Source: an uncultured Candidatus Saccharibacteria bacterium (lineage in GTDB: Bacteria > Patescibacteriota > Minisyncoccia > Phycocordibacterales > UBA5272). From it: a stretch of 64,000 bases of DNA. The position numbers and the translations under genes were made by a program. The DNA is taken from NCBI GenBank assembly GCA_964468825.1, contig CAYXWO010000001.1:3234-67233 (forward strand). The letters are read 5' to 3'. Of the stretch, positions 1-64,000 are shown one piece after another. Numbering within the stretch: position 1 is the first letter of the stretch; every line of letters begins with the position of its first letter. The notes below the pieces were generated by a model. The model saw only the letters and a program-made list of their open reading frames with translations. It was not told where the DNA came from and made no database searches.

Positions 1-462
1 GTCATCAAGAGTTTGCTTTTCTTCGTCAGTAAGTTCATACGTACTCTTGTAGTTTTGGACTGGCTTTGCGAATGTGCTCATCCTGTCGTGTGCATGTAGG
101 GAAGATACGACGACACCGTTCCCTCTTTCATTAACAAAGGCAATTGAGAAGCTTTGGTTGGAACTATTAGTGTCGAATGCTTTGTAACGAACAGTCTGAG
201 TGTTACGAAGTGAGTGGGACACTTTTTCTTCTAAGATGAGCGCATGCTTTGAGATGAGCTCATTACGTTCTTCTATCTTTGTTATCCCGTCAACACAGCT
301 CCTAATCACTTCCTCAAGCGATGATGAAGTCTTACCTCTTGTGAAGCGATAGATCTTATGATGAAGGTACGCCGTGTAAAGGAGAAGCAGTATGAGTGAT
401 GTACCAAGCGGGATGGTAGGGTTCTCTATAATAAAGGTGAGAAAAGGGGAAAGGGTTTGCAT
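1..462 (-). CDS. sensor histidine kinase, N-terminal part (partial; runs off the window start)
   Basis: By-eye minus-strand translation from ATG at 462-460 is open to position 1. It has an N-terminal TM helix and an H-box-like 'VSHSLRNT' (cf. HisKA 'SHELRTP'). The track ORF 356..547(-) is an overlapping out-of-frame artefact. Confidence 0.4.
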   Translation of the reverse strand, partial: MQTLSPFLTFIIENPTIPLGTSLILLLLYTAYLHHKIYRFTRGKTSSSLEEVIRSCVDGITKIEERNELISKHALILEEKVSHSLRNTQTVRYKAFDTNSSNQSFSIAFVNERGNGVVVSSLHAHDRMSTFAKPVQNYKSTYELTDEEKQTLDD

Positions 463-550
463 AAACAAAGATAGGTGAAAATGAGTATAGCAGTGGAGTG
501 GTGATATGAGCCAGGGGAAAGACACCGCTGTAGCTAGGTCTACTCAATCC

Positions 551-578
551 TTGACAATAATCAATAAAATGTTATACT
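551..578 (+). promoter_or_regulatory. sigma70-like promoter (TTGACA-16nt-TATACT) of GC-rich cassette
   Basis: TTGACA at 551-556 and TATACT at 573-578, followed by GGAG and ATG at 618. Confidence 0.4.
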
Positions 579-617
579 ATTAAAACGGTCATGTGACCGT
601 GCATCTAGGAGAAATCC

Positions 618-788
618 ATGCGCTCCCGTTCCCCCTTCGTTGTTTCGGTTCCGTCCGTCGCGCAAGGCAGCAGCCATGGGCCGCCCTTCAGCAACATGAG
701 TGAAGCAAGCTACAACCCCCTGGGCGGCGCCCGCTGCGGCCTGGCCGATTTCAAGAAGACCTGCTGGAAGGCCGGCGCCCGCACCTGA
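618..788 (+). CDS. small hypothetical protein (56 aa), GC-rich foreign cassette
   Basis: ORF MRSRSPFVVSVPSVAQGSSHGPPFSNMSEASYNPLGGARCGLADFKKTCWKAGART, preceded by SD GGAG and a consensus promoter. It is below the 60-aa track cutoff. Confidence 0.3.
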   Translation: MRSRSPFVVSVPSVAQGSSHGPPFSNMSEASYNPLGGARCGLADFKKTCWKAGART

Positions 789-1161
789 ACGCGCGGCCGC
801 GGCCTGTCGGACTGGATGTCCAGAAAAACGCTTCGCTGCAACAATCTGTGAAGCGACCTCAGGACACCTTCCGACTACTCTCGGACCCCAGGCAAGTGTT
901 GCCTGCGGCCAACCAACCAAGGAGACTGAACACATGGTGCGATACCGCATCCGTCAGCTTTGCTGGCGATCCTCGATCGGCGCTCACCCGTGAGCCGCGA
1001 CGGTGCTAACAGGATGTCCTGTTAGCATTAACCAAAAAGGAGACAAATCCCCGAAGCCTTAAGCTTAGTCAGCGAGTAACATCGCCAAGACGGGGCTGAC
1101 AGGTTGGTAGCCACATTCGTCGTGAAAGCGACGAGGCCAAAAACAATACCCCCACGACGAA

Positions 1162-1190
1162 GGCCCGGAGAACCCGGGCCTTTTTTCTTT
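1162..1190 (+). terminator. rho-independent terminator (GGCCCGG-agaa-CCCGGGCC + T6)
   Basis: GC hairpin followed by a T-run. Confidence 0.6.
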
Positions 1191-1384
1191 TCCTGTATTA
1201 CGTAAACTGTAATATTTATTCATACTGTGCATAACTCTTGTTTTTTATAGAACGAAAATGATAGGCTTATGAATAGCAGGAGAAGGAGGAATCCAACTCA
1301 TGCCCGTGGAGATGAACGATCGGTTCACCTTACGGTGCATCGCTCTTTCGTTTTCAACTTCATCATTCTCACAGGAGACCCTCC

Positions 1385-1756
1385 ATGAAGAAACTGAGGC
1401 TTACCCTGGCAGCTTTCGCTGCCATCGCCCTGACCGGTACCGCTTTGGCCGCTTCAGCCGCAACGTTCGACGCCAAGACCGCGCCGCTCGCCGCCAACGC
1501 CAAGACCGCCGCGACGTTCACGCTGCATCCCTCCCTGTCCTCAACCGACTTCCAGGTGCTGTCCACCAAGGCCAAGAAGCCTTCCATGATCGCCGTGAAT
1601 GCAACGCCGTTCCCGTCGACCGTCGCCGACGGCGCACAAGACCTGGGCAAGATCGTCGCCAACGGTGGCACGCTGCAACTGCCGAACGGGCAAGTCCTGA
1701 TGAAGGCCTCCGACGCCGGCCGCGCTGGCTTGGCGCTCGGTCGCGCCGCAGGCTGA
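1385..1756 (+). CDS. small secreted protein (signal peptide), ~70% GC, foreign composition
   Basis: N-terminus MKKLRLTLAAFAAIALTGTALA-ASA looks like a signal peptide. SD AGGAGA sits 6 nt upstream. The 1300..1857 frame is Arg-rich and likely the wrong frame. Confidence 0.5.
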   Translation: MKKLRLTLAAFAAIALTGTALAASAATFDAKTAPLAANAKTAATFTLHPSLSSTDFQVLSTKAKKPSMIAVNATPFPSTVADGAQDLGKIVANGGTLQLPNGQVLMKASDAGRAGLALGRAAG

Positions 1757-1791
1757 CGCTGGGCAAGAATGGGCGTATGTCGCCCAACCAG

Positions 1792-1843
1792 CCGGATTCC
1801 AAACCCCTTCAACGGGAACGGAGTCCGGCTGTTTTGTTTTTCT
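1792..1843 (+). terminator. intrinsic terminator after secreted-protein ORF
   Basis: CCGGATTCC...GGAGTCCGG stem followed by a T-rich run. Confidence 0.45.
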
Positions 1844-1845
1844 GT

Positions 1846-1886
1846 ATTAACTATTAACCAGTAACTACTACCTAGTAACAGATCTC
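1846..1886 (+). promoter_or_regulatory. tandem heptad 'ATTAAC/AGTAAC-N' repeats upstream of TAGAGT-6nt-ATG
   Basis: ATTAACt ATTAACc AGTAACt ACTACCt AGTAAC. See finding. Confidence 0.35.
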
Positions 1887-1903
1887 CGTGTTAGAGTATT
1901 TTT

Positions 1904-3178
1904 ATGTTACAAAATCTTTTTAATAAGAAGCAGAAGAGAATCTATTTAGATAACGCAGGGGCAACTGAAATAGGAGAGCGCGCGAAGCGCGCTCTCCTCG
2001 AGGCTCTCGCAACATATGGAAACCCTTCTGGTATTCATAAGGAGGGGGCGGAGGCCAGTGTGCTTTTAGATAAAGCTCGCGCAATGTGTGCGACAGAGAT
2101 TAACGCACATGCATATGAGGTATATTTCGTGAGCTCAGGAACCGAGTCATGTAATTTAGCTATTCTTGGTACGTATTTCTCATTTTCTAAAAACGTAAAA
2201 CTTAAAACCGAAAACTCACCACTCCCTCATATCATTACCTCTTCTATTGAGCATCCTGCGATTCTCGAACCGATAAAAAGTCTAGAGAAAGAAGGAAAAA
2301 TCTCTGTCACATATTTACCTGTGTACGAAGATGGTATAGTCAAAGTGAGAGATGTTCGTGAAGCATTACGAGCAGAGACTATTTTAGTGAGTGTGATGTA
2401 TGCCAATAACGAAATAGGAACTATTCAGCCAGTAAAAGAAATTGGTCGTGCAATTGATGAGTGGAAAAAAGAAAATGAGAAGTCTTTCACAGAGTACCCA
2501 TACTTCCATACTGATGCATGTCAGGCAGCAAATTACTGTAACTTAGATGTGCTTCGTCTTAAGTGCCATCTCATGACAGTTAATAGTAGTAAGTGCTATG
2601 GTCCAAAAGGTTCAGCGCTTTTATATAAAAGAGAAGGAATAAGCCTTGACCCTGTCACATACGGTGGTGGGCAAGAGCGCACGCTCAGAAGTGGAACTGA
2701 GAATGTTTCAAGCGCATATGCGTTCGGTATCGCTTTAAAAGAGTCGCAGGAGATGAGAGAAAATGAAAGCGCGCGCTTACGCGCGCTTCGCGATGATGTA
2801 GTCAAAGATCTTAAGATTGCAATCCCAGAGATTATCTTCTACGGTGCGTTTGATGAGTATTCTAAGCTACCAGCTACCGCCTACAAGCTACATGCTGAAA
2901 AACGTCTCCCAAATAATATTAACTGTAGAGTTCCAGGCATCTCAAGCGAAGAGATGATTCTTCGGTTAGATGCGAAAGGTATAGCTGTCTCACACAAGAG
3001 TGCATGCGCTTCGATGGAGACTGACGGCAGTTATGTCCTTCAAGCTATTGGAACCACAGAAGATGAGGCGAAGGAAAATATTCGTATCAGTATGGGAAGG
3101 TCTACAGAAAGTAATGATATGAAGATACTTGTTGCAGCGATGAAGGAAATATCTGAGAAGTATAAGGTCATGAATTAG
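1904..3178 (+). CDS. cysteine desulfurase (class V aminotransferase, IscS/NifS family)
   Basis: Motifs SSGTES, HK..GPKG...LY, and PLP-fold layout. Confidence 0.85.
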   Translation: MLQNLFNKKQKRIYLDNAGATEIGERAKRALLEALATYGNPSGIHKEGAEASVLLDKARAMCATEINAHAYEVYFVSSGTESCNLAILGTYFSFSKNVKLKTENSPLPHIITSSIEHPAILEPIKSLEKEGKISVTYLPVYEDGIVKVRDVREALRAETILVSVMYANNEIGTIQPVKEIGRAIDEWKKENEKSFTEYPYFHTDACQAANYCNLDVLRLKCHLMTVNSSKCYGPKGSALLYKREGISLDPVTYGGGQERTLRSGTENVSSAYAFGIALKESQEMRENESARLRALRDDVVKDLKIAIPEIIFYGAFDEYSKLPATAYKLHAEKRLPNNINCRVPGISSEEMILRLDAKGIAVSHKSACASMETDGSYVLQAIGTTEDEAKENIRISMGRSTESNDMKILVAAMKEISEKYKVMN

Positions 3179-3213
3179 TTGTTAAGCCACGTTTGATTAT
3201 ATACTCCTACCAT

Positions 3214-3774
3214 ATGTATACAGCAAAAGTTTTTTCACATTTATTAGGTTTACCTGGACTAAGTGACGCACTCCTTAGCAATCACTTCACCCTCTATCAG
3301 GGGTATGTCACTAATACGAATAAGTTAGTTGAACAGATGAAGGTTATGGAACCGGGGACTCCAGAATACGCGGAACTTCATCGACGTTTTGGGTGGGAGT
3401 GGAATGGTATGAGACTACACGAGCTTTATTTTGAAAATATTGCTAAGCATGGAGTCGCACTCAGTGAGCGCACGCTTAAGCAGAAGATGGTTGCCACATG
3501 GGGAACCTATGAACAATGGGAAAAAGAATTCCGTGGAATAGCAGCTATGCGTGGTGTAGGGTGGGTGATACTTGCTCATGACAAGAAGGACGGGAAGCTT
3601 TTCAATGTTTGGGTTGCAGAGCATGATGGTGGGCATCTGGCAGGGCTTACACCAGTTCTCGTAATGGATGTATGGGAACATGCGTTCATGCTTGATTATG
3701 GTATCAAGCGCGCTGACTATATTAATACTTTCATGGGTGCTATTGATTGGCACGCTGCGGAGGAGAGAATCTAA
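3214..3774 (+). CDS. sodA: Fe/Mn superoxide dismutase family protein (divergent N-terminus)
   Basis: C-terminal DVWEHAFMLDYG...W motif and 'LHELYF' (His81 region). The segment carrying the first His ligand (EIHHTKHH) appears deleted. Start chosen at the second ATG, 8 nt after TATACT. Confidence 0.7.
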   Translation: MYTAKVFSHLLGLPGLSDALLSNHFTLYQGYVTNTNKLVEQMKVMEPGTPEYAELHRRFGWEWNGMRLHELYFENIAKHGVALSERTLKQKMVATWGTYEQWEKEFRGIAAMRGVGWVILAHDKKDGKLFNVWVAEHDGGHLAGLTPVLVMDVWEHAFMLDYGIKRADYINTFMGAIDWHAAEERI

Positions 3775-3812
3775 GGACGTGTTGTAGGACTTGCTTTAGA
3801 TACTTAGATAAG

Positions 3813-3848
3813 TAAAGAAAGCGGCGCCTACGGCGCCGCTTTCTTCAT
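3813..3848 (+). terminator. intrinsic terminator (AGCGGCGCC-tac-GGCGCCGCT)
   Basis: Perfect GC hairpin with flanking A/T runs. Confidence 0.6.
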
Positions 3849-3990
3849 GTTGACTTTCGCTCTCTATTTGTTAGAACTAATATATACCGTCCCGAAAGAA
3901 ATACCGCTTATCCACCACGACTGAAGTACCGAAAACTGCTACACTGTACATGTATTTGAAATATATGTTATTGGTTTTTTGTATGTATCA

Positions 3991-4022
3991 CTAATTACTA
4001 TTAACCATTAACTATTAACTGT
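3991..4022 (+). promoter_or_regulatory. tandem heptad 'ATTAAC-N' repeats upstream of clpB
   Basis: AATTACt ATTAACc ATTAACt ATTAACt. Confidence 0.35.
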
Positions 4023-4026
4023 ATTT

Positions 4027-6726
4027 ATGCCTCCGTTTAACAATTTTACAACCAAAGCAAAAGAGGTGATTCGTCGCGCCCATGAGCTTGCTATTGAGCG
4101 CGGGCAGAACCAAGTTAGCCCACTTCATTTGATGGGTGCACTTCTCACGCAAGAGGAGTCTCTTGTTCATGCGATACTTGAAAAACTTGAAGTTGACCTC
4201 ATTTTACTTACTGACACCGTGGTTGATGCAATTGAGGTGCCTGGTTCTTCTCAGACGATGAGTCCGTCATACCAGATGTATCTCACACCAGACCTCGCAA
4301 CAACTTTTGAAAATTCACTCAAGGTGGCGCAATCCTTCAGTGATGAGTTCGTGTCCACAGAACATCTTTTCCTGGCGCTCCTTGATTCTTCAGGACAGAT
4401 CCGAGAGATACTTTCTAGATTCCGTATCGACAAGGATCAGGCTTATCATATATTAGATGAGCTACGTACTCAGAACATTACTGAAGCAACTAGTCCAAAG
4501 AAAAATAAAGCTCTTCAGAAGTACACACGCAATTTCACAGATATGGCGCGTCAGGACAAGCTAGATCCAGTAATTGGTCGTGATACAGAAATCATGCGTC
4601 TCATGCAGATACTCTCTAGGCGTACCAAGAATAATCCGATACTTATCGGTGAAGCAGGAACTGGTAAGACTGCTGTAGTAGAAGGTCTTGCTATCCGTAT
4701 GGCAAAGGGTGATGTGCCAGAAAGTCTTAAAGGTAAAGAGCTCGTGTCTCTAGACCTCGGAATGCTTATTGCGGGGACAAAGTTTAGAGGAGAATTCGAA
4801 GAACGCCTAAAGGCTATCATGAAAGAGATTGAGCGCTCAGAAGGTGGCATTATTCTTTTTATTGATGAGATTCATACTATCGTAGGAGCAGGGGCAACAG
4901 AAGGCTCAGCTGACGCCGCGAACCTTCTTAAGCCCGCACTTTCTCGTGGAGAACTACGCGCGATTGGCGCAACTACTCTTAAAGAGTATCAGAAGCATAT
5001 CGAGAAGGACCCAGCGCTCGCTCGTCGTTTTCAGCCAGTGTTTGTTGAAGAACCGACAGAAGAAGACGCTCTCGCTATTTTAAGAGGACTCAAAGAAAAG
5101 TATGAACTCTTCCACGGTGTTCGTATTACAGATGACGCACTTGTCTCTGCTGTTAACCTCTCGACTCGTTATATTACTTCAAGATTCTTACCAGATAAGG
5201 CAATTGACTTAGTGGATGAAGCTGCGTCATCTCTTCGTATTGCTCTAGAGAACAAGCCTCCGATTCTTGAAGAGGCTCACCGAAGAATAATGCGTTTAGA
5301 AATTGAAAAGGAAGCCCTTTCAAAGGAACTTCTTAGTGCTGATGACAAGGATGACAAAGCAAACACTAAGGCGCGTATCAAGGTTATAGATGAAGAAATC
5401 GCTAACGTGAAAGAGAAGACCAGAGAGCTTGAACTCAAATGGAAGAATGAGAAGAAGACGCTTGCTGAGATTGGTGAGATAAAAAAGTCGCTCGAATCTT
5501 TGCGTACTGAAGCCGAGAATGCAGAGCTGCGCGCAGACCTTACCCGTGTAGCTGAAATTCGTTATGGTCAGATTCCGGAACTTACAAAAGAGTTGAACGA
5601 TAGACTCGAACGTCTTAAGAAGCTTCAAAAGACTCGTCGCATTCTTAAGGAAGAAGTAACAGAAGAAGACATAGCATCTGTAGTTGCTCGCTGGACGGGC
5701 ATCCCTGTGGTGAAGATGCTCGAAGAAGAGGAAGAGAAACTTTCACGCATGGAAGATGAGCTACAGAAGCGTGTAGTGAGTCAACGTGACGCAATCACTA
5801 AGATATCAGACGCAGTTCGTAGAAGCCGCGCTGGAATCAATGACCCAGATAGACCTATTGGATCGTTCATGTTTCTTGGTCCAACTGGCGTTGGTAAGAC
5901 TGAACTTACAAAGGCCCTTGCTTCGTTTATGTTTAACGATGAGAAGGCACTTATCAAAGTGGATATGAGTGAGTATATGGAGAAGCATTCAACGTCTAAA
6001 CTTATTGGCTCACCTCCTGGGTATGTTGGTCATGATGAGTCAGGGCAACTCACAGAAGCTGTGCGTCATAGGCCATATTCAGTTATTCTTTTTGATGAAG
6101 TGGAAAAAGCTCACCCGGAGGTATTTAATCTGCTTCTTCAGGTATTAGATGAAGGACGTCTCACAGATAGTAAGGGGCGTGTTGCTAACTTCAAGAATAC
6201 AGTTATCATTATGACCTCTAATATCGGAAGTCAGTATATCCAAAAGATGGAACAGATGGGCTTTAGTAATGTAGAAGTTGGTAATGAGTACGCACAGGTG
6301 AAAGACAAGGTGATGGATGCGGTCAAGGAATTCTTTAAGCCTGAGTTTCTAAATCGCCTCGATGAAACTATTGTCTTTGATGTTCTGACGAAAGATGAGA
6401 TAAAGAAAATTGTTGGTCTTCAGACAGAAATTCTCGCTAAACGTCTTCTTGAAAAAGAAATCACTTTAACTGTAAGCCCTGAGGCTGTGACCTTTATCGG
6501 AGAGAAGTCATTTGACCCTCATTATGGAGCTCGTCCGATTAAGAGATACATGCAGACAGCTATCTTAAACAAGATCGCGCAGCTCATGCTCTCTAAGAAG
6601 ATTACTAAAGGTGGGATAGCAGAGGTAACGCTAGATAAGAAAGGTGAGATAACTGTCGAAGCAAAGAAAGCAAAGAAGATTCCTAGTCCACTCACGAAAG
6701 AGGAGGTGGTGAAGGAGAGGAAGTAA
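4027..6726 (+). CDS. clpB: ATP-dependent chaperone ClpB
   Basis: Two AAA+ modules ([15 protein letters not shown]; [15 protein letters not shown]), a middle coiled-coil, and the Clp N-domain. Confidence 0.9.
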
Positions 6727-6766
6727 GTTACTAGACCTAGTTACTAGCTGTTAGTGAATATCAAAA

Positions 6767-6804
6767 CAAAAGAGCGGCGCCACAGGCGCCGCTCTTTTGT
6801 TTTG
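6767..6804. terminator. bidirectional intrinsic terminator (AGCGGCGCC-acag-GGCGCCGCT)
   Basis: Hairpin flanked by A-run and T-run. Same stem design as the terminator at 3813. Confidence 0.6.
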
Positions 6805-6834
6805 CCTATTTTTATGATAGAATTTTCTCTACTT

Positions 6835-6918
6835 GCGTCGGTGGTGGAGTGGTCAATCACAATAGACTGTAAATCTATCGCCCTTCGGGCTTCGCTGGTT
6901 CAAATCCAGCCCGGCGCA
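6835..6918 (+). tRNA. tRNA-Tyr (anticodon GTA), long variable arm
   Basis: Hand-folded cloverleaf: acceptor GCGTCGG/CCGGCGC, D-stem GTGG/TCAC, anticodon stem ATAGA/TCTAT with loop CTGTAAA, variable stem-loop, T-arm GCTGG-TTCAAAT-CCAGC. CCA is not encoded. Confidence 0.75.
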
Positions 6919-6921
6919 CAT

Positions 6922-6960
6922 AAAATTAAAAACATGGCCTCTTGCCATGTTTTTAATTTT
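6922..6960. terminator. perfect hairpin AAAATTAAAAACATGGC-ctctt-GCCATGTTTTTAATTTT
   Basis: 17-bp perfect inverted repeat immediately after the tRNA. Confidence 0.5.
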
Positions 6961-7122
6961 ACTTTGCTTCGGACTGGATTTGGACCGCGGCAGCAACCCG
7001 CGAAGAGCGGTTCTAGGGCAAAGCGAGAGGTTCTGTGACCAAGGTCTTGCCGAACATCGGTGAACGTAGTGAGGAGTAGAAACTGTGACCAAGTCCTACC
7101 CTCTACCTGCTATACTTCCTTC

Positions 7123-7662
7123 ATGATCAAATCTCTTATCTTAGCCGGTGGTTGCTTCTGGTGTGTTGAGCACGATCTCCGTGGCGCATTTGGCGTGCTT
7201 GAAGTACTCTCTGGTTATTCTGGAGGTAATTCCACTAATCCAACGTATGAAGAACATTTCGGACATCGCGAAGTAGTCCAGGTGTCATATGACGACACAA
7301 AGACTTCATACAAAAGACTGCTGCGGTATTTTATCGATCATATCGACCCAACAGACAGTGGTGGGCAGTTTGGTGACAGAGGGGATAGTTATAAAACTGC
7401 TATTTATTTTGAAAACGAAGAGGAAAAAAATAGTGCTCAAGAAGTAGTTAAAGAGTTAAACGATAGTCATGTTTATGACTCTCCAAGTATGATAGAAATT
7501 CTAGAACGAAAGCCATTTTATTCTGCAGAAGAGTATCATCAGAACTACGCCGAGAAGAACACGTCACATTATTATATGTACAGACAAGGGAGCGGTCGCG
7601 AAGGGTTCGTACAAAAGACCTGTCAGATTAGAGAGGAAAAGGGTATCGCCTGGAAGGAGTAG
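7123..7662 (+). CDS. msrA: peptide methionine sulfoxide reductase MsrA
   Basis: GGCFWC active-site motif. Start at the internal ATG, 6 nt after TATACT. Confidence 0.85.
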   Translation: MIKSLILAGGCFWCVEHDLRGAFGVLEVLSGYSGGNSTNPTYEEHFGHREVVQVSYDDTKTSYKRLLRYFIDHIDPTDSGGQFGDRGDSYKTAIYFENEEEKNSAQEVVKELNDSHVYDSPSMIEILERKPFYSAEEYHQNYAEKNTSHYYMYRQGSGREGFVQKTCQIREEKGIAWKE

Positions 7663-7724
7663 CAGGTCTTGCGAGTCAATTTAAGTAATGACCACGCGAA
7701 AAAGCTTCGCTTTTTCGCGTGGTA

Positions 7725-7757
7725 CACTAGTAACCATTAACGAGTAACTACAACTAT
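7725..7757 (+). promoter_or_regulatory. tandem heptad repeats AGTAACc ATTAACg AGTAACt
   Basis: Located upstream of the ORF at 7763. Confidence 0.3.
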
Positions 7758-7762
7758 TCTCC

Positions 7763-8308
7763 ATGCGTATCGCTGTAATCGGTCCACAAAATACAGGCAA
7801 GTCGACTTTTATTCAGGATTTTCTCAAGGAGTTTCCTCACTATGTTGCACTTGATAAAACATATCGAGATGTCGTTACAGAAGGTAACTTAGAAATAAAC
7901 CAGCAAACCACCACAGAAAGTCAAAAAGCAATCCGAGACTTTATGTTCGGTCAGTTGCGTCATAATACCGAGTACAATGTTATTTTCGATCGCTGCTTGA
8001 TAGACAACTTTGTTTATACATGTCTACAACATGAACAAGGCACTATCCCAAAGTGGTTCGTAGATGAGAGTGAGGCTATGATGCGGGACACACTTCAGAG
8101 CGTGGACTTGTATCTTTTTATTCCAACAGCTGTTTCAGTTCCGCTTGTTAACGATGAGCTTCGAGACATCGACACTTCATTTATTGATGCAACCAATACA
8201 CAGTTCTTAAGGATTCTATTTGAGCTCGTCCGCTCAAATAACATAACAGTAAAAGTTATATCTGGTTCTCGTAAAGAGAGAATAGAGCAAGTGAAGAAGC
8301 TCGTCTAA
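7763..8308 (+). CDS. P-loop ATPase/kinase (AAA_28, NadR-like kinase domain family)
   Basis: Walker A 'IAVIGPQNTGKSTF' plus a hydrophobic Walker B-like region. Confidence 0.5.
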   Translation: MRIAVIGPQNTGKSTFIQDFLKEFPHYVALDKTYRDVVTEGNLEINQQTTTESQKAIRDFMFGQLRHNTEYNVIFDRCLIDNFVYTCLQHEQGTIPKWFVDESEAMMRDTLQSVDLYLFIPTAVSVPLVNDELRDIDTSFIDATNTQFLRILFELVRSNNITVKVISGSRKERIEQVKKLV

Positions 8309-8313
8309 GTAAT

Positions 8314-8919
8314 ATGTATACAATAGGTATTGATGAAGTTGGCAGAGGTCCAATCGCTGGACCAGTCGTGGTATGCGCGTGTGCTATTAAGGACGCAGTA
8401 GATATTGTTAAGTATTTCCCAAAAGGAATTTTACGTGACAGTAAGAAACTTTCTCAAAAGCAACGCCTCACAATTCTCGAAGCAATAAAGTCTCACGTAG
8501 AAACAGGTGAGATACGTTTTGGAGTTGGCGAGGTGAGCGCAGAGAGAATTGACCAGATCGGGATTGTGCCTGCTATTAAGGAGGCGATGGGTCTTGCGCT
8601 CACTATACTTCACAGCGAAGGGGTATCTAACGACTCCTTTGTGTATCTCGATGGTTCGTTACATGCACCTGAGATGTACAAGCAAGAGACAGTTATAAAG
8701 GGGGATGAAAAGATTCCCCAGATTTCACTCGCGTCTATCTTCGCCAAGGGCTATAGAGACGACCTGATGGTGGAATTATCTAAGCAGTACCCCGGTTATG
8801 GTTTTGAATCCCATGTAGGGTACGGCACGGCTGCTCATTATGAGGCATTGAAAAATAAAGGCTTTTGCACACTTCATCGTAAAACATTTCTTAAAAACTT
8901 GATTTTCGAGGGTGATTAA
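8314..8919 (+). CDS. rnhB: ribonuclease HII
   Basis: IGIDEVGRGPIAGPVV signature. Confidence 0.85.
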   Translation: MYTIGIDEVGRGPIAGPVVVCACAIKDAVDIVKYFPKGILRDSKKLSQKQRLTILEAIKSHVETGEIRFGVGEVSAERIDQIGIVPAIKEAMGLALTILHSEGVSNDSFVYLDGSLHAPEMYKQETVIKGDEKIPQISLASIFAKGYRDDLMVELSKQYPGYGFESHVGYGTAAHYEALKNKGFCTLHRKTFLKNLIFEGD

Positions 8920-8993
8920 AGAAGTTGATAAGGCAGGTAGGTTTCGGTCTCTATTTGCTATACACTAGTTAGTATCAGTATAAAAAGTATTTT

Positions 8994-9377
8994 ATGGCAT
9001 CAATTTTCACACAGATAATAAACGGCGAAATACCTGGGTACAAAATTTATGAGGACGAATACGTTTGCGCAATCCTAGACATTAATCCAATTCAGAAAGG
9101 TCACGTACTTGTTATTCCAAAGCAAGAGGCTGATCAGCTCTTTGAACTTGATGAGATGATGTTTGATAAAATGATGCACCGCGTTAGGTACATGGCTCAA
9201 GTAATAAAAGGGAAGACAGATTGTAAACGCGTCTGCGTCTTCGTGGAAGGTTACGGAGTGCCACATGTTCATGTGCACCTTGTGCCAACTAACTCCCCAG
9301 CTGACTTTGACAAGTCTCTTGTCTACGCTGCCTCCAAGGAGGAATTAGAAGAGATGCAGCAGTTACTTAAGTCGTAA
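8994..9377 (+). CDS. HIT family (histidine triad) hydrolase
   Basis: HVHVHLVP triad motif. Confidence 0.8.
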   Translation: MASIFTQIINGEIPGYKIYEDEYVCAILDINPIQKGHVLVIPKQEADQLFELDEMMFDKMMHRVRYMAQVIKGKTDCKRVCVFVEGYGVPHVHVHLVPTNSPADFDKSLVYAASKEELEEMQQLLKS

Positions 9378-9395
9378 GGCTTACACCGCCTCGTT

Positions 9396-9749
9396 ATGAA
9401 TTTTATTATTATACGAACAATTGGAGTCCTAGCTGCCAGCTATGTTACTAAAGTCGGTGTACCACTTGCCTTTGGCACGTTTGCAATTTCTTTGAGCACC
9501 GCATGGGTTGCGCTTCTCGTGGCACTCGTACTTGCGGTTATTAACCATACGATTCGTCCGATTTTCATGCTCATCTCAATACCGGTCAACCTTCTCACTC
9601 TCGGACTTTTCTCTTTCGTTATTAACGGCCTCATGATACTTCTCGCAGATAAGATTGTTCCAGAGTTCTCTGTCCCGTCGCTTCTCATGGCTATCTACTT
9701 CTCGATAGTCCTTGCAGTTATTAACTGGGTATTACATTTTTTTGAGTAG
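9396..9749 (+). CDS. DUF360 / phage-holin-4-like membrane protein
   Basis: Three or four TM helices, with a pattern resembling the YvlD/holin_4_2 family. Confidence 0.5.
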   Translation: MNFIIIRTIGVLAASYVTKVGVPLAFGTFAISLSTAWVALLVALVLAVINHTIRPIFMLISIPVNLLTLGLFSFVINGLMILLADKIVPEFSVPSLLMAIYFSIVLAVINWVLHFFE

Positions 9750-9767
9750 GAGGGTATACTGGGCGAG

Positions 9768-9956
9768 CAGGCCGCTCTCGTGGTGTTCTGCGAAAAAACC
9801 AAGGCAACTTGCAACCTCTGCCACACCTTAGGCGAGGTATACATTCGGGTAGCGAGACCTCTCAGAATTTCTGATTGCGTCGACATACCGAAGGTTCTCA
9901 CTTCCAAGACAGACCAAGATCCTTCCCGAGGCCGCTCACGCGGCCTCTTTTTTATG
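9768..9956 (+). ncRNA. candidate GC-rich small RNA (unidentified) ending in an intrinsic terminator
   Basis: ~190 nt at ~58% GC with no ORF, starting after a TATACT hexamer at 9756-9761 and ending with GAGGCCGC-tcac-GCGGCCTC+T6. No match to SRP, tmRNA or RNase P consensus that I can verify by eye. Confidence 0.25.
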
Positions 9957-10015
9957 TAATTAGTAATGCAAAAGGGAGCACGAATGCTCCCTTTCTCACC
10001 ATTGGCCGTGAGACC

Positions 10016-10399
10016 TCAGTATTTGCGCGGACCGATGCGGTAGCACGCGATGTTTGCTACTAGATTCGCCACACCGAACGTCTTCGTCGCTTTGTTGAAG
10101 GCGAGATAGAGGAACGGCTGAAGAACTTCGGGCAGCTCATTGAAGTCCGTGGATGCCCAGTGATGACGGACCTCTTCGGTGACGTCGTCTGAATGGTTGA
10201 CCATGAAGCAATTCGTTTCCTCGAACCTGCAGGACTCAAGCACCGGGACCAGGTTCAGTACGCCGTCGATGACATCTCTGGTCTCTTCGAAAGTCATTTT
10301 GTACCAGAAGTCGTCATAGCCTTGGCCGTACCCGCAGAGGAATAAGACGTTTGGCAAGTACGAAGGGCTCATCGCCCTGGAGTTCATTGCGGTTGTCAT
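10016..10399 (-). CDS. hypothetical protein (127 aa), GC-rich foreign composition
   Basis: Complete ORF at ~55% GC, flanked by hairpin AAAGGGAGCA-cgaa-TGCTCCCTTT and an upstream -35/-10-like TTGACT/TAGTTT. Confidence 0.4.
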   Translation of the reverse strand: MTTAMNSRAMSPSYLPNVLFLCGYGQGYDDFWYKMTFEETRDVIDGVLNLVPVLESCRFEETNCFMVNHSDDVTEEVRHHWASTDFNELPEVLQPFLYLAFNKATKTFGVANLVANIACYRIGPRKY

Positions 10400-10689
10400 A
10401 GAGATCCATTTCTTTTCTGACGTGACGTGTCAGCCTGGCTCTAAACTATTCCAAGCTCAAGTAAAAGTCAAACGTCTAGACCCGCGTTCATAATGGAAAG
10501 AGATGAAGGAATATGTTAGAATTCGCGAATCAATAACTTCTAATTTATATTATTTATGTCACTCTCAATCGGCATGGAGCGAACACAAACCAACATTTCT
10601 TAAGTGTTGGAAATGAAAAACTTATACCGTTCCAGTTCAACATCAAGTTGCCTTTAAAATTAAATAGTTACGAGTAGGGGGGTAGGGCC

Positions 10690-11151
10690 ATGCTCTTTTC
10701 TAAGAAAACTCTTCAAAATATCCCTCACTGTTTCAAAGCGAGACCATTTTTAGAAATTGGTAATGTGCACTTTGATATACTTAGGATATACATGACAACA
10801 ATTAAGCAGAAAGTAGCACTAGAGAAACTAGTGGAAAACGGTGGTAACGTCACAAGAGCAATGATAGATGCTGGCTACTCAGAAGCAACAGCGAACAATC
10901 CCTCAAATTTGACTCATAGCGAGGGTTTTAGGTCTTTACTTAAGCAATATGGATTAGATGAAAGCTTAGTTGTTACGGCCCTTGTAGAGGATATTAAAGG
11001 TAAGCCATTGAATAGATCTAAGGAACTACTTCTTGCCTCAGAGATTTTAGGCATGAGAAAAAACGGAGCTCTCTCAATCAAAGTTCAAGATAATAAACCC
11101 GTAATTGTATATATGCCGCAGGTTCTCATCGAGAAGTTTCATCTTAATTAG
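10690..11151 (+). CDS. small-terminase-like HTH protein (Terminase_2 / SPP1 G1P-like 'AGYS' motif)
   Basis: 'LVENGGNVTRAMIDAGYSEATA' matches the TerS HTH (cf. SPP1 G1P 'LIDLNASRAAREAGYSPKTA'). Paralogous to the ORF at 19311-19826. Confidence 0.5.
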   Translation: MLFSKKTLQNIPHCFKARPFLEIGNVHFDILRIYMTTIKQKVALEKLVENGGNVTRAMIDAGYSEATANNPSNLTHSEGFRSLLKQYGLDESLVVTALVEDIKGKPLNRSKELLLASEILGMRKNGALSIKVQDNKPVIVYMPQVLIEKFHLN

Positions 11152-11300
11152 ACTCTTCTATTTTGATGTCTGTACACAGCATCCATAAGGCACAACAAAG
11201 CGTTTAACTCAGAGTAGGCTTTGTCGTTACTTATCTCAGTGCCATACTCTTGTCTGTAAATTTCCTTGTATCTCTCAATGTCTTTTTGAGCTATTTGCAT
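11148..11300 (-). CDS. small hypothetical ORF (50 aa), convergent with and stop-overlapping the TerS-like gene
   Basis: By-eye ORF MQIAQKDIERYKEIYRQEYGTEISNDKAYSELNALLCLMDAVYRHQNRRV. Below the track cutoff. Confidence 0.2.
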   Translation of the reverse strand: MQIAQKDIERYKEIYRQEYGTEISNDKAYSELNALLCLMDAVYRHQNRRV

Positions 11301-11376
11301 GTTATTTAAAAATTTATTATTTTGGCTATATTTTATGCTACTATATTAGAATCTAAAGACTCGTTTTAAAAGTAAA

Positions 11377-12789
11377 ATGACAAAAGAAGAAATAATTAAG
11401 AAGATAAAATACGGACTTGAAATAGCAAGTGAGCTTTCTGATCTTGAATTTAAAACAGCGACCAGCTCTATTCCAAATGATATCTGGCGAAGTATTTCAG
11501 CTTTTGCAAATCGAAGAGGTGGAGGCCTCATTGTCTTTGGAGTTGATGAGAGACAAAATGCAATCACTGGATGTGCAAATATTGATCAAATGCAAACAAA
11601 ACTCACAGAGATTTTTAATGACAAGATGAGTTTTATTTTGCGTCCTGAGTACCATGTAATCGATATTGATAATAAAACGATTCTTGCGGTAAATATTCCT
11701 GAGTGTCCAAAAGATTATATGCCTTGTTATTTTAAAAACGTAGGATTGCCCAACGGAGCATACATCAGAGAGGGGAATACGAGTAGAAAAATAACAGACA
11801 ACGAGTTTCGTACTTATGTTGCAACATCAAAAGAATTTCAATTTGATCTTTCCGAAGCCAGAGGGGCTAAGAGGGGTGATATTTCTGTAGATAAAGTCGA
11901 TGCGCTTTTACGGCAGAGTGAGTCTCAATTAAATAGGGGAGCTGATCACATTGTTAATGATTCTGTACTTGAAAATCTTGGAATAGTTTCTTTGTTCGAT
12001 GGTGAGTATAAGCCAACAATTGGGGGTTATTTAATTTTCGCAAAGGACATTCCTCAAAATAAAAGCCCTTATGATCGATATGCTGTGAGATGTATTCGTT
12101 ACATTGGTAGTGATCCTTCATCTGAGATAATTGATACTATTGATGTCGCCGGAACGCTTGATACTCAAATTGATGAAGCGTATAAATTTATCTTAAAAAA
12201 TATCTCTAAAAAAGCAGTCATTGTTGGAACTAAAAGAGTCGAGGGCTACGAGTATCCAGAGGCAGCTATTCGAGAACTTGTTGCTAATGCGGTTATACAT
12301 CGTGATTATAAAATTATTGAAACGTACACACAGATTAGAATTTTCCAGGATCGCATAGAAATTACTAATCCGGGATCGCTCCCGCCTGGAGTTAATGTTG
12401 ATAATCTTAAAGAAGCTCAGTTCAGTCGCAATTCAATGATTGCAGCAAGGTTGAAAGATATGAAATATCTTGAAGAGTACGGACGAGGTATTGATATTGT
12501 TGTTAAAAAAATGTCTGAATGGAGTTTGCCTTCACCTCTATTTAGAAATTCTGTAAACAGTTTTGAAGCGATACTCTTAGGTAATACTTATCAAGATATT
12601 AACGATAGACAAATAAAAATTATTGATGTTCTTTTGATTAAAGGTCGTTTGACTGCTGCTGACTGTTTGAAGATTCTAAAGGGAATACCTCGTGCGACAA
12701 TAAATGCAGATCTTAAAAAACTAAAAGACCTCGGTGTTATTGTCACAAAAGGTGCATCTGTGAACACGTATTACATGCTCGCTTTCTAG
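11377..12789 (+). CDS. Schlafen/AlbA_2 (divergent AAA) - HATPase_c_4 - wHTH protein ('RecG-like' transcriptional regulator family)
   Basis: N-terminal AlbA_2-like region, 'ELVANAVIHRDY' HATPase_c_4 motif, C-terminal HTH. Confidence 0.65.
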   Translation: MTKEEIIKKIKYGLEIASELSDLEFKTATSSIPNDIWRSISAFANRRGGGLIVFGVDERQNAITGCANIDQMQTKLTEIFNDKMSFILRPEYHVIDIDNKTILAVNIPECPKDYMPCYFKNVGLPNGAYIREGNTSRKITDNEFRTYVATSKEFQFDLSEARGAKRGDISVDKVDALLRQSESQLNRGADHIVNDSVLENLGIVSLFDGEYKPTIGGYLIFAKDIPQNKSPYDRYAVRCIRYIGSDPSSEIIDTIDVAGTLDTQIDEAYKFILKNISKKAVIVGTKRVEGYEYPEAAIRELVANAVIHRDYKIIETYTQIRIFQDRIEITNPGSLPPGVNVDNLKEAQFSRNSMIAARLKDMKYLEEYGRGIDIVVKKMSEWSLPSPLFRNSVNSFEAILLGNTYQDINDRQIKIIDVLLIKGRLTAADCLKILKGIPRATINADLKKLKDLGVIVTKGASVNTYYMLAF

Positions 12790-12993
12790 AAGCTTTTAGA
12801 AGCAATTTAAAAATGTATTGAAAACAAAGAGTTAATTATGCTTATTCTGGTCCTAATTATTTAGATGCGATTAGAAGCATTTCTTTCGGTCCAAAAATAA
12901 TCTAAAAAGTAAAAGGCACCCATTTAGGGTACCTCTCATGTCTAGTATTTACAGTTTACGCAACAGCGGTGCCTTAAATCAAATGGCAGGGAT

Positions 12994-13383
12994 TTAGATA
13001 ATTTCGATCAATTTAAGGAGTTCTTTCTCTCTTTCAGCTTTCAGTATTTGAGCACGCTTAGAAAGCTCTATGAGGGAGAATGGAGGTTTGACATTCATAT
13101 CCATTGTCTCCTTTGGTTTGCCTATTACTTGATTGAGGAGAAAAGCAGCGACTCTTGGGTCCGGTAATTGACGGTAGACAACCTTCTCTCCATTTTCATC
13201 CTCGGTCTCGTAGTAGGACCCTTTAGCAAGTTCAATCTGACCAGTCAAAATCGGCTCTAGTTCTTCAGCTATACGCGTAACAGCATATTTCCTCGCTTCC
13301 TCAGCTTTGATGCTTGCTAAGCCTCGTTTACGGCCCGCGCCAAGCCTTCTACCTCCTCGTGTCGTTGTTATCTCCATATCCAT
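12994..13383 (-). CDS. hypothetical protein with basic Gly/Arg-rich N-terminus (RGGRRLGAGRKRG)
   Basis: Complete ORF of host-like composition. The AT-hook-like N-terminus suggests DNA binding. Confidence 0.45.
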   Translation of the reverse strand: MDMEITTTRGGRRLGAGRKRGLASIKAEEARKYAVTRIAEELEPILTGQIELAKGSYYETEDENGEKVVYRQLPDPRVAAFLLNQVIGKPKETMDMNVKPPFSLIELSKRAQILKAEREKELLKLIEII

Positions 13384-13510
13384 ATTATATTACAAAATAA
13401 GGCGATTTTATAGCATAAAAGAATTGATTAAATCAAATAATCAAAATCTTTTAATTTAACAACATAAATAAATATTGCTATAATTTACCTTGATACATAA
13501 ATACTAAAAT

Positions 13511-13978
13511 ATGAAATTTGAGACCCCTAAATTTGAGACACCTAACTTTTTGAAAGAATTCACCATAAGTGAGGCACAGCAAGTGTCTGAGATTTTTAAA
13601 ACTAACCCACATGTTCGCTCTGTTAGTTTGATAGGAGCTGTAAAACAAACACAAAAAATGCACTCCCTGCGTTTTGTTATTGAAGTTGATAGTGATGAGT
13701 TGTTTCATAATTTCGCAGAAAGCTTTTCAAAAGAAAAAGGTGATGCAATTATTGCACCGGAGAGACGATTAGAAGCACTTTCACGCGTACTCGGAGACGA
13801 TTTACTATTTAAGATTGATGAGAGTTTTACTCATGATAAACATGCAGGAAATTTCATTGATGCAGTCATCGTTCCGCCAGGTTGGCAGTCAAAAATTGAC
13901 TTTGTTCAAAGCCGATTACCCTTTGACGATATAACGACAGCTGAACTTATTGATGCACTTAAACTGTCAGAATCATAA
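13511..13978 (+). CDS. hypothetical protein (155 aa); weak nucleotidyltransferase-like G[AS]...DxD pattern
   Basis: 'LIGAV...VIEVDSDE' only loosely resembles a minimal NTase motif. Confidence 0.4.
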   Translation: MKFETPKFETPNFLKEFTISEAQQVSEIFKTNPHVRSVSLIGAVKQTQKMHSLRFVIEVDSDELFHNFAESFSKEKGDAIIAPERRLEALSRVLGDDLLFKIDESFTHDKHAGNFIDAVIVPPGWQSKIDFVQSRLPFDDITTAELIDALKLSES

Positions 13979-14038
13979 TTAAGTGGAATTATTACCGAAC
14001 CTAGATTACCAATGCCTATTGACAAAACTATATAATGT

Positions 14039-14068
14039 GTGCTATAATAAAAAGAACAAAGCTCTTTA
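14039..14068 (+). promoter_or_regulatory. consensus sigma70 promoter TTGACA-18-TATAAT
   Basis: Perfect hexamers, then SD GGAGG and ATG at 14086. Confidence 0.4.
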
Positions 14069-14085
14069 ACTAACGGAGGTGTGTC

Positions 14086-14577
14086 ATGGAGGGAACTCCT
14101 TTGCTTATTTCGTATCTTAGCTTTTTCTTCCAAGCCTGGAAGAAAGCTTACAACCTCGGCTGGATATTTCACCGGATGGTGGAAGCTCACGGCATAGAGG
14201 TTGCGCTAGCCTTTTTTAAGGAGGCTGAAGCAGCAGGCTACCCACTGGTAGCGAAGGCTACTCGCGCGCACGCTGGTACTCCGTTCTTCTTGACGGTGGT
14301 CAACAAGAGGTTCTCTGATTGGGTGTTTGCAAAGACCCCAACAGAAGAAACTTTTGTGAAGAACGTTCTTGCGAACGCGCAAAGGCTTCAAGCCACAGAA
14401 GAGATGTGGGGTGCGGCCAGCAAGGAATGCGCAGAAGATCTGCGTCAACGTGGGTGGGAAGCACTTGATACCTTAGGTGGAAAGACCAAGGGGCTCAAGA
14501 TGAATCAGCTTCGCTACGATACTCGTGGGCGTAGGACCGGCAAGGGCGCACCAGAAAGAACCTGGGCAAAAAAATAA
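14086..14577 (+). CDS. hypothetical protein (163 aa), GC-rich cassette inside the island
   Basis: ~52% GC versus ~38% for neighbours, with its own promoter, SD and terminator. Confidence 0.45.
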   Translation: MEGTPLLISYLSFFFQAWKKAYNLGWIFHRMVEAHGIEVALAFFKEAEAAGYPLVAKATRAHAGTPFFLTVVNKRFSDWVFAKTPTEETFVKNVLANAQRLQATEEMWGAASKECAEDLRQRGWEALDTLGGKTKGLKMNQLRYDTRGRRTGKGAPERTWAKK

Positions 14578-14610
14578 GAAGATTGCAGTTTGCGCACTGC
14601 ATTCAGAGAA

Positions 14611-14638
14611 GTCGACCTGTCCCGGTCGGCTTTTTTTT
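14611..14638 (+). terminator. intrinsic terminator GTCGACC-tgtcc-CGGTCGGC+T8
   Basis: Hairpin followed by a T-run. Confidence 0.55.
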
Positions 14639-14677
14639 GTTACACTTTCAACATACTTAAGTTAAAATTATCTATCT

Positions 14678-17600
14678 ATGAACGACGAAGCACCTCGCCA
14701 CCCTTGGGGGTTTAGCGCTAACACAGAAAAGCCTCCAGTAGAATTAAGCGCTCTAGCTAAGGAGTGTGGTGTTTCTGAAAAGGAAATACGTGAAGTATTA
14801 ATAAAATTAGGATGTGCAAAGCCGGAGCGTAAAGATGTACTACGCCCGCGATCTGGTAAGCCTGCAATACGAAAATCGACCCTTACTTGCTTATCTGTAG
14901 ACGCAGAACAGGTGAGAAGATATTATAAAATCGAAAATGAATCCCCATCAGTAAATGAAAATGAAAAAGAGGTAACTCAAGATAACAAACCGCCTAAAAA
15001 CTGGCCTTCGCTCGGAAGATTAAGAATAAAATTGGGGCTTGAAAGAAGTGAAATTAGGTCTTGTCTTCATGAGGTGACACTATCTGGTTTGCGCTCTGGA
15101 TTAGCAAATACTCCATTTGGAGCTTTGGTGCAGAAAAGTACTTCAGAAATGACAGTTGAATATAATGGTGTCACTTATATTTCGCCAGAAGTTGCTGAAA
15201 GACTTACAGAGTTGTCTACAACAATTTTCAGAAAACGTGATGGAGGAAAGTATCTAGATGCTTCACAAGCAATTCAGGAGCTAGGACTCGCTGATGGTAA
15301 GCCAGAAGATGCGAATGAAAAATTAAAACAGGAAATAGACAATTTTCTACAAAAATATCCTTGGTTATCTAAGGAGATAGTTGAAAAAGCAGATATTGCT
15401 GGTGGTCCTGCTACAATATACTATTCAAGAGATTTGCTTTCTTTTATTCGTAAGATAAATGAAAGCGATAATAGCTTTGTGACTGCAACTGAAGATGTTC
15501 CGGAAGGGTATATATCTGAGCGAGACATAATAAACTCGTTAGAGCTATTTCCTTCTAAGTTAGAAGTACTTAAAAAGAAAGTTTTGACAGAAGTCACTCT
15601 AGAGAAACCTATTGTTGGACTTTTCAAGCCGGGGAGTAAAGCAAAAAAAATTGAATATTTTTATTCACCAGAGCTTTTTAAAAAAATTAGTGAACTAAAG
15701 ATTTTTGACGAATCTCTACGCGAAGAAACTCTCGACGAAAGTCAGGGAGAACTGATCGTATTTGATGTTGAAACAGAAACACCAGAAGGATATATTTCAA
15801 AAAGAGAGTGTATTTCTATACTGGACATAACCCCCGAAAAATTCGAGAGATTAGTCATGGAGGTGTCCCAGCATCATCCTGAATTTTCTCGCCCAACAGT
15901 AGCTATACCCAGAACAAATCGCTCATTGCGACCACGAATTTTTTATTCGCAAGAATTAATCAAAGCTATTTCTGAATTTAAGACAGCAAATGAAAAAGAC
16001 TCTCCAGTAGAAATAAAACAAGAGGCTATTCCAGAGGGTTATATATCTCTACTTGATTGCACTATTAGTTTAGGTATAAGCGCAAATAAAGTTCAACAGT
16101 TGGTAGATGAATGTCTTTATCTTCGACCAACACTAAAGCAAGAAGGGGTAATAAACAGAAGAAGAGGACAGTCTCGTGGCCTCAGTGTGTTTTACTCGCC
16201 TGAACTCGTGTCAGCAATAACTGAACTAAAACAAAAAAATGATAAACTTCAACGAGAAAAAATTGAAGATGCCCAGAGAATCCTAGAAGAAACAATAAAA
16301 TTAAAAGAAAGGCTAGCTTCTGTGCTCGATGATATAAGTCGAGGTTTGCCTGAAACCGCTCCCTTTAGGAGGGCTGTATCACTTTTCGGCGGAGCAAGAA
16401 CAATAGATCTTCTTAAAAAATTCTACCCCGAATTTGTAGAAATTCCAGCTCAATATATGCAAAAGGAGGTCGCTTCGTACTTAAGTGACTATATGGTTTC
16501 TCGTTCAGAAAATGTTATTGAAGACCTGGACGCAGCAGTACCCTTCCTTCATGAGAAAGTTTTTAGTGAGACCCTGTTTACTATCTTGAAAAATAACTGT
16601 GCGATCTACTATAGCAAAAAAAAGAGAGAGTCACGAGAGCGGACAGACCAGGAAATTCTAGATGAGTACTACTTAATATTGGAGCAAAAAGCTGAGTTAC
16701 TCAAGAGTAATGAACTTAGAGTGGTAGTTAAAGGCATTGAGGAATATATACAGTCATTACTTAATGATTTTCAAAAACCTGAAGCAATTGTCGATGAACT
16801 TAATGCTGGAAGAGAATTCCCTGACCTAAATCAAATTATTAATATCAAAGAGGTTGCAGATAATAGACATGTATTGATTGGAGATGAGATGGGAATGGGG
16901 AAAAGTGGGTCGGCTATTTTATCGAAAGAATACCTCGGAGTAAGTACCGCGATCGTCATTGCCCCAAGCAATGCAATTGATATGTGGAAAGAGTACTTAT
17001 CTGCTAACGTATCTCCATCTGGAAAGCAAGTCGGGTACTTTAAACCAGGGAAGGCACCTCGGGTTCTTGAAATTCAGAGTGTTGACGACTTAAGTAAAGC
17101 ACGAAGTCAGGAATACGATTATGTCCTTATATCTCACGATCGAATTAGTGAAGAACTAGCAACTAAATTAAGAGAGGTATCTTACGAGATGGTAATTGTT
17201 GATGAAGCGCATAAATTCAAAAATATTACTGGAGGCAAAAGATCTAACGCCTTGCTGGGCATGTTAGAGGATTGTGAAGATAGAGATACATACACAGTAC
17301 TCCTTTCGGGTACGCCAATTCCAAATAAAATTCGAGATATGGCTATAATTTTAAAATTATTATACCCAGACAGATTTGGGCATATGGATAACAACTTATT
17401 GGTTTCAAGTATTATTAGAGGAGATCTCACTGATTTGCGTGAGTTACTTCTATTAAGGACTCAGATGAAAAAACTATCTGAAAGTATTCAAATGCCGAAA
17501 AAAGAGGAACGGTTGGACTTTGTAACTTTATCTGAAGGAGAAAGGGAGCTTTATCAGGTAGTAATGGAAGATGATCAAATGAATTCCATGGAAAGGCTTT

Positions 17601-19261
17601 CTGCTTTACGTTTGTTTTGTTTAAACCCGAGGAAAGTCTTTCCAGATAGTAAGATGGTAGGTTCAAAAATTACTGAGGCAGAAAGTAGTATTGCTACTTT
17701 TTTTGAAACAAAAGATAAACTAGTTTTTTTTGTTAATGGGTATGTTTACGGAGTCATACGTGGCGAAAATTCAGTGTTATCTCAAATGAAAATGCCTGAA
17801 GGGGTTACGGTAAGAATTATTGATGGAGACACCTCACGAGAGGAGCGCCGTGAAATTGAACAAGAATTAAAATATACAAGTAATGGAAAGATTTTACTCG
17901 TGGTAAATGGTGGGGCCGCTGATGTTGCTGTCGATTTCTCTGCGGCAGAAGGGGTGCAATTTTACAATGAGCCTTGGACAAAATTTGATAAAATGCAACA
18001 GACATCGAGAGTTTATCGGCCAGGATTAAAACATGATATTGAAGTCGGAACATCGGTAACAAGGGGTTCTGTTGAGGAGGGGATGCATTATTATATTGAA
18101 ATGAAATACCGTGCCGTTGTAAAACTTCTTGAAGGGATACCTCTGTCAGAAATGGAAAAATCACTCCTTCTCCTAGATGAAAAGGCGTCAGATGTTGTTT
18201 CAGTTGATAAGGATTTTGGATTTGCTGAGGAGTGGCTCCAGACTCCGATGGGTAGACTTAACAGGTTTTCTAAAATGACGAAAGAAATCGGTGAAAAGGA
18301 ATTTGTTTCAAGATTTCTTCCAGAACATGGGGAGGCATACGCTTCTTTCTACGAAGAGTTGGAGACTCATAGTTTCGAAGCAAATACCGCTCGCTTTGTG
18401 GCTACTCTAATTGAAGAGTATCGAAAAGAAAAAGATCTTCCTGTTGATATAACTGTCTTGGATTTGGCATCTGGTCCAGAAATGTTACGAAAACGCATGC
18501 GAACTGAAACAAATGAAAATGTGTATAGCCTCGACATAAACCCAGAACACTTTAAAGGAAGAGGTGGTAAACAGGTGGTTGGAGGTCTTACTAAACTTCC
18601 ATTCCGTGATTCTTCAATAGACTATGTAAATTTATCTCACTCACTTCATTATTCGTCTTTTCGACCAGAAAAAGGAGATTATGAAAGACTGACTGTCTTA
18701 GCAGAGATTTCAAGAGTTCTTAAAGTTGGTGGCAGAGTCACGATTAATTTGGCGCATACTCAGAGCTTTAGAAGTCTGGAAAGGTTGGGTGAGATAGCAG
18801 ACGAAATGGGGCTAACAATCATCAATGCTAAAACTGGACTAGTTGTATCTGATAATAATTATATGTCACCATGTGTAACATTTGAAAAAGTAGAAGAGAT
18901 AGACCTGTCTTCGACATTGACTGAACTAAAATCTAGAAGAAGGTACACACTCTACGGATTACGTCTAGACACTCATCGGGCAACAAAAAAATTACATAGC
19001 ACTCAAAAAATCGCAAAGGATTTTTCTATCCATGGACAGACTATGGAAACGATTCTTAACAAGGAAGATATGGTTTTGCTAAGTGAACAAGAAGAAATAC
19101 AAAATGAGGGAGACAGACTTATAAAACAATATGGCGGAAGCGTAGCTTTGATTCCCAAAGAGGAAATTCAAGAACGAGGATTCTTACGCTACACTTCAGG
19201 TAATAAGAGCCGACTTGTAAAGAAAGGTAGTCATAGTAAGACCTTTATATATGTGAACTAA
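14678..19261 (+). CDS. giant multidomain protein: N-terminal tandem ~90-aa repeats + SNF2-family helicase + class I SAM-dependent methyltransferase
   Basis: SNF2 motifs GDEMGMGKS / IVDEAHKFKN / LLSGTPIPNK / QQTSRVYRPG. MTase motifs VLDLASGPE / LPFRDSSIDYV / LKVGGRVTI. Three clear 'PEGYIS...FYSPEL..I.ELK' repeats at aa ~275-520. Confidence 0.8.
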   Translation: MNDEAPRHPWGFSANTEKPPVELSALAKECGVSEKEIREVLIKLGCAKPERKDVLRPRSGKPAIRKSTLTCLSVDAEQVRRYYKIENESPSVNENEKEVTQDNKPPKNWPSLGRLRIKLGLERSEIRSCLHEVTLSGLRSGLANTPFGALVQKSTSEMTVEYNGVTYISPEVAERLTELSTTIFRKRDGGKYLDASQAIQELGLADGKPEDANEKLKQEIDNFLQKYPWLSKEIVEKADIAGGPATIYYSRDLLSFIRKINESDNSFVTATEDVPEGYISERDIINSLELFPSKLEVLKKKVLTEVTLEKPIVGLFKPGSKAKKIEYFYSPELFKKISELKIFDESLREETLDESQGELIVFDVETETPEGYISKRECISILDITPEKFERLVMEVSQHHPEFSRPTVAIPRTNRSLRPRIFYSQELIKAISEFKTANEKDSPVEIKQEAIPEGYISLLDCTISLGISANKVQQLVDECLYLRPTLKQEGVINRRRGQSRGLSVFYSPELVSAITELKQKNDKLQREKIEDAQRILEETIKLKERLASVLDDISRGLPETAPFRRAVSLFGGARTIDLLKKFYPEFVEIPAQYMQKEVASYLSDYMVSRSENVIEDLDAAVPFLHEKVFSETLFTILKNNCAIYYSKKKRESRERTDQEILDEYYLILEQKAELLKSNELRVVVKGIEEYIQSLLNDFQKPEAIVDELNAGREFPDLNQIINIKEVADNRHVLIGDEMGMGKSGSAILSKEYLGVSTAIVIAPSNAIDMWKEYLSANVSPSGKQVGYFKPGKAPRVLEIQSVDDLSKARSQEYDYVLISHDRISEELATKLREVSYEMVIVDEAHKFKNITGGKRSNALLGMLEDCEDRDTYTVLLSGTPIPNKIRDMAIILKLLYPDRFGHMDNNLLVSSIIRGDLTDLRELLLLRTQMKKLSESIQMPKKEERLDFVTLSEGERELYQVVMEDDQMNSMERLSALRLFCLNPRKVFPDSKMVGSKITEAESSIATFFETKDKLVFFVNGYVYGVIRGENSVLSQMKMPEGVTVRIIDGDTSREERREIEQELKYTSNGKILLVVNGGAADVAVDFSAAEGVQFYNEPWTKFDKMQQTSRVYRPGLKHDIEVGTSVTRGSVEEGMHYYIEMKYRAVVKLLEGIPLSEMEKSLLLLDEKASDVVSVDKDFGFAEEWLQTPMGRLNRFSKMTKEIGEKEFVSRFLPEHGEAYASFYEELETHSFEANTARFVATLIEEYRKEKDLPVDITVLDLASGPEMLRKRMRTETNENVYSLDINPEHFKGRGGKQVVGGLTKLPFRDSSIDYVNLSHSLHYSSFRPEKGDYERLTVLAEISRVLKVGGRVTINLAHTQSFRSLERLGEIADEMGLTIINAKTGLVVSDNNYMSPCVTFEKVEEIDLSSTLTELKSRRRYTLYGLRLDTHRATKKLHSTQKIAKDFSIHGQTMETILNKEDMVLLSEQEEIQNEGDRLIKQYGGSVALIPKEEIQERGFLRYTSGNKSRLVKKGSHSKTFIYVN
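15493..16245 (+). repeat. three (possibly four) diverged tandem ~250-285-nt intragenic repeats encoding 'PEGYIS' modules
   Basis: Repeat units start near 15500, 15783 and 16032 (ccgGAAGGgTATATatct / ccaGAAGGaTATATttca / ccaGAGGGtTATATatct). Confidence 0.5.
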
Positions 19262-19310
19262 AAAGAGGCCTTATAGATTGAATACCAAGAGAAGTATTTA
19301 CATCTACGAA

Positions 19311-19826
19311 CTATTTCTCAACTATAATTCTCATACCTGTTATAGGCTCTACGAAACGATTCGTCTGTTCAATTTTTGCAGTTGAGTAATTACCTTTTAG
19401 CTTATGGGCCATATCAAGAGCAGCTTTAATCGCTTGAGTGTCTGGCACAGCATAGAAGGCGAGTTTTGCATTCCCAGAGGGGCGAATCGAAATGACGTAA
19501 AGACCACAGGATTCGAGATGTTCTCGTATCTCAGTATCTTCAAGATTTTTATCAAAAGAGATATAGGTAATATGCTTTTGGTTAAATAGTCTCTTGTGTT
19601 GGTCCATGATGTACTCATTCGGAAGAAACTCTTCTAAAAGAGTGGTCCAGTTCTCAGAGCTTGTGAGCTTACTTGGTGTTTTAATCGTTGCTTCTGAGTA
19701 ACCTGCTGTACGCATAGCCATAGTCACAGACCCACCATTTTCCACTAAAGCTTTCATTGCCTTCCTCTGTTTCGTTGTAGCCTTTGCCTTAATGATTTTA
19801 ATTGACTTTGTATCACTATTTACCAT
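19311..19826 (-). CDS. small-terminase-like HTH protein (paralog of 10690-11151), inverted orientation
   Basis: 'ALVENGGSVTMAMRTAGYSEATIKTPSKLTSSE' is ~50% identical to the ORF A N-terminus over ~50 aa. Nucleotide identity is also visible (ttagtggaaaatggtgg vs ctagtggaaaacggtgg). Confidence 0.5.
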   Translation of the reverse strand: MVNSDTKSIKIIKAKATTKQRKAMKALVENGGSVTMAMRTAGYSEATIKTPSKLTSSENWTTLLEEFLPNEYIMDQHKRLFNQKHITYISFDKNLEDTEIREHLESCGLYVISIRPSGNAKLAFYAVPDTQAIKAALDMAHKLKGNYSTAKIEQTNRFVEPITGMRIIVEK

Positions 19827-19900
19827 ACTTTAATGGTATCAAATTATTATATGAATCGCACTTTTTGAAAAGGTCTTACCAGAGTGGTACAATTCTAGAT

Positions 19901-20893
19901 ATGGAAAAGGACCCTCTTCTCACGGCAAAACTTATCTACTTTTGTGAAAAAATTTTGGAGTCAAAGCGTGATGGGGACCAATTTACTTCTGTTAGCTATG
20001 CTCCGCTTCTTGGCATGACCAGAGATGAGGTTTCTGACTTGATTCATCTTCTTAAAACTAAAAAACTTGCAAAGTGGGAATATGTCATCAAAACAGTTCA
20101 AGACGATGAGGGGCGGGACGTTGAGGTTGATTTTGATTCGTTGAGTTTTAACAAACGAGGGATTAAGGAGTATGTGAAAAAATTAAAGAAAGGTCTTAAG
20201 GAAAGTCCCACTATTAAACGAGAAGAGTTGTTGCGAATCAGAGAGCAGGTCAACTCTATATTTAACAAGAAAGCATGTATGCGAGTGCTTGCTAAGTTTT
20301 ATTCTACGGATGATCTTTATATCTATTTTCACTATGATAAGTATGTTCTTGTAGACCTACTTCTGAGCCATGCATACTCGAATAAAGTGTCACTTGCAGA
20401 AGTGCTTGCTGAGTTCCTCAATCCCGTCTACTACAACCTTGGTGAAGAAGGAAAATCAGAGCAGTTATTTCACTTCATCGATAAAGTCTTTTCTTTATGT
20501 GCAACTGAAAAAGATTATAATGAGTGGCAAGAAAAAGCATCAAAGTATATTACCACTATACAAAAGAAAATGAGCTCAAAAAAGAATAGTCATAATGAGA
20601 TTGAAATCGTTGGTGGAAATGTTAATTTTAAAGATATCACAATGCCGATTGAGAGAGGCCATAAAAAGATGTTTATTGAGCTCAACAAAACTCCTCAGAT
20701 TAATAGAAATGGAAAACTATTTAAGCAAGGTGAAAAGGTCCATAGAAGTGTGTTGCAAAGCGTCGCATATCGAGATGAAGACTCATTCAGAGCAGCGCTA
20801 GCCAAACTTAGAACAAAACTTAGGGAATCTGGTCTCCCTGTTGAGATTGTGAATGATACTACTAATCACTATATGCTAACGATCAATTATTAA
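19901..20893 (+). CDS. putative transcriptional regulator with C-terminal OmpR/PhoB-type winged helix
   Basis: C-terminus 'ALAKLRTKLRESGLPVEIVNDTTNHYML' fits the trans_reg_C pattern (LRxKL...P..I.TVRGxGY). Start moved to the ATG at 19901 to avoid overlap with the divergent gene. Confidence 0.45.
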   Translation: MEKDPLLTAKLIYFCEKILESKRDGDQFTSVSYAPLLGMTRDEVSDLIHLLKTKKLAKWEYVIKTVQDDEGRDVEVDFDSLSFNKRGIKEYVKKLKKGLKESPTIKREELLRIREQVNSIFNKKACMRVLAKFYSTDDLYIYFHYDKYVLVDLLLSHAYSNKVSLAEVLAEFLNPVYYNLGEEGKSEQLFHFIDKVFSLCATEKDYNEWQEKASKYITTIQKKMSSKKNSHNEIEIVGGNVNFKDITMPIERGHKKMFIELNKTPQINRNGKLFKQGEKVHRSVLQSVAYRDEDSFRAALAKLRTKLRESGLPVEIVNDTTNHYMLTINY

Positions 20894-20998
20894 AGCGAGT
20901 AATTTGAGTAGTACCTAGTAGTACTATCAATGGTACTTATGACATTCTTTCCAGCTATATAGCTCAAAGCTATCCACAGAAAAGTATGTATATATACG

Positions 20999-21025
20999 AA
21001 AAAGCCTAATATCTAAGGCTTTTTC
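20999..21025. terminator. bidirectional hairpin AAAAAGCCT-aatatct-AAGGCTTTTT
   Basis: Perfect stem flanked by A and T runs. Confidence 0.55.
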
Positions 21026-21044
21026 TTTATGCGAAAGTCGTCCC

Positions 21045-21239
21045 ATGGACGATAAGAAAGCGCAAAAAGAAATCAAGGTGAGTTATCAGGAGGTATCTGA
21101 TGACCCGGAAGTAATCAATCAAAAAATTGAGGAGGCTTTTGATGCGCTATTTGAAATCGTCTATAAAAATTATTGGTTAGACATTCAAAACTATGGCACA
21201 ACAAAACAAAGACGAGATCTTGGCGAAGAAGCTGAGTGA
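21045..21239 (+). CDS. small hypothetical protein (64 aa), paralog of the next ORF
   Basis: Shares an 'h..YxK/N-YWL' motif with the ORF at 21193-21384. The two overlap by 47 nt in different frames. Confidence 0.3.
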   Translation: MDDKKAQKEIKVSYQEVSDDPEVINQKIEEAFDALFEIVYKNYWLDIQNYGTTKQRRDLGEEAE

Positions 21240-21384
21240 CGTATTGGCAAAGCATTACGAAAAGTATTGGTTAGCTGAAAAGAGAGGTAAGGTAAATTAT
21301 CAAGAGATAAACGATACGCTTGTGGTACATATCAAGCAAGTACTTACGTTTTACGAGAATAGTAAACGAGCCTATGGAAAATAA
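21193..21384 (+). CDS. small hypothetical protein (63 aa), translationally coupled to Prim-Pol gene
   Basis: Its stop overlaps the Prim-Pol ATG (tATGgaaaaTAA). Confidence 0.3.
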   Translation: MAQQNKDEILAKKLSDVLAKHYEKYWLAEKRGKVNYQEINDTLVVHIKQVLTFYENSKRAYGK

Positions 21385-23431
21385 ATTCAAAACGGCAGCA
21401 CTTAACTATCACAAGAAAGGGTTCTCGGTTATCCCGCTAAAGCCACAAAGTAAGATTCCAATGCTTACGCACTGGCAACAGTATTCAACTACAAAATCGA
21501 CAGTTGAGGAAATTGAAAAGTGGTGGACCGAGACACCGAATGCAAATATCGGGGTTGTATGTGGTCCAGCTGGTGGAAGATTTTTGTTCGTTGTCGATCA
21601 AGATGTGCTCAAAGACGAAAACAAGATTCCTATGCTGGATGAAAATGGAGACTTCAAGGAGCGTGGTGATATACGAGGTTGCCCTCCGACAGTTCTTCAA
21701 ACAAGTGGTAGTGGCGGCAAGCAGATGTTCTATTTTGCACCAAAGGGATATGAGGTTGGTAATCGTATTGGTGTACGCCGTCTTGTGGATGTGAAGGGAC
21801 TTAATGGTCAGGTGGTTGTACCACCATCAATTCATCCCAATGGGAAGGAGTACTCGTGGGATTGGGAAGACCTTGATCCAGCTAGCATAACCGAGTTTCC
21901 TAAAGAGGATCTAGACGCATTCTTGGGAGTGAGTAGTGACGGCAAAGATTCAGTTGATAAAGTTCTCGCTGGCGTTCCTGTAGGAGAAGGGAAAAGGCAT
22001 ATTGGCATCGCACAGGTCGCTGGATACTACTTGAGAAAAGCAAAGTCTCCCGCAGAAATAGATATGGCAAGAATAGCTGTCTATGCATGGGATAAGATAG
22101 TGAATAAGTCTCCTGAGCCAGAAATGGAGAGACGGAAGGAGATCGATAACGTGTTTGACGGTATTCTCAAACTAGAGCAAACAAAGAGAGGTAAGCAAAC
22201 TTCCTCATCAGGTAAAGCTGAAAAGAAATTCGTTGAGCCTAAGTTGTGGCAAATCAGTGATATCTTAACGACTGATTTCGGAGAGGAGGAGTGGGCAGTA
22301 GAAAATCTCATATCTAAGCAAGGTATCACAGCTCTTTCAGGAAATCCTGGCGACTTCAAAACATGGCTAACGATTCATACAGCGCTCTGTGTCGTCCGTA
22401 ACGTGCCGGTGTTCGGTAAGTTTAAAGTGACACAAGGCAATGTGCTCATTATAGATGAAGAGGACCATATCAGGTTACTTAAAAAGAGACTGGAGCTTCT
22501 TGGTGCCAAAGAGAGTGACGAAATTCATTATCTCTCTCAAGGTGGCATAAAAGTTGATAACGAAGATGTGCTTGAATTCATTCTTAGGATTATCGAGGAC
22601 AAGGATATTAAGCTCGTGATACTCGACTCACTTGTGAGAATTCATGATCAAGAAGAGAACGATGCGAGCGGTATGTCGACTGTGTTTAGCAACTTACAGA
22701 AATTTATCACCGCTGGGGCATCAATACTCTTTACTCATCATCATAGAAAGCAAACTGGGTTCGGTAGTAGCAATGCAGGGCAGAGCATGAGAGGTTCTTC
22801 GGATATATTGGCCGCTGTGGACTGTCACATTATGATTGAAAGAAAGCGTGAAGAGGAACACAGACTCATCATAAAGCAGACAAAGTTAAGACAAGCTGAG
22901 CTATTACCAGCGTTTGAACTCAGTGTCACTCAGGGTGAGCATGGTCCATCGGGTTTCGAGTATATCGGTGATTATGATGAGCGTAGAAATAAGGCTGAAG
23001 AGGTAGCTGAAGCAATCATACTATTGCTCTCAGACGGCATGAAGAATCGCTCAGAGTTGCAAGAAATACTTATTGATGAATACGGTAAGACGGTAATTGA
23101 TGATGGCATAAAAATCGCACAAGAGATGGAAAAGATTGAACGTGTACCGAAAGAAGAGATACCAAAGGCTGACAGGAAGAAGGCCTACTATAGAGTACCA
23201 GGAGTCACGAGTGCCCACATTCAAAATGATCTTCCTGTTTCCTTAACATATATAGATGACGGGAAGCAGGAAGATGAATACGCGTACTTAGTTGAAAGTG
23301 AAGGAGAGCTAAGTGTATGTTGTAAAGCTCCGATGTATGGAGGCGCCCAGTGTAGCGCATGTGGCGCAGATGGTAAGTTCTATACCGACGAGGAGATGGA
23401 GCAAAAGGTTCTTAACTTCCAGAATAGCTAG
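21374..23431 (+). CDS. replication protein: bifunctional primase-polymerase (Prim-Pol) N-domain + RepA/AAA_25-like ATPase + C-terminal Cys cluster
   Basis: 'GFSVIPL..K.P...W', 'ANIGVVCG', 'VVPPSIHPNGKEYSW', then a RecA-fold region (VLIIDEEDH, LVILDSL) and CC..C..C at the C-terminus. Confidence 0.7.
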   Translation: MENKFKTAALNYHKKGFSVIPLKPQSKIPMLTHWQQYSTTKSTVEEIEKWWTETPNANIGVVCGPAGGRFLFVVDQDVLKDENKIPMLDENGDFKERGDIRGCPPTVLQTSGSGGKQMFYFAPKGYEVGNRIGVRRLVDVKGLNGQVVVPPSIHPNGKEYSWDWEDLDPASITEFPKEDLDAFLGVSSDGKDSVDKVLAGVPVGEGKRHIGIAQVAGYYLRKAKSPAEIDMARIAVYAWDKIVNKSPEPEMERRKEIDNVFDGILKLEQTKRGKQTSSSGKAEKKFVEPKLWQISDILTTDFGEEEWAVENLISKQGITALSGNPGDFKTWLTIHTALCVVRNVPVFGKFKVTQGNVLIIDEEDHIRLLKKRLELLGAKESDEIHYLSQGGIKVDNEDVLEFILRIIEDKDIKLVILDSLVRIHDQEENDASGMSTVFSNLQKFITAGASILFTHHHRKQTGFGSSNAGQSMRGSSDILAAVDCHIMIERKREEEHRLIIKQTKLRQAELLPAFELSVTQGEHGPSGFEYIGDYDERRNKAEEVAEAIILLLSDGMKNRSELQEILIDEYGKTVIDDGIKIAQEMEKIERVPKEEIPKADRKKAYYRVPGVTSAHIQNDLPVSLTYIDDGKQEDEYAYLVESEGELSVCCKAPMYGGAQCSACGADGKFYTDEEMEQKVLNFQNS

Positions 23432-23453
23432 TTTATAAGGTGGATAATGCTTT

Positions 23454-23482
23454 TGACATTTAAGAACAATTATGAGTATAAT
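23454..23482 (+). promoter_or_regulatory. consensus promoter TTGACA-17-TATAAT, 6 nt before ATG (leaderless xis)
   Basis: Hexamers at 23454-59 and 23477-82. ATG at 23489. Confidence 0.5.
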
Positions 23483-23488
23483 TAATAT

Positions 23489-23701
23489 ATGGAATTTTAC
23501 ACAAGAAACGAGGTTGCGAAATACTTTAGAGTGCATGAGAGAACAATTGACCGCTGGATAGAGAGCGGTAGTTTGAAGGGGTATAAGTTTGGTGATGGTA
23601 AAACAGCTACGCTTCGTATACCAAAAGGAGAGGTCGAAAGGTTTTTAGAAGATCACAGAAGTGATAAAAAACAAGATGGAAAAAATAAATCAACAAAATA
23701 A
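23489..23701 (+). CDS. excisionase/Xis-family HTH DNA-binding protein (candidate RDF)
   Basis: 70 aa. 'NEVAKYFRVHERTIDRWIESG' is an HTH_17-like helix. Confidence 0.55.
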   Translation: MEFYTRNEVAKYFRVHERTIDRWIESGSLKGYKFGDGKTATLRIPKGEVERFLEDHRSDKKQDGKNKSTK

Positions 23702-25316
23702 ACTCATAGCAATATATGGGCGTGTCTCAACTTCCAATCAGGAAAATGAAGGGACCATTGAAACACAGCTCTCTGCAGTGAATGATCATGCAGAAAAGAA
23801 TGGCTATGTCATCGTGCAAAAATATATTGATGAAGGATGGAGCGGCGATAATATCGTAAGACCTGCGCTTGATCAGCTTCGCATGGATGCAAAGAAAAAG
23901 AATTGGGAAGCAGTTCTTATATATGATCCGGACAGACTTGCTAGACGTGCTGCGTGGCAAGAGGTTGTAACAGAGGAATTGCATGAGCTAGGTATCGACG
24001 TTCTTTATGTTACTGTACCACAAGCTAAGACTGATGAAGATAAAATCATGTCAAAAATGAGAGGTGTTTTTTCTGAATATGAAAGAATGAAGATCAAGGA
24101 AAGGTTTCGTCTAGGGAAGGTACGTAAGGCGCGAGAAGGTCATATCATTGCAACAGAGGCACCGTATGGATATACATTCATTACAAGGACGACTGAAAGG
24201 CAGGGGTACTATGAAATTAATGAAAAAGAATCTCTCGTCGTACAGAGTATCTTTTCTTGGGTGGGTAATGATGGCCTTACGCTTCGTGGCGTTGTGAGAA
24301 AACTTCAAGAGCTAGGTATTGCTCCGCGTAAAAGTAAGCGTGGTGTATGGAGTACGAGCACACTTAGTAATCTGCTCCGTAACAAAACATACATCGGCGA
24401 AGCTCACTATGGTGCCTCATATGCTGTGGTTCCAGAAAATCCACTTAAAGATGAGAAGTACAAGAAGATCAAGAAAACGAGCAGAAAAAGCAAACCTGAA
24501 AGCGAGTGGATAAAAATGGCATCACCGAAGATCATCGATGAAGAGCTATTTATAAAAGTCCAAGAACGACTCAAATCAAACTTTCAAGCATCAATGCGAA
24601 ATACTAAAAATGAATATCTACTGTCTCATAGAATTTGGTGTCCGTGTGGTTCACGAAGAGCAGGTGAAGGACCTCAACACGGCAAACATCTCTACTATAG
24701 ATGTACAAGTCGTGTAAAAAGCTTTCCAGTTCCTTCTAGCTGTGAAGAAAAGGGTTTAAATGCTAGAATAGTCGATACTGTGGTCTGGCAAAGAATGGTA
24801 GAACTGATGAGTTCACCTAAGCTTATGCTTAAAGAAGCTGAGCGCTGGACTAAAAGTAAAAACAAAACGATAACTGACTTTTCGGTTATCAATATAGAAG
24901 AAGCTAAGAAAGAAATTTCTAAACTCAAAGAGCAAGAAGACCGTTTTGCTAAGGCGTATGGCGCAGGACTCATTACACTTGATAAGTTAGGTGAGTACAC
25001 AGAATCTCTCAAGGAGAAAATTGCGTTACTAGATACTCAGATCACAAAGGCTTTAGACGAGCGGTCCAAAAGAAATGAAGCTCCGCTTCCTGAGATAAGT
25101 GACGTTAAGCAATTCTCTGAGGCAACATCGCACGTGCTCTCTAAGTTAAAGTTTGAGGAAAAGCAGGTAGTCGTTCGAAACACTATTACTAAAATTGTGG
25201 GCACAAGGTCGGAATTATCAATTTATGGTTTTATACCAGTAACATCAAACATCAATGTCTTCTCTCTCCATCGGCATCGTAGGTCTTCCAAACGTGGGCA
25301 AGTCTACACTATTTAA
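23676..25316 (+). CDS. large serine recombinase (integrase)
   Basis: Resolvase catalytic 'IAIYGRVSTSNQ', recombinase domain, Zn-ribbon 'CPCG...YYRCTS', coiled-coil. The last ~20 codons overlap the ychF start. Confidence 0.85.
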   Translation: MEKINQQNKLIAIYGRVSTSNQENEGTIETQLSAVNDHAEKNGYVIVQKYIDEGWSGDNIVRPALDQLRMDAKKKNWEAVLIYDPDRLARRAAWQEVVTEELHELGIDVLYVTVPQAKTDEDKIMSKMRGVFSEYERMKIKERFRLGKVRKAREGHIIATEAPYGYTFITRTTERQGYYEINEKESLVVQSIFSWVGNDGLTLRGVVRKLQELGIAPRKSKRGVWSTSTLSNLLRNKTYIGEAHYGASYAVVPENPLKDEKYKKIKKTSRKSKPESEWIKMASPKIIDEELFIKVQERLKSNFQASMRNTKNEYLLSHRIWCPCGSRRAGEGPQHGKHLYYRCTSRVKSFPVPSSCEEKGLNARIVDTVVWQRMVELMSSPKLMLKEAERWTKSKNKTITDFSVINIEEAKKEISKLKEQEDRFAKAYGAGLITLDKLGEYTESLKEKIALLDTQITKALDERSKRNEAPLPEISDVKQFSEATSHVLSKLKFEEKQVVVRNTITKIVGTRSELSIYGFIPVTSNINVFSLHRHRRSSKRGQVYTI

Positions 25317-26355
25317 TGCAATCACTAAAAAGAGTGTGCCTGCTGATAACTACCCATTCTGTACAATAGACCCTTCCGTTGGTGTGGTTCCCGTGCCCGA
25401 TCCTCGATTAGAAGTTCTTTCTAGAATTTCTAACTCAAAGAAAATTATCCCAGCTATTGTTGAGTTTGTGGATATTGCAGGGCTTGTAAAAGGAGCGTCA
25501 GAAGGGCAAGGTCTTGGGAATCAATTCCTTTCACACATTAGAGAGACTGACGCAATCGCAGAAGTCGTGCGTATCTATGAAAACGCAGACCTCATTCACG
25601 TAGAAGGTACAGTTGACCCACTTCGTGATATCGAGATTATTAATATGGAACTCATCTTGGCTGACATGCAGACCGTGGAGAAGCGCATGCAGACGATAGG
25701 ACGAGATGTTAAGCGAGGGGATAAGGATGCAATTAAGTTACAAGAGATGCTTGAGCGCCTCAAGGTCCAGTTGGAATCTGAGAAGCTTGCTAACAGGCTT
25801 TCATTTACAGAAGACGAGCTTAGGCTTGTGAAAGAACTGCACCTCATCACCATGAAACCGTTTCTTTATGTTCTCAACAAGCAGCACGGAGGGAAGAATC
25901 TCGACGAGATGAATGATGAGAGATTCATCAAACTCATTGCATATTTTAGAGAGAACAAATTTAATTACGTGATAGTGGACGCAAAGATTGAAGACGAGCT
26001 GAAAGAATTCGAAGGAGAAGAGAAGGAGATGATGCGTAAGGAGCTTGGCGCACATGATAACGGAGTAGACGGTCTTATTAAGGAGGGCTACAACCTTCTT
26101 GGACTAGAAACATATCTTACAACAGGGGAGATGGAGACACGTGCGTGGACTGTGAAGCGTGGATCATCTGCGCCTCGTGCTGCCGCTGCAATTCACTCTG
26201 ACTTCGAACAGAAGTTTATCCGAGCAGAAGTCGTCGCATATGAAGATCTTGTGGAGGCAGGCAGCTTCGCACAAGCGAAAGAAAAGGGGAAGCTTCGAAC
26301 TGAAGGGAAAGAATATATTGTTAGAGATGGAGATGTCATTGAATTTAGAATTTGA
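25255..26355 (+). CDS. ychF: ribosome-binding ATPase YchF
   Basis: 'IGIVGLPNVGKSTLFNAIT' and a C-terminal TGS domain. Confidence 0.85.
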   Translation: MSSLSIGIVGLPNVGKSTLFNAITKKSVPADNYPFCTIDPSVGVVPVPDPRLEVLSRISNSKKIIPAIVEFVDIAGLVKGASEGQGLGNQFLSHIRETDAIAEVVRIYENADLIHVEGTVDPLRDIEIINMELILADMQTVEKRMQTIGRDVKRGDKDAIKLQEMLERLKVQLESEKLANRLSFTEDELRLVKELHLITMKPFLYVLNKQHGGKNLDEMNDERFIKLIAYFRENKFNYVIVDAKIEDELKEFEGEEKEMMRKELGAHDNGVDGLIKEGYNLLGLETYLTTGEMETRAWTVKRGSSAPRAAAAIHSDFEQKFIRAEVVAYEDLVEAGSFAQAKEKGKLRTEGKEYIVRDGDVIEFRI

Positions 26356-26535
26356 CAAGGGCGACCGAAGGTCGTTCCCTTTTCAAATTTCAAATTCTAA
26401 GTTCGATGATGTAAATACTTCCCCCTCAAAGAGAAGTTTTTACATAGATAACTTGCGTATCATCCTTACGGTCTTTTATTTAACTAGTTAAGTGATTGAC
26501 AGAAGGGGGGGGTTTTGTTGTTTAATATGAACATT

Positions 26536-26647
26536 CTCGGAGTCGGCTTATGTTGAAGGCCAGCTGCACGCAGTTGCCAGGGGTAGCCCTTGGGGGAACC
26601 TTGCTGAGATCTCGGGCGCGTTGCGAAAGTGACGCGCCCATTTTTTG
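26536..26647 (+). ncRNA. candidate GC-rich small transcript with intrinsic terminator (or 43-aa peptide ORF 26550-26681)
   Basis: TTGACA at 26496 and TAATAT at 26524, then a GC-rich ~100 nt ending in GGGCGCGT-tgcgaaagtg-ACGCGCCC+T6. Confidence 0.2.
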
Positions 26648-26717
26648 TCTCAGCTTTATCTTAACCTTTGTTTTGAAATAAATTCCCTTCAGGTATAGTA
26701 ATAACTAATAACCCTTC

Positions 26718-27299
26718 ATGATAAACAAAGATCTAGAGCTAAAAGACGAGGTTATCGCGAAGAATGTGTGTCTCGGAGATAAAGACGCGTATGGTGTACT
26801 TGTAGAACGCTATGAAGGGAAGCTCTCGAGATATATCAGAAGATTCACGCAGGTTAGCGATGATGCTACTGATATTCTCCAAGTTATTTTTATAAAAGCG
26901 TACACGAATCTTCGAGGCTTTGATACCAACCGCTCATTTAACTCCTGGATATACCGTATCGCTCACAACGAGTGTGTTAATTATTTAAAAAAGAGAAGTG
27001 GAGAGAAGGTGTCGTTTATAGATTTTGACACAATACTACCCCACCTCTTCGCAGACGAAGAGTCTCACACACTGGCCGAGAAAGAGGAGACCAAGAAACT
27101 GTTAGAGTCTTCCCTAAGTGGTATCTCCTCCAAGTATCGAGAAATACTTATCCTTTATTATTATGATGACCTTTCCTACGAGGAAATAGGAGAGGTTCTC
27201 CAGATACCAACATCAACAGTTGGCGTGAGAATAAAGAGGGGGAAAGAAGCTTTACATAAAATATTACTAGACAAAAAGTATCACCATGACAGATCTTAA
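26718..27299 (+). CDS. ECF-type RNA polymerase sigma factor
   Basis: Sigma-70 region 2 ('WIYRIAHNECVNYLKKR') and region 4 HTH ('SYEEIGEVLQIPTSTVGVRIKRG'). Confidence 0.8.
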   Translation: MINKDLELKDEVIAKNVCLGDKDAYGVLVERYEGKLSRYIRRFTQVSDDATDILQVIFIKAYTNLRGFDTNRSFNSWIYRIAHNECVNYLKKRSGEKVSFIDFDTILPHLFADEESHTLAEKEETKKLLESSLSGISSKYREILILYYYDDLSYEEIGEVLQIPTSTVGVRIKRGKEALHKILLDKKYHHDRS

Positions 27300-28062
27300 A
27301 GACAAAATAATTCAAACGCTCTCAAGCGGAGAGATAAAGATGATACCAAAGTGGCGGCTTGTTCTCTATTCTCTAGCAGCCATCCTCTCAGCGCTCTTCC
27401 TCTTCTTGATTGTTGTCTTCTCATTCAGCTTTATCTTTTTCGTCCTGTCGAGGTACGGCTTCATGTATCTTCCGATGTTTGGATTCATGACTACACTCCA
27501 CATGTTAAGTGCAATCCCTCTCCTTCTCTTGCTCTGCACTGTTGCGCTGTTATTTATAATCGAACTCATTTCTCGCAGATATGCGTTTAGTTTTAGGAAG
27601 CCCCTTATCATCACACTTCTAGTTATTACTTCGTCCGCTGTTTTGCTTAGTTTCCTTGTGAGTATTACACCGATGCACGAATATATGCGCGATTACGCTA
27701 GGGAGCATAATATTACGCTTGTCTCAAAGGCGTATAAGAGACCGATTCCACTAGACGATAGACGAGAAATGACGGTCCTTAGAGGAACTGTAATAACAGC
27801 CTCTTCTAGTTTTGTTACTGTCCGTCTTTTCGATGGGGTTGAGGTGATAGCGTATGCTAGTACTACACTAGGAGCACTTGTTCTCCCAGTGGAAAACACA
27901 GATGTTCTCTTGTTCGGTAATTTTGTAAACGGTAATTTTGAAATTACTGAAATAAAGAATGCGCCGAGAATTCCCTTTGAAAAAAGAAAAAGAGAAACAG
28001 AGCGTGCTGATATGAAAAGACTTCCACCAGAAGATGAAATAAATATGTTCAGACAGAGGTAG
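27286..28062 (+). CDS. multi-pass membrane protein, candidate anti-sigma factor (overlaps sigma gene by ATGA)
   Basis: Translationally coupled to the ECF sigma gene. Four or five TM helices. Confidence 0.35.
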   Translation: MTDLKDKIIQTLSSGEIKMIPKWRLVLYSLAAILSALFLFLIVVFSFSFIFFVLSRYGFMYLPMFGFMTTLHMLSAIPLLLLLCTVALLFIIELISRRYAFSFRKPLIITLLVITSSAVLLSFLVSITPMHEYMRDYAREHNITLVSKAYKRPIPLDDRREMTVLRGTVITASSSFVTVRLFDGVEVIAYASTTLGALVLPVENTDVLLFGNFVNGNFEITEIKNAPRIPFEKRKRETERADMKRLPPEDEINMFRQR

Positions 28063-28138
28063 TAATAAGCAAGAAGGGAGAGAATAACATTCGCGCGAAC
28101 TCCCTTCTTATTGAACTCTAACTACGAAGTACATACAT

Positions 28139-28582
28139 ATGAAAAGAACACTAACAAAAAGAGCGCTCCTAGGAGTCGCAACGATTGCAGCAGCCGGAGC
28201 TCTCTCCGCCTCTGCGCTCGGGATGGGGGGAATGATGGGTAATCTCTCAGCAGATGAACTAGCTTCTCGCCACACACAAATGTTTCAAGAGCAAGCTACG
28301 CTTATTGGCGCATCAGTTGATGAAGTGAAGGCTGCTTGGGCAGATGGTAAAAGCATTTCCGTTCTTGCAAAAGAGAAGGGTGTAACTGAAGAGCAGCTTC
28401 AAGCTAAGCTAAAAGCACAGCGTGAAGCTAAGATGAAGACACAGCTACAGAATCTCGTGGCTAAGGGTGTTATCACTCAGGCGCAGGCTGATAAGCGTCT
28501 CACCACAATGCAGACCAAAGCTGTTACCGTAAAAGAAGGCAAGCGCGGCGGTCATGGCATGAAGGGCTTCCTCGGCTTCTAG
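28139..28582 (+). CDS. secreted DUF2680-like protein (YckD-like repeats)
   Basis: Signal peptide and repeated 'VITQAQADKRL' helical motifs. Confidence 0.45.
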   Translation: MKRTLTKRALLGVATIAAAGALSASALGMGGMMGNLSADELASRHTQMFQEQATLIGASVDEVKAAWADGKSISVLAKEKGVTEEQLQAKLKAQREAKMKTQLQNLVAKGVITQAQADKRLTTMQTKAVTVKEGKRGGHGMKGFLGF

Positions 28583-28623
28583 CTCCCTACACAAAACACA
28601 CCATACATACAATCTATCTTCAA

Positions 28624-28655
28624 AAACACCGGAGGGGCTCCGGTGTTTTTGTTTT
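28624..28655 (+). terminator. intrinsic terminator CACCGGAGGGGCTCCGGTG+T
   Basis: Hairpin followed by a T-run. Confidence 0.55.
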
Positions 28656-28716
28656 GCAAAGTTATGAATAAAAAGTTAGAGTGGTCTAGTTCAAAACATT
28701 AAGGAGGTTCTTTGTT

Positions 28717-29340
28717 ATGTCACCAGTAGAAATCCTTTTTCTCGTCCTCGCGGCGTTTTCTGCTTGGATAATTTACACCGTGGTCATTGTGCCACTTGTA
28801 TCACTCAGCAAGAAGATTGCGGATAGCTCCGTTATCAATAACGCAGTTCTGTCGCTTGTGTCCTTCCAATGGAAGTTCGTAGAAGAGATTGAAGAAGAGC
28901 TCTTCTCATCCGTTGACGAAAGGGTGCAGCACACGCTTCGCAGGGTCCTTGGCGAGCACTTTGAAGACAAGAAGTACCGGGTGAGCCTGACTATTCAGAT
29001 GCTCAACGTGCTGATTGTAGGCGGGGTATGCCAGCATAGACAGCTTGCGTATACGCGGAGATCGCTCAAGGAGTGCCCTCATTTCTTCACGAGCTTGCCT
29101 GGCTGGCGGAGACTCACTTGTGAAGAAGAGCTCTCCGAGATATCTTCTTGTGGGGACGAAGAGATAATTAACGTCACTACGAGAATTGGCTTTGGCGGAG
29201 CTGAGATAGTAGTCGTTATGCCGGTCCAAGCGCAGGACTACGGCCCATCTCTTTTCCAGGTCAAAAAAATTCCAGGAGGAGAAAGGGTTCCGCCGAGAGA
29301 AAACGAACAGACGCAGGGGCTAAGCCTCAGCCCCACCTGA
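28717..29340 (+). CDS. hypothetical membrane-anchored protein (207 aa), ~50% GC, strong SD
   Basis: N-terminal TM helix. AAGGAGG SD, unlike host genes. Confidence 0.45.
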   Translation: MSPVEILFLVLAAFSAWIIYTVVIVPLVSLSKKIADSSVINNAVLSLVSFQWKFVEEIEEELFSSVDERVQHTLRRVLGEHFEDKKYRVSLTIQMLNVLIVGGVCQHRQLAYTRRSLKECPHFFTSLPGWRRLTCEEELSEISSCGDEEIINVTTRIGFGGAEIVVVMPVQAQDYGPSLFQVKKIPGGERVPPRENEQTQGLSLSPT

Positions 29341-29387
29341 ACTTTAGAGTCGGTTGACTTTGAGGTAATCTCTCTCCGTCTCCTTCA

Positions 29388-29421
29388 AAGCGCGCAGCAC
29401 TGCTGCGCGCTTTTGTTTTGC
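29388..29421 (+). terminator. intrinsic terminator AAAGCGCGCAGCA-ctg-CTGCGCGCTTTT
   Basis: Hairpin followed by a T-run. Confidence 0.6.
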
Positions 29422-29498
29422 AAAAAGCGTAAGAGGATGTAGTATCTCTACAGGTTCACGTAGGTCGTGGAAAATCATATAGGAAAGGGGTCATACCC

Positions 29499-29732
29499 AT
29501 GACAATACTCTTATGCCAACAACCGCATTGTGCGGGCCCCGACGGCGAGTGCACTTGGGCGTCGGTTTGCCCGAACAAGGTGGGTGAAGCCACTGACCCC
29601 GGAACACTTCCGGTTGTGATGCCGGCGCACATCTGCTTATTTCCCAACTGCCTGGATCGTGCCACTGTCTGCGAACATGGCGTGACATGCACGCTGTGGC
29701 CAAGCAAGCAGTCAGCGGGGCGTGGACAGTAA
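29499..29732 (+). CDS. small Cys-rich protein (77 aa, 8 Cys), ~62% GC
   Basis: Sequence MTILLCQQPHCAGPDGECTWASVCPNK... with a downstream AACGCCA...TGGCGTT terminator. Confidence 0.4.
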   Translation: MTILLCQQPHCAGPDGECTWASVCPNKVGEATDPGTLPVVMPAHICLFPNCLDRATVCEHGVTCTLWPSKQSAGRGQ

Positions 29733-29834
29733 AAACCCGTCGCCGACTGGCACGAGAGAACGCCACTGACAATGGCGTTTTCATTTTGTAAAAATTATCT
29801 AGAATCTCAGACTTCTTTTTGTTATAATCAGAAA

Positions 29835-31775
29835 ATGTCTACACAACCTTTAACTGTTAATCAAATCAGGTCCAAGTTCCTTTCCTACATGCAGTCGAAA
29901 GGTCACGCCGTTGTACCGTCTGCGTCCCTAGTACCTGAGAATGACCCGACCACGCTCTTCACAGGTTCTGGCATGCAGCCGATGCTTCCATATCTTCTCG
30001 GACAGCCTCACCCGCTTGGGAAGCGCATAGCAGACTCCCAGAAGTCATTCCGCTCACAAGACATTGAAGAAGTGGGAGATAACCGTCACACGACATTTTT
30101 TGAAATGCTCGGTAATTGGTCATTCGGTGATTACTTTAAGGAAGAACAAATTATGTGGATGTTTGATTTCTTTGTTAAGGAGTACAAACTCGATCTTCGT
30201 AATTTCTATATTTCTTGTTTTGCGGGAAACGAATCTCTCGGGGTGTCGAGGGACACATTCTCAGCTGAACTTTGGCAGGAACTTTTTAAGAGTCATGGCC
30301 TGATGGTTGGTATTGGAGAAGACCCAGAAAGAGATGGTATCAGGGTAATAGATGATGTTAAGGATCATATTTTTTATTATCCAGAAAAAAAGAATTGGTG
30401 GTCGCGCACTGGTGTGCCAGCTAATATGCCCGAAGGAGAACCAGGAGGACCAGACTCTGAGATGTTTTATGATTTTGATCCAGACCTTTCAAAGAGTATT
30501 CATAAGAACAGTAAGTGGGCTTCAGATATTTGTCACCCGAATTGTGATTGTGGTCGCTTCATGGAAATTGGAAACAACGTGTTCATGCAGTACAAAAAAA
30601 CTACCAATGGTTTTGAAGAACTTCCTCAGATGAATGTGGACCATGGATCAGGTCTTGAGCGTTGGGTTGCTGCTATTAGAAATGACGCTGATATGTTCAA
30701 CATTGATGTGTTCGATAAGGCTCGTGAAGTTCTTAAGACCATATCGGGGGTGGCTTATGTGTCTGACGTTGCGGTTACGTATACTGACCTAAAGAACCCA
30801 ACTTTTGCATATCGTGTTGTGCTTGATCACGTGCGAGCGGCCACCATGCTTATTGGTGATGAGGTTTTACCAGGTAACAAGGACCAGATGTACTTCGTAC
30901 GTCGTCTTATCCGCCGAGCAGTGAGATACGCGAGGAACATGGGTATTCATGAAAACTTTGCTGCAAAAGTTGCGACAACCTTCATTGAATATTATAAAGA
31001 GGAGTACAACAACCTAGAACAAAAGAAAGAAATGATTCTTTCTGAAATAGATAAAGAAGAAACAAAGTTCCGTGTGACCCTCGAAAAGGGGATTAAGCAG
31101 TTTGAAAAAATTGCCCACAAAGATATTTCTGGTGTCGAAGCCTTTGATCTTCTTCAGTCATACGGTTTTCCAATTGAACTAACAGAAGAACTGGCTCTTG
31201 AGAGAGGAATTACAGTAGACCGTGTAGAGTTTGACGAAGAGAAGAAGAGACATTCAGAAGAATCTCGCACAGCATCCGCCGGCAAGTTTAAAGGTGGTCT
31301 CGGTGGTGATGGAGAAATGGAAGTGAAGTTCCATACAGCGACGCATCTTCTTCATGAAGCACTTCGTAAAGTGCTCGGTGACCATGTTCTGCAGAAAGGA
31401 TCTAACATCACAGCAGAGCGGCTACGGTTCGACTTTTCTCATGGTGAGAAAATGACAGATGAACAGAAGGTAGAAGTCGAGAAGATTGTGAACGATGTTA
31501 TCGCACAAGATTTGCCTGTGCATCGTGAGGAGGTGAGATATGATGAGGCGCGTGCTCGTGGTGCAATCGGTGTCTTTGATAACAAGTACACTGACAAAGT
31601 ATCTATTTATACTGTTGGGGCAGAAACAGGAAAACGTGGAGAAGCTAATCTTTTCTCAATGGAATTCTGTGGTGGCCCACATGTTGAACACACAGGAGTG
31701 CTAGGAAAATTTAAGATAGCAAAAGAAGAGGCGGTATCTGCTGGAGTGAGACGTATTAAGGCGGTTCTTGAGTAA
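29835..31775 (+). CDS. alaS: alanine--tRNA ligase (short form lacking C-Ala domain)
   Basis: 'RHTTFFEMLGNWSFGDYFK' catalytic motif and editing-domain HxxxH-like region. 647 aa. Confidence 0.85.
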   Translation: MSTQPLTVNQIRSKFLSYMQSKGHAVVPSASLVPENDPTTLFTGSGMQPMLPYLLGQPHPLGKRIADSQKSFRSQDIEEVGDNRHTTFFEMLGNWSFGDYFKEEQIMWMFDFFVKEYKLDLRNFYISCFAGNESLGVSRDTFSAELWQELFKSHGLMVGIGEDPERDGIRVIDDVKDHIFYYPEKKNWWSRTGVPANMPEGEPGGPDSEMFYDFDPDLSKSIHKNSKWASDICHPNCDCGRFMEIGNNVFMQYKKTTNGFEELPQMNVDHGSGLERWVAAIRNDADMFNIDVFDKAREVLKTISGVAYVSDVAVTYTDLKNPTFAYRVVLDHVRAATMLIGDEVLPGNKDQMYFVRRLIRRAVRYARNMGIHENFAAKVATTFIEYYKEEYNNLEQKKEMILSEIDKEETKFRVTLEKGIKQFEKIAHKDISGVEAFDLLQSYGFPIELTEELALERGITVDRVEFDEEKKRHSEESRTASAGKFKGGLGGDGEMEVKFHTATHLLHEALRKVLGDHVLQKGSNITAERLRFDFSHGEKMTDEQKVEVEKIVNDVIAQDLPVHREEVRYDEARARGAIGVFDNKYTDKVSIYTVGAETGKRGEANLFSMEFCGGPHVEHTGVLGKFKIAKEEAVSAGVRRIKAVLE

Positions 31776-31783
31776 GAAGAAAT

Positions 31784-31820
31784 ACAAAAGAGCGAGGCCG
31801 AGGCTTCGCTCTTTTGTATT
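31784..31820 (+). terminator. intrinsic terminator
   Basis: AGAGCGAGGCC-gag-GCTTCGCTCT followed by a T-run. Confidence 0.55.
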
Positions 31821-31823
31821 TCC

Positions 31824-31856
31824 ACTAGTAACTAGTAACCAGTAACTATATACTGG
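31824..31856 (+). promoter_or_regulatory. tandem heptad repeats AGTAACt AGTAACc AGTAACt + TATACT-6nt-ATG
   Basis: Located upstream of the ORF at 31861. Confidence 0.35.
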
Positions 31857-31860
31857 TCGT

Positions 31861-32250
31861 ATGAATCAAGACGCGTTTCTCACTGTAGCTGTAGGAGACA
31901 CCTCGACACTCATCAATTACATTGTTGATGGGCATATTATCGTGTCTCATATACACCCATTCGGGTACAAGCATATTGAAGCAGAGGAGATGAATATTAC
32001 CGCGGGGTCAAAATTCATGGATGGGATTTTATATACGTACGAATTTATTTCTTTACATGACAGAGTGCCAACCGAAGTACGTCTCATAGCAAAACGTTAT
32101 GCAACGTGGATAGGTGAAGTCATTGAGAAGACTTCTTATTCACAGTTCTATACTAATGGAGTTCCGGTCAGTGTTACACTAGAAGGGATTAAGGACGTTC
32201 CTCTGTCATATGCAAGACATTCGCAAACCATACACTCGTTCAAGGTCTAG
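31861..32250 (+). CDS. hypothetical protein (129 aa)
   Basis: Complete ORF of host composition, with TATACT 6 nt before its ATG. Confidence 0.4.
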   Translation: MNQDAFLTVAVGDTSTLINYIVDGHIIVSHIHPFGYKHIEAEEMNITAGSKFMDGILYTYEFISLHDRVPTEVRLIAKRYATWIGEVIEKTSYSQFYTNGVPVSVTLEGIKDVPLSYARHSQTIHSFKV

Positions 32251-33610
32251 CGAAGACCTTTCCGCTCGCCTCGAGCGCTTTCATGATGGCCGAAATCGCG
32301 ACACTCGTGGATACCAAGATGAGGAGCCTGTTCGTATTCCTGTAAGAGGTGGCAGAATGCAAGGAGGGGTGACAAGAGACAGACGTGAAGATGTTGAAGA
32401 AGATGTAGATTGGCAAAATGAAGAACCGTACAGTCCTAGGATGAGAGATGTTCAATCACGTGTGCGAGCGAGGAGACAGAGACCACGAGCATCGTCAGTG
32501 ATGTTTGGACTGGGCCTGGCAGCTTTCGTCGTAGCGGTTGCTCTCTACACCTACGCTTTCAATAGTGCAACCATTACAGTTGTTCCAAAGTACAAAGATG
32601 TTCAAGATTTTAGTCGCGTCATCACATTTACTAAAGAAGGGGATACAACAAACTCAGTACCGTTCCTTACAGAGACAGTTTCTCTTTCAAAATCAAAAGT
32701 CCTCACTCGTTCTGAATCTCGAAAAGTAGAGACTAAGGCATCTGGCAGGGTGACCATCTATAACAACTTCGACGACGAACCACAGAGACTTATTAAAAAT
32801 ACTCGTTTTGAGTCAGCGACTGGCAAGATATACAGAATTAATGACTCTGTAGTTGTTCCAGGTAAAAGTGGCAGCACACCAGGTGAAGTGGAAGTTACTC
32901 TTTATGCCGACAGTACCGGCGCTGACTACAACATGGCGTCTTCTGACTTTACTATTCCCGGCTTTAAAGGAACCCCTAGGTATGACGGATTCTATGCTAA
33001 GTCTAAGGCTGCGTTTACTGGAGGGTCATCAGGCACTAAGTCGCTCGTCTCGCTTGCTGATATTAACTCAGCAAAAGATTCCCTTGCTCTTGAGTTAGAA
33101 AAAGACATCAAAGAGGAGCTTAAGAAGATAGTGAAAGAAGGTTATGTAACCATGGTTGATGCGACACAGGTCGTTTATGAGGACAACCAGGAAGAGCTAT
33201 CTAATGGCGATGGTGATATGTATAAGGTGACAGCAACTGGGTATGTGATGTTGGCACAGTCTTCTCGATTGGCTGAGACGATTGCTTCATCGGTAGTCGG
33301 GTATGATAAGGCGCCAGTACGACTCGGGTATGCGGAGACGTTAAGTTTTGTGAGGAGGGATTCTTCCCCAGTTGTTAACGCAACGTCACTCCCGTTACTT
33401 GTCGAAGGTATCCCTAGGGTTATTTGGGTTGTAGATAAAGAGGCAATCAGAACAATGGTTACAGGGAAAGACACAGACGAGTTCAAAACCCTCATGAAGT
33501 CGATTCTTTCAATTGAAAGCGCAGAGATTCGCTTCTCTCCTATGTGGCTCTCTCGTTTTCCAAGTGATGTAGAAAAGGTCTCAGTAGAAGAATCTCTTCC
33601 TAAACGTTGA
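32210..33610 (+). CDS. hypothetical membrane-anchored protein (466 aa)
   Basis: Arg/Asp-rich cytoplasmic N-terminus, one TM helix, large extracytoplasmic domain. Confidence 0.45.
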   Translation: MQDIRKPYTRSRSSEDLSARLERFHDGRNRDTRGYQDEEPVRIPVRGGRMQGGVTRDRREDVEEDVDWQNEEPYSPRMRDVQSRVRARRQRPRASSVMFGLGLAAFVVAVALYTYAFNSATITVVPKYKDVQDFSRVITFTKEGDTTNSVPFLTETVSLSKSKVLTRSESRKVETKASGRVTIYNNFDDEPQRLIKNTRFESATGKIYRINDSVVVPGKSGSTPGEVEVTLYADSTGADYNMASSDFTIPGFKGTPRYDGFYAKSKAAFTGGSSGTKSLVSLADINSAKDSLALELEKDIKEELKKIVKEGYVTMVDATQVVYEDNQEELSNGDGDMYKVTATGYVMLAQSSRLAETIASSVVGYDKAPVRLGYAETLSFVRRDSSPVVNATSLPLLVEGIPRVIWVVDKEAIRTMVTGKDTDEFKTLMKSILSIESAEIRFSPMWLSRFPSDVEKVSVEESLPKR

Positions 33611-33651
33611 TTTTGAAGGATAATTTTGCTACACTCTTAGTCTTGCCTTAT

Positions 33652-33879
33652 ATGGATGAAAAAGAAAACCAAGAAGATGAAATCGAGACCATTGAAGGGC
33701 GCGTCATAGAGGCGCTCCCAAGCACTCTCTTTAGGATTGAAACATCCAAGGGCCAAAGCCTTATATCATATCTAGGTGGACGTATGCGTGTTCACAAGAT
33801 TAAGGTTCTCGTAGGAGATAGGGTAGTAGTACAGGTTGACCCTTACGGAGGAAAAGGGAGAATCATTAAGAGGTTATAA
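33652..33879 (+). CDS. infA: translation initiation factor IF-1
   Basis: S1-like 'GRMRVHKIKVLVGDRVVVQVDPYGGKGRII'. Confidence 0.8.
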   Translation: MDEKENQEDEIETIEGRVIEALPSTLFRIETSKGQSLISYLGGRMRVHKIKVLVGDRVVVQVDPYGGKGRIIKRL

Positions 33880-34025
33880 ATAGTTAGGAGGTAGCAGTTG
33901 TGAGTTAGGAGATGAATACTCTAAAGAATTCTAGAGTTTAGTTCTAACCCTTAACTGTTAGCTCCTAACCCTGACAATGTTTGCATTATTTATCAAGTTA
34001 TAGTATAATTGGACCCATATTTTTC

Positions 34026-34139
34026 ATGAAAGTACGATCATCAGTAAAGAAGATTTGCTCAAGTTGCCAAATGCTCAAACGCGGTGGCGTCCTTCGTGTT
34101 ATTTGTAGTAATCCTAAGCACAAGCAAGCCCAAGGGTAA
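34026..34139 (+). CDS. rpmJ: 50S ribosomal protein L36
   Basis: By-eye translation [37 protein letters not shown]. Not in the track (<60 aa). Confidence 0.8.
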
Positions 34140-34172
34140 GTTTTAGTTTAATCATATTCGAAATCATTATTT

Positions 34173-34553
34173 ATGCGTATCTCAGGTATTACACTCCCAG
34201 AAAACAAAAGACTAGAAATAGCTCTTACTGCTGTGTTTGGTGTTGGACGTTCTCGAGCTATGAAGATTATCGAGAAGCTAGCACTTGACCCAGGAATGAA
34301 GACTACAGAGCTCACAGGAGACCAGGAGAACCTTATCCGTCGCGAAATTGAATCTTTCAAGACCGAAGGTGACCTACGTCGCGATGTTCAGCAGAACATC
34401 AAGCGTCTTAAGGATATCAAGAGTTACCGTGGAACTCGCCACGTGAAGCATCTTCCTGCTCGTGGACAGAGGACAAAAACTAACAGCCGTACAGTCCGTG
34501 GTAACAAGCGTGTCACTATGGGAAGCGGTCGTCGTAAGGTTGAGAAGACCTAA
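34173..34553 (+). CDS. rpsM: 30S ribosomal protein S13
   Basis: Conserved S13 N-terminus MRISGI.LP.NK. Confidence 0.9.
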   Translation: MRISGITLPENKRLEIALTAVFGVGRSRAMKIIEKLALDPGMKTTELTGDQENLIRREIESFKTEGDLRRDVQQNIKRLKDIKSYRGTRHVKHLPARGQRTKTNSRTVRGNKRVTMGSGRRKVEKT

Positions 34554-34577
34554 AATATAATTTAGTAATATACACCT

Positions 34578-35012
34578 ATGGGAAAGAAACGTATTGTAAA
34601 AAAGAATAGCTCTGGTGTTGATAGCGCGCTTAAGGCTCGCTCACTCGCTAAGGCAGTAAAGAAGAAGATTGTTGAAGGTACTCTCTTTGTTGAGTCATCT
34701 TACAACAACACTCGTCTATCTCTATGTGACAAGACAGGTAATGTTTTGGCATGGTCATCATCCGGCGCTCTTGGATTCAAGGGGGCTAAGAAGGGTACAC
34801 CTTTTGCTGCTTCTAAGATCGGTGAGTTGATCGGAGAGAAGGCTCAGCAGATCGGAGTAAAGGAAGTTAACGTTATCGTTAAGGGAGTTGGTTCAGGAAG
34901 AGAGTCAGCTATCAGAGCTTTCTCTGCGTTTGGTGTTGAGATAATGTCTATCGTAGACAAGACACCAGTTCCTCACAATGGACCTAAGCCTCGTAAGCCA
35001 CGTCACGTCTAG
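34578..35012 (+). CDS. rpsK: 30S ribosomal protein S11
   Basis: S11 family sequence. Confidence 0.9.
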   Translation: MGKKRIVKKNSSGVDSALKARSLAKAVKKKIVEGTLFVESSYNNTRLSLCDKTGNVLAWSSSGALGFKGAKKGTPFAASKIGELIGEKAQQIGVKEVNVIVKGVGSGRESAIRAFSAFGVEIMSIVDKTPVPHNGPKPRKPRHV

Positions 35013-35031
35013 TAATTATTTAATAAACAGT

Positions 35032-35652
35032 ATGCCAAGAATAACTTGTAAAATTTGCCGAAGACTAGGAGAAAGCGTTTGTGGACGTGAGAAGTGTGCT
35101 TATAAGAAGCGCCCATATGCTCCCGGAAAGCTCGACAGCGAAAGAAAGCACCGCTCTAACGTTTCTGAATACGGTGAACAGCTCCGCGCTAAGCAAAAGA
35201 TGAGACATACATACGGTCTTACTGAAAAGCAGTTCGAGAAGTACGTAAAGCTCGCAACAAAAGCTCATGAAACAGGAGAAGGGTCAGCTACACCTGCGCT
35301 TAAGCTCTACAGAGAACTAGAATCTCGTCTAGATAACATCGCTTTCCGTTCTGGTTTCGCTAACACAAGAGCGCTTGCTCGTCAGATTGTTTCTCATGGT
35401 CATGTGACTGTGAATGGTCGTAGGATAACAGTTGCTTCTCACCAGGTGAGTATTGGAGATGTCGTAGCTATCCGTGAGGGTAGTAAGACTAGTAAACTCT
35501 TTACTACTCTTGAAGAGAGGTTGACCTCAGCTGCGCCAACATACACATTCGCAGCTAACCCTAAGGCATTATCAATTGAAGTTAAGGAGACACCTAGAGA
35601 AGTTGAGCCAATATTCGACACTCAGAAGGTACTCGAATATTACTCTCGCTAA
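35032..35652 (+). CDS. rpsD: 30S ribosomal protein S4
   Basis: Zn-ribbon N-terminus CKICRRLG..CGREKC and S4 domain. Start at the internal ATG. Confidence 0.85.
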   Translation: MPRITCKICRRLGESVCGREKCAYKKRPYAPGKLDSERKHRSNVSEYGEQLRAKQKMRHTYGLTEKQFEKYVKLATKAHETGEGSATPALKLYRELESRLDNIAFRSGFANTRALARQIVSHGHVTVNGRRITVASHQVSIGDVVAIREGSKTSKLFTTLEERLTSAAPTYTFAANPKALSIEVKETPREVEPIFDTQKVLEYYSR

Positions 35653-35798
35653 GGTTTTTGCTTGAAGTGTAAGCGTTTTCCACTAGCATACACTTGCACT
35701 TTTCGCAAATCTGGGTTAGAATAATACAACTTTGTTCCAAAAGTGCAAAGTGCGCGTCACTTATCAAGCTTAAATACTAGTCTAACTTTTTATTCTAT

Positions 35799-36758
35799 AT
35801 GTCTTCACATTCTATCATTTTGCCATCAAAGCCGAAGATCATTAAAGAGGATGCTGCGTTTGGTGTCTACGAAATCGATGGTCTTTACCCTGGGTATGGA
35901 CATACATTAGGTAATTCACTACGTCGTATCATCTTGTCATCTATCCCTGGAGCGTCTATTACTGCGCTTTCAATAGACGGTGTAAAGCACGAGTTCTCTA
36001 CAATTGATGGAATTAAAGAAGATGTGATCTCTATCATTCTTAATCTAAAGAAGACACGTTTTAAGCTACACGGAGACGACGCACAGAAGGCTACTCTTCA
36101 TATCAAGGGTGCTAAGACAATTACAGCTAAAGATATCTCACTTCCTTCACAGTTAGAAGTGATGAACACCGATCAGTATATTTGTGAGTCGACTACTAAG
36201 GATCTTGATATAGCTATTGAGATTACAGTAGAGAAGGGTCTTGGATATGTCCCTCGTGAGATTCTCCAGAAGGAGAAGGCAGACATTGGAACTATTTTCC
36301 TCGACGCCTCATTTACACCAATTCGTCGCGCTTCATACGAAGTAGAGAATATGCGTGTAGGTGACAGAACTGATCACAATAGACTACGAGTGACTATCGA
36401 GACTGATGGAACTATCTCTCCACATGACGCTCTTGAGTCATCTATTCAGACCATGATTACACAGCTACAGTCTATCGTTGGATTCCGTGAGACTGTAATT
36501 GATTATCCTAAGGATGTAACTGAAGCTCCGGTTGCGCAGATAAGTGAAGACGACACAGATGCTTCTAAGGTGAAGATTGAAGACCTTGGGCTCTCTACTC
36601 GTACAGAAAACGCTCTCGTGTCAGCAGGTGTTCGTACAGCTGGTGGCCTTGCTCGCAAGACACAGGAAGACCTATTGGCAGTTGACGGTCTCGGAGAAAA
36701 GGGGATTTCTGAAATCAAGAAGGCACTAGGAGATCTAGGACTAGAGCTTAAAGCTTAA
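35799..36758 (+). CDS. rpoA: DNA-directed RNA polymerase subunit alpha
   Basis: NTD and CTD of RpoA. Confidence 0.9.
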   Translation: MSSHSIILPSKPKIIKEDAAFGVYEIDGLYPGYGHTLGNSLRRIILSSIPGASITALSIDGVKHEFSTIDGIKEDVISIILNLKKTRFKLHGDDAQKATLHIKGAKTITAKDISLPSQLEVMNTDQYICESTTKDLDIAIEITVEKGLGYVPREILQKEKADIGTIFLDASFTPIRRASYEVENMRVGDRTDHNRLRVTIETDGTISPHDALESSIQTMITQLQSIVGFRETVIDYPKDVTEAPVAQISEDDTDASKVKIEDLGLSTRTENALVSAGVRTAGGLARKTQEDLLAVDGLGEKGISEIKKALGDLGLELKA

Positions 36759-36793
36759 GTATCATTAATAAGGAAGAAATTAGTTAACGGCGT

Positions 36794-37147
36794 ATGAAAC
36801 ATCACAATGCAAAGAGAAAATTCGGAAGAGAGAAGAACGAGCGTAAGGCGTTTATTCGTTCACTCATGATTAACCTTATCAGACACGGTTCAATCGAAAC
36901 TACTTTAGCTCGCGCTAAGGAAATTAGACCGCTTGTCGAGAAGCTTGTCACTCTTTCTAAAGAAGACACTGTTACACGTCGTCGTTTAATTATGTCTCGT
37001 CTTCTTAATCAGGACATTGAAGTAGGGAAGCTCTTTTCAGAGTACGCGCCGAAGTATAAGGAAGTTAACGGGGGTTACTTGAGAATTCTCAAGCTTCACA
37101 CCCGCCTTTCTGACGGTGCTGAGAAGGCTGTAATAGAATTCGTTTAA
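36794..37147 (+). CDS. rplQ: 50S ribosomal protein L17
   Basis: L17 family sequence. Confidence 0.9.
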   Translation: MKHHNAKRKFGREKNERKAFIRSLMINLIRHGSIETTLARAKEIRPLVEKLVTLSKEDTVTRRRLIMSRLLNQDIEVGKLFSEYAPKYKEVNGGYLRILKLHTRLSDGAEKAVIEFV

Positions 37148-37165
37148 TAAAATAATAACTATCGT

Positions 37166-37513
37166 ATGAAGAATCACGTAATTGACGCAACAGGAAAGCC
37201 ATTAGGAAGACTCGCTTCAGAAGTAGCTGCTCTTCTTAATGCAAAAGATAGTGTTACTTTTGTTAAGAATGTTGCAGCTCCTATGACAGTCACTGTAGAG
37301 AATGCTAGTAAGGTGAAGGTAACAGGTAACAAAATGAATGAAAGTGTACATAAGTCATATTCTGGTTACCCAGGAGGTCTTAAGGAGCGTCCACTTAAGT
37401 ATGTGGTAGAGAATAAGGGTTATAGCGAGCTCATCAAGCACGCTGTTATGGGCATGCTTCCAAAGAACAGACTTCAGGATGTTCGCATCAAAAATTTAAT
37501 TATTAAAGACTAA
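37166..37513 (+). CDS. rplM: 50S ribosomal protein L13
   Basis: L13 family sequence. Confidence 0.85.
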   Translation: MKNHVIDATGKPLGRLASEVAALLNAKDSVTFVKNVAAPMTVTVENASKVKVTGNKMNESVHKSYSGYPGGLKERPLKYVVENKGYSELIKHAVMGMLPKNRLQDVRIKNLIIKD

Positions 37514-37523
37514 CTAAAGGACT

Positions 37524-37931
37524 ATGTCAGTAGATACAAAGAATCGTTATATAGAAGCAGTAGGACGCCGCAAGACTGCGACTGCAAGAGTTCGTGTTAC
37601 TCCTTCAACTAAGCCGTCATTTACTGTAAATGATAAGGATGTCAAAGAGTACTTCGTAACAAGTGATCTACAGTCAATTGCGCAAGAGGCTATCTCAAAG
37701 TCAGAGATTGGTGAGAAGTTCCAGGTAACTGTGCAGGTTGTTGGGGGTGGTATCCACGCTCAAGCGGAGGCTGTACGTCACGGACTCTCACGAACTCTTG
37801 TTCTTCGTGATGAACAGGTTAAGAATGTTCTTAAGAAGCTTGGTTTTCTAAAGCGTGACCCTCGTCAGGTTGAACGTAAGAAGTTCGGACTTAAGAAGGC
37901 TCGTAAGGCTCCAACTTGGTCAAAGCGTTAA
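37524..37931 (+). CDS. rpsI: 30S ribosomal protein S9
   Basis: C-terminus ...KKARKAPTWSKR. Confidence 0.9.
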   Translation: MSVDTKNRYIEAVGRRKTATARVRVTPSTKPSFTVNDKDVKEYFVTSDLQSIAQEAISKSEIGEKFQVTVQVVGGGIHAQAEAVRHGLSRTLVLRDEQVKNVLKKLGFLKRDPRQVERKKFGLKKARKAPTWSKR

Positions 37932-37955
37932 TCCGTCTTCCCTTTTTTACAATGC

Positions 37956-37985
37956 AAAAAGCTCCCTCTTGGGAGCTTTTTGTTT
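37956..37985. terminator. bidirectional terminator AAAAAGCTCCC-tctt-GGGAGCTTTTT
   Basis: Perfect hairpin between convergent rpsI and pyk. Confidence 0.6.
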
Positions 37986-38018
37986 AGCTGCTACTGCTGG
38001 CGACATCAAGAGAATTTA

Positions 38019-39074
38019 TCAACTGGTGTGTATTCCAAAGAGCGCGTACTTACTTTTGTTTTCTGTATACTCATGTATAGCTTGGTCAAGTGTAGTGACA
38101 GCCTCTACTGGGTGTTTACCAATAGTTGTTTCATCGGACAACATGAGAAATGTTGCACCATCAACTAAAGCCTCTATAGCATCGGTCATTTCTGCACGGG
38201 TTGGGATGGGTGACTCTTTCATGGAGGTTAGTATTTGTGTTGCAACAATCACAGGAGTATCCTTGCTTTTTGCTACGAGACAGAGTTCCTTTTGTGTTAA
38301 TGGTATTTTAACAGCAGGTATTTCAACACCCAAATCTCCACGCGCAAACATGACTATGTCAGATACTTCCAGGATGGTGTCTATGTTATGGAGGGCTAGC
38401 TTTGTCTCAATTTTAGAAATTATTTTCGCCTGAGACCCTAGCTCATCTAAGATTCTTCTAAGGGCAAGTATGTCCTCTTTTGTTCTTACAAAAGAAAGAG
38501 CAACAGCATCTACTTGCATGGAAGAGAGACAACCTTTCAGGTCTGTCATATCTTTTTCGGTTATTGTGTCTATAGGTATGAGGGCATCAGGAATATTAAC
38601 ACCCTTATGTCCCTCTAGCACCCCGCCTCGCACCACTTCACAGAGAGCACCATCGTCTTTTACCTCAAGGACGTTAAGTTCCATCTCTCCATCGTGAAGG
38701 AAGATAGACATGGAAGGCAATAGGTATTTGTGTATTTGCGGAACGTCAATTGCAAGAGACTCTTTAGTGCAAAGCATAGATTCACTTTTTATAAACACCT
38801 GTTCTCCCTTAATCAAGTCGAGTGATTCATTTTCAACTGCACAGACACGCATTTTTGGGCCCCTCAGGTCGATAAAAAAATTGATGTGCTTGTTCATCTC
38901 TTTGGCGACGGTGAGAATCCTTGCCTGCCTATTTTTATGCTCTTCATGGTTACCATGGCTCATATTAAATCGAAACCAAGACACATTCATAGAAATCAGT
39001 TGTTGCAGAGTTTCCTCGTTATCTAAGCTTGGTCCTGCTGTCACTATGATTGAGGGGGTTGTAAGTATGCTCAT
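38019..39074 (-). CDS. pyk: pyruvate kinase (barrel domain only, no C-terminal regulatory domain)
   Basis: 'FRFNMSHGNHEEH', 'IDLRGPKMR', 'MFARGDLGVEIP'. Confidence 0.75.
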   Translation of the reverse strand: MSILTTPSIIVTAGPSLDNEETLQQLISMNVSWFRFNMSHGNHEEHKNRQARILTVAKEMNKHINFFIDLRGPKMRVCAVENESLDLIKGEQVFIKSESMLCTKESLAIDVPQIHKYLLPSMSIFLHDGEMELNVLEVKDDGALCEVVRGGVLEGHKGVNIPDALIPIDTITEKDMTDLKGCLSSMQVDAVALSFVRTKEDILALRRILDELGSQAKIISKIETKLALHNIDTILEVSDIVMFARGDLGVEIPAVKIPLTQKELCLVAKSKDTPVIVATQILTSMKESPIPTRAEMTDAIEALVDGATFLMLSDETTIGKHPVEAVTTLDQAIHEYTENKSKYALFGIHTS

Positions 39075-39091
39075 ACTATATATGTGTCTGA

Positions 39092-40747
39092 CTAAAAATG
39101 TGTATCAAAATATACAGAAGGTGTTTCTTTCGTTTCTTTGTGAAGACACTTACCTTCCTCATCTATATCGTAGATAATCACACCCCCGAACATCATCTCG
39201 ACGTTTTGTATCTCATCGTCATTAATACTTTCTATATACTTTATAAGAGCGCGAAGTGCGTTTCCATGTGAGACGACAAGAATGTTTTCTCCAAGTTTCA
39301 GACGAGGGAGGATCTCGTTAACATAGTAAGGAACTATCCTTTCGTATACGTTACGTAATGTTTCTCCGTTTGGTATTGCGACATCCCAACCTCTTCGTGT
39401 CTGTTCGAAAAGTTCTTCACCAAGAATATCTTTCATTTCATGTTTGTTTTTACCCGTATAGTCGCCGTAATCACGCTCGTTTAGTGCCGCATCCCTTGTT
39501 ATTGGTACAACAGGCTGCTGTATTGTGCCAAGAATGGATGACAGCGTCTCCATGGTTCTAATTTGAAGGGATGCATAGGCTCTGTGAATTGTCATAGATC
39601 GAATAGCTTCCCCTAAGAGTCTTGCATCTTCAAAACCTTTCAGACTGAGCTTCGCATCTCTCGTTCCAGTCCAGATACCTTTCTCATTCCACTCAGATTC
39701 TGTGTGCCGCACTAGAAGAAGTTTACCTGTTGACACACTTGCTGCATGGGCTTCGTTCACGGTAACTCCTCCCAAGAAAGAAACTATATTTTCTCTGGTT
39801 GTGGCGTTAATTCTTTCTACTGCTTCCTTAGTATTATACGCAATATGTGGTGTCAAAATAACTCGCGGATGAGCTAGCAGTGAATTTATGAAGAATGATT
39901 CTTCAAGAAGTTGATGGGGTTCCCGGTAAGTGACGTCAGTAATTTTGCAGCGCTCTTTAAGTAGTCCTTCACCTTCAACGACATCCAATGCGCACGCTGC
40001 TACTTTGTTAGTATCAAGCGCAACGATAAGTGCTTTAGTATCAATCAGTTCGCCGCGCGCAGTGTTAATAATATAAACACCGGTCTTCATGAGAGAGAAC
40101 ATTTCGTTCCCAAGAAGGTGGTGATTCTCTTTTGTGAGTGGACTATGGAGAGTGATAACATCTGATCTCTTACAAAGTTCCTCCAGTGTTGTGTACTGGA
40201 ATCCGATAGTTACAGCAGCTTCTCTGTCTTCATGTGGATCAAAAGCGATGACGTCCATCCCGAACCCTTTGGCAATTTCTATTACATGTTTACCAATTTT
40301 CCCCGTACCAATTACTCCCAGTGTCTTTTTGTTAAGGTCTATGCCTCGTATCATCGAAGGTTCCACACAGACATTCTCTTTCACTGATTTTATAGTTTCT
40401 GGGATCATTCTACTAAGGCTAAGTAAGAGCGAAAAAGCATACTCAGCAACAGTGTGTTCGCCGTAACTAGGAACAACTACTACCGGAATGCCGCGTTCTT
40501 TTGCTCTTGTCATGTCCACGTTATTAAACCCAGCTGACCTGCAACTGATGAGCTTGAGTGAGGGCATCTTCTCTATGAAGCTTCCAGGAAGATTACTCGA
40601 GACAAAGATAGATACTATATCTGCATCCTGATGTAGATTATTTTCGTTAATTGATTCTGAATAAAAAGTGCATTCATGGTTTTCTAAAGAAGGGAGGAGG
40701 TGCTCTTTGTCGCCTTCATGTATATCGTAAAAATAGATTTTTGCCAT
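39092..40747 (-). CDS. fusion protein: D-isomer-specific 2-hydroxyacid dehydrogenase (N) + 2,3-BPG-dependent phosphoglycerate mutase GpmA (C)
   Basis: N-terminal NAD-binding 'GVIGTGKIGKHV'. C-terminal 'LLLVRHTESEWNEKGIWTGTRD...NERDYGDYTG...RRGWDVAIP' aligns closely with E. coli GpmA. Confidence 0.7.
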   Translation of the reverse strand: MAKIYFYDIHEGDKEHLLPSLENHECTFYSESINENNLHQDADIVSIFVSSNLPGSFIEKMPSLKLISCRSAGFNNVDMTRAKERGIPVVVVPSYGEHTVAEYAFSLLLSLSRMIPETIKSVKENVCVEPSMIRGIDLNKKTLGVIGTGKIGKHVIEIAKGFGMDVIAFDPHEDREAAVTIGFQYTTLEELCKRSDVITLHSPLTKENHHLLGNEMFSLMKTGVYIINTARGELIDTKALIVALDTNKVAACALDVVEGEGLLKERCKITDVTYREPHQLLEESFFINSLLAHPRVILTPHIAYNTKEAVERINATTRENIVSFLGGVTVNEAHAASVSTGKLLLVRHTESEWNEKGIWTGTRDAKLSLKGFEDARLLGEAIRSMTIHRAYASLQIRTMETLSSILGTIQQPVVPITRDAALNERDYGDYTGKNKHEMKDILGEELFEQTRRGWDVAIPNGETLRNVYERIVPYYVNEILPRLKLGENILVVSHGNALRALIKYIESINDDEIQNVEMMFGGVIIYDIDEEGKCLHKETKETPSVYFDTHF

Positions 40748-40811
40748 ATGTATCTTTGTAGTGTAACACTTTTTTATAAAGGCTTTGAGGATATCTGTTA
40801 TACTTTCTTAC

Positions 40812-42086
40812 ATGAAGATACAGCGTCTTACGCCCCGCATGATATTAGATTCTCGAGGCTACCCCACAGTTGAAGTCGATTGTGTTTTAGAGAACGGATG
40901 CCTTGGTAGGGCAAGCGTCCCCTCAGGAGCATCCACCGGTTCCCATGAGGCAGTGGAGCTGCGTGATGGTGAGCGGGAATACAACGGTAACGGTATGAAA
41001 AAGGTTATCACTAACATACAGGGGCCAATTACAAGACTACTGGTCGGCAAAGATATCGTTTCTCAGAGAGATTTAGACTCGCTTCTCATAAAGTTGGATG
41101 GCACTGAAAACAAGGCGAATCTAGGCGCAAACGCGATGCTTGCTGTATCACTCGCGTATGCCAAGGCGTGTGCTCTTGATAAAAAGGTGCCGCTGTACAA
41201 GCATTTACGTGAGATATATGTTTGGTCAAAAGAGCCAAGGGTTCCAGTGCCACTTATTAATGTTTTGAATGGAGGAAAGCATGCGAGCTCCTCAACGGAT
41301 ATTCAAGAGTGGATGATTGTTCCACTTAGAGCCAAGTCTTTTGCTCAAGCATTAGAGCAATCAGCAGAGGTTTTTTACGCATTAAGAGACATTATGAAAA
41401 AAAGAGGGTCTTCTGCAGTTGGCGATGAAGGGGGGTTCCCTATTTCAAACGTCACATCTAATCGCGACGCTCTCACTATTTTGACAGAGGCGGTCAGTAA
41501 GACTGATCTTGTTTTAGGAGAGGATATTGGATTTGCTCTAGACGTTGCTGCTAGTGAGTTCTACTCTGACGGAGTTTATTCTTTACAAAGAGACCAAAAG
41601 TCACTTTCTGAGAGAGAGATGATCTTGTATCTACAAGAGCTCGTCCGTGACTACCCAATTGTCTCTATCGAAGATGGGTTATCTGAAGATGCTTGGGGTG
41701 GTTGGCAAGAGTTAACCAAAGTTCTAGGCGGAGCCATCCAGCTTGTAGGTGACGACCTCTTCGTTACCAATACACACTATATACAAAGAGGTGGGGACGA
41801 AGGTGTTGCAAACGCAGTTCTTATTAAACCAAATCAAATAGGAACCCTCTCAGAAACTGTTGACGCAATAGAGTTAGCACATAAACTAGGGAAGCGGGCG
41901 ATTGTGTCTCATCGGTCAGGTGAGACAGAAGATACAACTATCGCGCATCTCGCTGTCGCCTCTGGGTGTGGACAGATTAAGACTGGGTCACTTTCTCGTT
42001 CAGAAAGACTGACAAAATATAATGAGCTTATAAGGATTACCGAGGATGGGGTTCCTTATGCCTCAAAAATAGCCTATAAAAAATAG
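40812..42086 (+). CDS. eno: enolase
   Basis: 'ILDSRGYPTVEVD' and 'SHRSGETED' motifs. Confidence 0.9.
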   Translation: MKIQRLTPRMILDSRGYPTVEVDCVLENGCLGRASVPSGASTGSHEAVELRDGEREYNGNGMKKVITNIQGPITRLLVGKDIVSQRDLDSLLIKLDGTENKANLGANAMLAVSLAYAKACALDKKVPLYKHLREIYVWSKEPRVPVPLINVLNGGKHASSSTDIQEWMIVPLRAKSFAQALEQSAEVFYALRDIMKKRGSSAVGDEGGFPISNVTSNRDALTILTEAVSKTDLVLGEDIGFALDVAASEFYSDGVYSLQRDQKSLSEREMILYLQELVRDYPIVSIEDGLSEDAWGGWQELTKVLGGAIQLVGDDLFVTNTHYIQRGGDEGVANAVLIKPNQIGTLSETVDAIELAHKLGKRAIVSHRSGETEDTTIAHLAVASGCGQIKTGSLSRSERLTKYNELIRITEDGVPYASKIAYKK

Positions 42087-42111
42087 GCTTATTTTGGCTT
42101 ATCAAAGCCAC

Positions 42112-42139
42112 TTGACATATTGCTCAGTCTAGATTATAA
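42112..42139 (+). promoter_or_regulatory. promoter TTGACA-16-TATAAA upstream of grpE-dnaK-dnaJ
   Basis: Near-consensus hexamers. No CIRCE, HAIR or CtsR box recognisable nearby. Confidence 0.4.
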
Positions 42140-42256
42140 AAATATGGTACGATAGGTATTCCAGGCAATACAGATTACGACAGAAATACTGAAATGATAC
42201 AAGAAATAGATAATAATTATTGAAGTAAGAATAGTATTTAGTTTCTTTTACAACCT

Positions 42257-42853
42257 ATGAATGAAGATTACAAAGAAGAACATCTAGAAAACGAAGTGAT
42301 AGACAATGAAGAAGTAACTTTTGAAGAGGTAAACGATGAAGGAGAGATTGATGCTAAGGCAACAATCAAAAAACTTAAAGACAAGCTCAAAAAGCTTGAA
42401 GCAGAAAAGCAAGAATACTTAGATCTAAGTCAGAGGACGAGAGCTGACTATGCTAACTTTAAAAAAGAAGTAGAAGCATCTCGAATATCCGACAGGAAGT
42501 TCGCAGCTAAGCGTCTCATCGAAGATTTGCTCCCAACACTAGACTCCTATGACATGGCGAAAGGAAATAAGGAGGCCTGGGAAAAGGTGGACCAGAACTG
42601 GAGAGTTGGCATCGAATATATATTCGGACAATTACGCACAGTACTTGAAAACCAAGGTGTAGTACAGTTCGGTGCGGTCGGAGATGTGTTTGATCCTAAT
42701 CTCCATGAGAGTATGGAAATGGTCTCAGTCGCAGACGAAAAAGTAAATGACAAGATAGTAAAAGTCTTACAGAGTGGTTATAAGATGAATGAGATGATAT
42801 TAAGACCAGCACGGGTACACACAGGTCGTTACGAGGTAACTACTAAAGAATAA
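42257..42853 (+). CDS. grpE: nucleotide exchange factor GrpE
   Basis: GrpE signature region (ADYANFKKE..., LLPTLDSYDMA). Confidence 0.85.
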   Translation: MNEDYKEEHLENEVIDNEEVTFEEVNDEGEIDAKATIKKLKDKLKKLEAEKQEYLDLSQRTRADYANFKKEVEASRISDRKFAAKRLIEDLLPTLDSYDMAKGNKEAWEKVDQNWRVGIEYIFGQLRTVLENQGVVQFGAVGDVFDPNLHESMEMVSVADEKVNDKIVKVLQSGYKMNEMILRPARVHTGRYEVTTKE

Positions 42854-42878
42854 CTATTAACTAGCAACTATTTATACT
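42848..42878 (+). promoter_or_regulatory. heptad repeats ATAACt ATTAACt AGCAACt upstream of dnaK
   Basis: Same motif family. Confidence 0.3.
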
Positions 42879-44762
42879 ATGGCAAAAATAATTGGAATTG
42901 ACTTAGGAACAACTAACTCAGCTGTCGCAATCATCGAAGCGGGACAGCCAAAGATAATCGAAAACATTGAAGGCAATCGCACGACACCCTCAATTGTCTC
43001 AGTGAATAAGAATGGCGAACGATCTGTTGGACAGATTGCTAAACGTCAGGCAGTAACTAACCCTGAGAATACTGTGTACGGCGTGAAGCGTTTTATGGGG
43101 CACTCTTTTGCAGACAAGGAGGTGCAGACAGATATTCCTCGTGTCGCATACAAGATAAAGTCTAGTGACAATGGAGGTGTGCTTATCACTCTTGGGGGCA
43201 AGGACTCCCGCCCAGAGGAGATATCTGCTATGATTCTTCAGAAAATAAAAGCTGATGTTGAAGCAAAAACTGGTGAGCCTGTTACTCAGGCAGTGATAAC
43301 TGTTCCTGCATACTTTAACGATACACAGCGTCAAGCTACAGTGGATGCAGGTAAGATTGCCGGACTCGAAGTGATGCGTATTATCCCGGAACCAACAGCT
43401 GCAGCTCTCGCATACGGGTTTAATTCTCAAAAGAATGAGAAGATTGCGGTGTATGACTTCGGCGGAGGGACATTTGATATCTCTATCCTTGAAGTGGGCG
43501 ACGGCGTCGTGGAAGTGAAATCAGTAGATGGAGACTCTCATCTAGGTGGACGCGATATTGATCAGAAGTTCGTAGAGTATATAGCGAACGAATTCAAGAA
43601 GGATCAGGGGATTGATGTTTCCAAGGACCCCCTTGCTCTTCAGAGGTTAGATGAGGCCGCTGAGAAGGCGAAACACGAACTTTCTACCCAGATGGAGACG
43701 GAGATTAACATTCCGTTTATTACCTCAGGAGCTGACGGTCCTAAGCACTTACTCATTAAGGTGACACGTGCGAAGCTAGAAGAGATTGCAAAGGAATTCG
43801 TAGATCGTTCAATTGAAATCACAAAGAGAGCAATTGACAATTCTCCGTTTAAAAAAGAAGAGATTCACGAAATCATTATGGTTGGTGGACAGACACGTAT
43901 GCCGATGATTGTAGAAGCTGTTAAGGCGCTCTTTGGTAAGGAGCCTAACAGATCTATTAACCCAGACGAGGTGGTAGCCCTTGGTGCAGCTGTTCAAGCG
44001 GGGGTACTACAAGGAGATGTAAAGGATGTGCTCCTCCTAGATGTGATTCCTCTTTCTCTTGGTATTGAGACCATGGGTGGCGTCGCTACTAAACTTGTTG
44101 AAAAGAACATGACTATTCCTACATCAAAGTCACAGATATTTTCTACCGCAGCAGATAATCAGACATCTGTAGAAATTCACATTACTCAAGGTGAGCGTGG
44201 CATGGCATCTGATAACAAGTCTCTCGGAAGATTCATCCTAGACGGTATTCCACCAGCTCCGCGCGGGGTTCCTCAGGTAGAAGTTACTTTTGACGTGGAT
44301 GCTAACGGCATCCTCCAGGTAAAAGCTAAGGACAAGACCTCAGGTAAGGAGCAGTCTATTCGTATCGAAGCTTCATCAGGACTAAGTGATGAAGATATCA
44401 AGCGTATGCAGCAAGATGCAGAGGCGCATGCTGAAGAGGATGCGAAGAAGAAAGAATTAGCAGAAGAGAAAAACATGGCAGACGCTCTTACCCATACAGC
44501 TGAGAAGGCACTTCGCGATGCAGAAGGGAAGATTGGTGATGATGTTAAGAAGGATGTCGAGGAAAAGATAGCGGCACTTAAGACTGCGCGCGGCTCAGAC
44601 GATAAGGATACTATCAAGTCCGCATCCCAGGCACTCTCTGACGCAATGATGAAGATAGGTGAAGCTATGAAGACTGCTAACGATAATGCTACTCAAGGCG
44701 CCGATGCAGAAGCTGGAAAGGCAGGCGACGAGGCACCAAAGACCGAAGGAGAAACAAAATAA
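42879..44762 (+). CDS. dnaK: chaperone DnaK (Hsp70)
   Basis: Hsp70 signatures [18 protein letters not shown]. Confidence 0.95.
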
Positions 44763-44790
44763 TTAACTTGTGCTAGAATAACTTCTACCT

Positions 44791-45867
44791 ATGGCAAAAG
44801 ACTACTATACACTTCTTGGGGTAGAGAAAGGGGCTAGTAAAGACGATATTAAAAAAGCTTTTTACAAGCTTGCTGCTAAGTATCACCCTGATAAGAAAGG
44901 AGGAGACGAAGCAAAGTTCAAAGAAATTAACGAAGCATATCAGACTCTCTCTGACGAAAAGAAACGAAAGGAATACGATACCTATGGTCAAACCTTTAAT
45001 GGCGCTGGACCACAAGGGGGTGGATTTGGTGGTTTCGGAGGCTTTAATCATGGAGACTTTTCTGACATGCAGTTTGATTTCGGAGACTTGGGTGATATCT
45101 TCGGTGACATGTTCGGTGGCTTCGGAGGTTCACGTCAAAAACGAGGTCGTGATATCTCACTTGAACTTGACGTACCATTTACGGAGGCAATCTTTGGAAC
45201 GGAACGCAATGTGTTAATTTCCAAGGTGTCTGCTTGCGTCACTTGTAATGCAACTGGTGCTCGTCCGGGGACCAAGAAAAAAACATGTACAACATGTAAT
45301 GGTCAAGGTAAAGTGCGTGATGTGAAGAAGACATTCATGGGAAGCTTCCAGACCGTAAAGACTTGTGATGTATGTAACGGACAAGGACAGGTTCCAGAAG
45401 AGAAGTGTAACGACTGTCGTGGTGCAGGTGTGGTTAACAAACGTGAAGAGATTAACATCGCAATACCAGCAGGTATTTCAAACGGTGAAATGATTCGAAT
45501 GTCAGGAATGGGAGAGGCTGTTCAAGGTGGTGTTACAGGTGATCTTTATGTAAAAGTGAATGTTATCACACACAAGCTATGGAAGCGTGAAGGTAATGAT
45601 CTCGTTATTACTCACGAGATAAAACTGACTGACGCACTTCTTGGGGCTAAGCATTCAGTCGACGGGCTTGACGGCAGTATTGATGTAGAAATTATCCCAG
45701 GTGCGACACACGGCGAGACCCTTCGGGTTAAGGGTCGTGGGGTTCCTCATGTCCATGAGAAGGGTAGACGAGGGGATGTACTCGTAAAGCTCTCAATTGC
45801 CATGCCTAAGAAGCTCTCGCGAAAAGCACTCGCTTTTGTGGAGGGGCTGAAGGAAGAGGGTCTATAA
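44791..45867 (+). CDS. dnaJ: chaperone DnaJ
   Basis: J-domain HPD, G/F region, four CxxCxGxG zinc-finger repeats. Confidence 0.9.
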   Translation: MAKDYYTLLGVEKGASKDDIKKAFYKLAAKYHPDKKGGDEAKFKEINEAYQTLSDEKKRKEYDTYGQTFNGAGPQGGGFGGFGGFNHGDFSDMQFDFGDLGDIFGDMFGGFGGSRQKRGRDISLELDVPFTEAIFGTERNVLISKVSACVTCNATGARPGTKKKTCTTCNGQGKVRDVKKTFMGSFQTVKTCDVCNGQGQVPEEKCNDCRGAGVVNKREEINIAIPAGISNGEMIRMSGMGEAVQGGVTGDLYVKVNVITHKLWKREGNDLVITHEIKLTDALLGAKHSVDGLDGSIDVEIIPGATHGETLRVKGRGVPHVHEKGRRGDVLVKLSIAMPKKLSRKALAFVEGLKEEGL

Positions 45868-46002
45868 GAGGTAGATGTTAGATTCTAGATGAAACAAAAA
45901 GAAAAGCGCGACCTTCGGTCGCGCTTTTCTTTTACTTTCTCTCAACTCTCTAGTAGTATTGTTTATATCTAAGGCTGTTCTTTATACAAGAAGGGGGTAA
46001 CA

Positions 46003-46599
46003 ATGACACCGGAAGTCGAACATCTACTAGCGAGATGCGGGCTATCATCTCAAGTCGAAGAGTGTGTGAATGACATACTTTCAAGGGCTCCAAGTGAGCT
46101 CACTAATCGACTGATGGCTGCCCTGCGTGAAGTTCAGGGCAGCTCAGTACTGTTCCCTCGGCTCGAAAGGGGCAGGTGGTATGTGGTGGCGCCTGCGACT
46201 TTAGCTGACCCGCCTCGTTGTCTTCTGGGTGAGGTGTTTATCAACGGCGTCGTCACCTTCCCGGACCTTGAGCACCCACCTGCAAGCTGCTCAAAGAAAG
46301 AAAGGGAGGAGTTCGACAAACTTTATGCCAACACATTTCTGGAAAAGTTACAACAGATCCAGAATTATGCGACAGCTCTTGCTCGTGCACACGAACTGAG
46401 TGAGGCAGGGAATGAAATGTTGGCACACGCTAAAGACTTTCTCGTGCTCAGTATCTATCACGCGGAGAGGAACCATGACACAAGCGGGAGCGCAGATAGG
46501 AGAGATGAACTTGCTCCGCATATTGAGAAAATGAAAAGCTGCCTCTCCGCGCTTCGAGCAGAGCAAAAGAGACGGCACGAAGAAAAAGGCTCCCAGTGA
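46003..46599 (+). CDS. hypothetical protein (198 aa), GC-rich (~57%) foreign cassette
   Basis: Own SD (AAGAAGGGGG) and terminator GGCTCCCAGTGAGCC+T7. Flanked by a host-type terminator upstream. Confidence 0.45.
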   Translation: MTPEVEHLLARCGLSSQVEECVNDILSRAPSELTNRLMAALREVQGSSVLFPRLERGRWYVVAPATLADPPRCLLGEVFINGVVTFPDLEHPPASCSKKEREEFDKLYANTFLEKLQQIQNYATALARAHELSEAGNEMLAHAKDFLVLSIYHAERNHDTSGSADRRDELAPHIEKMKSCLSALRAEQKRRHEEKGSQ

Positions 46600-46694
46600 G
46601 CCTTTTTTTGTTGTAAGTACGCATTCTTTAATGACGTCTTTCCTTTTCTACTTAAAAGAGTAGAATACGTATATTTATAGGTAATTAAGAAAGT

Positions 46695-48104
46695 ATGATA
46701 CTTATTATTTCTATAGTTTTTTATGCAGTTGTTATGTTAGCAGTAGGACTCTACGCATCTCGTAAGGTTAAGACTTCTACTGACTATGCGCTTGCTGGGA
46801 GATCTCTTCCTTTTTATATGGCCCTCGCCACCGTGTTTGCAACATGGTTTGGAAGTGAATCTATTTTAGGAACATCTACCAAGTTCGCAGAAGGAGGATT
46901 CTCCAACACCATCGAAGACCCGTTTGGATTCGCACTCTGTCTTATCATTATTGGTATTTTCTTTAACCGAAAATTATACGGTCTGAACTTCTTAACCATA
47001 GGGGATTACTTCAAGCATAGATACAATAATCTAATTGCGGTATTTCTCTCGCTTGTGATTATTGTAAGTTACTTTGGATGGGTTGCGGCACAGTTCTTAG
47101 CACTCGGTCTCGTTATCTCAACTATTTTTGCTGGTGTATCACTTCCTGTGGCTATTTTAATTTCAGCTGTAGTTGTTGTGCTCTATACATACTTTGGGGG
47201 GATGTATTCTGTGGCGACGCTTGATACAATTCAATCTGCTGTTATAGTAATTGGGCTTTCTGTTATAGCATTCTTCGTAGTTGGTGAGGTTGGAGGGTTC
47301 TCTTCACTCATTAATCAAACACCAGAGAGCTACTTTACTCTAACCCCAGGAATGAAGGGGTCAGGAATAGACTGGCTCATCTTTTTAACAGCGCTTATGA
47401 CGGCTGCGTTTGGGAGTATCCCACAGCAAGACGTTTACCAAAGGGCCATGAGTGCCAAAAGTGCTGCCGTATCTATGTGGGCGTCGGTAATTGGAGGTGT
47501 TCTATACCTCTCTATTGTAATGCTTCCTATTACTATCGCTACGGCAGCTAAGATTTTATATCCAGAGATAGCTGCAAATGATGTTGCGAATTTGCTCCTT
47601 CGTACCGTGCAAGAACACACCCCACTCCCGCTACAGATTCTTTTCTTTGGTGCTCTTATTTCTGCGATTGTGTCGACAGCGTCCGGTGCACTCTTAGCTC
47701 CTGGAACGTTACTTGCTGAAAATATCGTGAAGCCATTTTATAAAAATATTCATGACGGACTTAGGTTAAAAGTAATAAGAGTTGCGGTTGTTCTCGTTGC
47801 GTTCGTAGCGGTCCTCTTGGCGCTTAAAGATGATGTGCGTATTTATGAGTTAGTAATTAGCGCATACACGATAACTCTAGTTGCTGGTTTTATTCCTCTT
47901 GTGTTTGGGCTCTATACAAAATGGGCGAATGAATTCGGCGCCTTCTTCGCGGTGATATCCGGGATACTGTTTTGGCAGGTCGCATCATTTTCTGAGACAG
48001 AGATACCTGCGGCATTCATTGGTTTCTGTGCATCGCTTATAGCAATTATTGTTGGTTCATATGTTGGAAATCGTCTAGATAAGACACAAAGAGTCACACG
48101 TTAA
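46695..48104 (+). CDS. sodium:solute symporter family transporter
   Basis: 13 TM helices. The N-terminal 'DYALAGRSLP' motif is typical of the SSS family. Confidence 0.75.
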   Translation: MILIISIVFYAVVMLAVGLYASRKVKTSTDYALAGRSLPFYMALATVFATWFGSESILGTSTKFAEGGFSNTIEDPFGFALCLIIIGIFFNRKLYGLNFLTIGDYFKHRYNNLIAVFLSLVIIVSYFGWVAAQFLALGLVISTIFAGVSLPVAILISAVVVVLYTYFGGMYSVATLDTIQSAVIVIGLSVIAFFVVGEVGGFSSLINQTPESYFTLTPGMKGSGIDWLIFLTALMTAAFGSIPQQDVYQRAMSAKSAAVSMWASVIGGVLYLSIVMLPITIATAAKILYPEIAANDVANLLLRTVQEHTPLPLQILFFGALISAIVSTASGALLAPGTLLAENIVKPFYKNIHDGLRLKVIRVAVVLVAFVAVLLALKDDVRIYELVISAYTITLVAGFIPLVFGLYTKWANEFGAFFAVISGILFWQVASFSETEIPAAFIGFCASLIAIIVGSYVGNRLDKTQRVTR

Positions 48105-48129
48105 TTGTTTTCGAAAAGAACAAGGGGTT

Positions 48130-48882
48130 GTGCTAGAATGGAGGTATATGGAACTATTATCATTACCACTTCTAACAATTGTATTTGCTTTGATTATTTC
48201 TGGTTTACGCGTTGTTGACCAGTATGAACGCGCTATCGTACTTACGCTAGGTAAGTTCACTTCGATGCGAAGCGCTGGTCTTACGTGGATATTCCCAGGG
48301 ATTCAGAGAATGATAAAAGTGGACATGCGTATACGAACTGTAGATATTCCTCAGCAGGAAGTGATAACTAAAGATAACGTACCTCTTAACATCAATGCTG
48401 TGGTGTACTATCAGATCGAGGATGCAGAAAAGGCTATCCTTAATATTCAAGACTACCCAACTGCTGTTGCTGATTTTTCTCAGGTTGCGCTGTGTGACGT
48501 TGTTGGAGGATTCGAACTAGATAATGTTCTCTCTGAACGAGAGGTAATAGCAGATAGAATAAAAATAATAGTTGATAAGACAACAGAAAGTTGGGGAATT
48601 AATATTACCGCAATTAAGCTCCAAGATATTGAGCTCCCTGATGACATGAAGCGCATTATGGCAAAGCAGGCAGAAAGTGAAAGAGAGAGGCGCTCTGTAA
48701 TTATTAGAGCAGAAGGAGAGCTCGAGGCATCTAAGAAGCTTGCAGAGGCAGCTAAGGTGCTAGCTGAGACAAATGGAGGTCTCGCCATGCGTACGCTTCA
48801 AACAATTGAAAAGTCTAGCAATAATACCGTGTGGGCAATACCAACAGAAATACTACAAGGCTTTGCTAACTTTAAGAAATAA
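48130..48882 (+). CDS. SPFH/band-7 (stomatin-like) membrane protein
   Basis: N-terminal TM helix plus SPFH domain and coiled-coil. Confidence 0.75.
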   Translation: MLEWRYMELLSLPLLTIVFALIISGLRVVDQYERAIVLTLGKFTSMRSAGLTWIFPGIQRMIKVDMRIRTVDIPQQEVITKDNVPLNINAVVYYQIEDAEKAILNIQDYPTAVADFSQVALCDVVGGFELDNVLSEREVIADRIKIIVDKTTESWGINITAIKLQDIELPDDMKRIMAKQAESERERRSVIIRAEGELEASKKLAEAAKVLAETNGGLAMRTLQTIEKSSNNTVWAIPTEILQGFANFKK

Positions 48883-48884
48883 CT

Positions 48885-49862
48885 ATGTCACAAAAAGTTC
48901 TCCTTTCAGGAATCCAGGCAACAGGGAAGTTGCATTTCGGTAATTACTTTGGCGCGATGAAGCAGAATATTGACCTTGCTAATAGTGGCGACTATGAAGC
49001 GTATATTTTTATCGCTGATTATCATGCTCTCACTACGGTGAAGGATAAGAATGCACTCCGTGAAAGCGCGCTTGAAATTGCTGCTGCGTATATCGCGTGT
49101 GGGCTCGACCTCACTAAGGCTACACTTTTCCGTCAGTCATCTGTTCCTGAGCATACAGAACTTGCGTGGGTATTTAATAACGTGGTAACTATGCCATACC
49201 TTATGCGTGCACACGCGTTTAAAGATCATGAGGCGAAAGATAAAGAGGTGAATCTCGGTCTCTTCGATTACCCAGTTCTTATGGCGGCGGATATTCTTAT
49301 GTATCAGGCTGATGTTGTGCCTGTTGGACAAGACCAGAAGCAGCATGTGGAGTATGCTCGTGATATCGCAGGATTCTACAATCGTGCCTGGAGTGTCGAG
49401 CAGTTCAAGCTTCCGAAAGACATGATTCTCGAATCCGTAGCAACCATCCCAGGGGTTGATGGTGCAAAGATGAGTAAGAGCAAAGGGAATGTTATCTCAC
49501 TTTTTGGAACAGACGATGAGGTAAAGAAGGCTGTGATGGGTATCGTCACAGATTCAGCTCGTCCAGAAGATAAGAAGAATGCAGACGAAAATAATATTTT
49601 TAATATTCATAAGCATTTCTTAGACGAGGCGGGTCAAGCATCCCTTCGTGCAAAGTTTGAAAACGGTGGATACGGCTACAAGGACGCAAAGGAAGAGTTG
49701 CTTGCAACTATTATGAACTGGAGAGAAGGGAAGAAAGAAAGATTTGATGAACTCATGAGTAATCCTGGTCAGATTGTCGCAATCTTAGAAGAAGGCGGTA
49801 AAAAGGCGAGAGCAAAAGCAGAGGTGACAATGTCTCAAGTGAGAGAACAGGTTGGGCTATAA
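48885..49862 (+). CDS. trpS: tryptophan--tRNA ligase
   Basis: 'SGIQATGKLHFGNY' (HIGH-like) and 'KMSKS'. Confidence 0.9.
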   Translation: MSQKVLLSGIQATGKLHFGNYFGAMKQNIDLANSGDYEAYIFIADYHALTTVKDKNALRESALEIAAAYIACGLDLTKATLFRQSSVPEHTELAWVFNNVVTMPYLMRAHAFKDHEAKDKEVNLGLFDYPVLMAADILMYQADVVPVGQDQKQHVEYARDIAGFYNRAWSVEQFKLPKDMILESVATIPGVDGAKMSKSKGNVISLFGTDDEVKKAVMGIVTDSARPEDKKNADENNIFNIHKHFLDEAGQASLRAKFENGGYGYKDAKEELLATIMNWREGKKERFDELMSNPGQIVAILEEGGKKARAKAEVTMSQVREQVGL

Positions 49863-49866
49863 ATTG

Positions 49867-49896
49867 AAAAGCGCAGCCGAGGCCGCGCTTTTGCAG
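49867..49896. terminator. bidirectional terminator AAAAGCGCAGCC-gag-GCCGCGCTTTT
   Basis: Hairpin shared by convergent genes. Confidence 0.55.
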
Positions 49897-49917
49897 ATAA
49901 GGTCTTTGTGTGCATTT

Positions 49918-50400
49918 TTACTGAAGCTTTTGCTGCTCATTTAGCCTTCGGCGCCGTCTTGACCTTGTGAAGTCTTGAGCCAGAGAAAACCAGCCAATCG
50001 GAATGTCATCCTTGTCTTCGTAGAGGGAAGCTGGTACAACCTCAAACGAGTCACACAAGGTTTCCAGTACCTCTGCTTCAGAGTGATGTAAAAGCACCAC
50101 TCGCTCCTTCATTAGTACTGACCCTCGTCCAATCATCATCATGAGGAGCGACGAGAAGATGTCAGAAAATGCTTCAGTCTCATTGGCCACTATATCTGCT
50201 TCTTGATGGATGAGAATGAACCCACAGCAATCCAGTATTTCAGAAGCCTTCATATGTGAGCCGTAGAAGTCCTTCACAGAAACTGGAAGGGCAGTGCTCG
50301 ATGCCTCTTCAAGCGCTCTGCTCATTCTATCCAAAAAAATTGGATTGGCGTAAGCGACAACTACGATCTCTAAAGAACCTGTCATTCTCGAAATGTTCAC
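49918..50400 (-). CDS. hypothetical protein (~160 aa; GTG start after AGGAGG)
   Basis: The track ORF uses a TTG start at 50439. The GTG at 50400 with AGGAGG 5 nt upstream is the better start. ~47% GC. Confidence 0.4.
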   Translation of the reverse strand: MNISRMTGSLEIVVVAYANPIFLDRMSRALEEASSTALPVSVKDFYGSHMKASEILDCCGFILIHQEADIVANETEAFSDIFSSLLMMMIGRGSVLMKERVVLLHHSEAEVLETLCDSFEVVPASLYEDKDDIPIGWFSLAQDFTRSRRRRRLNEQQKLQ

Positions 50401-50471
50401 GGGGACCTCCTGTGTTTTGAGTTTAGCGTATGCTACCAAAAATATACCTTTTTTGCTATAATAAAATTTCT

Positions 50472-51887
50472 ATGCGTACGTATATTAAAGATATTTCTTC
50501 ATCTGTGGGTCAGGAGGTTGTTGTAAAAGCCTGGGTTGACGTCCGTCGCGATCAAGGCAAAATGGTCTTTTTGGACCTTCGTGATGTGACTGGGAAGGTT
50601 CAGGGAGTGGTGCTTCCTAACCATGCAGAAGCACTCGAAGTAGCTCAAAAGCTTCGTACCGAGTGGGTTGTCGAGGTGAAAGCTCAGGTGAACAAGCGAC
50701 CAGACAGAAACATTAAGGCAGGTATCTTAAATGGAGATATGGAACTAGAAGTCCTCTCTATCGCAGTTCTGAATGAAGCGACAACGCCAGCTTTTGATAT
50801 CTCAACTGATGGTCATGAAATAGGCGAAGAGGTGAGACTAGAGAAGAAGTACCTCGACCTTCGTCGCGCCCGACTCCAGAGAAACATACAGATGCGTCAC
50901 AAGGTGATTAAGCTCGTTCGTGATGAGCTCGATACGCAAAACTTTTTTGAAATCGAAACGCCACTTCTCACTAACCCGACACCAGAAGGCTCACGTTCGT
51001 ACCTCGTACCATCTCGCCTTTGGCAAGGATCTTTCTATGCGCTCCCTCAGTCCCCTCAACAGTATAAGCAGCTTCTCATGTCATCAGGTTTTGAGAGATA
51101 TTTCCAGATTGCTAAATGTATGCGTGATGAGGACACTCGTGGTGATCGTCAGCCTGAGTTCACTCAGATGGACATGGAAATGAGTTTCGTGGAAAGAGAA
51201 GATGTAATGAAGGTGAACGAAGATCTGCTAGTAAAGATTGTTACGACACTTTTCCCTGAGAAAAAGATACAAGAGACACCTTTCCCTCGTTTTACCTACA
51301 AGGAAGTCATGGAGAAATACAACTCCGACAAGCCTGACATCAGAGAAGACAAGAATGACCCTAACTTACTTGCATTTTGTTGGGTGACAGACTTTCCTGC
51401 TTTTGAAAAGACCGGGGAGGATAACGTGGATGACACAGGCGCGTGGACATTTACCCATAACCCATTCACCGGAGTTTTAAATGACTACAAGAACGATCTT
51501 CTTGAAAAGAAAAATATCGAGAATATTATTTCTACACAATATGACATCGCACTTAATGGGTATGAGATCGGTGGAGGGGGCATTAGACTTCATGACCCGG
51601 TAGCACTACGCCGTGTATTTGAAATCATGGGATACTCTGAAGAGAGAATTAATCAGAACTTCGGCCACATGCTAGAAGCGCTCGGCTCAGGTACTCCACC
51701 ACACGGTGGTATCGCTTGGGGTCTTGATCGCCTCCTTATGATTCTGCTTAACGAGCCTAATATTCGTGAAGTAATGGCGTTCCCAAAGACAGGGGAAGGG
51801 AGAGATTTACTCATGCAGGCCCCGTCGCCGGCTGCTCCAAAGGTGCTCCGTGAGCTTGGTATAGAAGTTAAAAATAAGGGTAAATAA
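50472..51887 (+). CDS. aspS: aspartate--tRNA ligase (short, GAD-insertion-less form)
   Basis: OB-fold N-domain and class II motifs 'FQIAKCMRDEDTRGDRQPEFTQMDMEMSF'. Confidence 0.85.
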   Translation: MRTYIKDISSSVGQEVVVKAWVDVRRDQGKMVFLDLRDVTGKVQGVVLPNHAEALEVAQKLRTEWVVEVKAQVNKRPDRNIKAGILNGDMELEVLSIAVLNEATTPAFDISTDGHEIGEEVRLEKKYLDLRRARLQRNIQMRHKVIKLVRDELDTQNFFEIETPLLTNPTPEGSRSYLVPSRLWQGSFYALPQSPQQYKQLLMSSGFERYFQIAKCMRDEDTRGDRQPEFTQMDMEMSFVEREDVMKVNEDLLVKIVTTLFPEKKIQETPFPRFTYKEVMEKYNSDKPDIREDKNDPNLLAFCWVTDFPAFEKTGEDNVDDTGAWTFTHNPFTGVLNDYKNDLLEKKNIENIISTQYDIALNGYEIGGGGIRLHDPVALRRVFEIMGYSEERINQNFGHMLEALGSGTPPHGGIAWGLDRLLMILLNEPNIREVMAFPKTGEGRDLLMQAPSPAAPKVLRELGIEVKNKGK

Positions 51888-51922
51888 AAGCGAGCTAAGT
51901 CCTAAAGGGGTTTGCGTCGTAG

Positions 51923-51950
51923 TTGACTTTGCATGCATTAGTGGTATAAT
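51923..51950 (+). promoter_or_regulatory. near-consensus promoter TTGACT-16-TATAAT of GC-rich cassette
   Basis: Hexamers at 51923-28 and 51945-50, then SD AGGAGA and ATG at 52002. Confidence 0.4.
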
Positions 51951-52001
51951 AATAACACTGCCGTTTTGGCATTGTTGTTGTTTACATAGGAGACAGGTTC
52001 A

Positions 52002-52400
52002 ATGAAAAAATGGTTCCTTAATCATTTTCGGCTGGTGGCCGCTGCAGCATTCTTTTGCCTTGCGGGTTGGGCCGGGAAACAGGCCTTGGCACAGACATCG
52101 TCTGACCAGGGTGATCGCCCCCGTGTGATGAAGTTCACTTACGTCAAGAGCAAAGAGTCATGCATCGATGTTTTTACTCGTCTTGACGAGAAAGTGAGCA
52201 TCTCAGACTGCATCAAGGCAGCAGAACGCGTCGGGATCGACGTGATGTGGTATCGTCCAGATATCACCAAACCACCGACCTACATCCTCAACATCCATCC
52301 TGGTGACAAGGTTGGCGTATATGTGGATGGGGACAAAAAGACCATGATCATTTTTCCGAGGGAGCATGTTCGCAATCTGTCGCATCCTATTGCTCAGTGA
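52002..52400 (+). CDS. small secreted/lipoprotein-like protein (132 aa), GC-rich (~55%) cassette
   Basis: Signal peptide MKKWFLNHFRLVAAAAFFCLAGWAG, with its own promoter and terminator. Confidence 0.45.
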   Translation: MKKWFLNHFRLVAAAAFFCLAGWAGKQALAQTSSDQGDRPRVMKFTYVKSKESCIDVFTRLDEKVSISDCIKAAERVGIDVMWYRPDITKPPTYILNIHPGDKVGVYVDGDKKTMIIFPREHVRNLSHPIAQ

Positions 52401-52411
52401 GTTGGGTGCGG

Positions 52412-52452
52412 TAGATAGCCCGTTTACGCGATGCGTAATCGGGCTATCTTTT
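52412..52452 (+). terminator. intrinsic terminator GATAGCCCG...CGGGCTATC+T
   Basis: 9-bp stem followed by TTTTTAT. Confidence 0.55.
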
Positions 52453-52473
52453 TATATGCTATAGTGAATATAC

Positions 52474-53580
52474 ATGAAGAAATTACTAATTACCGCTCTG
52501 CTACTCAGCTCTTTTGAGTTCGCTTTCGCTGCCGCTCCATTTGTGAAGGCGGCATGGATCCCGTATTGGAGAAAAGACGACGGCGCAAGTACAACCCTTG
52601 CGAACCTCTCATCTTTTACAGAAATTAGCCCATTTTCTTATGAAGTGACAAGCACCGGCTCTCTTAAAGATGCTTCGAAGATTCGCGAGGAGCCTTGGGC
52701 TAGTCTCTTAAAAGATGCTCAGAAGAGGGGGATAAAAGTATACCCTTCCATCCTCTGGATTGACCGCGAAGCTATGGAGAAAATTTTGAATAATAAGACT
52801 GAGCGCAAGTATCATATAGAAGAAATAGTTTCGGAAGTTGTCTATCATAAGTTTGACGGTATTGATATTGACTATGAAGGTAAAAGCGCAGAAACAAGAG
52901 AAGGGTTCTCTGCGTTTTTAAAAGAGCTTAGTGCTGCATTAAAGAAGAATAACAAGAAGCTCATTTGTACGATCGAAGCACGTACACCAGTTGATTCTAG
53001 GTACCTAAAAGTAACTAAGGAACTCTTGGCGAGAATAGAATATTCAAATGATTTTAAAGTAATAGGGAAAGTGTGTGATCAAGTTAGGCTGATGACCTAC
53101 GATCAGATTGACGGGGACGTTGTCCTTAGTAATACCTATAAGCACCAGCTATATCGCCCTGTTGCAGACATTGCCTGGGTCAAGAAAGTGCTCACGCTAG
53201 CCTTGAGAGATATCCCAGCGAGTAGGATAGTTGTTGGAGTCGCAACATACGGGTATAAGTATGAATATACACAGACCTCAAGCGGAATAACCTATCGTCG
53301 TATAGGTTCTATGAACTACAAGTATGCTGATGAGCTAGCAAAATCGATAGGCATTACACCTACAAGAAATAAAGCAGGGGAGCTTGAGTTTTCATACTCG
53401 ACCACGACAGACCTGAGCAACAAAACATCAGGTACTCTTAAGAACTACTATGTTACCTATTCTGACTCTGGAGCTATACAGGAGAAGATACGAATCGCTA
53501 AGCTGTATAAGCTTGGTGGCGTTGCCATTTTTAAGATAGACGGAGCCCAAGACCCGAAGATTTTTGAAGTCATTAAGTAA
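52474..53580 (+). CDS. secreted glycoside hydrolase family 18 (chitinase/YdhD-like)
   Basis: Signal peptide and 'FDGIDIDYEG' (DxDxE catalytic motif). Confidence 0.7.
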   Translation: MKKLLITALLLSSFEFAFAAAPFVKAAWIPYWRKDDGASTTLANLSSFTEISPFSYEVTSTGSLKDASKIREEPWASLLKDAQKRGIKVYPSILWIDREAMEKILNNKTERKYHIEEIVSEVVYHKFDGIDIDYEGKSAETREGFSAFLKELSAALKKNNKKLICTIEARTPVDSRYLKVTKELLARIEYSNDFKVIGKVCDQVRLMTYDQIDGDVVLSNTYKHQLYRPVADIAWVKKVLTLALRDIPASRIVVGVATYGYKYEYTQTSSGITYRRIGSMNYKYADELAKSIGITPTRNKAGELEFSYSTTTDLSNKTSGTLKNYYVTYSDSGAIQEKIRIAKLYKLGGVAIFKIDGAQDPKIFEVIK

Positions 53581-53627
53581 ACATTTAACGAAGGTGAAGG
53601 GGATAAAAAATAAAAGGGTGTTGAGAT

Positions 53628-53683
53628 ACTAACCACTCAACTATTAACTAGCAACTAGTAGCCACTAACTATATACTGTTCCC
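53628..53683 (+). promoter_or_regulatory. heptad repeats ATTAACt AGCAACt AGTAGCc ACTAACt + TATACT-6nt-ATG (scpA)
   Basis: Same motif family. Confidence 0.35.
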
Positions 53684-54403
53684 ATGGAATTTACTGTTAA
53701 ATTAGAACGATTCGAAGGGCCGTATACCAAGCTTCTTGAGCTCATTGAAGGGAGAAAACTTTCAATCACTGAGATTTCTCTTGTCACTGTAGCGGATGAT
53801 TATATTGCTTACATTAAGACACTAGACCAGAAGAATTTAGTGGATATATCTCAGTTTATTGTCGTAGCGTCAACTCTCATGCTTATGAAAGCAAAGTCTC
53901 TTCTACCTGGCCTTGTTTATACAGAGGAAGAGGAGAAACAGGTAGAAGATTTAGAGCGAAAGCTTGAGCTATATTCACTTCTAACAGAGGCTCAAAGACA
54001 TACGAAAGATATTTTTAATAAGTCACCTCTTTTTACTAGACCGTATAGACAGCAGAAAGAAGTAACTGTTTTTGTTCCAGATGAACGTGTTACTAAAGAG
54101 TTGTTGGAGTCGATAGCATCTATGACTATTATGACTTTTATCGAACCAAAGTCGCTGGTAAAGGTGGCGGTTGAAAAGGCTCTACGTATGGAAAACATTA
54201 TTGAGTCTCTACTTCTAAGAGTGCAGGGAGCCCAAAATATTAGTCTAAAAAGTCTGGCTGACGGTGCGTCTACAATCGAGGAAAGAAAGAAGCTACTTAT
54301 TGTTAATTTTATCGCAATTCTTGAGCTGCTAAGGTCAGGTACTCTCGTTGCTAGCCAAGAAGGTGCAGGGGACATTATGATTTCTTCCGTAACCTCTCAG
54401 TAA
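53684..54403 (+). CDS. scpA: segregation and condensation protein A
   Basis: ScpA family N-terminus (kleisin). Confidence 0.8.
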   Translation: MEFTVKLERFEGPYTKLLELIEGRKLSITEISLVTVADDYIAYIKTLDQKNLVDISQFIVVASTLMLMKAKSLLPGLVYTEEEEKQVEDLERKLELYSLLTEAQRHTKDIFNKSPLFTRPYRQQKEVTVFVPDERVTKELLESIASMTIMTFIEPKSLVKVAVEKALRMENIIESLLLRVQGAQNISLKSLADGASTIEERKKLLIVNFIAILELLRSGTLVASQEGAGDIMISSVTSQ

Positions 54404-54427
54404 GATGGTACACTCTCACTACGTACT

Positions 54428-54934
54428 ATGTTAGAAAAAATAAGCACAATACTTTACCTTTCAGGAGACCCAATTACTATCACTAAGATGGCAGAACTTA
54501 CAGGTGCTTTGCCTGATGAAGTTGTGAGCACCCTTCCTGAGCTCAAGGAAAGATTAGAAGTAATTGGTCTTACTCTTATTATTACCGAAAGGGATATTTC
54601 GATTGTAACGAAGCCTGAACTTGCACCACTCGTTGAGTTATTTAGAAAAGATGAACTTAAGGGAGATCTAACACCAGCTACGCTACAGGTGCTTACCTTG
54701 GTTGCTTATTTAGGCTCTGTAACACGTGAACAGATTTCGTATATCAGAGGTGTGCAATCAGCGCAATCTATAAGAACTCTCTTGGTGAGAGGTCTTATCA
54801 CAAAGTCAGGAGAGGTGTGTTCACTAAGCGTAGAGGCACTACAAATGCTCGGTGTCACGTCAAAAGAAGAATTACCAGATTACCAAAGAATTTCTAGTGA
54901 ATTCTTAAAGAGACTGTCTACGAAAGAAGAATGA
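54428..54934 (+). CDS. scpB: segregation and condensation protein B
   Basis: Tandem winged-helix ScpB pattern. Confidence 0.8.
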   Translation: MLEKISTILYLSGDPITITKMAELTGALPDEVVSTLPELKERLEVIGLTLIITERDISIVTKPELAPLVELFRKDELKGDLTPATLQVLTLVAYLGSVTREQISYIRGVQSAQSIRTLLVRGLITKSGEVCSLSVEALQMLGVTSKEELPDYQRISSEFLKRLSTKEE

Positions 54935-55902
54935 GAAGGAAAAAGACATTACGACATATCAAGAACGTAAAGGTTGTTACGCCACATCTAAACACATCTG
55001 CACTTTTGGCAAGTCTTTTTTTATTGGCTGTAGTTATATTTCATCAACCTCTAGAAGATGGTTTACTGCATTCTGGTGTTAAGGAAGAAGAGAGAGCTAA
55101 CAATACTCCTTTATTTTTTGATAAAAAATCATTCGAAGGTGTGCAGCTGCAAGCTAAGGCATATGTTGTTTACGATGTTGTTGGTAAAGAAGTGATAGCG
55201 TCAAACAATCAAGAAGAGAGACTGCCCTTGGCGAGTATAACAAAAGTAATGACAGCACTTACAGCTCTTTCTCTGTTACAAGATCAGGAGGATGTTTTTG
55301 CTATAAACTCATCGATGGTTGAGGATGGCTATGACCTCGGCCTCAAGAAGGACCAAAGGTGGCATCTGACAGAGCTACTCAAGTATATGCTCATCTTTTC
55401 TTCTAACGACGCGGCGCTCGCCATAGCTGCACACTATGGAGGCCAGGCTTTTTTTGTTAAGGCGATGAATGATCTCTCGAGCTCGTACGGTCTAACTGCG
55501 ACTTTTACCGACCCTGCAGGAAGAGATGAACGAGGAGAAATTGGAGGAATGGGCACTGTGCTAGATGCTGCGAGACTCTTCATTTTGGCTAAAACTACTG
55601 CACCAGACCTACTCGATGCCACCACTAAGAAGAGACAGAGCATTTATCCACTTTCAGGTAAATTGACGGGTATACCTAACACCAATCAATCAATAGAAAC
55701 ACTTCCTGGTGCAGAGGGGTCAAAGACAGGGTATACAGATTTGGCAGGGGGCAATCTCGGGGTTGTGGTTGATATCTCTATTGGACGCCCAGTCGTACTG
55801 GTTGTCCTTGGGTCAACCCGAGAAGGTCGTTTTGATGATATTGACATATTATATAAAACGTTGCAGCGCAGCATGCTCTCTGTCCCCACTGTAAGCCAGT
55901 AG
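54931..55902 (+). CDS. D-alanyl-D-alanine carboxypeptidase (peptidase S11)
   Basis: SITK (SxxK), SSND (SxN), KTG motifs. Confidence 0.75.
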   Translation: MRRKKTLRHIKNVKVVTPHLNTSALLASLFLLAVVIFHQPLEDGLLHSGVKEEERANNTPLFFDKKSFEGVQLQAKAYVVYDVVGKEVIASNNQEERLPLASITKVMTALTALSLLQDQEDVFAINSSMVEDGYDLGLKKDQRWHLTELLKYMLIFSSNDAALAIAAHYGGQAFFVKAMNDLSSSYGLTATFTDPAGRDERGEIGGMGTVLDAARLFILAKTTAPDLLDATTKKRQSIYPLSGKLTGIPNTNQSIETLPGAEGSKTGYTDLAGGNLGVVVDISIGRPVVLVVLGSTREGRFDDIDILYKTLQRSMLSVPTVSQ

Positions 55903-55924
55903 CTGTGATATACTAAGGCTTATT

Positions 55925-56995
55925 ATGCTTGCACTAGACCCATTTAAAGTACTTCTGCCTGCTGTACTCTCATTTATTATTGGAGTTATTATCGCTCCAG
56001 CTATTGGCCGCTTCCTCGCCCATCACCAGCTCTGGAAAAAGAAAAACGTTTCAAAAACTATAGACGGAAAGGATGCTACTATCACTGCATCACTTCATAA
56101 TGATGAAAAATCTCCTGTCCCGAGATTAGGAGGAGTGGTAGTGTGGGGCTCTGTCTTTGCGACAGCGCTGTTACTTTGGTCTATATCAAAAGTTTACCCA
56201 ACTGTTTTTACAGAAAAACTTGATTTCATATCTCGTAATCAGACATGGCTTCCGCTTTTTGCGATGCTCGTCGGGGCACTCGTCGGAGGACTAGATGATC
56301 TTCTTGTTGTTGAAGCTTTTGGTAGCAAGCTTAACTCGTACATCGGTGGCGGGCTATCCTTTCCAGTAAGATTACTAGCCGTTTCCTCTCTCGGGCTTTT
56401 TGCTGGATGGTGGTTCTACTTTAAGCTTGGTGTAGATTCTGTACATATACCTTTTTATGGAGACTTCCAAATGGGGGGACTACTTTTTATTCTCTTTTTT
56501 ATCATTGTAACCCTCGCCACGTTTTCAACTGGTGTTATAGATGGGGTAGATGGGCTTTCTGGTGGTGTGATGTCTGCTGTATTCACAGCTTACGGGATGA
56601 TCGCTTATCTTCACGGACAGGTGGACATAGCTACATTATGCTTTGTTATTGTCGGAGGTATTATGGCTTTCCTTTGGTTTAACATTCCTCCTGCGATGTT
56701 CTATCTCACAGAGACCGGAATGTTAGCTCTTTCTCTTTCACTTTCGGTGATAGCGTTCTTGACTGACGCTGTTATGTATTTACCTATTATCGCTTTCCCA
56801 CTTCTTGTCACAACGGCCTCAGTTATCTTGCAGCTCTTTTGGAAAAAGGTTTTCAAGAGAAAATTATTCTTAGTTGCTCCGCTACATCATCACTTTCAGG
56901 CTAAAGGTTGGCCAGCGTACAAGGTGGCGATGAGATACTGGATTGTATCTTATATGTGTGCAATGCTTGGTGTTATTACAGTACTCATTAGCTAG
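55925..56995 (+). CDS. mraY: phospho-N-acetylmuramoyl-pentapeptide transferase
   Basis: 'GGLDDLLVV' and 'VAPLHHHFQAKGW'. Confidence 0.9.
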   Translation: MLALDPFKVLLPAVLSFIIGVIIAPAIGRFLAHHQLWKKKNVSKTIDGKDATITASLHNDEKSPVPRLGGVVVWGSVFATALLLWSISKVYPTVFTEKLDFISRNQTWLPLFAMLVGALVGGLDDLLVVEAFGSKLNSYIGGGLSFPVRLLAVSSLGLFAGWWFYFKLGVDSVHIPFYGDFQMGGLLFILFFIIVTLATFSTGVIDGVDGLSGGVMSAVFTAYGMIAYLHGQVDIATLCFVIVGGIMAFLWFNIPPAMFYLTETGMLALSLSLSVIAFLTDAVMYLPIIAFPLLVTTASVILQLFWKKVFKRKLFLVAPLHHHFQAKGWPAYKVAMRYWIVSYMCAMLGVITVLIS

Positions 56996-57000
56996 TTTGT

Positions 57001-58101
57001 ATGTTTGAAAGAGTCGACAAACCTCTCCTAATCAGCATTATATTGTTACTTTTAAGTGGACTTGTTTTTTTTGGTTCTGCAGCGCTTGGTGTGCTTGCAG
57101 TCAACGAAGTAAAATTTTTCGCAGTAGTTAAGACACAGCTCATTTATGCTGTAGTTGTGGGAGGCGCGGCGATATGTTTAGGTGCACTTATTCCATATCA
57201 CTTCTATAAACGATATGCATATTTTCTTTTTGGTGGGGCGCTTTTTCTAACGTCACTTGTTTTCGTTCCAGGTCTTTCTCGCTATCATGGGGGGGCTCAT
57301 AGATGGATAGATATTGGGTCTTTTTCATTACAACCGAGTGAAGCTCTTAAGTTCGGGTTTGTTTTAGTGATTGCCTTCTGGTGTGCAAAATATCGTAATG
57401 AGTTCAAAGATTGGAGATACGGCTTATTACCGTACTTTATTGGAGCAACACTGGTGACTATCATTTTACTTGCTCAACCTGATTTTGGTACTTATTTGGT
57501 TATTATGGGGGCATCATTTATCACATTCTTCGTTGGAGGAGCAAGGAAAAAACACATTCAGATTTTGGTCGCAGCTGGGCTTCTTGGGTTCGTTATCCTA
57601 GTCTCAATGAGACCATATATGCTGGAGCGTATCAAAACATTTGTGAGCGCAACACACGACCCTCAAGGCTCGTCTTGGCAGGTTAATCAGTCACTTATAG
57701 CATTAGGAGGAGGTGGTCTCACGGGACGAGGTTTGGGACAAAGTGTGCAAAAGTTCAACTATCTTCCTGAGCCAATCGGAGATTCGGTTTTTGCTGTCAT
57801 CGGTGAGGAGCTTGGGTTTTTAGGTGCACTCTACCTCATATTTCTTTATGGTATAGTAAGTGTTAGGGGGTATTTCATAGCAAAGAATGCAGGAGATCAA
57901 TTCGGTCGCCTTTTAGCTACTGGGATTGTTTCAATTCTCCTTATTCAAACGACTCTGAACATTGGTTCGATGCTCGGGATGTTGCCACTCACTGGTGTTC
58001 CTCTACCTCTCGTTTCCCACGGTGGTACAGCGCTCGTGGCAGCTCTCTTTGAGCTGGGTGTGCTTCTTAATATATCTAAAACTTCCTCAAATTATTTATG
58101 A
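57001..58101 (+). CDS. ftsW: SEDS-family peptidoglycan polymerase FtsW/RodA
   Basis: Ten TM helices and a conserved C-terminal 'PLPLVSHGGTA'. Confidence 0.8.
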   Translation: MFERVDKPLLISIILLLLSGLVFFGSAALGVLAVNEVKFFAVVKTQLIYAVVVGGAAICLGALIPYHFYKRYAYFLFGGALFLTSLVFVPGLSRYHGGAHRWIDIGSFSLQPSEALKFGFVLVIAFWCAKYRNEFKDWRYGLLPYFIGATLVTIILLAQPDFGTYLVIMGASFITFFVGGARKKHIQILVAAGLLGFVILVSMRPYMLERIKTFVSATHDPQGSSWQVNQSLIALGGGGLTGRGLGQSVQKFNYLPEPIGDSVFAVIGEELGFLGALYLIFLYGIVSVRGYFIAKNAGDQFGRLLATGIVSILLIQTTLNIGSMLGMLPLTGVPLPLVSHGGTALVAALFELGVLLNISKTSSNYL

Positions 58102-59204
58102 AAATAGTCTTAACAGGAGCAGGTGGAGGGCATTTTTATCCGCTTATTGCGGTTGCACTTCGTATTAAAAAAGAAGCATTCATTCAAAAGCTCGTCCAGC
58201 CTGATTTTTATTTTTTTTCAGATAAGCCCTATGATGAGGAGTCACTTTTTGAAATCGAATGTAAGTTTATTCCTATCCCAGCTGGGAAGTTAAGGTTGTA
58301 CCCTTCAGTTCAAACTATTGGAGATATAGTTAAAACAGTATGGGGGTGTGTTGTAGCTATCACTAAACTCTACTCAATATACCCTGATGTCGTCTTTGCT
58401 AAAGGCGGATACGCCAGCTTCCCAACACTTTTTGCTGCTCGTCTTCTTTCGATTCCAGTTATTGTGCATGAGAGTGACACAGTCCCAGGGAGGACTACTA
58501 AATGGGCAGGCAAGTTCGCAGAAAGGATTGCTCTGTCATACCCAGAGGCAGCACCTTTTTATCCTACAGAGAGAGTTGCTCTAACTGGCCAGCCTATACG
58601 AGACACACTTCTGCCAGAAGAAGATTTTACGAGAAATTATGTGAAAAAAGATAGACCTGTCATTCTCGTTTTTGGGGGCTCTCAGGGTAGTCAGCGAATC
58701 AATGATGCTCTCCTTTCCATACTTCCAACGCTTCTTAACTCTTACGATATTGTTCACCAGACTGGAACAGAAAATCTTGAGACAGTGAAGGAAGCCACTA
58801 AGTCGATTCTTGCCGAACATCAGTATAAGGATAGGTATTACGCAGAAGGTTTTATAGATGTTTCACTTTTCTACCCTAAGGTTGATCTCGTAGTTACTAG
58901 AGCCGGTTCTTCGATGTTTGAGATGGTTGAGTGGAGGTTACCAATGATTGTAATACCAATACCAGAAACCATCAGCAGAGACCAAAGAACCAACGCGTAC
59001 ACGATGGCGGGGTATGGAGTAGCATCTGTGATTGAGGAGGTGAACCTAGGCCCAAATATTTTGGTAGCAACTATTTCAAGAATATTAGACGACGAGAAAG
59101 AGTATATGAACATGGTTCGTCATGAAGAGAAGGTACACAGCTCTCGTGGTGCCGCCACTGTTATCGCTCGAGAAATTATTAGAATAGGGCTTAGTCACTT
59201 ATAA
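58098..59204 (+). CDS. murG: UDP-GlcNAc:lipid I GlcNAc transferase MurG
   Basis: N-terminal 'LTGAGGGHFYPLIAVA'. Overlaps ftsW by 4 nt. Confidence 0.85.
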   Translation: MKIVLTGAGGGHFYPLIAVALRIKKEAFIQKLVQPDFYFFSDKPYDEESLFEIECKFIPIPAGKLRLYPSVQTIGDIVKTVWGCVVAITKLYSIYPDVVFAKGGYASFPTLFAARLLSIPVIVHESDTVPGRTTKWAGKFAERIALSYPEAAPFYPTERVALTGQPIRDTLLPEEDFTRNYVKKDRPVILVFGGSQGSQRINDALLSILPTLLNSYDIVHQTGTENLETVKEATKSILAEHQYKDRYYAEGFIDVSLFYPKVDLVVTRAGSSMFEMVEWRLPMIVIPIPETISRDQRTNAYTMAGYGVASVIEEVNLGPNILVATISRILDDEKEYMNMVRHEEKVHSSRGAATVIAREIIRIGLSHL

Positions 59205-59214
59205 TAGAATAACT

Positions 59215-60531
59215 ATGTCAACTCCAATTGTTACAAGATTCGCCCCTTCACCAACAGGACTTCTTCATATGGGGAATTATAGAACAGCGGTTTTTGCTTA
59301 TCTCTATGCCAGAAGGATGGGAGGTAAATTTATAGTGCGCATAGAAGATACAGACAGAGAGCGTAGCAAAGAAGAGTATAAAGATAACATTTTGGAGTCC
59401 CTATCTTGGCTTGGGCTTAACTACGATGAGCTCTTTATTCAGAGCGAACATGTAGATACGCATAGAAAGTATTTAGAACAACTCATTGCCCAAGACGATG
59501 CGTATATCTCAAAAGAAGAAGCAAAAGATGGTAGCGGTGTTATGAGGGAACTTGTTCGATTTAGAAACAGGGGAGAAGTAGTTATCTTTGACGACCTTGT
59601 TCGTGGGAGAATTGAAACAGACACAACTGACTTAGGAGATTTTGTTATTGCTAAATCGCTATCTGAGCCGCTCTTTCATTTGGCTGTGGTTGTCGATGAT
59701 CATGAAGAGGGGGTTACTCATGTTATTCGCGGAGAGGATCATATCGCCAATACCCCGAGACAGATTCTTATAGCTAGAGCTCTCAACTTTCAGATACCAC
59801 TATACGCACACTTACCACTTGTTTTAGCGGAAGACAGAACCAAGCTTTCTAAACGAAAAGGAGCTCTTCCTGTTACTACATACCGCGACCAAGGATATCT
59901 TCCTGAGACCTTGCTTAATTTTATGGCGTTTACTGGCTGGAATCCAGGAGGTGAACAAGAAATTTACTCACTAGAAGAGCTTGTTTCTATTTTTGATCTT
60001 TCTAGGATTCATAAAGGTGGGGCTATCTTTAACAAAGAAAAACTTGCCTGGATGAACAAGGAACATATGCGTAGACAAGGCAAAGAAGATCAGAATAGAA
60101 TGATTGCTCCATTCTTTTCAGGTTATGATGCAGAGATTTTGCAAAAAATAATTCCTAGTATTATCGACAGAATCTCTGCCTACGGAGAGCTTTCTACAGT
60201 AGAAGAAACTGAGTTTCGATTCTTTAGAGATCGCCCGACACTTGTCGCCGAAAAGATCTTGTGGAAGAACGGCAGTAAAGAAGATGCTGTAAAACATTTA
60301 ACTGCGGTGGCCGAGCTTATTTTATACTCCGATTATTCCTCTCCAGAGGCCATTAAAGAAAGTATTATGCCATACGCTGAAGAACATGGTAAAGGTGACG
60401 TGCTTTGGCCGCTACGTATGACACTTTCTGGGCAGGAGAAGTCAGTTGACCCGTTCACAATTTGCTACGTGCTTGGATACGACGAAACAAAGGCTCGTAT
60501 TCGAGCGGCACTTCTCCTTTTAGAGTCCTGA
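59215..60531 (+). CDS. gltX: glutamate--tRNA ligase
   Basis: 'PSPTGLLHMGN' and 'KLSKRKG'. Confidence 0.9.
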   Translation: MSTPIVTRFAPSPTGLLHMGNYRTAVFAYLYARRMGGKFIVRIEDTDRERSKEEYKDNILESLSWLGLNYDELFIQSEHVDTHRKYLEQLIAQDDAYISKEEAKDGSGVMRELVRFRNRGEVVIFDDLVRGRIETDTTDLGDFVIAKSLSEPLFHLAVVVDDHEEGVTHVIRGEDHIANTPRQILIARALNFQIPLYAHLPLVLAEDRTKLSKRKGALPVTTYRDQGYLPETLLNFMAFTGWNPGGEQEIYSLEELVSIFDLSRIHKGGAIFNKEKLAWMNKEHMRRQGKEDQNRMIAPFFSGYDAEILQKIIPSIIDRISAYGELSTVEETEFRFFRDRPTLVAEKILWKNGSKEDAVKHLTAVAELILYSDYSSPEAIKESIMPYAEEHGKGDVLWPLRMTLSGQEKSVDPFTICYVLGYDETKARIRAALLLLES

Positions 60532-60548
60532 TCAGGGCCTACTTACTT

Positions 60549-61841
60549 ATGTCTCGACGCTCTTTATCTTTATTTCTACTCCTTCTATGCATTCTCTCTG
60601 TCCAGATAACAAGAGATGTTCCACATGCTCTTGGTCAATCTGCAGATCAGTTAAAAAGCGACCTAGACTCACTCTCACAAAAAATTGATGCACTTGATGC
60701 AGAGATTAAGGCATATAATAAAAAAATATCAGAGACCCAAGGAGAAGCAAAGACCTTAAAGCAGGCCTTAGCTAACCTAGAATATAAGAGGTCACTTCTT
60801 CTTAAAGAAATCAGTTCTACGAAGTTGAAAATCACGAAAGCAGAACAGAATATCTACTTTACCGAGAGTAAAATAAACACAACAGAACTAACTCTTGATA
60901 AAAACAAGACTGCTCTCGCTGAGTCACTTCGTTCATTAGATTACGGTGACACCAAAATACCTGAGTTCGTAAAAGTTTTAGCTCCGAATGCAAAGTTCTC
61001 AGACGCATTAGATTTTTCTAGAAGAAATAGTGAGGTTACAACTGCTATTAACGAGAAAGTTCAGGCATTAGTTGATACAAAACTAAGTTTGTCTGTTCAG
61101 AAAGCATCTTATGAGCAGCACAAGTCTACGCTACTTCAGTTAAACAGTAAGCTTACAGATCAAAAAGAGTTGGTGGACGAGACTTCAAAAGATAAAGCAA
61201 GATTGCTTAGAGAAACACAAAACAAGGAATCTGCATATCAAAAACTACTAGCGGATCGTAAGGTAAAGAAAAATCAACTAGAGTCTGAGATGTTGGATGT
61301 CGAAGCTAAGCTCAAGACCATAGTGGATGCTACCAAGCTTCCAAAGTACGGTAAAGGTATCCTTAAGTATCCGGTTGATAAGGTCGTGATTACTCAGTAC
61401 TTTGGCAATACGCCGTTTTCAAGTAAGAATCCTCAGGTCTACAATGGTTCAGGCCACAACGGACTTGATTTCGGTATTCCTACTGGTACACCTATTCTCT
61501 CGGCAGAAAGTGGGAGAGTAATCGGCGTGGGGGATACAGACGCTTCTTGCAATGGTGTGTCGTACGGTAAGTGGGTCCTCGTGAAGCACAACAATGGCCT
61601 CTCCACACTCTATGCTCATCTCTCTGTGATACAAGCCAAGGAAGGGGATTCTGTGACCGCAAGACAGAAGATTGGGCTCTCGGGTAATACTGGGTATAGC
61701 ACCGGCCCACACCTACACTTCACTGTTTATGCTTCAGACGCAGTAGAGGTTACTAATTATAGAAGTAAGGTCTGTGGTACCAATATGAGGATGCCTATCG
61801 CGCCACGAGCCGGGTATCTTAACCCACTCAGTTATTTGTAA
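60549..61841 (+). CDS. M23 family metallopeptidase with N-terminal coiled-coil (EnvC-like)
   Basis: 'HNGLDFGIPTGTPI' and 'GNTGYSTGPHLHF'. Signal peptide at the chosen start. Confidence 0.75.
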   Translation: MSRRSLSLFLLLLCILSVQITRDVPHALGQSADQLKSDLDSLSQKIDALDAEIKAYNKKISETQGEAKTLKQALANLEYKRSLLLKEISSTKLKITKAEQNIYFTESKINTTELTLDKNKTALAESLRSLDYGDTKIPEFVKVLAPNAKFSDALDFSRRNSEVTTAINEKVQALVDTKLSLSVQKASYEQHKSTLLQLNSKLTDQKELVDETSKDKARLLRETQNKESAYQKLLADRKVKKNQLESEMLDVEAKLKTIVDATKLPKYGKGILKYPVDKVVITQYFGNTPFSSKNPQVYNGSGHNGLDFGIPTGTPILSAESGRVIGVGDTDASCNGVSYGKWVLVKHNNGLSTLYAHLSVIQAKEGDSVTARQKIGLSGNTGYSTGPHLHFTVYASDAVEVTNYRSKVCGTNMRMPIAPRAGYLNPLSYL

Positions 61842-61856
61842 TATACTATTAACCAT

Positions 61857-61958
61857 ATGATGACTTTTACTATTCCAGCTTTTACACTCCTCATGTTCTC
61901 AGCATTCCTTGGAGGAATGGTCTTTGGGATTTGGATGTTGCTTAATAAGATTAAATAA
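61857..61958 (+). CDS. small hydrophobic peptide (33 aa), hypothetical
   Basis: MMTFTIPAFTLLMFSAFLGGMVFGIWMLLNKIK is a single TM helix. TATACT sits 9 nt upstream. Confidence 0.2.
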   Translation: MMTFTIPAFTLLMFSAFLGGMVFGIWMLLNKIK

Positions 61959-61983
61959 AAAGAGATTCATTAAAAACTAACTT

Positions 61984-62027
61984 TGTATAAATAAAATCAG
62001 CCCTCTCGAGCAGATTTTATTTATACA
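61984..62027. repeat. 15-bp perfect inverted repeat hairpin TGTATAAATAAAATC-N14-GATTTTATTTATACA (bidirectional terminator)
   Basis: Exact reverse complements. The loop contains CTCGAG. Confidence 0.6.
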
Positions 62028-62036
62028 CACCAGAAT

Positions 62037-62189
62037 TTACCTGTCAGCGTCAGTATCTAACTGAACTAACTTGTTATAGACTTTTTCTAATACAAGGTCA
62101 AGGTCGTTGCGCATATGCTGGCCGTCTGAGCCACTAGCGTATGCTTTAACAATTTCAACAGCACTGGTAAGGCAACCGTTTTTTGTCAT
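62037..62189 (-). CDS. small hypothetical protein (50 aa)
   Basis: By-eye ORF MTKNGCLTSAVEIVKAYASGSDGQHMRNDLDLVLEKVYNKLVQLDTDADR, divergent from the ORF at 62362. Confidence 0.25.
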   Translation of the reverse strand: MTKNGCLTSAVEIVKAYASGSDGQHMRNDLDLVLEKVYNKLVQLDTDADR

Positions 62190-62361
62190 TATATTCTTGG
62201 ATTGTTGGTGGGGCGTACGACTGTTCCCAACATTATTTTAATGTGCCCCATATAGTTAATATGAAGAAACCTATTAGGGACACGTTAAATTAGCTAAGCC
62301 GTACAATGGTAAGTATGGCGCTTAAATAATAAAAGGGCAAGGACTTGGGGGAACGTTATAT

Positions 62362-62592
62362 ATGAAAAGGACCAGTTTGCGGAAATCCACAAAAAAGAGT
62401 AGTGTAAGAAAATCTAAAAGGTATACTAAAGATATGTCTAAAATAGCTAATCTCAGAAAAATCCCAAAGTCTTCCTCAGGTAAATCAGAAGTAATTTCCG
62501 CTTCTGAATTGATTAATTTTTTTAATCAGAAAGGACTCGCTTCATTAAGCGGAGCTATAAAAGATGCTCAAGCTTTTCCTTCGTCTAAGTAA
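62362..62592 (+). CDS. small Lys/Ser-rich basic protein (76 aa)
   Basis: pI clearly basic (KRTSLRKSTKKSSVRKSKRYTK...). Its stop is 2 nt before the next ATG. Confidence 0.35.
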   Translation: MKRTSLRKSTKKSSVRKSKRYTKDMSKIANLRKIPKSSSGKSEVISASELINFFNQKGLASLSGAIKDAQAFPSSK

Positions 62593-62594
62593 AA

Positions 62595-63119
62595 ATGATA
62601 TTAGAGAATCTGTTGCGTAGACTTTCAGCAGTTTCTCTCCTAATGGATCACGCAAGAGCAGCAGGGTTAAGCACTTCACAAAAATCAATATATAACAGAT
62701 CTATTATATATTTATTATGCACTGTCGCCGAAGGTTTTACTTTTGAAGTTGTGAAAGCACACTCAGCTAAAAATTTGCACATCATTGGCACAAAAAAAGA
62801 GTTTGTACAGAAATACTCAGTACCAAAAGGAGTATTAGATGCGACAAGAGACTCTTTTCTTTGTGAAAAAGTTACAACAAAGACTTCTCTCTTTGATAAG
62901 GGTGTTACATTTGGTGAGATGCTTATGTACTTAAAGAATAAAAAAGTATTAGCAGAGCCAGAGTACTTACTTATAGACTGGATTAGAGAGGAAAGAAATA
63001 AAATACACGTCCAAGGACTAACAGAGCCTGATACCGGGTTTACATTCAAGAAAATTAAAAAAATATCAAAAGGTATAAAACTACTGACATCTAAATTAAG
63101 ACTAATTTGGGGAGTTTAA
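62595..63119 (+). CDS. hypothetical protein (174 aa) with possible HEPN-like R-x6-H motif
   Basis: 'IREERNKIH' near the C-terminus. Otherwise unassignable. Confidence 0.4.
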   Translation: MILENLLRRLSAVSLLMDHARAAGLSTSQKSIYNRSIIYLLCTVAEGFTFEVVKAHSAKNLHIIGTKKEFVQKYSVPKGVLDATRDSFLCEKVTTKTSLFDKGVTFGEMLMYLKNKKVLAEPEYLLIDWIREERNKIHVQGLTEPDTGFTFKKIKKISKGIKLLTSKLRLIWGV

Positions 63120-63168
63120 GTTTACCCAAAACCAGACAGACAGCAGAGTAGGGGGGGAAGCCCCTGTT

Positions 63169-63401
63169 GCCTACCTAACTTTGTAGAGAAGAAGTACAAA
63201 GGCCACCCGTCTTCGACCTCGGATGGCCCTGTATTTTAGTTTAGAGTCGAGTCATGATTTTGTATAACAAAATCAGACTGACTACATCTAGTAGTGTCAT
63301 ACTGTTTTCTTGGCAAACACAATGGCAATTTCCAAGACATAGGACAGGTCACAACTCCTGTCCCAGAAATAAGTATACGCTTCTCTACAAAGTTAGGTAG
63401 G
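63169..63401. repeat. pair of 19-22-bp perfect inverted repeats (CCTACCTAACTTTGTAGAG / CTCTACAAAGTTAGGTAGG) flanking ~195 bp: MITE-like element or long-stem structured RNA
   Basis: Exact reverse complements at 63170-63188 and 63383-63401. The interior has a 9-13-bp hairpin (TGATTTTGT-ataa-ACAAAATCA) and GACAGG-tcacaact-CCTGTC. Confidence 0.4.
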
Positions 63402-64000
63402 TATAGAGCTCTTCCGGACTATATAGTCGTAAAAGATATATTGTGCGACATTAAGTATATACAGAAACCCCCTACAATAACCATAGATTTCAAGCGCTTA
63501 AACAATGTCTCTTATGTGTCCGTTAGCTGGCTACACTTCGACACTTGAGAAGTCTTGAGTCTCCCCACACCCTGGTCAAGATTAATCTACGTACTAGATA
63601 TTTACTTTTATTGATCATCTGAAACTCAAGGTTCCGTGTACTTCTTCTACCATAACACATCAAATTGGCCTCAGTACGCCTCCTGGGCCCTTTTAGAGGC
63701 CATAGCATCTCTATATAAGAGAGTGCTGAGTAAGTATCTCTACACGAGTCTACGTAGATCCTTTATTCTATAAAGTATCTAGAGGCTGGCGTAGTTCTTT
63801 GTCAGTTTACTTTTCATTTCTATTCAGTATCTCTTACTTCAACTTCACCTACTTGAATGGCTGCAGTTATCTATTACGAGAGACTGTTAGGTTAATTGAG
63901 TGTTAGCGGTATTAAGTATTCTGATTGGTTTATTCCTCAGAAGGATAAACAGTGTCTCAAAACCTAAATCTGTTAAAGCCTTTTAATATTAAATACTTTT

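Follow-up and report, generated by a model that had tools for sequence, protein, structure and literature searches.

GC-rich, self-contained small units in intergenic slots of a Paceibacteria chromosome: probable native accessory units

Overview

Small GC-rich expression units are interspersed among the core genes of a 64,000-nt stretch of Paceibacteria chromosome (the window, 42.3% GC). The set is mixed: it comprises seven small protein genes, two conserved small-RNA units, and one unit (C163) that is the cargo of an integrative element. The units are native to the Paceibacteria lineage, in which they show natural polymorphism, and as a whole they are probably lineage-restricted, moron-like accessory units whose GC-richness may stem from import.

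Independent assemblies and lineage

The original prediction held the units to be "not native". However, the same units and junctions recur in independent assemblies and bins of the lineage. An ENA contig (L001) matches positions 1287-2697 at 99.1%, and two Logan contigs match 912-2091 at 99.3% (L002) and 7982-12566 at 100% (L003); each of the three spans junctions between GC-rich and host DNA. The ORFs of 163, 207, 198 and 132 aa are found together with ClpB on one 68,219-bp NCBI contig, and other samples carry variant alleles (L084, L085-L090, L171-L174). The units are judged native because these junction-spanning independent assemblies carry SNPs, with variant alleles in other samples. The organism is a tiny uncultured freshwater bacterium of the Paceibacteria (Patescibacteria/CPR), and the nearest ClpB loci belong to Paceibacteria or Parcubacteria MAGs throughout.

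A Pfam search with the cassette proteins returned nothing. Relatives were found for C123 (one), C127 (two) and the L013 family (five), which places these ORFs in lineage-specific families. Searches of 5.8 billion protein clusters, of IMG/VR, of plasmid and phage DNA and, for C198, of a HMMER library of 1.84 billion representatives yielded neither a donor nor a GC-rich relative. The proteins tested are all orphans or members of tiny families, in Paceibacteria contexts only wherever the context is readable.

Base composition and expression signals

The expected distinctness of the cassettes from the host is clear in their base composition. In 200-nt windows GC rises to 0.66-0.69 within 601-1800 and to 0.50-0.60 at 9800-10400, 14100-14600, 28900-29800, 46000-46600 and 52000-52400; the units are GC-rich throughout, including their UTRs. 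GC3 is 0.51-0.81 in the cassette ORFs versus 0.26-0.49 in 51 host ORFs, with no overlap. A strong Shine-Dalgarno (SD) sequence, predicted for the cassettes and for almost no host gene, was likewise found: predicted anti-SD duplexes of -7.3 to -12.6 kcal/mol precede 8 of 9 cassette ORFs versus 1 of 51 host ORFs; the anti-SD itself is not readable, as no locus includes the 16S rRNA 3' end. In relatives, genes lacking a Pfam domain have an SD in 11 of 27 cases and those with one in 3 of 56 (p = 1.5e-4). Among core genes, 15 of 43 have a -10 box that ends 5-12 nt upstream of the ATG; none of 8 units does, and the rate at random positions is 8.8%. In addition, core genes are preceded by a recurring TAAC-heptad leader motif. 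Promoter geometry suggests that most host core genes are leaderless or SD-less; the units therefore stand out as E. coli-like, since they would give leadered mRNAs that need an SD.

Near-consensus promoters, which had been predicted for every unit, were detected by scan in three, at 551 (11/12), 14019 (12/12) and 51923 (11/12); the unit at 26496 has TTGACA-17-TTAATA, and the remaining promoters match at no more than 9 of 12 positions. Another 12/12 promoter, at 23453, belongs to the integrative element. Most units do have their own terminator, five by scan (at 1159, 9928, 26614, 29387 and 29756) and the remainder by eye. Because the terminators of host genes at 6762 and 45897 are equally clean, this feature is no mark of foreign origin. 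As was also predicted, no host gene is disrupted, and no unit of the window resembles another.

The slot between DUF4446 and cysteine desulfurase genes

Units 1 and 2 share a hypervariable slot bordered by a DUF4446 gene (1-462, minus strand, cut by the window start; Pfam PF14584, E=1.5e-32) and a cysteine desulfurase (Aminotran_5) gene (1904-3178, plus strand). The latter has a leaderless-type start, with a TAGAGT -10 box 6 nt upstream of the ATG, and its arrangement recurs in five relatives; a DUF4446 gene also borders the slot in L177. Unit 1 (551-1190, plus strand) consists of a promoter (551-578, TTGACA-16-TATACT), an SD (AGGAG, 607-611), a 56-aa ORF (618-788, GC3 0.81), ~400 nt of hairpin-rich non-coding RNA (789-1158), and a terminator (1159-1190). 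Unit 2 (1237-1850, plus strand) begins with the conserved promoter CTTGTTTT..AAAATGATAGGCTT (1237-1268), which a pattern search also found in L002, L009, L013 and L084 and which is readable in L177; a ~110-nt leader, an SD, a 123-aa ORF with a signal peptide (C123; 1385-1756, 66% GC, GC3 0.81), and a terminator (~1790-1845) follow.

All related species have units of 60-74% GC in this slot, with the promoters and SD context kept. Despite this shared context, the slot units show no nucleotide or tblastx similarity across species, and their ORFs keep a GC3 of 0.81-0.88 in species whose flanking genes are only ~70% identical. Between L013 and L177 the flanks are 94-100% identical and the ORF bodies 22-68%. 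The sole relative found for C123 has 75% identity. Between the window and L084, the flanks of unit 2 are 97-100% identical and the changes cluster in the ORF, with indels (9, 21 and 3 nt) that all keep the frame and a dN/dS of 0.86. The slot may have been refilled again and again.

The integrative element and a possible RNA function

Unit 5 (14019-14640, plus strand) has a consensus promoter (14019-14048), an SD (GGAGG), a 163-aa ORF (C163; 14086-14577, GC3 0.53), and a terminator (~14612-14640). It is the only unit of the set carried by an integrative element, a ~14.7-kb insertion (10568-25316) in the 5' end of ychF that has orphaned the ychF start (10568-10587). By Pfam, the element encodes a serine recombinase, a PrimPol-AAA_25 protein, a SNF2 helicase-methyltransferase, and a Schlafen/AlbA_2 protein; its insertion site is empty in L089, L171 and L173. 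The C163 protein forms a singleton cluster.

We tentatively entertain a second reading of unit 1, and possibly of unit 5, in which the unit is primarily an RNA gene and the short ORF incidental or secondary. Unit 1 would then specify a GC-rich RNA of ~0.6 kb that is strongly transcribed, conserved in position, and built of many stable hairpins. Indeed, codon periodicity is clear in 618 to ~880 and 1440-1740 and absent from 880-1190, and the 3' part of unit 1 (z = -6.6) and those of its counterparts in three species (z = -7.4, -5.0 and -5.1) fold far better than shuffled sequences and have no sequence in common. The positional counterparts in L006, L008, L009 and L011 keep the promoter/SD context, but the ORFs found in this place differ in length (47 to 141 aa) and are not related to one another. 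C163 may also act as an RNA: its ORF alone has an exceptional, closed multibranch fold (z = -6.7), and its AF2 model from the single sequence reaches a pLDDT of 50, although such a model is uninformative for an orphan protein. However, the strong SD context of the 56-aa ORF is conserved across species (AGGAGAAATCC(C)ATG in the window and L009, AGGAGAATTCCCATG in L006), this ORF combines its high GC3 with clear periodicity, Rfam gives no match, and most of the hairpins are perfect, as those of old structured RNAs typically are not.

Other chromosomal units

Unit 3 (9731-9956, plus strand), with its own TATACT -10 box and terminator (9928-9953), is a candidate ~190-nt non-coding RNA. The prediction that 9750-9956 lacks an ORF is confirmed: the unit is 99% conserved in L171 and ~78% in L173, where 4-, 1- and 3-nt indels break every frame. 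Its fold (z = -2.7) shows compensatory changes at three pairs; Rfam has no match. Unit 4 (9957-10480, minus strand; terminator ~9970-9998) contains a 127-aa ORF (C127; 10016-10399, GC3 0.72). The only homologues found, P0029 (75% identity) and P0030 (65%), are encoded in genomes that lack the integrative element, with a holin-like gene on one side and ychF on the other; unit 4 is chromosomal rather than mobile-element cargo. After the holin-like gene, L089 has an empty slot and L150 another SD-led ORF, whereas C127 fills the slot in L171 and L173. C127 retains a GC3 of 0.66-0.72 across three lineages despite a dS of 0.7-1.0; on its flanks, the holin and HIT genes show a dS of 0.12-0.22 versus L171.

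Unit 6 (26496-26647, plus strand; terminator 26614-26645) lies upstream of an ECF sigma-factor gene. It recurs in L089, L091, L092, L100, L144 and L150, each time with ychF on one side and the sigma gene on the other. It had been proposed to be an sRNA or a 43-aa peptide gene; a conserved small RNA with an invariant CAGUUGCC motif, without an Rfam match, is what stands, as the 43-aa ORF is not conserved. Unit 7 (28650-29425, plus strand; SD AGGAGG, terminator 29387-29413) encodes the 207-aa C207 (28717-29340, GC3 0.58), which has a single, N-terminal hydrophobic helix. Its two allele classes share 25-28% identity, while the neighbour p147 is 91-95% identical in the same strains; dN/dS within one class is 0.22-0.47, and the unit is missing from L150. 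Unit 8 (29415-29790, plus strand; terminator 29756-29782) encodes the 77-aa, Cys-rich C77 (29499-29732). Family members, with the motif CQxPxCxGxxGxCxWxxVCP and conserved cysteines, lie upstream of alaS in L089, L091, L144 and L150, all with an SD; GC3 is 0.63 in the window, 0.62 in L089, 0.44 in L091 and 0.32 in L150.

Unit 9 (45940-46616, plus strand; SD AAGGGGG, terminator 46585-46612) contains a 198-aa ORF (C198; 46003-46599, GC3 0.51), whose family has 7 representatives among the 1.84 billion, at 22-38% identity. The AF2 model (pLDDT 88) is helical and has no PDB fold match. Orthologues in L175 and L176 lie directly 3' of dnaJ, retain the SD, and have an AT-rich composition (GC3 0.31-0.34). 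All relatives seen conserve C198; it is therefore no insertion separating genes that would otherwise be neighbours. Unit 10 (51923-52452, plus strand; promoter TTGACT-16-TATAAT, SD AGGAG, terminator ~52415-52450) contains a 132-aa ORF (C132; 52002-52400, GC3 0.57). Its product had been called lipoprotein-like; the N-terminus is signal-peptide-like, but by inspection there is no L-x-x-C lipobox. Unit 10 is present in strains L085-L087; in L175 its slot contains a secreted-looking ORF of 111 aa that matches only marginally, and in L176 an unrelated, SD-led ORF of 76 aa.

Evolution of the units and origin of their GC-richness

Alleles differ sharply between strains with nearly identical flanks, as seen for L013 versus L177, the window versus L084, and the window versus L171, and purifying selection acts within allele classes. 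The in-frame indels, the dN/dS of C127 (0.21-0.25) and C207 (0.22 within an allele class), the conserved C77 cysteines, and the pLDDT of C198 argue for real proteins. Positional orthologues exist in related species for C198 (after dnaJ), C77 (before alaS), C207, C127, and the DUF4446/cysteine desulfurase slot; given these shared positions and the missing donor, several units are not very recent imports.

Such orthology, together with the donor's absence, would also fit vertically inherited, hypervariable units whose GC-richness is generated and kept in place rather than being a foreign remnant; GC-biased gene conversion at recombination hot spots, or selection acting on transcripts, could be the cause. 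This alternative, which we consider rather unlikely, accommodates the positional orthology of unit 2 as well, the recombination breakpoints flanking ORFs, the mosaic dS among strains (0.01 to 1.0), the dS of C207, C198 and C132 below that of neighbouring genes, the high GC3 that persists after a dS of ~1, and the GC-rich UTRs; a published study links higher GC3 in bacteria to recombination (PMC4450053). However, polarised changes show net GC loss, both in C127 (18 AT>GC versus 36 GC>AT at third positions; host genes are near 1:1) and in the L091 copy of C77. In addition, the C198 orthologues of L175 and L176 are AT-rich like their genomes and yet evolve equally fast, a GC3 of 0.8-0.9 on a background of 0.38 would need a bias far stronger than any described, GC-richness is lacking in the highly expressed ribosomal protein genes, and the ORF RNAs are no more structured than those of the host (mean z -0.77 versus -0.82). 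The losses in C127 and the AT-rich C198 and C77 orthologues of other species point instead to old import with decay.

It is most improbable that the units were transferred very recently from a high-GC bacterium that has been sampled, for instance a proteobacterial or actinobacterial species that hosts the episymbiont. The units are indeed self-contained and foreign-looking, with SD-led genes in an SD-poor genome; C163 does sit on a mobile element, and the codon usage of units 1 and 2 (CTG, GCC, ACC, GGC, AAG) resembles that of high-GC bacteria. In L008 a GC-rich orphan ORF even adjoins a match to a Bradyrhizobiaceae sRNA (BjrC68), but this match reaches 39.3 bits against an Rfam threshold of 39. 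Homologues outside Paceibacteria contexts were not found and no donor lineage is detectable, regulatory flanks are conserved across species, members of the lineage have diverged deeply (dS up to 1), and two of the units are not imports but conserved small RNAs; several units are old residents. Engineered inserts, chimeric assembly or contamination, suggested by appearance only (sharp GC steps and a textbook promoter-SD-terminator layout), are refuted to the extent that assemblies can tell, since junctions are spanned in different runs and archives with SNP and indel differences, related species have the same architecture, and plasmid and phage records show no similarity.

A model for the units

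Each unit occupies an intergenic slot between core genes and comprises its own promoter, a 30-110-nt leader with an SD, one small ORF or small RNA, and its own terminator. In the import reading that we favour, its GC-richness would mark import, at various times, from an unsampled GC-rich, SD-using gene pool, the oldest imports being partly or fully ameliorated. Two observations count against import: no donor was found in the databases searched, and the GC3 persistence of C127 and the slot ORFs is compatible both with active maintenance and with repeated import. In addition, the units are heterogeneous: C198 is conserved, two units are conserved RNAs, and the 3' 400 nt of unit 1, and possibly C163, may act as RNA. 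The units evolve much faster than their neighbours, and divergent alleles would be swapped by homologous recombination through the conserved flanks. Their predicted products (secreted 123-aa, secreted-looking 132-aa, membrane-anchored 207-aa, Cys-rich 77-aa, and helical 198-aa proteins) may be factors that are expressed under certain conditions and mediate interactions with host cells, competitors or phages. The units would work much like phage "morons", the nearest existing concept.

Composition and expression signals of the units

The window has a GC content of 42.3%, and nearly all of its genes lie on the + strand. The placement of the organism as a Paceibacteria-type member of Patescibacteria (CPR) rests on ClpB, which shares 82-91% identity with its counterparts in uncultured freshwater MAGs that carry the labels Parcubacteria, Paceibacterota, or "Saccharibacteria". 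(Exact look-up of the cysteine desulfurase and ClpB of the window gave no record as called genes.) The GC-rich cassettes, units 1 to 10, have housekeeping neighbours: DUF4446, cysteine desulfurase, SOD, ClpB, MsrA, RNase HII, HIT, YchF, an ECF sigma factor, AlaS, GrpE-DnaK-DnaJ, and aminoacyl-tRNA synthetases. Most unit ORFs are named here by their length in amino acids (C123, C127, and so on).

In 200-nt windows, GC reaches 0.66-0.69 at 601-1800 and, at the remaining cassette sites, 0.50-0.60. The compositional distinctness claimed in the original prediction is borne out: GC3 of the cassette ORFs (0.81, 0.81, 0.72, 0.53, 0.58, 0.63, 0.51, and 0.57) spans 0.51-0.81 and does not overlap with the 0.26-0.49 of all 51 host ORFs. 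Likewise, the strong SD said to mark the cassettes and to be rare on host genes is found at 8 of 9 cassette ORFs (anti-SD pairing of -7.3 to -12.6 kcal/mol) vs 1 of 51 host ORFs. The claim of a near-consensus promoter on each cassette holds for only three or four units. All eight ORF units have their own promoter and terminator around a single coding region, with terminators detected by scan at 1159, 9928, 26614, 29387, and 29756 and the remainder readable directly in the sequence; these are as clean as claimed, but so are those of host genes (6762 and 45897). The GC-rich cassette feature is real and beyond chance.

A Pfam search of all unit ORFs gave nothing above threshold. C132 (52002-52400) has a sub-threshold MazE/AbrB-like match; its description as lipoprotein-like is not supported, since it is without a lipobox. 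Rfam 15, applied to the window at the gathering threshold and also at E<=5, has no match in any unit, and its only match in the window is tRNA-Tyr (6835-6919). This tRNA is flanked on both sides by long, perfect AT-rich/GC-core hairpins (6762-6804 and 6921-6961).

Presence of the units in natural populations

The earlier reading of the cassettes as "not native" is refuted by independent assemblies that cross the GC steps and by variant alleles in further samples. An ENA contig (L001; L numbers denote loci or contigs from other assemblies of the same or related Paceibacteria) corresponds to window positions 1287-2697 at 99.1%, and two Logan contigs correspond to 912-2091 at 99.3% (L002) and to 7982-12566 at 100% (L003); each crosses a GC step. 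By exact-sequence look-up, the 163-, 207-, 198-, and 132-aa ORFs sit together with ClpB on one 68,219-bp NCBI contig. Variant unit alleles are present in L084, L085-L090, L171-L174, and L177, and the units are polymorphic in metagenome assemblies of ENA, Logan, NCBI, and JGI. A blastn search of 551-1850 against plasmid and phage records found no similarity. A synthetic or engineered construct is rejected, given the polymorphism in natural populations and the lack of a plasmid match, and, to the extent that assemblies can tell, the units stem from neither engineering, chimeric assembly, nor contamination. Sharp GC steps and a textbook promoter-SD-terminator layout in a CPR MAG are not evidence of chimerism or engineering, and composition-based binning or decontamination filters would wrongly remove such genes.

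The slot between DUF4446 and cysteine desulfurase

Units 1 (551-1190) and 2 (1237-1850) fill the slot between the DUF4446 and cysteine desulfurase genes and are the extreme case within a heterogeneous set. This slot holds units of 60-74% GC in every related species examined, none of which has nucleotide or tblastx similarity to those of the window. Codon periodicity is obvious at 618-~880 and 1440-1740, so these portions are coding, and it is gone in 880-1190.

In counterparts of unit 1, the promoter is again of the TTGACA type, and the context AGGAGAAATCC(C)ATG is preserved, as AGGAGAATTCCCATG in L006. Across species, ORFs at this position are unrelated and range from 47 to 141 aa; L013 and L177 have no unit 1. 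Downstream of each unit-1 ORF come 370-570 nt of GC-rich RNA with many near-perfect hairpins, a stretch that folds far better than dinucleotide shuffles. This region lies at 789-1190 in the window (z = -6.6) and at L008 6097-6560, L009 4933-5300, and L011 7000-7575 in the counterparts (z = -7.4, -5.0, and -5.1 among them), a range of about -5 to -7, and there is no sequence similarity among the four. Unit 1 as a tmRNA or RNase P is rejected, since ARAGORN and Rfam are both negative. An Rfam search at the gathering threshold had no match in the slot units of six relatives; elsewhere in these loci it gave only tRNAs and one threshold-level match to BjrC68, a Bradyrhizobiaceae sRNA, at L008 730-794, outside the slot. 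Two related species also carry large GC-rich (56-63%) orphan ORFs on the minus strand, of 581 aa (L008 792-2537) and 572 aa (L011 2520-4238), which are without a Pfam domain and unrelated to one another.

The unit 2 promoter (CTTGTTTT..AAAATGATAGGCTT) and the first part of the leader are conserved among the window, L084, L009, L013, and L177, and in all five the unit encodes a signal-peptide protein with a GC3 of 0.81-0.88. Between near-identical strains, the body of the unit 2 ORF is the sole divergent part. In the window vs L084, the flanks are 97-100% identical, while the ORF has in-frame indels of 9, 21, and 3 nt and a dN/dS of 0.86; in L013 vs L177, identity is 94-100% in the flanks and 22-68% in the slot ORF. 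The window protein, C123 (1385-1756), has one relative only (75% identity), and the L009/L013 slot protein family has five. Homology between C123 and this same-slot family is unsupported (BLASTP E=0.076; hhalign matched the signal peptide only). Otherwise 94%-identical proteins of the L013 family (alignment A6: L013 2791-3336, L177 6001-6510, and the homologous proteins P0042-P0046) have two alternative C-termini (GTGGQYRAGLAHRQVA.. and GTGAQFTLTAASRSPA..), which looks like a frameshift polymorphism. A 185-aa ORF at 1300-1857 overlaps the 123-aa gene in another frame and is preceded by an exceptionally strong SD-like run, AGGAGAAGGAGG. This run lies at the 5' end of the unit-2 leader, and a similar run, AGCAGGAGGGAG, is present at the equivalent place in L177 and L013; this may be a regulatory element of the leader and not a gene.

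Protein-coding units at other loci

C127 (10016-10399, minus strand) is chromosomal; its two homologues lie between a holin-like gene and ychF in genomes without the mobile element described below. The slot after the holin-like gene is empty in L089. With a dN/dS of 0.21-0.25, C127 is under purifying selection, and its dS between the window and L171 is 0.97 vs 0.12-0.22 in the flanks.

The integrative element (~10568-25316, ~14.7 kb) is inserted in the first ~20 nt of ychF, and the orphaned ychF start, ATGTCACTCTCAATCGGCAT, remains at 10568-10587; the insertion site is empty in L089, L171, and L173. The element encodes a Schlafen/AlbA_2 protein (11377-12789), an SNF2 helicase fused to a methyltransferase (14678-19261), a PrimPol-AAA_25 protein (21320-23431), and a large serine recombinase (23661-25316). 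C163 (14086-14577) is cargo of this element and the only unit so placed. RNA of its ORF folds unusually well (z = -6.7), its single-sequence structure model is poor, and no relatives were found. Scans of IMG/VR with C198, C163, and C127 found nothing.

C207 (28717-29340) and C77 (29499-29732), in units 7 and 8, sit before alaS. C207 falls into two allele classes that are 25-28% identical to each other; the gene next to it is 91-95% identical among the same strains. C207 is missing in L150. The C77 family is conserved and Cys-rich (motif CQxPxCxGxxGxCxWxxVCP), with an SD on all members and a GC3 that falls across species from 0.63 in the window to 0.32 in L150. The family of C198 (46003-46599) counts only seven representatives in a library of 1.84 billion, and C198 is present in all relatives seen. 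Its orthologues in L175 and L176 lie directly after dnaJ and are 22% and 37% identical, vs 80-85% for DnaJ; they retain the SD and are AT-rich like their genomes. The predicted structure of C198 is confident (pLDDT 88), and a fold search of the model against the PDB gave no match with E<0.001. C132 is common to close strains, and its slot in L175 and L176 holds other small SD-led ORFs. Across this part of the window (40785-55902), synonymous divergence of adjacent genes from L085 varies from 0.01 to 1.0 (GrpE 0.009, AspRS 1.0), a mosaic that indicates frequent homologous recombination in the population.

Small-RNA units

Units 3 and 6 are candidates for conserved small RNAs. Unit 3 (9731-9956) is 99% identical in L171 and ~78% identical in L173, with frame-breaking indels. 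Unit 6 (26496-26647) recurs between ychF and an ECF sigma gene in six other loci (L089 7530-7680, L091 6784-6920, L092 6650-6756, L100 5331-5430, L144 6977-7117, and L150 7404-7543), always just upstream of the ECF-type sigma factor operon. All copies retain the CAGUUGCC motif without change, together with a terminator and a promoter of the TTGACA type. The unit 6 RNA matches no Rfam family, and prediction of a consensus structure recovered the terminator alone. Near these copies, L091 (5890-6290) and L144 (6575-6830) contain two to three tandem copies of the ychF 3' end, including its terminator. L091 also has a GC-rich, SD-led, Gly-rich ORF on the minus strand (~6290-6590), of which only a remnant is present in L089, L144, and L150. 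To our knowledge, almost no regulatory RNAs have been described in this phylum; the two conserved small RNAs, together with the hairpin-rich long RNA region of unit 1, are new candidates.

Probably leaderless core genes and SD-led units

A -10-like hexamer ending 5-12 nt before the ATG is present at 15 of 43 core genes, 0 of 8 units, and 8.8% of random positions. Before the cysteine desulfurase gene, a TG-n-TAGAGT box or close variant lies 6-10 nt from the ATG, both in the window and in five relatives of other species. Judging from such -10 positions and the absence of SDs, core mRNAs are probably leaderless or nearly so. The -10 boxes of the units lie 34-110 nt upstream of the start; therefore, these transcripts have real leaders and need an SD. 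The relatives show the same split: of their called genes, 11 of 27 that lack a Pfam domain have an SD vs 3 of 56 with such a domain (p = 1.5e-4). The 16S rRNA 3' end, which carries the anti-SD, is absent from the loci fetched. Tandem TAAC(T/C)AG heptads also occur before core genes (1843-1882, 3990-4029, 7726-7765, 31824-31863, and 53647-53686), two of them (31824-31863 and 53647-53686) followed by TATACT ~6 nt before the ATG. Together with the absent SDs, the heptads suggest leaderless mRNAs and are possibly a lineage-specific promoter element.

These results suggest a two-tier gene organization in Paceibacteria, in which core genes are leaderless and SD-less and very fast-evolving orphans in exchangeable slots are leadered and SD-dependent. 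On balance, the units seem likely to be conditionally expressed, fast-evolving interaction factors accompanied by small regulatory RNAs. SD-led orphan genes are prime candidates for the molecules by which ultra-small episymbionts handle hosts, rivals, and phages.

Origin of the GC-richness

In bacteria, recently acquired genes are generally reported to be AT-rich, so a GC-rich anomaly without a detectable donor is unusual and provides a natural test case for amelioration vs GC-biased conversion. Searches with protein and DNA sequences, those of IMG/VR, phage, and plasmid collections included, revealed no donor of any unit, and every homologue with readable context lies in a Paceibacteria context. 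Positional orthologues, conserved regulatory flanks, and dS values of 0.7-1.0 within unit families argue against very recent horizontal transfer. The proposal of self-contained, horizontally acquired units can be retained only in a weakened, older, donor-less form, and "very recent" has to be dropped.

The GC-richness looks like the slow amelioration of old GC-rich imports. In C127, polarized third-position changes number 18 AT>GC vs 36 GC>AT, while the flanking host genes are near 1:1, and the L091 copy of C77 is also losing GC. Amelioration also fits the gradient from slot units of 66% GC to the host-like orthologues of C198 and C77. Alternatively, GC could be generated locally, by biased gene conversion at recombination-prone unit loci (PMC4450053). 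The dS mosaic among strains and the persistence of high GC3 in units support this alternative, but the polarized changes run towards GC loss and the C198 orthologues are AT-rich. A broader reading, which we regard as quite improbable, takes the units as a distinct class of this Paceibacteria genus: leadered, SD-dependent, GC-rich, and hypervariable, docked at fixed slots behind conserved promoters, one of them a ~0.6-kb hairpin-packed RNA that keeps its architecture but not its sequence. Their GC would then be functional rather than historical (for example, transcripts or products tuned to a GC-rich host bacterium of the episymbiont) or would be kept by unusually strong biased conversion at cassette-exchange hot spots. 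As reasons for the GC-richness, translational selection is unsupported, since ribosomal protein genes are not GC3-rich, as is mRNA structure, since fold z-scores of unit ORFs equal those of host ORFs. Recent transfer from an identifiable donor is rejected, given that the homologues with readable context are all in Paceibacteria contexts.

Comparison with known systems

The units most resemble the morons of lambdoid phages HK97 and HK022, defined, as quoted in PMC4378225, as a single coding region with a promoter and a terminator, inserted between adjacent genes, of deviant composition, and acquired by an unknown mechanism. Like morons, the units are single coding regions with their own promoter and terminator, and their composition differs from that of their neighbours (GC3 of 0.51-0.81 vs 0.26-0.49). 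Location between otherwise adjacent genes is seen for the post-holin slot (empty in L089), C207 (absent from L150), and unit 1 (absent from L013 and L177), but not for C198, which no relative seen lacks. Unlike morons, most units reside in a cellular chromosome between housekeeping genes (ClpB, AlaS, DnaK/DnaJ, aminoacyl-tRNA synthetases); C163 alone lies within a mobile element, the integrative element described above. Furthermore, the units exceed the host in GC rather than in AT, C198 and C77 are conserved residents, and two units encode RNAs. Residence in a phage or prophage fails on the housekeeping neighbours and the negative IMG/VR scans.

With taxonomically restricted ORFans of the accessory genome, and with secreted or surface protein loci that are hypervariable under diversifying selection, the units share orphan status or tiny families, amino acid divergence far above that of neighbours, highly divergent alleles within near-identical flanks, and, in several cases, signal peptides or membrane anchors. 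The units differ in being GC-rich and in an initiation mode unlike that of the core genome.

Integron cassettes are promoterless, have attC sites, and are arrayed beside the intI integrase. They resemble the units as small, unrelated, single-ORF elements of deviant composition; however, the units are scattered, and each has its own promoter and terminator. This identity is rejected, as no repeat family is common to the units and the only recombinase is the serine recombinase of the mobile element. Diversity-generating retroelements (DGRs) are common in CPR bacteria, and their targets likewise confine hypervariability to a small ORF with conserved flanks. A DGR would require a reverse transcriptase, a pair of template and variable repeats, and substitutions confined to template adenines. 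In the units, however, the variation includes indels and is located toward the N-terminus and in the middle of the ORF. No template or direct repeat of any unit is present in the window, and Pfam scans of the unit ORFs and of the genes of the mobile element found no reverse transcriptase, so a DGR variable protein is rejected.

Genomes that mix leaderless and SD-led initiation are, according to PMC6028130, modelled by GeneMarkS-2, and the two classes of gene start within one genome are the same here. The difference is that the SD-led class coincides with orphan, small, GC-rich, fast-evolving genes; an association of SDs with such orphans was not found described in the literature searched on CPR/Patescibacteria SD or leaderless initiation or GC-rich small proteins. 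We class the finding as a variant of moron-like accessory units that is chromosomal and specific to CPR and is accompanied by a split between leaderless and SD-led genes.

What the first reader, a model, noticed from the sequence alone, without database searches (positions are those of the whole stretch)
10480..25316. ~15-kb integrated element with satellite-like gene content: LSR + Xis + Prim-Pol::RepA + two TerS-like genes, no structural genes
Seen in sequence: between the DUF360 gene (ends 9749) and ychF (starts 25255) lies a block of accessory genes.
- a large serine recombinase (23676-25316)
- an Xis-type HTH just upstream (23489-23701)
- a Prim-Pol N-domain fused to a RepA/AAA_25-like ATPase (21374-23431)
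- an OmpR-type wHTH regulator (19901-20893)
- two paralogous SPP1-G1P-like small-terminase HTH proteins (10690-11151 on the plus strand, 19311-19826 on the minus strand)

No capsid, portal, TerL, tail, lysis, relaxase or T4SS genes are present.

Established knowledge: an integrase, excisionase, a pri-rep-type replication module and terS in about 15 kb is the hallmark organisation of phage-inducible chromosomal islands. Vibrio PLE satellites use a large serine recombinase rather than a tyrosine integrase.

Inference: this is a candidate phage satellite, or failing that an integrative mobilisable element. The host genome type (tiny, CPR-like) is one where satellites are essentially undescribed. 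The left boundary is uncertain, anywhere from 9750 to 10690.
Basis: partly seen in the sequence, partly recalled or inferred. Interest (0 to 1): 0.8.

Follow-up and report, generated by a model that had tools for sequence, protein, structure and literature searches.

The report
Mobile island carrying orphan phage-packaging genes
A 14.7-kb mobile DNA island has inserted into the start of the ychF gene of an ultra-small (CPR) bacterium; it has its own integration and replication genes plus two phage DNA-packaging (small terminase) genes but no virus-particle genes, which makes it a good but unproven candidate for the first phage satellite in this bacterial group.

Summary
Pfam confirms the large serine recombinase (LSR), the HTH_17 Xis-like gene and the Prim-Pol::AAA_25 replicase. 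It does not confirm the 'OmpR' regulator. Related contigs with an empty site fix the element at 10576-25277 (14,702 bp), inserted in codons 5-8 of ychF around an 8-bp core, ATCGGCAT. The element supplies a new ychF start, and the LSR gene reads across attR.

The two TerS-like genes are paralogs (57% identity over 51 aa) and fall below Pfam thresholds. Their family nevertheless fills the terS slot in phages. Of 80 IMG/VR loci, 78 have a TerL and none has a serine recombinase. Of 12 genome loci (11 CPR, one binned as a DPANN archaeon), 1 has a TerL and 7 have a serine recombinase.

Sister islands share the backbone and carry known defence systems. One sister island is an 8.8-kb circle. LSRs of this clade sit at ychF in at least nine other contigs.

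Verdict: it is certainly a site-specific, probably self-replicating island. Satellite spread through terS hijacking is the best-supported mechanism (about 0.5) but is inferred. No helper phage, attP junction or encapsidated copy was found, and most ychF-targeting relatives show no terS in the sequence available. I rate it a new variant of a known kind (PICI / PLE / tycheposon-like).

The parts
10556..10577 (+). attL. It holds the original ychF start codon and codons 1-7 (ATGTCACTCTCAATCGGCAT), with the shared 8-bp core ATCGGCAT at 10568-10575. Element DNA begins at 10576. The leftover ORF is 15 codons long (MSLSIGMERTQTNIS*).
   Evidence: Alignment A1 of empty sites L003 and L007 with both window junctions; blastn break points; sequence; translation.
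10494..10522 (+). Host ychF promoter-like site (TGGAAA-17-TAGAAT with TG). After integration it points into attL and TerS1.
   Evidence: Consensus scan. The position relative to the original ychF ATG is read from the sequence. Function is inferred.
10792..11151 (+). TerS1: a 119-aa small-terminase homolog with an N-terminal HTH and a helical core. It is the first gene inside attL.
   Evidence: - Family alignment A2.
- 21/39 members hit Terminase_2 and 26/39 hit phrog_51 terS, all sub-threshold.
- Homologs sit just upstream of TerL in L012, L013, L014, L015 and others.
- AF2 model pLDDT 81. The top PDB and BFVD hits are small terminases; the SF6 DNA-binding domain matches at TM 0.72 and rmsd 1.8 Å.
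11377..12789 (+). Cargo: a 470-aa Schlafen AlbA_2 + HATPase_c_4 protein with a C-terminal wHTH. It is a putative nucleic-acid sensor or defence-type protein.
   Evidence: Pfam 9.4e-20 and 4.1e-22; phrog_12156 3.3e-60; PADLOC matches to Schlafen-type regions of pAgo and Aga models.
12994..13383 (-). orf129: a basic N-terminus (RGGRRLGAGRKRG); function unknown.
   Evidence: No significant hit in Pfam, PHROGs, PADLOC, NCBIfam or PDB.
13511..14577 (+). orf155 (13511-13978) and orf163 (14086-14577), both of unknown function. Strong promoter-like sites lie at 13456-13484 (11/12) and 14019-14048 (12/12).
   Evidence: No family hits; promoter scan.
14678..19261 (+). Cargo: a 1527-aa protein. Residues 1-680 are unknown. 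An SNF2/DEAD helicase core covers about 710-1150, and a class-I SAM methyltransferase covers about 1260-1355.
   Evidence: - Pfam SNF2-rel_dom 1.7e-21, Helicase_C 4.2e-07, Methyltransf_11 1.1e-09.
- Only generic SNF2-level matches to ZorD, DrmD and DpdE, far below the NCBIfam cutoffs.
- PDB matches are eukaryotic SNF2 remodellers.
19311..19826 (-). TerS2: a 171-aa second small-terminase homolog, a paralog of TerS1 from a different TerS lineage. It is transcribed divergently from orf330.
   Evidence: - Paralogy.
- Best relative is the phage TerS in L045 (phmmer 7e-43; 48.6% identity over 138 aa), which is followed by a 702-aa Terminase_6N TerL. L058 is followed by a GpA_ATPase TerL.
19901..20893 (+). 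orf330: a conserved backbone protein at the head of the rightward operon. It is a possible regulator or origin-binding protein. The OmpR-type wHTH label is not confirmed.
   Evidence: Homologs in the same position in L110 (4e-54) and L113 (5e-79). No Pfam hit. AF2 failed. A promoter-like site lies at 19865-19893.
21045..21384 (+). orf64 (21045-21239) and orf63 (21193-21384): small backbone genes upstream of the replicase.
   Evidence: Homologs in L113, L011, L108 and L106.
21374..23431 (+). Replication protein: a Prim-Pol primase-polymerase fused to an AAA_25 (RepA/DnaB-like) ATPase, with a C-terminal Cys cluster.
   Evidence: - Pfam; PHROG primase and helicase families.
- 175 homologs at E < 1e-20; those that carry a taxon label are labelled CPR MAGs.
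- It sits next to an LSR in L105 and L106.
23453..23482 (+). Perfect sigma-70 consensus (TTGACA-18-TATAAT) in front of the HTH_17-LSR pair. It is the likely source of read-through transcription into the re-started ychF.
   Evidence: Promoter scan, 12/12. Function is inferred.
23489..23701 (+). 70-aa HTH_17 (Xis/AlpA/MerR-type) protein: the candidate recombination directionality factor and/or activator.
   Evidence: Pfam 6.6e-12; phrog_66. It is conserved directly upstream of the LSR in L011, L108, L113, L114 and 11 of the JGI loci L115-L126.
23676..25316 (+). Large serine recombinase, 546 aa from the ATG at 23676. The att core lies at codons 537-539 of the 551-codon ORF counted from the GTG at 23661. 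The last 13 sense codons and the stop are host ychF DNA. In a circular form the ORF would be 572 aa.
   Evidence: Pfam; NCBIfam CcrB/CcrC/XisF-like, all below cutoffs; ORF reconstruction; orthologs of 56-69% identity at the same site.
25255..25277 (+). attR. It holds the element-supplied ychF start (ATGTCTTCTCTCTCC) plus the core ATCGGCAT (25270-25277). Host DNA resumes after 25277.
25255..26355 (+). Host ychF, re-started by the element. It begins MSSLSIGIVG, against MSLSIGIVG at empty sites.
   Evidence: Pfam. Among 122 homologs, 103 start MSLSIGIVG and 5 start MSSLSIGIVG.

Best explanation
**Shown: what and where it is.**
- It is a 14,702-bp site-specific integrative island (10576-25277) in a CPR/Patescibacteria chromosome.
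- It sits inside the first codons of ychF. The gene stays intact because the element's right end carries a replacement start (MSSLS...).

**Inferred from the gene families.**
- The large serine recombinase cuts within the 8-bp core ATCGGCAT shared by attL and attR.
- With the adjacent HTH_17 protein as directionality factor, it excises the island as a circle. The inferred attP is the palindrome-flanked CTCCAT-CGGC-ATGGAG.
- The Prim-Pol::AAA_25 protein then replicates the circle.

**Most likely but unproven: how it spreads.**
- It spreads as a phage satellite. Its two orphan small-terminase genes are each related to the TerS of a different lineage of phages.
- They would recruit a helper phage's large terminase to the island's DNA, so that the island is packaged into helper capsids and injected into new cells.
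- There the LSR would integrate it at the conserved ychF 5' end.

**Cargo.** The variable left half carries defence-type cargo (a Schlafen/AlbA_2 ATPase and an SNF2-methyltransferase giant). Sister islands carry HEC-01, type III restriction and Gabija genes in the equivalent position.
For: **Mobility and boundaries**
- Contigs with an identical DUF360 protein lack the block. L003 1-2514 matches window 8045-10575, and L003 2498-3683 matches window 25261-26453. L007 shows the same.
- Alignment A1 gives attB, attL and attR with the core ATCGGCAT.
- GC is 0.389 in the element and 0.434 outside.

**Same LSR clade at the same site elsewhere**
- L113 and L114 have LSRs 69% and 60% identical to this one and overlap ychF. 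Their YchF proteins are about 85% identical to the window's.
- Seven JGI contigs have LSRs 56-58% identical, each with ychF overlapping the LSR 3' end.
- YchF N-terminal 'scar' variants predicted these occupied sites.

**Replicative circular state in the family**
- The L110 sister element is an 8,832-bp circle. It has a 30-nt terminal overlap, and contigs from two other runs read through the junction at 100% identity.
- It shares homologs of orf330 (4e-54) and TerS1 (69% identity).

**TerS identity**
- The family alignment has a conserved HTH plus a helical core.
- Sub-threshold but recurrent Terminase_2 (21/39) and phrog_51 (26/39) hits.
- Weak PDB profile hits to the SF6/SPP1-type TerS HTH.
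- AF2 model pLDDT 81, with small terminases as the top PDB and BFVD hits.
- In IMG/VR, 64 of 80 loci have a large ORF starting at the TerS-like stop. Of 20 tested in Pfam, 15 are TerL.
- By iterative search, 78 of 80 viral loci have a TerL and 0 of 80 a serine recombinase. Among the 12 genome loci (11 CPR), 1 has a TerL and 7 a serine recombinase.
- TerS2's nearest relative overall is a phage TerS, in L045.

**PICI-type composition**
- It has four of the five PICI core components and no 'forbidden' structural genes, using the criteria in PMC10085698.

**Defence cargo in sister islands**.
Against: - No helper phage was identified.
- No close relative of the replicase or the LSR occurs in IMG/VR.
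- An exact attP junction search in the JGI metagenomes found nothing.
- Both TerS-like proteins score below every curated threshold.
- The island TerS1 clade resembles the nearest phage TerS (L013) only over the N-terminal 90 aa and has its own C-terminal tail. From general knowledge, the C-terminal region of TerS often contacts TerL, so coupling to a helper motor is not assured.
- ychF-targeting relatives (L113, L114, L115-L125) show no terS in the 10 kb or less of upstream sequence available. So terS is not a universal backbone gene.
- No capsid-remodelling or packaging-interference gene was recognised.
- The L110 sister was seen only as contigs of at most 10 kb, with no chromosomal flanks in the three contigs read. 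That fits a plasmid-like lifestyle equally well.
- TerS2 sits divergently from the replication operon, which is a repressor-like position.
Confidence: 0.5

Rival explanations
1. It is an integrative plasmid-like defence island that does not depend on phage capsids. The LSR and replicase let it alternate between a chromosomal and an episomal state. It moves by natural transformation, vesicles or cell contact. The TerS-like proteins serve the host or the island as anti-phage decoys or regulators: they bind phage pac DNA or titrate TerL to abort packaging, rather than packaging the island.
For: - The sister element L110 is a free 8.8-kb circle, recovered on 21 contigs, none longer than 10 kb.
- The replicase + LSR backbone is widespread in CPR without terS (L105-L107, L113-L125).
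- The neighbourhood is rich in defence genes.
- The island TerS1 clade keeps the phage-like HTH but has a divergent C-terminus.
- Saccharibacteria are reported to be naturally competent (abstract of PMC10187176, listed).
Against: - Orphan terS next to an integrase and a replicase is the defining signature of PICI-type satellites (PMC10085698).
- Two different terS lineages in one 14.7-kb island is costly if they act only as decoys.
- terS co-occurs with LSRs in at least five small islands that have no detected replicase (L009, L093, L097, L099, L102). Such islands would need a helper.
Confidence: 0.3
2. The TerS-like HTH proteins are accessory DNA-binding factors of the serine recombinase (directionality or architectural factors) or the island's repressor, co-opted from phage TerS. 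TerS2, which is divergent from the orf330-replicase-xis-int operon, would be the Stl/CI-like master repressor.
For: - There is tight TerS-like/LSR linkage (0.2-3.4 kb) in L093, L097, L099, L102 and L009.
- TerS2 and orf330 share a 74-bp divergent intergenic region with promoter-like sites on both strands.
- Only the HTH part matches TerS models.
Against: - An HTH_17 Xis-type gene already sits directly upstream of the LSR in the window and in 15 related loci (L011, L108, L113, L114 and 11 of L115-L126).
- In the 80 phage loci the family is never linked to a serine recombinase but is linked to a TerL in 78.
- The gene at the position upstream of orf330-like genes varies in sister islands: 378-443-aa unrelated minus-strand genes in L110, L011 and L108.
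Confidence: 0.1
3. It is an integrative mobilisable element that is transferred by a conjugative type IV secretion system encoded elsewhere.
For: - The element is small, has a recombinase and a replicase, and carries no transfer genes of its own.
- A T4SS homologous to monoderm conjugation machinery has been reported in Patescibacteria (title of bioRxiv 10.1101/2025.01.22.634366, listed).
Against: - No relaxase, coupling protein or other MOB/T4SS family hit occurs in any ORF.
- This reading does not explain the two terS genes.
- oriT cannot be tested with these tools.
Confidence: 0.07
4. It is the decayed remnant of a prophage that has lost its structural genes.
For: It contains phage-type genes: LSR, Xis-like HTH, primase and terS.
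Against: - The att sites are precise and the LSR, replicase and terS ORFs are intact.
- Independent contigs are 100% identical.
- Sister elements repeat the same compact architecture with different cargo, and none has structural genes.
- Coding density is 91% with no pseudogene debris.
Confidence: 0.03

Closest known systems
Phage-inducible chromosomal islands (PICIs; SaPIs, EcCICFT073-type), as defined in PMC10085698
   Same: - Size of about 15 kb with an integrase at one end.
- An Xis/AlpA/MerR-type HTH next to the integrase.
- A primase-replicase module.
- An orphan terS with no terL and no structural or lysis genes.
- A dedicated att site, with accessory and defence cargo.
- By composition it has four of the five core components, which corresponds to 'Type B'.
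   Different: - The recombinase is a large serine recombinase, not a tyrosine integrase.
- It has two terS genes from different lineages.
- No capsid-morphogenesis, cpm or ppi gene is recognisable.
- No core protein reaches any known PICI, PHROG or Pfam family threshold for TerS.
- The host phylum is CPR, whereas more than 99.9% of detected PICIs were in Proteobacteria or Firmicutes.
- Induction by a helper phage is untested.
Vibrio cholerae PLEs
   Same: PLEs are satellites that use a large serine recombinase and measure about 17-18 kb. Some integrate inside a protein-coding gene (vca0581) (PMC9410903).
   Different: - No shared proteins were detected.
- The replicase here is Prim-Pol::AAA_25, not a RepA_N-type initiator.
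- No match to a nuclease family, as would be expected of a NixI-like protein, or to a capsid-scaffold family was seen.
- PLEs form a narrow, homogeneous Vibrio family.
Tycheposons of Prochlorococcus (bioRxiv 10.1101/2020.12.28.424599)
   Same: - One evolutionarily linked family of small integrative, replicative elements with swapped integration and replication modules.
- Only a subset (about 15%) is PICI-like and carries terS or a major capsid protein gene; the rest carry cargo.
- They occur in a streamlined, small-genome host that lacks classical routes of gene transfer.
- A few use large serine recombinases.
   Different: - Tycheposons mostly use tRNA-targeting tyrosine recombinases.
- PICI-like tycheposons were never seen with extra cargo, whereas this element combines terS with large cargo.
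- No sequence relationship was tested.
PICMIs (minimalist satellites of Vibrionaceae; PMC10803314)
   Same: - Reduced gene content and no capsid-remodelling genes.
- Defence cargo.
- Integration next to or in a conserved housekeeping gene.
- The small TerS + LSR islands of CPR (L009, L093, L097, L099, L102) resemble this minimalist grade.
   Different: PICMIs have three core proteins for excision and replication and sit next to fis. There is no evidence that the CPR islands share any of these proteins.
LSR-borne genomic islands without transfer genes (SCCmec Ccr recombinases; the fdxN-element XisF)
   Same: The best NCBIfam matches of the LSR are CcrB (5.7e-35), CcrC and XisF. These are site-specific insertions at the end of, or inside, a conserved housekeeping gene.
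   Different: - All scores are far below the family cutoffs (121 against 900 bits).
- Those elements have no replicase or terS module.

Membership tests
PICI (criteria of PMC10085698) | Site-specific integrase at one end of the island | tested here: met
   An LSR sits at the right end with three Pfam domains. It is a serine, not a tyrosine, recombinase; the SatelliteFinder authors treat the two as exchangeable.
PICI (criteria of PMC10085698) | Regulation module homologous to alpA, merR or stl | tested here: inconclusive
   An HTH_17 protein (6.6e-12) with a PHROG excisionase/regulator hit. Sequence alone cannot separate an Xis role from an activator role. No Stl-like repressor was recognised.
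PICI (criteria of PMC10085698) | Primase-replicase module | tested here: met
   Prim-Pol 2.1e-31 plus AAA_25 9.8e-27 in one 685-aa protein.
PICI (criteria of PMC10085698) | Capsid-morphogenesis or size-redirection gene | tested here: not met
   No hit in Pfam, PHROGs or NCBIfam for any ORF. Three ORFs (129, 155 and 163 aa) remain unknown.
PICI (criteria of PMC10085698) | Small terminase subunit without a large terminase | tested here: met
   - Two paralogs are present.
- The family occupies the terS slot upstream of a TerL in 78 of 80 viral loci.
- Fold hits are small terminases.
- HMM scores are below threshold.
- No TerL is present in the element.
PICI (criteria of PMC10085698) | Absence of tail, holin, portal and connector genes | tested here: met
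   None was found among the 13 ORFs that cover 91% of the att-delimited element.
PICI (criteria of PMC10085698) | Helper-phage-induced excision, replication and packaging | not testable with these tools
   This needs read data, viromes or experiments. The attP search in JGI contigs was negative.
PLE | Large serine recombinase integrase | tested here: met
   The PLE property comes from PMC9410903.
PLE | PLE core gene set (RepA_N-type initiator, NixI nuclease and others) | tested here: not met
   The replicase is Prim-Pol::AAA_25. No nuclease or other PLE-like family hits appeared. PLE proteins were not compared directly.
Terminase_2 (SPP1 G1P-type TerS, PF03592) | Score above the Pfam gathering threshold | tested here: not met
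   TerS1 scores 15.0 bits against a cutoff of 26.1, matching only profile positions 2-34. TerS2 has no hit. The best family member reaches E 2.8e-3.
Terminase_2 (SPP1 G1P-type TerS, PF03592) | N-terminal HTH DNA-binding domain of G1P type | tested here: met
   Foldseek against 4zc3 and 2cmp gives TM 0.70-0.72, rmsd 1.8 Å and probability 0.96-0.97. Profile hits to 2cmp, 4zc3 and 3zqp have E 0.05-0.1.
Terminase_2 (SPP1 G1P-type TerS, PF03592) | Ring-forming oligomerisation core and TerL-binding tail | not testable with these tools
   The monomer model shows helices at 44-85 that are compatible with a core. No multimer prediction or binding data are available.
Large serine recombinase integrative element | Resolvase + Recombinase + Zn-ribbon architecture, and att sites that share only a short core | tested here: met
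   The 8-bp core is ATCGGCAT, and the inferred attP has 6-bp perfect inverted arms around CGGC.
ICE / IME | Relaxase and/or T4SS components, and an oriT | tested here: not met
   No MOB or T4SS family hit in any ORF. oriT cannot be tested.
Prophage | Head, tail and lysis modules within the att-delimited element | tested here: not met

The most novel reading that the evidence does not exclude
CPR/Patescibacteria harbour their own, so far undescribed class of phage satellites. These would be small islands borne on a large serine recombinase that carry orphan terS genes and defence systems.
- This island would carry two terS genes, taken from two phage lineages with different TerL types, which could let it ride two helpers.
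- The islands would target conserved housekeeping genes such as the ychF 5' end while repairing the gene they enter.
- That would add a further layer of nested parasitism: a satellite of a phage of an episymbiont of a host bacterium.
- It would also provide a gene-transfer route for bacteria in which classical plasmids and ICEs are rare.
Probability: 0.45. Interest if true: 0.8.

Novelty: new variant of a known kind. Interest (0 to 1): 0.62.

Why it matters
- **A gap in known satellite diversity.** Phage satellites shape phage-host dynamics and carry defence genes, but nearly all known examples are in Proteobacteria and Firmicutes (PMC10085698). I found no paper linking satellites with Saccharibacteria or CPR.
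- **A route for gene flow.** If these islands are satellites, they show how defence genes and other cargo move among ultra-small, host-dependent bacteria.
- **Potential tools.** They would provide natural, compact, site-specific vectors: an LSR plus a 40-50-bp attB inside a universally conserved gene, together with a replicon. Saccharibacteria have only recently become genetically tractable.
- **Useful even if not a satellite.** The precisely defined attB, attP, attL and attR of an LSR clade that works across diverged CPR hosts are useful in themselves. So is the way the element restores the start of the target gene, which is a neat example of gene-preserving insertion.

Tried and rejected
**Searches that gave nothing or too little**
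- Rfam scan of the whole window: only tRNA-Tyr, and no RNA feature at the element.
- IMG/VR scans with the replicase and with the LSR as single queries: no relatives.
- Exact search for the inferred attP junction (31 nt) in JGI metagenome contigs: 0 hits. The source runs are not JGI, so this is weak negative evidence.
- tblastn of the SNF2-methyltransferase and the replicase against GenBank phages: only distant matches at 21-30% identity to generic helicases and primases.
- PDB sequence searches for orf129 and orf330: nothing meaningful.
- Single-sequence AF2 model of orf330: pLDDT 45, unusable, so no fold search was run on it.
- Repeat and tandem-repeat scans for iterons, an origin or a pac site: nothing convincing. 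Only a 20-nt motif present three times at 12788-13780 and chance-level pairs.
- The promoter scan is not enriched overall (33 sites against 36.3 expected). Only the two perfect 12/12 sites are worth noting.

**Readings I considered and rejected**
- An ordinary prophage, because the att sites exclude hidden structural genes.
- An rRNA- or tRNA-linked island, because the nearest tRNA, at 6835, is unrelated to the element.
- Chance similarity between the two TerS-like ORFs, given E 4e-17.

**Limits reached**

Full report
**1. The observation**

The region between the DUF360/Phage_holin_4_2 gene (9396-9749) and ychF (25255-26355) does hold an accessory block.
- Pfam confirms a large serine recombinase (LSR) with Resolvase, Recombinase and Zn_ribbon_recom domains.
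- It confirms an HTH_17 protein immediately upstream of the LSR.
- It confirms a Prim-Pol domain fused to an AAA_25 ATPase. PHROGs agree.
- The two 'TerS-like' ORFs are true paralogs: 57% identity over a 51-residue HTH region, E 4e-17.
- No capsid, portal, TerL, tail, lysis, relaxase or T4SS family matches any ORF in Pfam, PHROGs, NCBIfam or PADLOC.

- The first TerS-like gene starts at 10792 (MTTIKQK...), not 10690.
- The 'OmpR-type' label for 19901-20893 has no support.
One is a Schlafen AlbA_2 + HATPase_c_4 protein (11377-12789). The other is a 1527-aa SNF2 helicase fused to a SAM methyltransferase (14678-19261).

**2. Boundaries and mobility**

An exact-protein look-up of the DUF360 protein returned contigs from other assemblies (L003 = GCA_020049755.1, L006, L007). 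In these, DUF360 is followed by a 138-aa minus-strand gene and then directly by ychF.
- blastn puts L003 1-2514 on window 8045-10575 (89.4% identity) and L003 2498-3683 on window 25261-26453 (85.3% identity). L007 gives the same break.
- The four-way alignment, read against the sequence, gives:
  - attB: ATGTCACTCTCAATCGGCAT|CGTAGG (ychF codons 1-8)
  - attL: ...CTCTCAATCGGCAT|GGAGCGAAC...
  - attR: ...TCTCTCTCCATCGGCAT|CGTAGG...
- The only block identical in attL and attR is ATCGGCAT (10568-10575 and 25270-25277). The element is therefore 14,702 bp (10576-25277).
- The inferred attP carries a perfect 6-bp inverted repeat around a 4-bp centre (CTCCAT-CGGC-ATGGAG). From established knowledge of serine integrases, which cut at a central dinucleotide, the crossover lies inside the core.
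- The element's right end supplies a new ychF start. The gene now begins MSSLSIGIVG instead of MSLSIGIVG, so it is repaired rather than disrupted.
- The LSR ORF runs across attR. The core is at codons 537-539 of 551, and a circular form would extend the ORF to 572 aa.
- A perfect sigma-70 consensus at 23453-23482 precedes the HTH_17-LSR pair and could drive ychF by read-through. The original ychF promoter-like site (10494-10522) now faces TerS1. Both points are inference.
- GC is 0.389 inside the element and 0.434 outside (profile).
- Logan contigs from two runs are 100% identical to the window.

**3. The host**

The window's YchF is 94% identical to a protein labelled Candidatus Parcubacteria. 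All other named close homologs are also CPR: Paceibacterota, Pacebacteria and Gracilibacteria. The TerS-like family was found in only 12 of 185,579 species-representative genomes. Eleven are CPR, seven of them Saccharibacteria or Saccharimonadales, and one is a contig binned as a DPANN archaeon. The host is therefore a CPR bacterium. The exact class is uncertain.

**4. Are the TerS-like genes terminase genes?**

Sequence models alone say 'only weakly':
- Terminase_2 gives E 0.04 on the HTH only, and phrog_51 gives 2e-3.
- Across 39 family members, 21 hit Terminase_2 and 26 hit phrog_51, with a best E of 1.3e-6.
- A profile search against PDB touches SF6/SPP1-type TerS HTH domains at E 0.05-0.1.

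Structure agrees. An AF2 model (pLDDT 81) has small terminases as its nine best PDB hits. The SF6 DNA-binding domain matches at TM 0.72 and 1.8 Å, although E-values are weak. The named BFVD hits are almost all small terminases.

Gene context is the strongest evidence:
- In L012 a 54%-identical homolog overlaps the start of a Terminase_3 gene, followed by portal, protease and capsid genes.
- IMG/VR holds 141 relatives. Of the 80 loci kept, 64 have an ORF of at least 250 aa starting at the TerS-like stop. Of 20 such ORFs tested, 15 are TerL of type Terminase_3, Terminase_6N or GpA_ATPase.
- An iterative search finds a TerL in 78 of 80.
- TerS1's nearest phage relative is in L013 (66% identity over 90 aa, with a Terminase_6N TerL downstream).
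- TerS2's nearest relative of any kind is the phage TerS in L045 (48.6% identity over 138 aa, with a 702-aa Terminase_6N TerL). Other TerS2-like genes precede GpA_ATPase TerLs.

So the element carries two terS genes from distinct phage TerS lineages and no terL.

**5. A family of islands**

The distribution of the family is sharply bimodal.
- Viral contigs: 78 of 80 have a TerL and 0 of 80 a serine recombinase.
- The 12 genome loci (11 CPR): 1 has a TerL and 7 have a serine recombinase within the locus.
- The LSR lies 0.2-3.4 kb downstream of the TerS-like gene in L093, L097, L099 and L102, and also in L009.

The closest TerS1 homologs (66-69% identity, full length) are all in islands with the same layout but swapped modules.
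- L011 and L108 run: defence genes, TerS, more genes, a 241/274-aa protein, a 63-aa protein, an AAA_25 replicase, HTH_17 and an LSR.
- L110 has an orf330 homolog (4e-54), a 65-aa gene, a 702-aa Toprim_2 replicase, an LSR, DUF3800, TerS and HEPN_AbiU2.
- L110 is circular. It is 8,832 bp with a 30-nt terminal overlap, and contigs from two other sequencing runs read through the junction at 100% identity. It was seen on 21 contigs, none longer than 10 kb.

The LSR clade itself is dedicated to ychF.
- YchF N-terminal variants (MSSLS, MSTKLA, MSHSSLA) predicted occupied sites.
- L113 and L114 indeed carry HTH_17 plus an LSR (69% and 60% identity) overlapping ychF, in hosts whose YchF is about 85% identical.
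- Seven further JGI contigs show the same junction, with LSRs of 56-58% identity.
- L113 shares the orf330, orf64 and orf63 homologs but has a D5_N/DUF5906 replicase and a type III restriction enzyme.

Replicase homologs are common in CPR MAGs (175 at E < 1e-20). They lie next to LSRs with GmrSD and methylase cargo.

PADLOC identifies sister-island cargo as HEC-01 A+B (4e-145 and 5e-79), type III REase (3e-294) and GajA (9e-156).

**6. Mechanism**

Shown:
- site-specific insertion at ychF with target repair;
- a mosaic backbone that recurs in related elements;
- the circular state of a sister element.

Inferred from the families:
- LSR-mediated integration and excision with HTH_17 as the directionality factor;
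- replication of the circle by Prim-Pol::AAA_25.

Inferred from analogy with PICIs:
- TerS1 and TerS2 redirect a helper phage's TerL to the island's DNA.

The element has four of the five PICI core components listed in PMC10085698 and none of the forbidden structural genes.

**7. Reasons for caution**
- terS was not detected in the 10 kb or less of upstream sequence available for any other ychF-targeting relative. It therefore behaves as an accessory module, as in tycheposons, where only about 15% are PICI-like.
- The island TerS1 clade shares only the N-terminal 90 aa with its nearest phage TerS.
- No helper phage, attP junction or IMG/VR copy was found.
- The L110 circle is equally compatible with a plasmid-like life.
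- TerS2's divergent position relative to the replication operon could indicate a repressor role.

I therefore put the satellite mechanism at about 0.5, a phage-independent integrative plasmid or defence island at about 0.3, and the remaining readings lower.

**8. Novelty**

Full-text searches found no paper that combines Saccharibacteria with phage satellites, and nothing on CPR satellites. Satellites of DPANN symbionts were proposed only in 2025. The architecture is a variant of the PICI / PLE / tycheposon theme rather than a new principle. The new elements are:
- the host group;
- the LSR clade that targets and repairs ychF;
- the double terS;
- the clean TerL-versus-LSR dichotomy of one TerS family.

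Noticed in passing
window 20642-20655 (inside orf330): An exact 14-nt inverted copy (ATGCCGATTGAGAG) of the attB/attL half-site CTCTCAATCGGCAT, extended to 29 nt at 76% (pair I3). About one such 14-mer pair is expected somewhere in 15 kb by chance. It is curious that this one coincides with the att core. It could be a pseudo-att or LSR-binding site, or coincidence.
   Followed up: no
L110 / L111 / L112 (Logan SRR28494071, SRR28494068, SRR28494094): An 8,832-bp circular sister element. Its gene order is an orf330 homolog, a 65-aa gene, a Toprim_2 replicase, an LSR, DUF3800, TerS (69% identical to TerS1), HEPN_AbiU2 and a 378-aa gene. It was recovered on 21 contigs, none over 10 kb, and the three contigs read carry no chromosomal flanks.
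   Followed up: partly
L113 10001-11101, L114 10001-11107, and YchF homologs P0214-P0284: Non-standard YchF N-termini act as scars that flag an element inserted at ychF. The variants are MSSLSIGIVG, MSTKLAIGIVG and MSHSSLAIGIVG, against the usual MSLSIGIVG in 103 of 122 homologs. Both loci that I checked had HTH_17 plus an LSR overlapping the ychF start.
   Followed up: yes
L012 (Logan SRR31327558_1, 101-kb contig): The phage contig with a TerS homolog, a Terminase_3 gene and Mu-like head genes has GC 0.556 and encodes an Lsr2 protein, an actinobacterial-type nucleoid protein. Yet the TerS family is found in genomes only in CPR. This may be worth a look given that Saccharibacteria live on Actinobacteria.
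   Followed up: no
L104 1699-2250: A TerS2-like gene on a 3.3-kb contig binned as Candidatus Aenigmarchaeum (a DPANN archaeon). It may be a mis-binned contig or a cross-domain occurrence.
   Followed up: no
L101 8364-8753 and 9962-10483: A Curtissbacteria genome also carries two TerS paralogs 1.2 kb apart, next to a GajA (Gabija) ATPase at E 9e-156. Doubled terS is therefore not unique to this window.
   Followed up: partly
window 12788-12807, 12863-12882, 13761-13780: A 20-nt motif (AGATGCGATTAGAAGCATTT) is present three times around the convergent gene ends between the Schlafen gene and orf129/orf155 (family D1). It could be a binding site, an origin or a pac element, or chance.
   Followed up: no
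window 1-2000 and 29001-30000: GC rises to 0.50-0.53, against a background of about 0.43, with no Rfam hit. These are therefore not rRNA.
   Followed up: no
window 62001-64000 and 42001-43000: Further low-GC stretches (0.36-0.385) that might mark other acquired DNA.
   Followed up: no

What the first reader, a model, noticed from the sequence alone, without database searches (positions are those of the whole stretch)
10690..19826. Inverted pair of TerS-like HTH paralogs bracketing an 8-kb cargo (Schlafen-like ATPase, two small unknowns, SNF2-MTase giant)
Seen in sequence: the ORFs at 10690-11151 (+) and 19311-19826 (-) share ~50% identity over their N-terminal ~50 aa (TTxKQxKAxxxLVENGGxVTxAMxxAGYSEATxxxPSxLTxSE), with residual nucleotide identity. 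They face each other across exactly the block that contains the candidate defence-like cargo.

Inference: a recent inverted duplication of a DNA-binding gene around a cargo module is unusual. It could mark a recombinationally exchangeable 'cargo cassette' within the element, or two packaging-specificity determinants. This parallels how satellites carry variable defence hotspots.
Basis: partly seen in the sequence, partly recalled or inferred. Interest (0 to 1): 0.65.

Follow-up and report, generated by a model that had tools for sequence, protein, structure and literature searches.

The report
Satellite-like island with two small terminases
The two facing genes are not a recent duplication but two anciently diverged phage small-terminase (DNA-packaging) genes, each a separately swappable module, inside a 14.7-kb integrated island that looks like a phage satellite of an uncultivated, probably ultra-small (Patescibacteria/CPR), bacterium.

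Summary
ORF-A (true start 10792, ends 11151, +) and ORF-B (19311-19826, -) share 57% identity over 51 N-terminal residues.

The "recent inverted duplication bracketing a cassette" reading fails:
- Third-codon positions are saturated (29% identical), and the longest exact DNA match is 14 nt.
- The A-B similarity equals that of any A-type x B-type pair from unrelated elements.
- None of 139 related loci carries two such genes.

Both genes belong to small-terminase (TerS) families. In viral contigs their homologues sit directly upstream of a large terminase. A's model matches SF6 and NV1 TerS structures.

An empty-site contig delimits a 14.7-kb island (about 10576-25263) inserted into the first codons of ychF. 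It carries a large serine recombinase, an HTH_17 gene, a Prim-Pol/AAA_25 replicase and two TerS genes. It has no large terminase, capsid or portal, which is a PICI-like layout.

Related islands carry one TerS plus different cargo (SIR2-HerA, HEC-01, AbiU2). Close relatives of A (92%) and B (94%) match the window only across the gene itself, so each TerS is its own exchangeable module.

Best reading: a phage satellite with two packaging-specificity determinants. A-type TerS pair mostly with Terminase_3 and B-type with GpA-type terminases (p=0.002). Function is inferred, not shown.

The parts
10562..10575 (+). attL core (CTCTCAATCGGCAT). It marks the left junction of the island, inside the original first codons of ychF. 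The native ychF promoter and ATG (10555) lie just to the left and now point into the island.
   Evidence: The empty-site contig L158 aligns 1-1310 to window 9249-10575 and 1294-2098 to window 25261-26065. The core is found three times against 0.01 expected.
10792..11151 (+). ORF-A: A-type small-terminase-like protein of 119 aa. It has an N-terminal HTH, two core helices and C-terminal beta strands. It is the first gene of the island.
   Evidence: The AF2 model has pLDDT 76. Foldseek top hits are the SF6 and NV1 small terminases, and the DNA-binding domain reaches TM 0.75. A-type homologues lie directly upstream of TerL in viral contigs. Purifying selection against L011: 42 synonymous versus 10 non-synonymous codon differences.
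11148..11300 (-). Small 50-aa ORF of unknown function, convergent with A.
   Evidence: No family hit.
11377..12789 (+). Cargo: Schlafen AlbA_2 + HATPase_c_4 + C-terminal wHTH protein (470 aa).
   Evidence: Pfam E = 9e-20 and 4e-22. phrog_12156. Only weak PADLOC hits, to pAgo-associated Schlafen models.
12994..13377 (-). 127-aa ORF with an N-terminal GGRRLGAGRKRG motif; function unknown.
   Evidence: Gene call in L222. Only a marginal phrog_15261 hit.
13511..14577 (+). Two ORFs of unknown function (155 aa at 13511-13978 and 163 aa at 14086-14577).
   Evidence: Searches gave no family hits. Both are called as genes in L222.
14678..19261 (+). Cargo: 1527-aa giant. It has an N-terminal region with three 'PEGYIS' repeat units, an SNF2 helicase and a class-I SAM methyltransferase (Methyltransf_11).
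   Evidence: Pfam. phrog_62. PADLOC matches only through the SNF2 core (ZorD, DrmD, DpdE).
19311..19826 (-). ORF-B: B-type small-terminase-like protein of 171 aa. It has the same HTH, followed by a beta-alpha-beta-beta insertion (residues 84-128) and a conserved ALDMAxKLKG helix.
   Evidence: The 36-42%-identical homologues sit immediately upstream of TerL and portal in phage contigs L007 and L012/L013. One homologue carries PF03592 Terminase_2. Purifying selection against L220: 41 synonymous versus 10 non-synonymous codon differences.
19901..20893 (+). 330-aa ORF of unknown function, divergent from B. It is the first gene of the rightward core operon.
   Evidence: Gene calls in L222-L224. Only 3 homologues among 5.8 billion proteins.
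20642..20655 (-). Third, inverted, exact copy of the 14-nt att core, with dyad symmetry (CAAT-CGGC-ATTG), inside the 330-aa ORF. Unexplained.
   Evidence: (I4). It is not conserved in the 92.5%-identical relative L224.
21045..21384 (+). Two small ORFs (64 and 63 aa). The 63-aa one is homologous to the small gene that precedes the AAA_25 helicase in islands L004 and L009.
   Evidence: E = 6e-5. Gene calls.
21374..23431 (+). Replication protein: Prim-Pol fused to an AAA_25 helicase.
   Evidence: Pfam E = 2e-31 and 1e-26. The helicase part is 30% identical to the AAA_25 proteins of L004 and L009.
23489..23701 (+). 70-aa HTH_17 (AlpA/excisionase-type) protein directly upstream of the recombinase. 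It is the candidate regulator or directionality factor.
   Evidence: sequence. The precomputed Pfam hit PF12728 is on the identical gene in L222/L223. L004 and L009 have the same arrangement.
23676..25316 (+). Large serine recombinase (Resolvase + Recombinase + Zn_ribbon_recom). Its last 14 or so codons read across attR into host sequence.
   Evidence: Gene call. Junction.
25264..25277 (+). attR core (CTCTCCATCGGCAT). The island supplies a replacement ychF start codon at 25255 (MSSLSIGIVG versus the native MSLSIGIVG).

Best explanation
**What it is.** The region belongs to a 14.7-kb integrative island, from about 10576 to 25263.
- A large serine recombinase inserted it into the first codons of ychF. 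The host is probably a Patescibacteria/CPR bacterium.
- The core set is a recombinase, an HTH_17 regulator/excisionase, a Prim-Pol/AAA_25 replicase and small terminase(s).
- There is no large terminase, capsid, portal or tail gene. This is the layout of a PICI-type phage satellite.

**The two genes.** A and B are two different, anciently diverged members of the phage small-terminase (TerS) family.
- Their shared 51 residues are the DNA-binding HTH that the whole family conserves.
- Each gene arrived as its own discrete module. They did not arise by duplication within the island.

**Proposed mechanism (inferred, not shown).**
1. When a helper phage infects, the island excises and replicates.
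2. A and/or B bind island DNA and recruit the helper's large terminase.
3. The island is then packaged into helper capsids.
4. Two TerS types would let the island exploit two helper lineages with different terminase families.

The genes between and around the TerS genes are accessory cargo, possibly defence or counter-defence. This cargo differs from island to island.

**Confidence.** The descriptive part (two distinct TerS-family genes in a recombinase-delimited island, not a duplication or a bracket) I hold at about 0.9. The mechanistic part (satellite packaging with dual-helper specificity) I hold at about 0.45. The single figure given is a blend of the two.
For: **Shown here**

1. Island limits.
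- Empty-site contig L158 (holin 100% and YchF 99% identical) joins window 10575 to 25261.
- A shared core lies at both junctions.
- L141 is a second empty site. L140 has a different island (recombinase 49% identical) at the same site.

2. Core genes.
- Large serine recombinase, HTH_17 and Prim-Pol + AAA_25.
- No structural or lysis family hit in any island ORF.

3. TerS identity.
- Of 54 ORFs immediately downstream of A/B homologues in viral contigs, 18 hit Terminase_3, 17 hit Terminase_6N and 8 hit GpA_ATPase.
- B-type homologues lie upstream of TerL and portal in L007 and L012/L013.
- A's model matches full-length SF6 and NV1 TerS, and the SF6 DNA-binding domain at TM 0.75.
- The three best PDB profile hits for the A family are TerS.
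- One B homologue carries PF03592.

4. Not a duplication.
- 12 of 51 codons are identical and third-position identity is 29%.
- The pair's 56.9% identity lies inside the distribution of 530 A-type x B-type cross pairs (mean 47.9, sd 10.5).
- B is up to 63% identical to A-types elsewhere.

5. Island family.
- L004, L009, L005, L128, L131, L134, L136, L137 (A-type) and L001/L002 (B-type) combine one TerS with a serine recombinase and no TerL hit.
- L004, L009 and L001/L002 also carry an AAA_25 or Prim-Pol replicase.
- Their cargo differs: SIR2+HerA, HEC-01A/B, AbiU2, DUF4238.

6. Modular exchange.
- L011 (A 92% aa) matches the window only at 10676-11147.
- L220 (B 94% aa) matches only at 19312-19865.
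- L224 (o363 88% aa) matches from 19861 on.

7. Both genes are under purifying selection: 42 synonymous versus 10 non-synonymous, and 41 versus 10.

8. Different partners.
- A-type TerS sit next to Terminase_3 in 11/21, Terminase_6N in 7/21 and GpA in 2/21.
- B-type TerS sit next to GpA in 6/13, Terminase_6N in 2/13 and Terminase_3 in 0/13.
- Fisher p = 0.0018.

**Established knowledge**
- The PICI core is integrase, regulator, primase-replicase and terS (plus capsid morphogenesis). Accessory genes flank the core.
- Tyrosine and serine integrases are treated as exchangeable components (PMC10085698).
Against: - No helper phage was identified. The closest viral TerS are only 66% (A, N-terminal 90 aa) and 40% (B) identical.
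- No excised circle or attP junction was found in IMG/VR.
- No capsid-remodelling gene was recognised.
- The TerL association is a tendency, not a rule. It rests on 34 non-redundant phage loci.
- B sits at a divergent promoter next to the core operon. That position would also suit a regulator.
- In L136 and L137 the A-type gene lies directly upstream of the recombinase, where excisionases usually sit.
- No other island has two TerS genes, so selection for the dual arrangement is undemonstrated.
- Host assignment to Patescibacteria is indirect. It rests on the taxonomy of genomes carrying A-type genes and on syntenic contigs of 0.78-0.85 Mb.
Confidence: 0.55

Rival explanations
1. First reader's model. 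A recent inverted duplication of one DNA-binding gene brackets an 8-kb cargo cassette. The repeats then allow the cassette to invert or be exchanged by recombination.
For: The two genes are inverted relative to each other. They share 57% identity over 51 aa and a 61-nt, 70%-identical inverted repeat. Cargo does vary among related elements.
Against: - Third-codon positions are saturated (29% identical), and only 12 of 51 codons are identical.
- The longest exact match is 14 nt.
- Outside the HTH the proteins differ in length and architecture.
- The A-B identity is ordinary for any A-type x B-type pair.
- None of 139 related loci has two copies.
- Homology breakpoints with close relatives lie at the borders of each gene, not at a bracket.
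Confidence: 0.03
2. The TerS-like proteins have been co-opted for something other than packaging the island. One possibility is a transcriptional regulator or recombination directionality factor (B at the divergent promoter, A next to the att site). Another is a decoy that poisons the terminase of infecting phages, which would be an interference or defence function comparable to SaPI Ppi or PICI Rpp (from my own knowledge of those systems).
For: - B and the 330-aa ORF are divergently arranged, with overlapping promoter-like hexamers.
- In L136 and L137 the A-type gene is immediately upstream of the recombinase.
- After integration the native ychF promoter points at A. That would give constitutive expression, which suits a defence role.
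- Neighbouring cargo in relatives is anti-phage.
Against: - Full-length conservation with phage TerS covers the core helices and, for A, the C-terminal strands. This argues that more than the HTH is retained.
- The island already has a dedicated HTH_17 gene in the excisionase position.
- The B homologue in L002 is not at a divergent promoter. It lies at the distal end, after HerA.
Confidence: 0.25
3. The island is a decaying prophage or a mosaic of leftovers. The two TerS genes are passengers with no present role in this element.
For: - There is no TerL, capsid or portal.
- The dual-TerS arrangement is unique among 139 loci.
- Mosaic breakpoints surround both genes.
Against: - The same compact architecture (serine recombinase + TerS, often with a replicase, + variable cargo, in roughly 9-15 kb where both ends could be seen) recurs in many genomes.
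- Both TerS genes are intact and show strong purifying selection.
- Precise att junctions and a restored ychF start indicate an intact, site-specific element.
Confidence: 0.1

Closest known systems
Phage-inducible chromosomal islands (PICIs, including SaPIs), as defined for SatelliteFinder (de Sousa et al. 2023, PMC10085698)
   Same: - Integrase at one end.
- AlpA/HTH_17-type regulator.
- Primase-replicase.
- terS without terL.
- No structural or lysis genes.
- Size of about 10-15 kb.
- Accessory (often defence) genes flanking the core.
   Different: - A large serine recombinase instead of the usual tyrosine integrase.
- No recognisable capsid-morphogenesis gene.
- Two TerS genes of different subfamilies.
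- The host is probably Patescibacteria. I found no paper describing satellites in that group.
- Induction by a helper phage is untested.
PLE of Vibrio cholerae
   Same: A satellite that integrates with a large serine recombinase and has its own replication initiator. Some PLEs carry a TerS homologous to that of PICIs (PMC10085698; PMC9638900 and PMC7145576 listed).
   Different: No homology to PLE genes was detected. The replicase type differs (Prim-Pol/AAA_25). PLEs are restricted to V. cholerae and phage ICP1.
SPP1/SF6 G1P-type small terminase (Terminase_2, PF03592; PDB 3ZQQ, 2CMP, 4ZC3)
   Same: - An N-terminal HTH with the KQxxF/A...GN/GxxTxAxxxAGYS motif.
- Helical core and C-terminal strands in A.
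- Gene position upstream of TerL in phage homologues.
   Different: - Neither A nor B reaches the Pfam threshold.
- B has a roughly 45-residue alpha/beta insertion.
- In this island neither gene is next to a terminase.
P4-like satellites with variable defence hotspots
   Same: Conserved core genes, with cargo that differs between otherwise related elements and is enriched in anti-phage systems.
   Different: - No P4 core genes (psu, delta, sid, alpha, epsilon).
- The variable positions are not bracketed by a repeated gene.
- The TerS genes themselves are among the exchanged modules.

Membership tests
PICI-type phage satellite | Site-specific integrase at one end, with defined att sites | tested here: met
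   The large serine recombinase at 23676-25316 is the last gene. attL and attR are defined by the empty-site contig L158. SatelliteFinder treats serine and tyrosine recombinases as exchangeable (PMC10085698).
PICI-type phage satellite | Regulation module (alpA, merR or stl homologue) | tested here: met
   The 70-aa ORF at 23489-23701 has a precomputed PF12728 HTH_17 hit on the identical gene in L222/L223. No Stl-like repressor was identified.
PICI-type phage satellite | Primase-replicase module | tested here: met
   Prim-Pol (E = 2e-31) fused to AAA_25 (E = 1e-26).
PICI-type phage satellite | Small terminase present, with no large terminase or other structural or lysis genes | tested here: met
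   There are two TerS-family genes. No terminase-large, capsid, portal, tail or lysis hit was found in any island ORF with Pfam, PHROGs or NCBIfam. Four ORFs remain unknown.
PICI-type phage satellite | Capsid-morphogenesis (size-redirection) gene | tested here: not met
   No hit. This component is described as more frequent in proteobacterial PICIs and is not universal (PMC10085698).
PICI-type phage satellite | Excision, replication and packaging induced by a helper phage | not testable with these tools
   No helper phage was identified. The attP junction is absent from IMG/VR.
Phage small terminase (TerS; SPP1/SF6 G1P-like, Terminase_2) | N-terminal HTH DNA-binding domain of the TerS type | tested here: met
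   - A's model superposes on the SF6 DNA-binding domain (TM 0.74-0.75, rmsd 1.7-2.5 Å).
- The three best PDB hits of the A-family profile are the SF6 TerS, at E = 0.09, 0.09 and 0.57, which is weak.
- phrog_51 TerS hit at E = 2e-3.
- B shares this domain with A.
Phage small terminase (TerS; SPP1/SF6 G1P-like, Terminase_2) | Sequence reaches the Pfam family threshold | tested here: not met
   No Pfam family for A or B at E <= 0.01. Only one distant B homologue (P0013) carries PF03592.
Phage small terminase (TerS; SPP1/SF6 G1P-like, Terminase_2) | Gene lies immediately upstream of the large terminase in phage genomes | tested here: met
   This holds for the family: 43 terminase-domain hits among 54 downstream ORFs, plus L007 and L012/L013. 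It does not hold for A and B themselves, which is the satellite signature.
Phage small terminase (TerS; SPP1/SF6 G1P-like, Terminase_2) | Oligomeric ring that binds pac DNA and stimulates TerL | not testable with these tools
   Only monomer models were made.
   The repeat is 61 nt at 70%, and the longest exact run is 14 nt. No att-like core lies at either gene. The only internal att-like copy is at 20642-20655, outside the bracket.
   None of 139 loci has two A/B-like ORFs (HMM search, E <= 1e-5).

The most novel reading that the evidence does not exclude
Patescibacteria (CPR) bacteria host a previously undescribed family of PICI-like phage satellites.
- They are integrated by large serine recombinases and carry anti-phage cargo.
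- They swap small-terminase genes as discrete 0.5-kb modules taken from the local phage pool.
- This island, with an A-type and a B-type TerS, would be a dual-helper satellite able to hijack two phage lineages that use different large-terminase families.
Probability: 0.4. Interest if true: 0.65.

Novelty: new variant of a known kind. Interest (0 to 1): 0.5.

Why it matters
- Almost nothing is known about how the ultra-small CPR bacteria exchange genes or resist phages.
- If these islands are satellites, they would be a route for moving defence systems (SIR2-HerA, HEC-01, AbiU2, RM) between CPR cells. The systems would travel inside phage particles.
- The small-terminase gene would then mark which phages each island exploits.
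- A satellite with two terminase-specificity genes would be a natural test case for how satellites widen their helper range.
- The specific claim handed to me, a recent inverted duplication forming an exchangeable cassette, is not what is there.

Tried and rejected
- tblastn of A and B against 50,697 GenBank phage records gave no match.
- Pfam and NCBIfam gave nothing meaningful for A or B.
- The PDB profile search with the B family gave only spurious hits. Foldseek with B's model was weak, with SF6 TerS ranked second at E = 6e-3.
- Rfam found nothing for the structured-looking region 9755-9960.
- I looked for a second TerS-like gene in every related locus by tblastn and by family HMMs. None was found.
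- I checked whether the 171-aa gene next to A in L011 is a B homologue. It is not. It matches the 172-aa neighbour of A in L009.
- I checked whether the ORFs after B in L221 and L002 are truncated terminases. No similarity was found.
- I searched IMG/VR for the predicted attP junction and for relatives of the recombinase. Neither was found.
- I considered a tandem or composite of two complete islands. I rejected it because there is one recombinase, one replicase and one attL/attR pair. Acquisition of B as a single-gene module fits the breakpoints better.
- I considered the internal inverted att-core copy as an inversion site tied to the A/B pair. It lies outside the bracket, inversion would split the 330-aa ORF, and the copy is not conserved in L224.
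- I could not place the host taxonomically from the window itself.

Full report
**1. The observation**

- The ORF listing shows ORF 10690-11151 (+) and ORF 19311-19826 (-).
- BLASTP aligns residues 37-87 of the first ORF with 17-67 of the second. That is 29/51 identical (57%), E = 4e-17, and nothing else aligns.
- At DNA level the only inverted repeat between them is 61 nt at 70% (10829-10889 / 19687-19747). The longest exact run in the alignment is 14 nt.
- So the similarity is real and far above chance, but it is confined to one domain.
- ORF-A almost certainly starts at ATG 10792 (119 aa). All 27 homologues start there, and the 92%-identical gene in L011 is called at 119 aa.
- B's coordinates are confirmed by the gene calls on identical contigs L222 and L223.

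**2. What the two proteins are**

Database searches gave two non-overlapping homologue sets:
- 45 hits of about 110-140 aa for A.
- 19 hits of about 165-200 aa for B.

The two family alignments match each other at 99.8% probability, but only over 71 N-terminal columns. After the HTH the two types differ:
- A-type proteins continue with two helices and short C-terminal strands (AF2 pLDDT 76).
- B-type proteins carry a beta-alpha-beta-beta insertion and then a conserved ALDMAxKLKGxY helix.

Evidence that both are small terminases:
- A's model finds the full-length small terminases of SF6 (3ZQQ) and NV1 (7JOQ) first. It superposes on the SF6 DNA-binding domain at TM 0.74-0.75.
- The A-family profile's three best PDB hits are the SF6 TerS, although weak (E = 0.09-0.57).
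- A has a weak phrog_51 'terminase small subunit' hit.
- One B homologue carries PF03592.

The strongest evidence is positional:
- Scans of IMG/VR returned 34 B-like and 80 A-like loci, many on 35-43-kb contigs.
- The ORF that overlaps or follows the TerS-like gene is usually 400-600 aa and is followed by a 600-700-aa ORF.
- Of 54 such downstream ORFs, 18 hit Terminase_3, 17 hit Terminase_6N and 8 hit GpA_ATPase.
- B-type genes at 36-42% identity lie just before TerL and a portal-sized gene in L007/L008 and L012/L013.
- Both families are therefore genuine TerS families of phages, largely phages of uncultivated hosts. GenBank phages have no match.

**3. Not a recent duplication**

- Over the 51 shared codons only 12 are identical, and third-position identity is 29%, which is saturation.
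- The window's A x B identity (56.9%) sits inside the distribution of 530 A-type x B-type pairs from unrelated elements (mean 47.9, sd 10.5; 18% of pairs are as high or higher).
- B is up to 63% identical to A-types elsewhere. A is up to 59% identical to other B-types.
- There is thus no extra similarity in cis. The shared stretch is simply the family's conserved DNA-binding domain.
- Both genes are under purifying selection against their nearest relatives. A versus L011 gives 42 synonymous and 10 non-synonymous codon differences. B versus L220 gives 41 and 10.

**4. The element they sit in**

Flanking genes:
- Host genes run up to 9749: ClpB, tRNA-Tyr, MsrA, RNase HII, HIT and a holin-4-like protein.
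- Host genes resume with YchF at 25255, followed by a sigma factor, AlaRS and ribosomal proteins.

Junctions:
- A metagenome scan with YchF found an empty site. L158 (holin 100%, YchF 99% identical) aligns 1-1310 with window 9249-10575 and 1294-2098 with window 25261-26065.
- L141 is also empty.
- The junctions share the core CTCTC(A/C)ATCGGCAT, at 10562-10575 and 25264-25277.
- The predicted attP has 6-bp inverted arms around CGGC (read from the sequences).

Consequences of the insertion:
- The island (about 10576-25263, 14.7 kb) is inserted within the first eight or so codons of ychF.
- It supplies a replacement start codon (MSSLSIGIVG for MSLSIGIVG).
- The recombinase ORF reads across attR.
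- The 127-aa minus-strand ORF at 10016-10399 is host DNA, because it is present in L158.

Gene order, left to right:
1. A
2. a 50-aa ORF (-)
3. Schlafen AlbA_2/HATPase_c_4
4. a 127-aa ORF (-)
5. two unknown ORFs
6. the SNF2-methyltransferase giant
7. B (-)
8. a 330-aa unknown ORF
9. two small ORFs
10. Prim-Pol/AAA_25
11. HTH_17
12. the large serine recombinase

These calls rest. No large terminase, capsid, portal, tail or lysis gene is detectable.

**5. Relatives**

Contigs carrying homologues show a recurrent small island with one TerS-like gene, a serine recombinase, often a replicase, and different cargo each time:
- L004: HEC-01A/B | A | HEPN_AbiU2 | ... | 63 aa | AAA_25 | HTH_17 | recombinase.
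- L009: HEPN + 172 aa | A | ... | 63 aa | AAA_25 | HTH_17 | recombinase.
- L005 and L128: DUF4238 | A | ... | recombinase.
- L001/L002: recombinase | Prim-Pol | ... | SIR2 + HerA | B | 252 aa.

These come, with PADLOC assignments. Further points:
- The window's 63-aa ORF and its AAA_25 domain are homologous to those of L004 and L009.
- Genomes that carry A-type genes are mostly Patescibacteria: Saccharibacteria, Pacebacteria, Peribacteria and Parcubacteria.
- Contigs syntenic with the window's host are 0.78-0.85 Mb. This fits CPR genomes but is not proof.
- L140 has a different island at the very same ychF site. Its recombinase is 49% identical. It carries type I RM and PDC-S11, and no TerS within the 8 kb available.

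**6. Is the pair a bracket?**

- tblastn and family HMMs find exactly one A/B-like ORF in each of 139 loci. The pair is unique to this island.
- Close relatives define where exchange really happens:
  - L011 (A 92% aa, 82% nt) matches the window only at 10676-11147.
  - L220 (B 94% aa, 89% nt) matches only at 19312-19865.
  - L224 (the 330-aa gene and downstream, 92.5% nt) matches from 19861 onwards.
- The flanks are unrelated: NUDIX and HD_4 next to B in L220, and other genes next to A in L011.
- Each TerS gene with its short upstream region is therefore its own mobile module of about 0.5 kb.
- Cargo does vary between islands. It varies gene by gene, on both sides of the TerS, and not as a block between two repeats.

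**7. Mechanism**

- The gene set matches the PICI definition (integrase, alpA-type regulator, primase-replicase, terS, no other virion genes, accessory genes around the core; PMC10085698). It uses a serine recombinase, as PLEs do (papers listed).
- My best explanation is that the island is a phage satellite. A and B would be packaging determinants that bind island DNA and recruit a helper's large terminase.
- Support for two specificities:
  - In non-redundant phage loci, A-type TerS pair with Terminase_3 (11/21), Terminase_6N (7/21) and GpA (2/21).
  - B-type TerS pair with GpA (6/13), Terminase_6N (2/13) and Terminase_3 (0/13).
  - Fisher p = 0.0018.
- Shown: the anatomy, att sites, family membership by position and fold, modular exchange, and purifying selection.
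- Inferred: helper dependence, packaging and dual-helper use.
- Rivals:
  - Co-option as a regulator, directionality factor or terminase decoy. B lies at a divergent promoter. After integration, A lies downstream of the native ychF promoter. In L136 and L137 the A-type gene sits just upstream of the recombinase.
  - Functionless remnants. The recurrent architecture and the purifying selection argue against this.

**8. Cargo**

- The Schlafen-type protein and the SNF2-methyltransferase are plausible defence or counter-defence genes. PADLOC matches them only through generic domains, so 'defence cargo' in this island is a suggestion.
- In the relatives the cargo is clearly anti-phage.

**9. Novelty and verdict**

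- Full-text searches found no description of phage satellites in Patescibacteria.
- The element is best rated as a new variant of a known kind: a PICI-like satellite with a serine recombinase, in a CPR-type host, with two TerS subfamilies.
The TerS assignment and the 'two packaging determinants' option survive. The duplication and bracket ideas do not.

Noticed in passing
window 20642-20655 (minus strand), inside the 330-aa ORF 19901-20893: A third, inverted, exact copy of the 14-nt att core. It has its own dyad symmetry (cTCtCAAT-CGGC-ATTGtGAt). Only 0.01 matches are expected by chance in the window. It falls in a locally divergent stretch and is not conserved in the 92.5%-identical relative L224. 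Its role is unknown. It could be a pseudo-att site, a recombinase-binding site, or a trace of a past event.
   Followed up: partly
window 10494-10600 and 25217-25316: The island sits in the first codons of ychF and brings a replacement start codon. The native ychF promoter and ATG now read into the island towards ORF-A. The recombinase ORF's last 14 or so codons are host-encoded across attR, so its C-terminus would change on excision.
   Followed up: partly
L140 1-10059 (JACCDT011932098.1): A different island occupies the same ychF att site in a 96%-identical YchF background. Its recombinase is only 49% identical. It carries type I RM (HsdM, HsdS) and a PDC-S11 protein. No TerS-like gene lies in the 8 kb available. 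The site therefore behaves as an integration hotspot for competing elements.
   Followed up: partly
window 9755-9960 (+): A GC-rich intergenic stretch after the holin-4-like gene ends in a strong terminator hairpin. It folds better than shuffles (z = -2.85) and is conserved in the empty-site contig, but has no Rfam match. It may be a host small RNA.
   Followed up: partly
window 14678-16600 (N-terminal third of the 1527-aa protein): Three repeats of a unit of roughly 130-180 aa, each beginning (V/T/I)PEGYIS followed by an HTH-like segment, precede the SNF2 and methyltransferase domains. The DNA repeat is 15491-15517 / 16022-16048.
   Followed up: no
L009 8806-9324 (-) and L011 4579-5094 (-): A 171-172-aa gene of unknown function (71% identical between the two loci) lies divergently next to the A-type TerS in two islands. 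It is absent from the window, where attL takes its place.
   Followed up: no
L220 and L224 (both from JGI sample 3300047563), equivalent to window 19861-19865: Two short contigs from one sample carry the B gene and the 330-aa-ORF operon separately. Their homology to the window stops at the same 5-bp point in the B/330-aa intergenic region. This suggests a recombination breakpoint, or strain variation that breaks the assembly there.
   Followed up: partly
viral loci of alignment A4 (TerL genes downstream of A/B-like TerS): Some of the large-terminase ORFs carry intein or Hint domains (Intein_splicing in 2, Hint_2 in 1, Hom_end_hint in 1). One ORF downstream of a B-type TerS is a Cpn60/TCP-1 chaperonin.
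   Followed up: no
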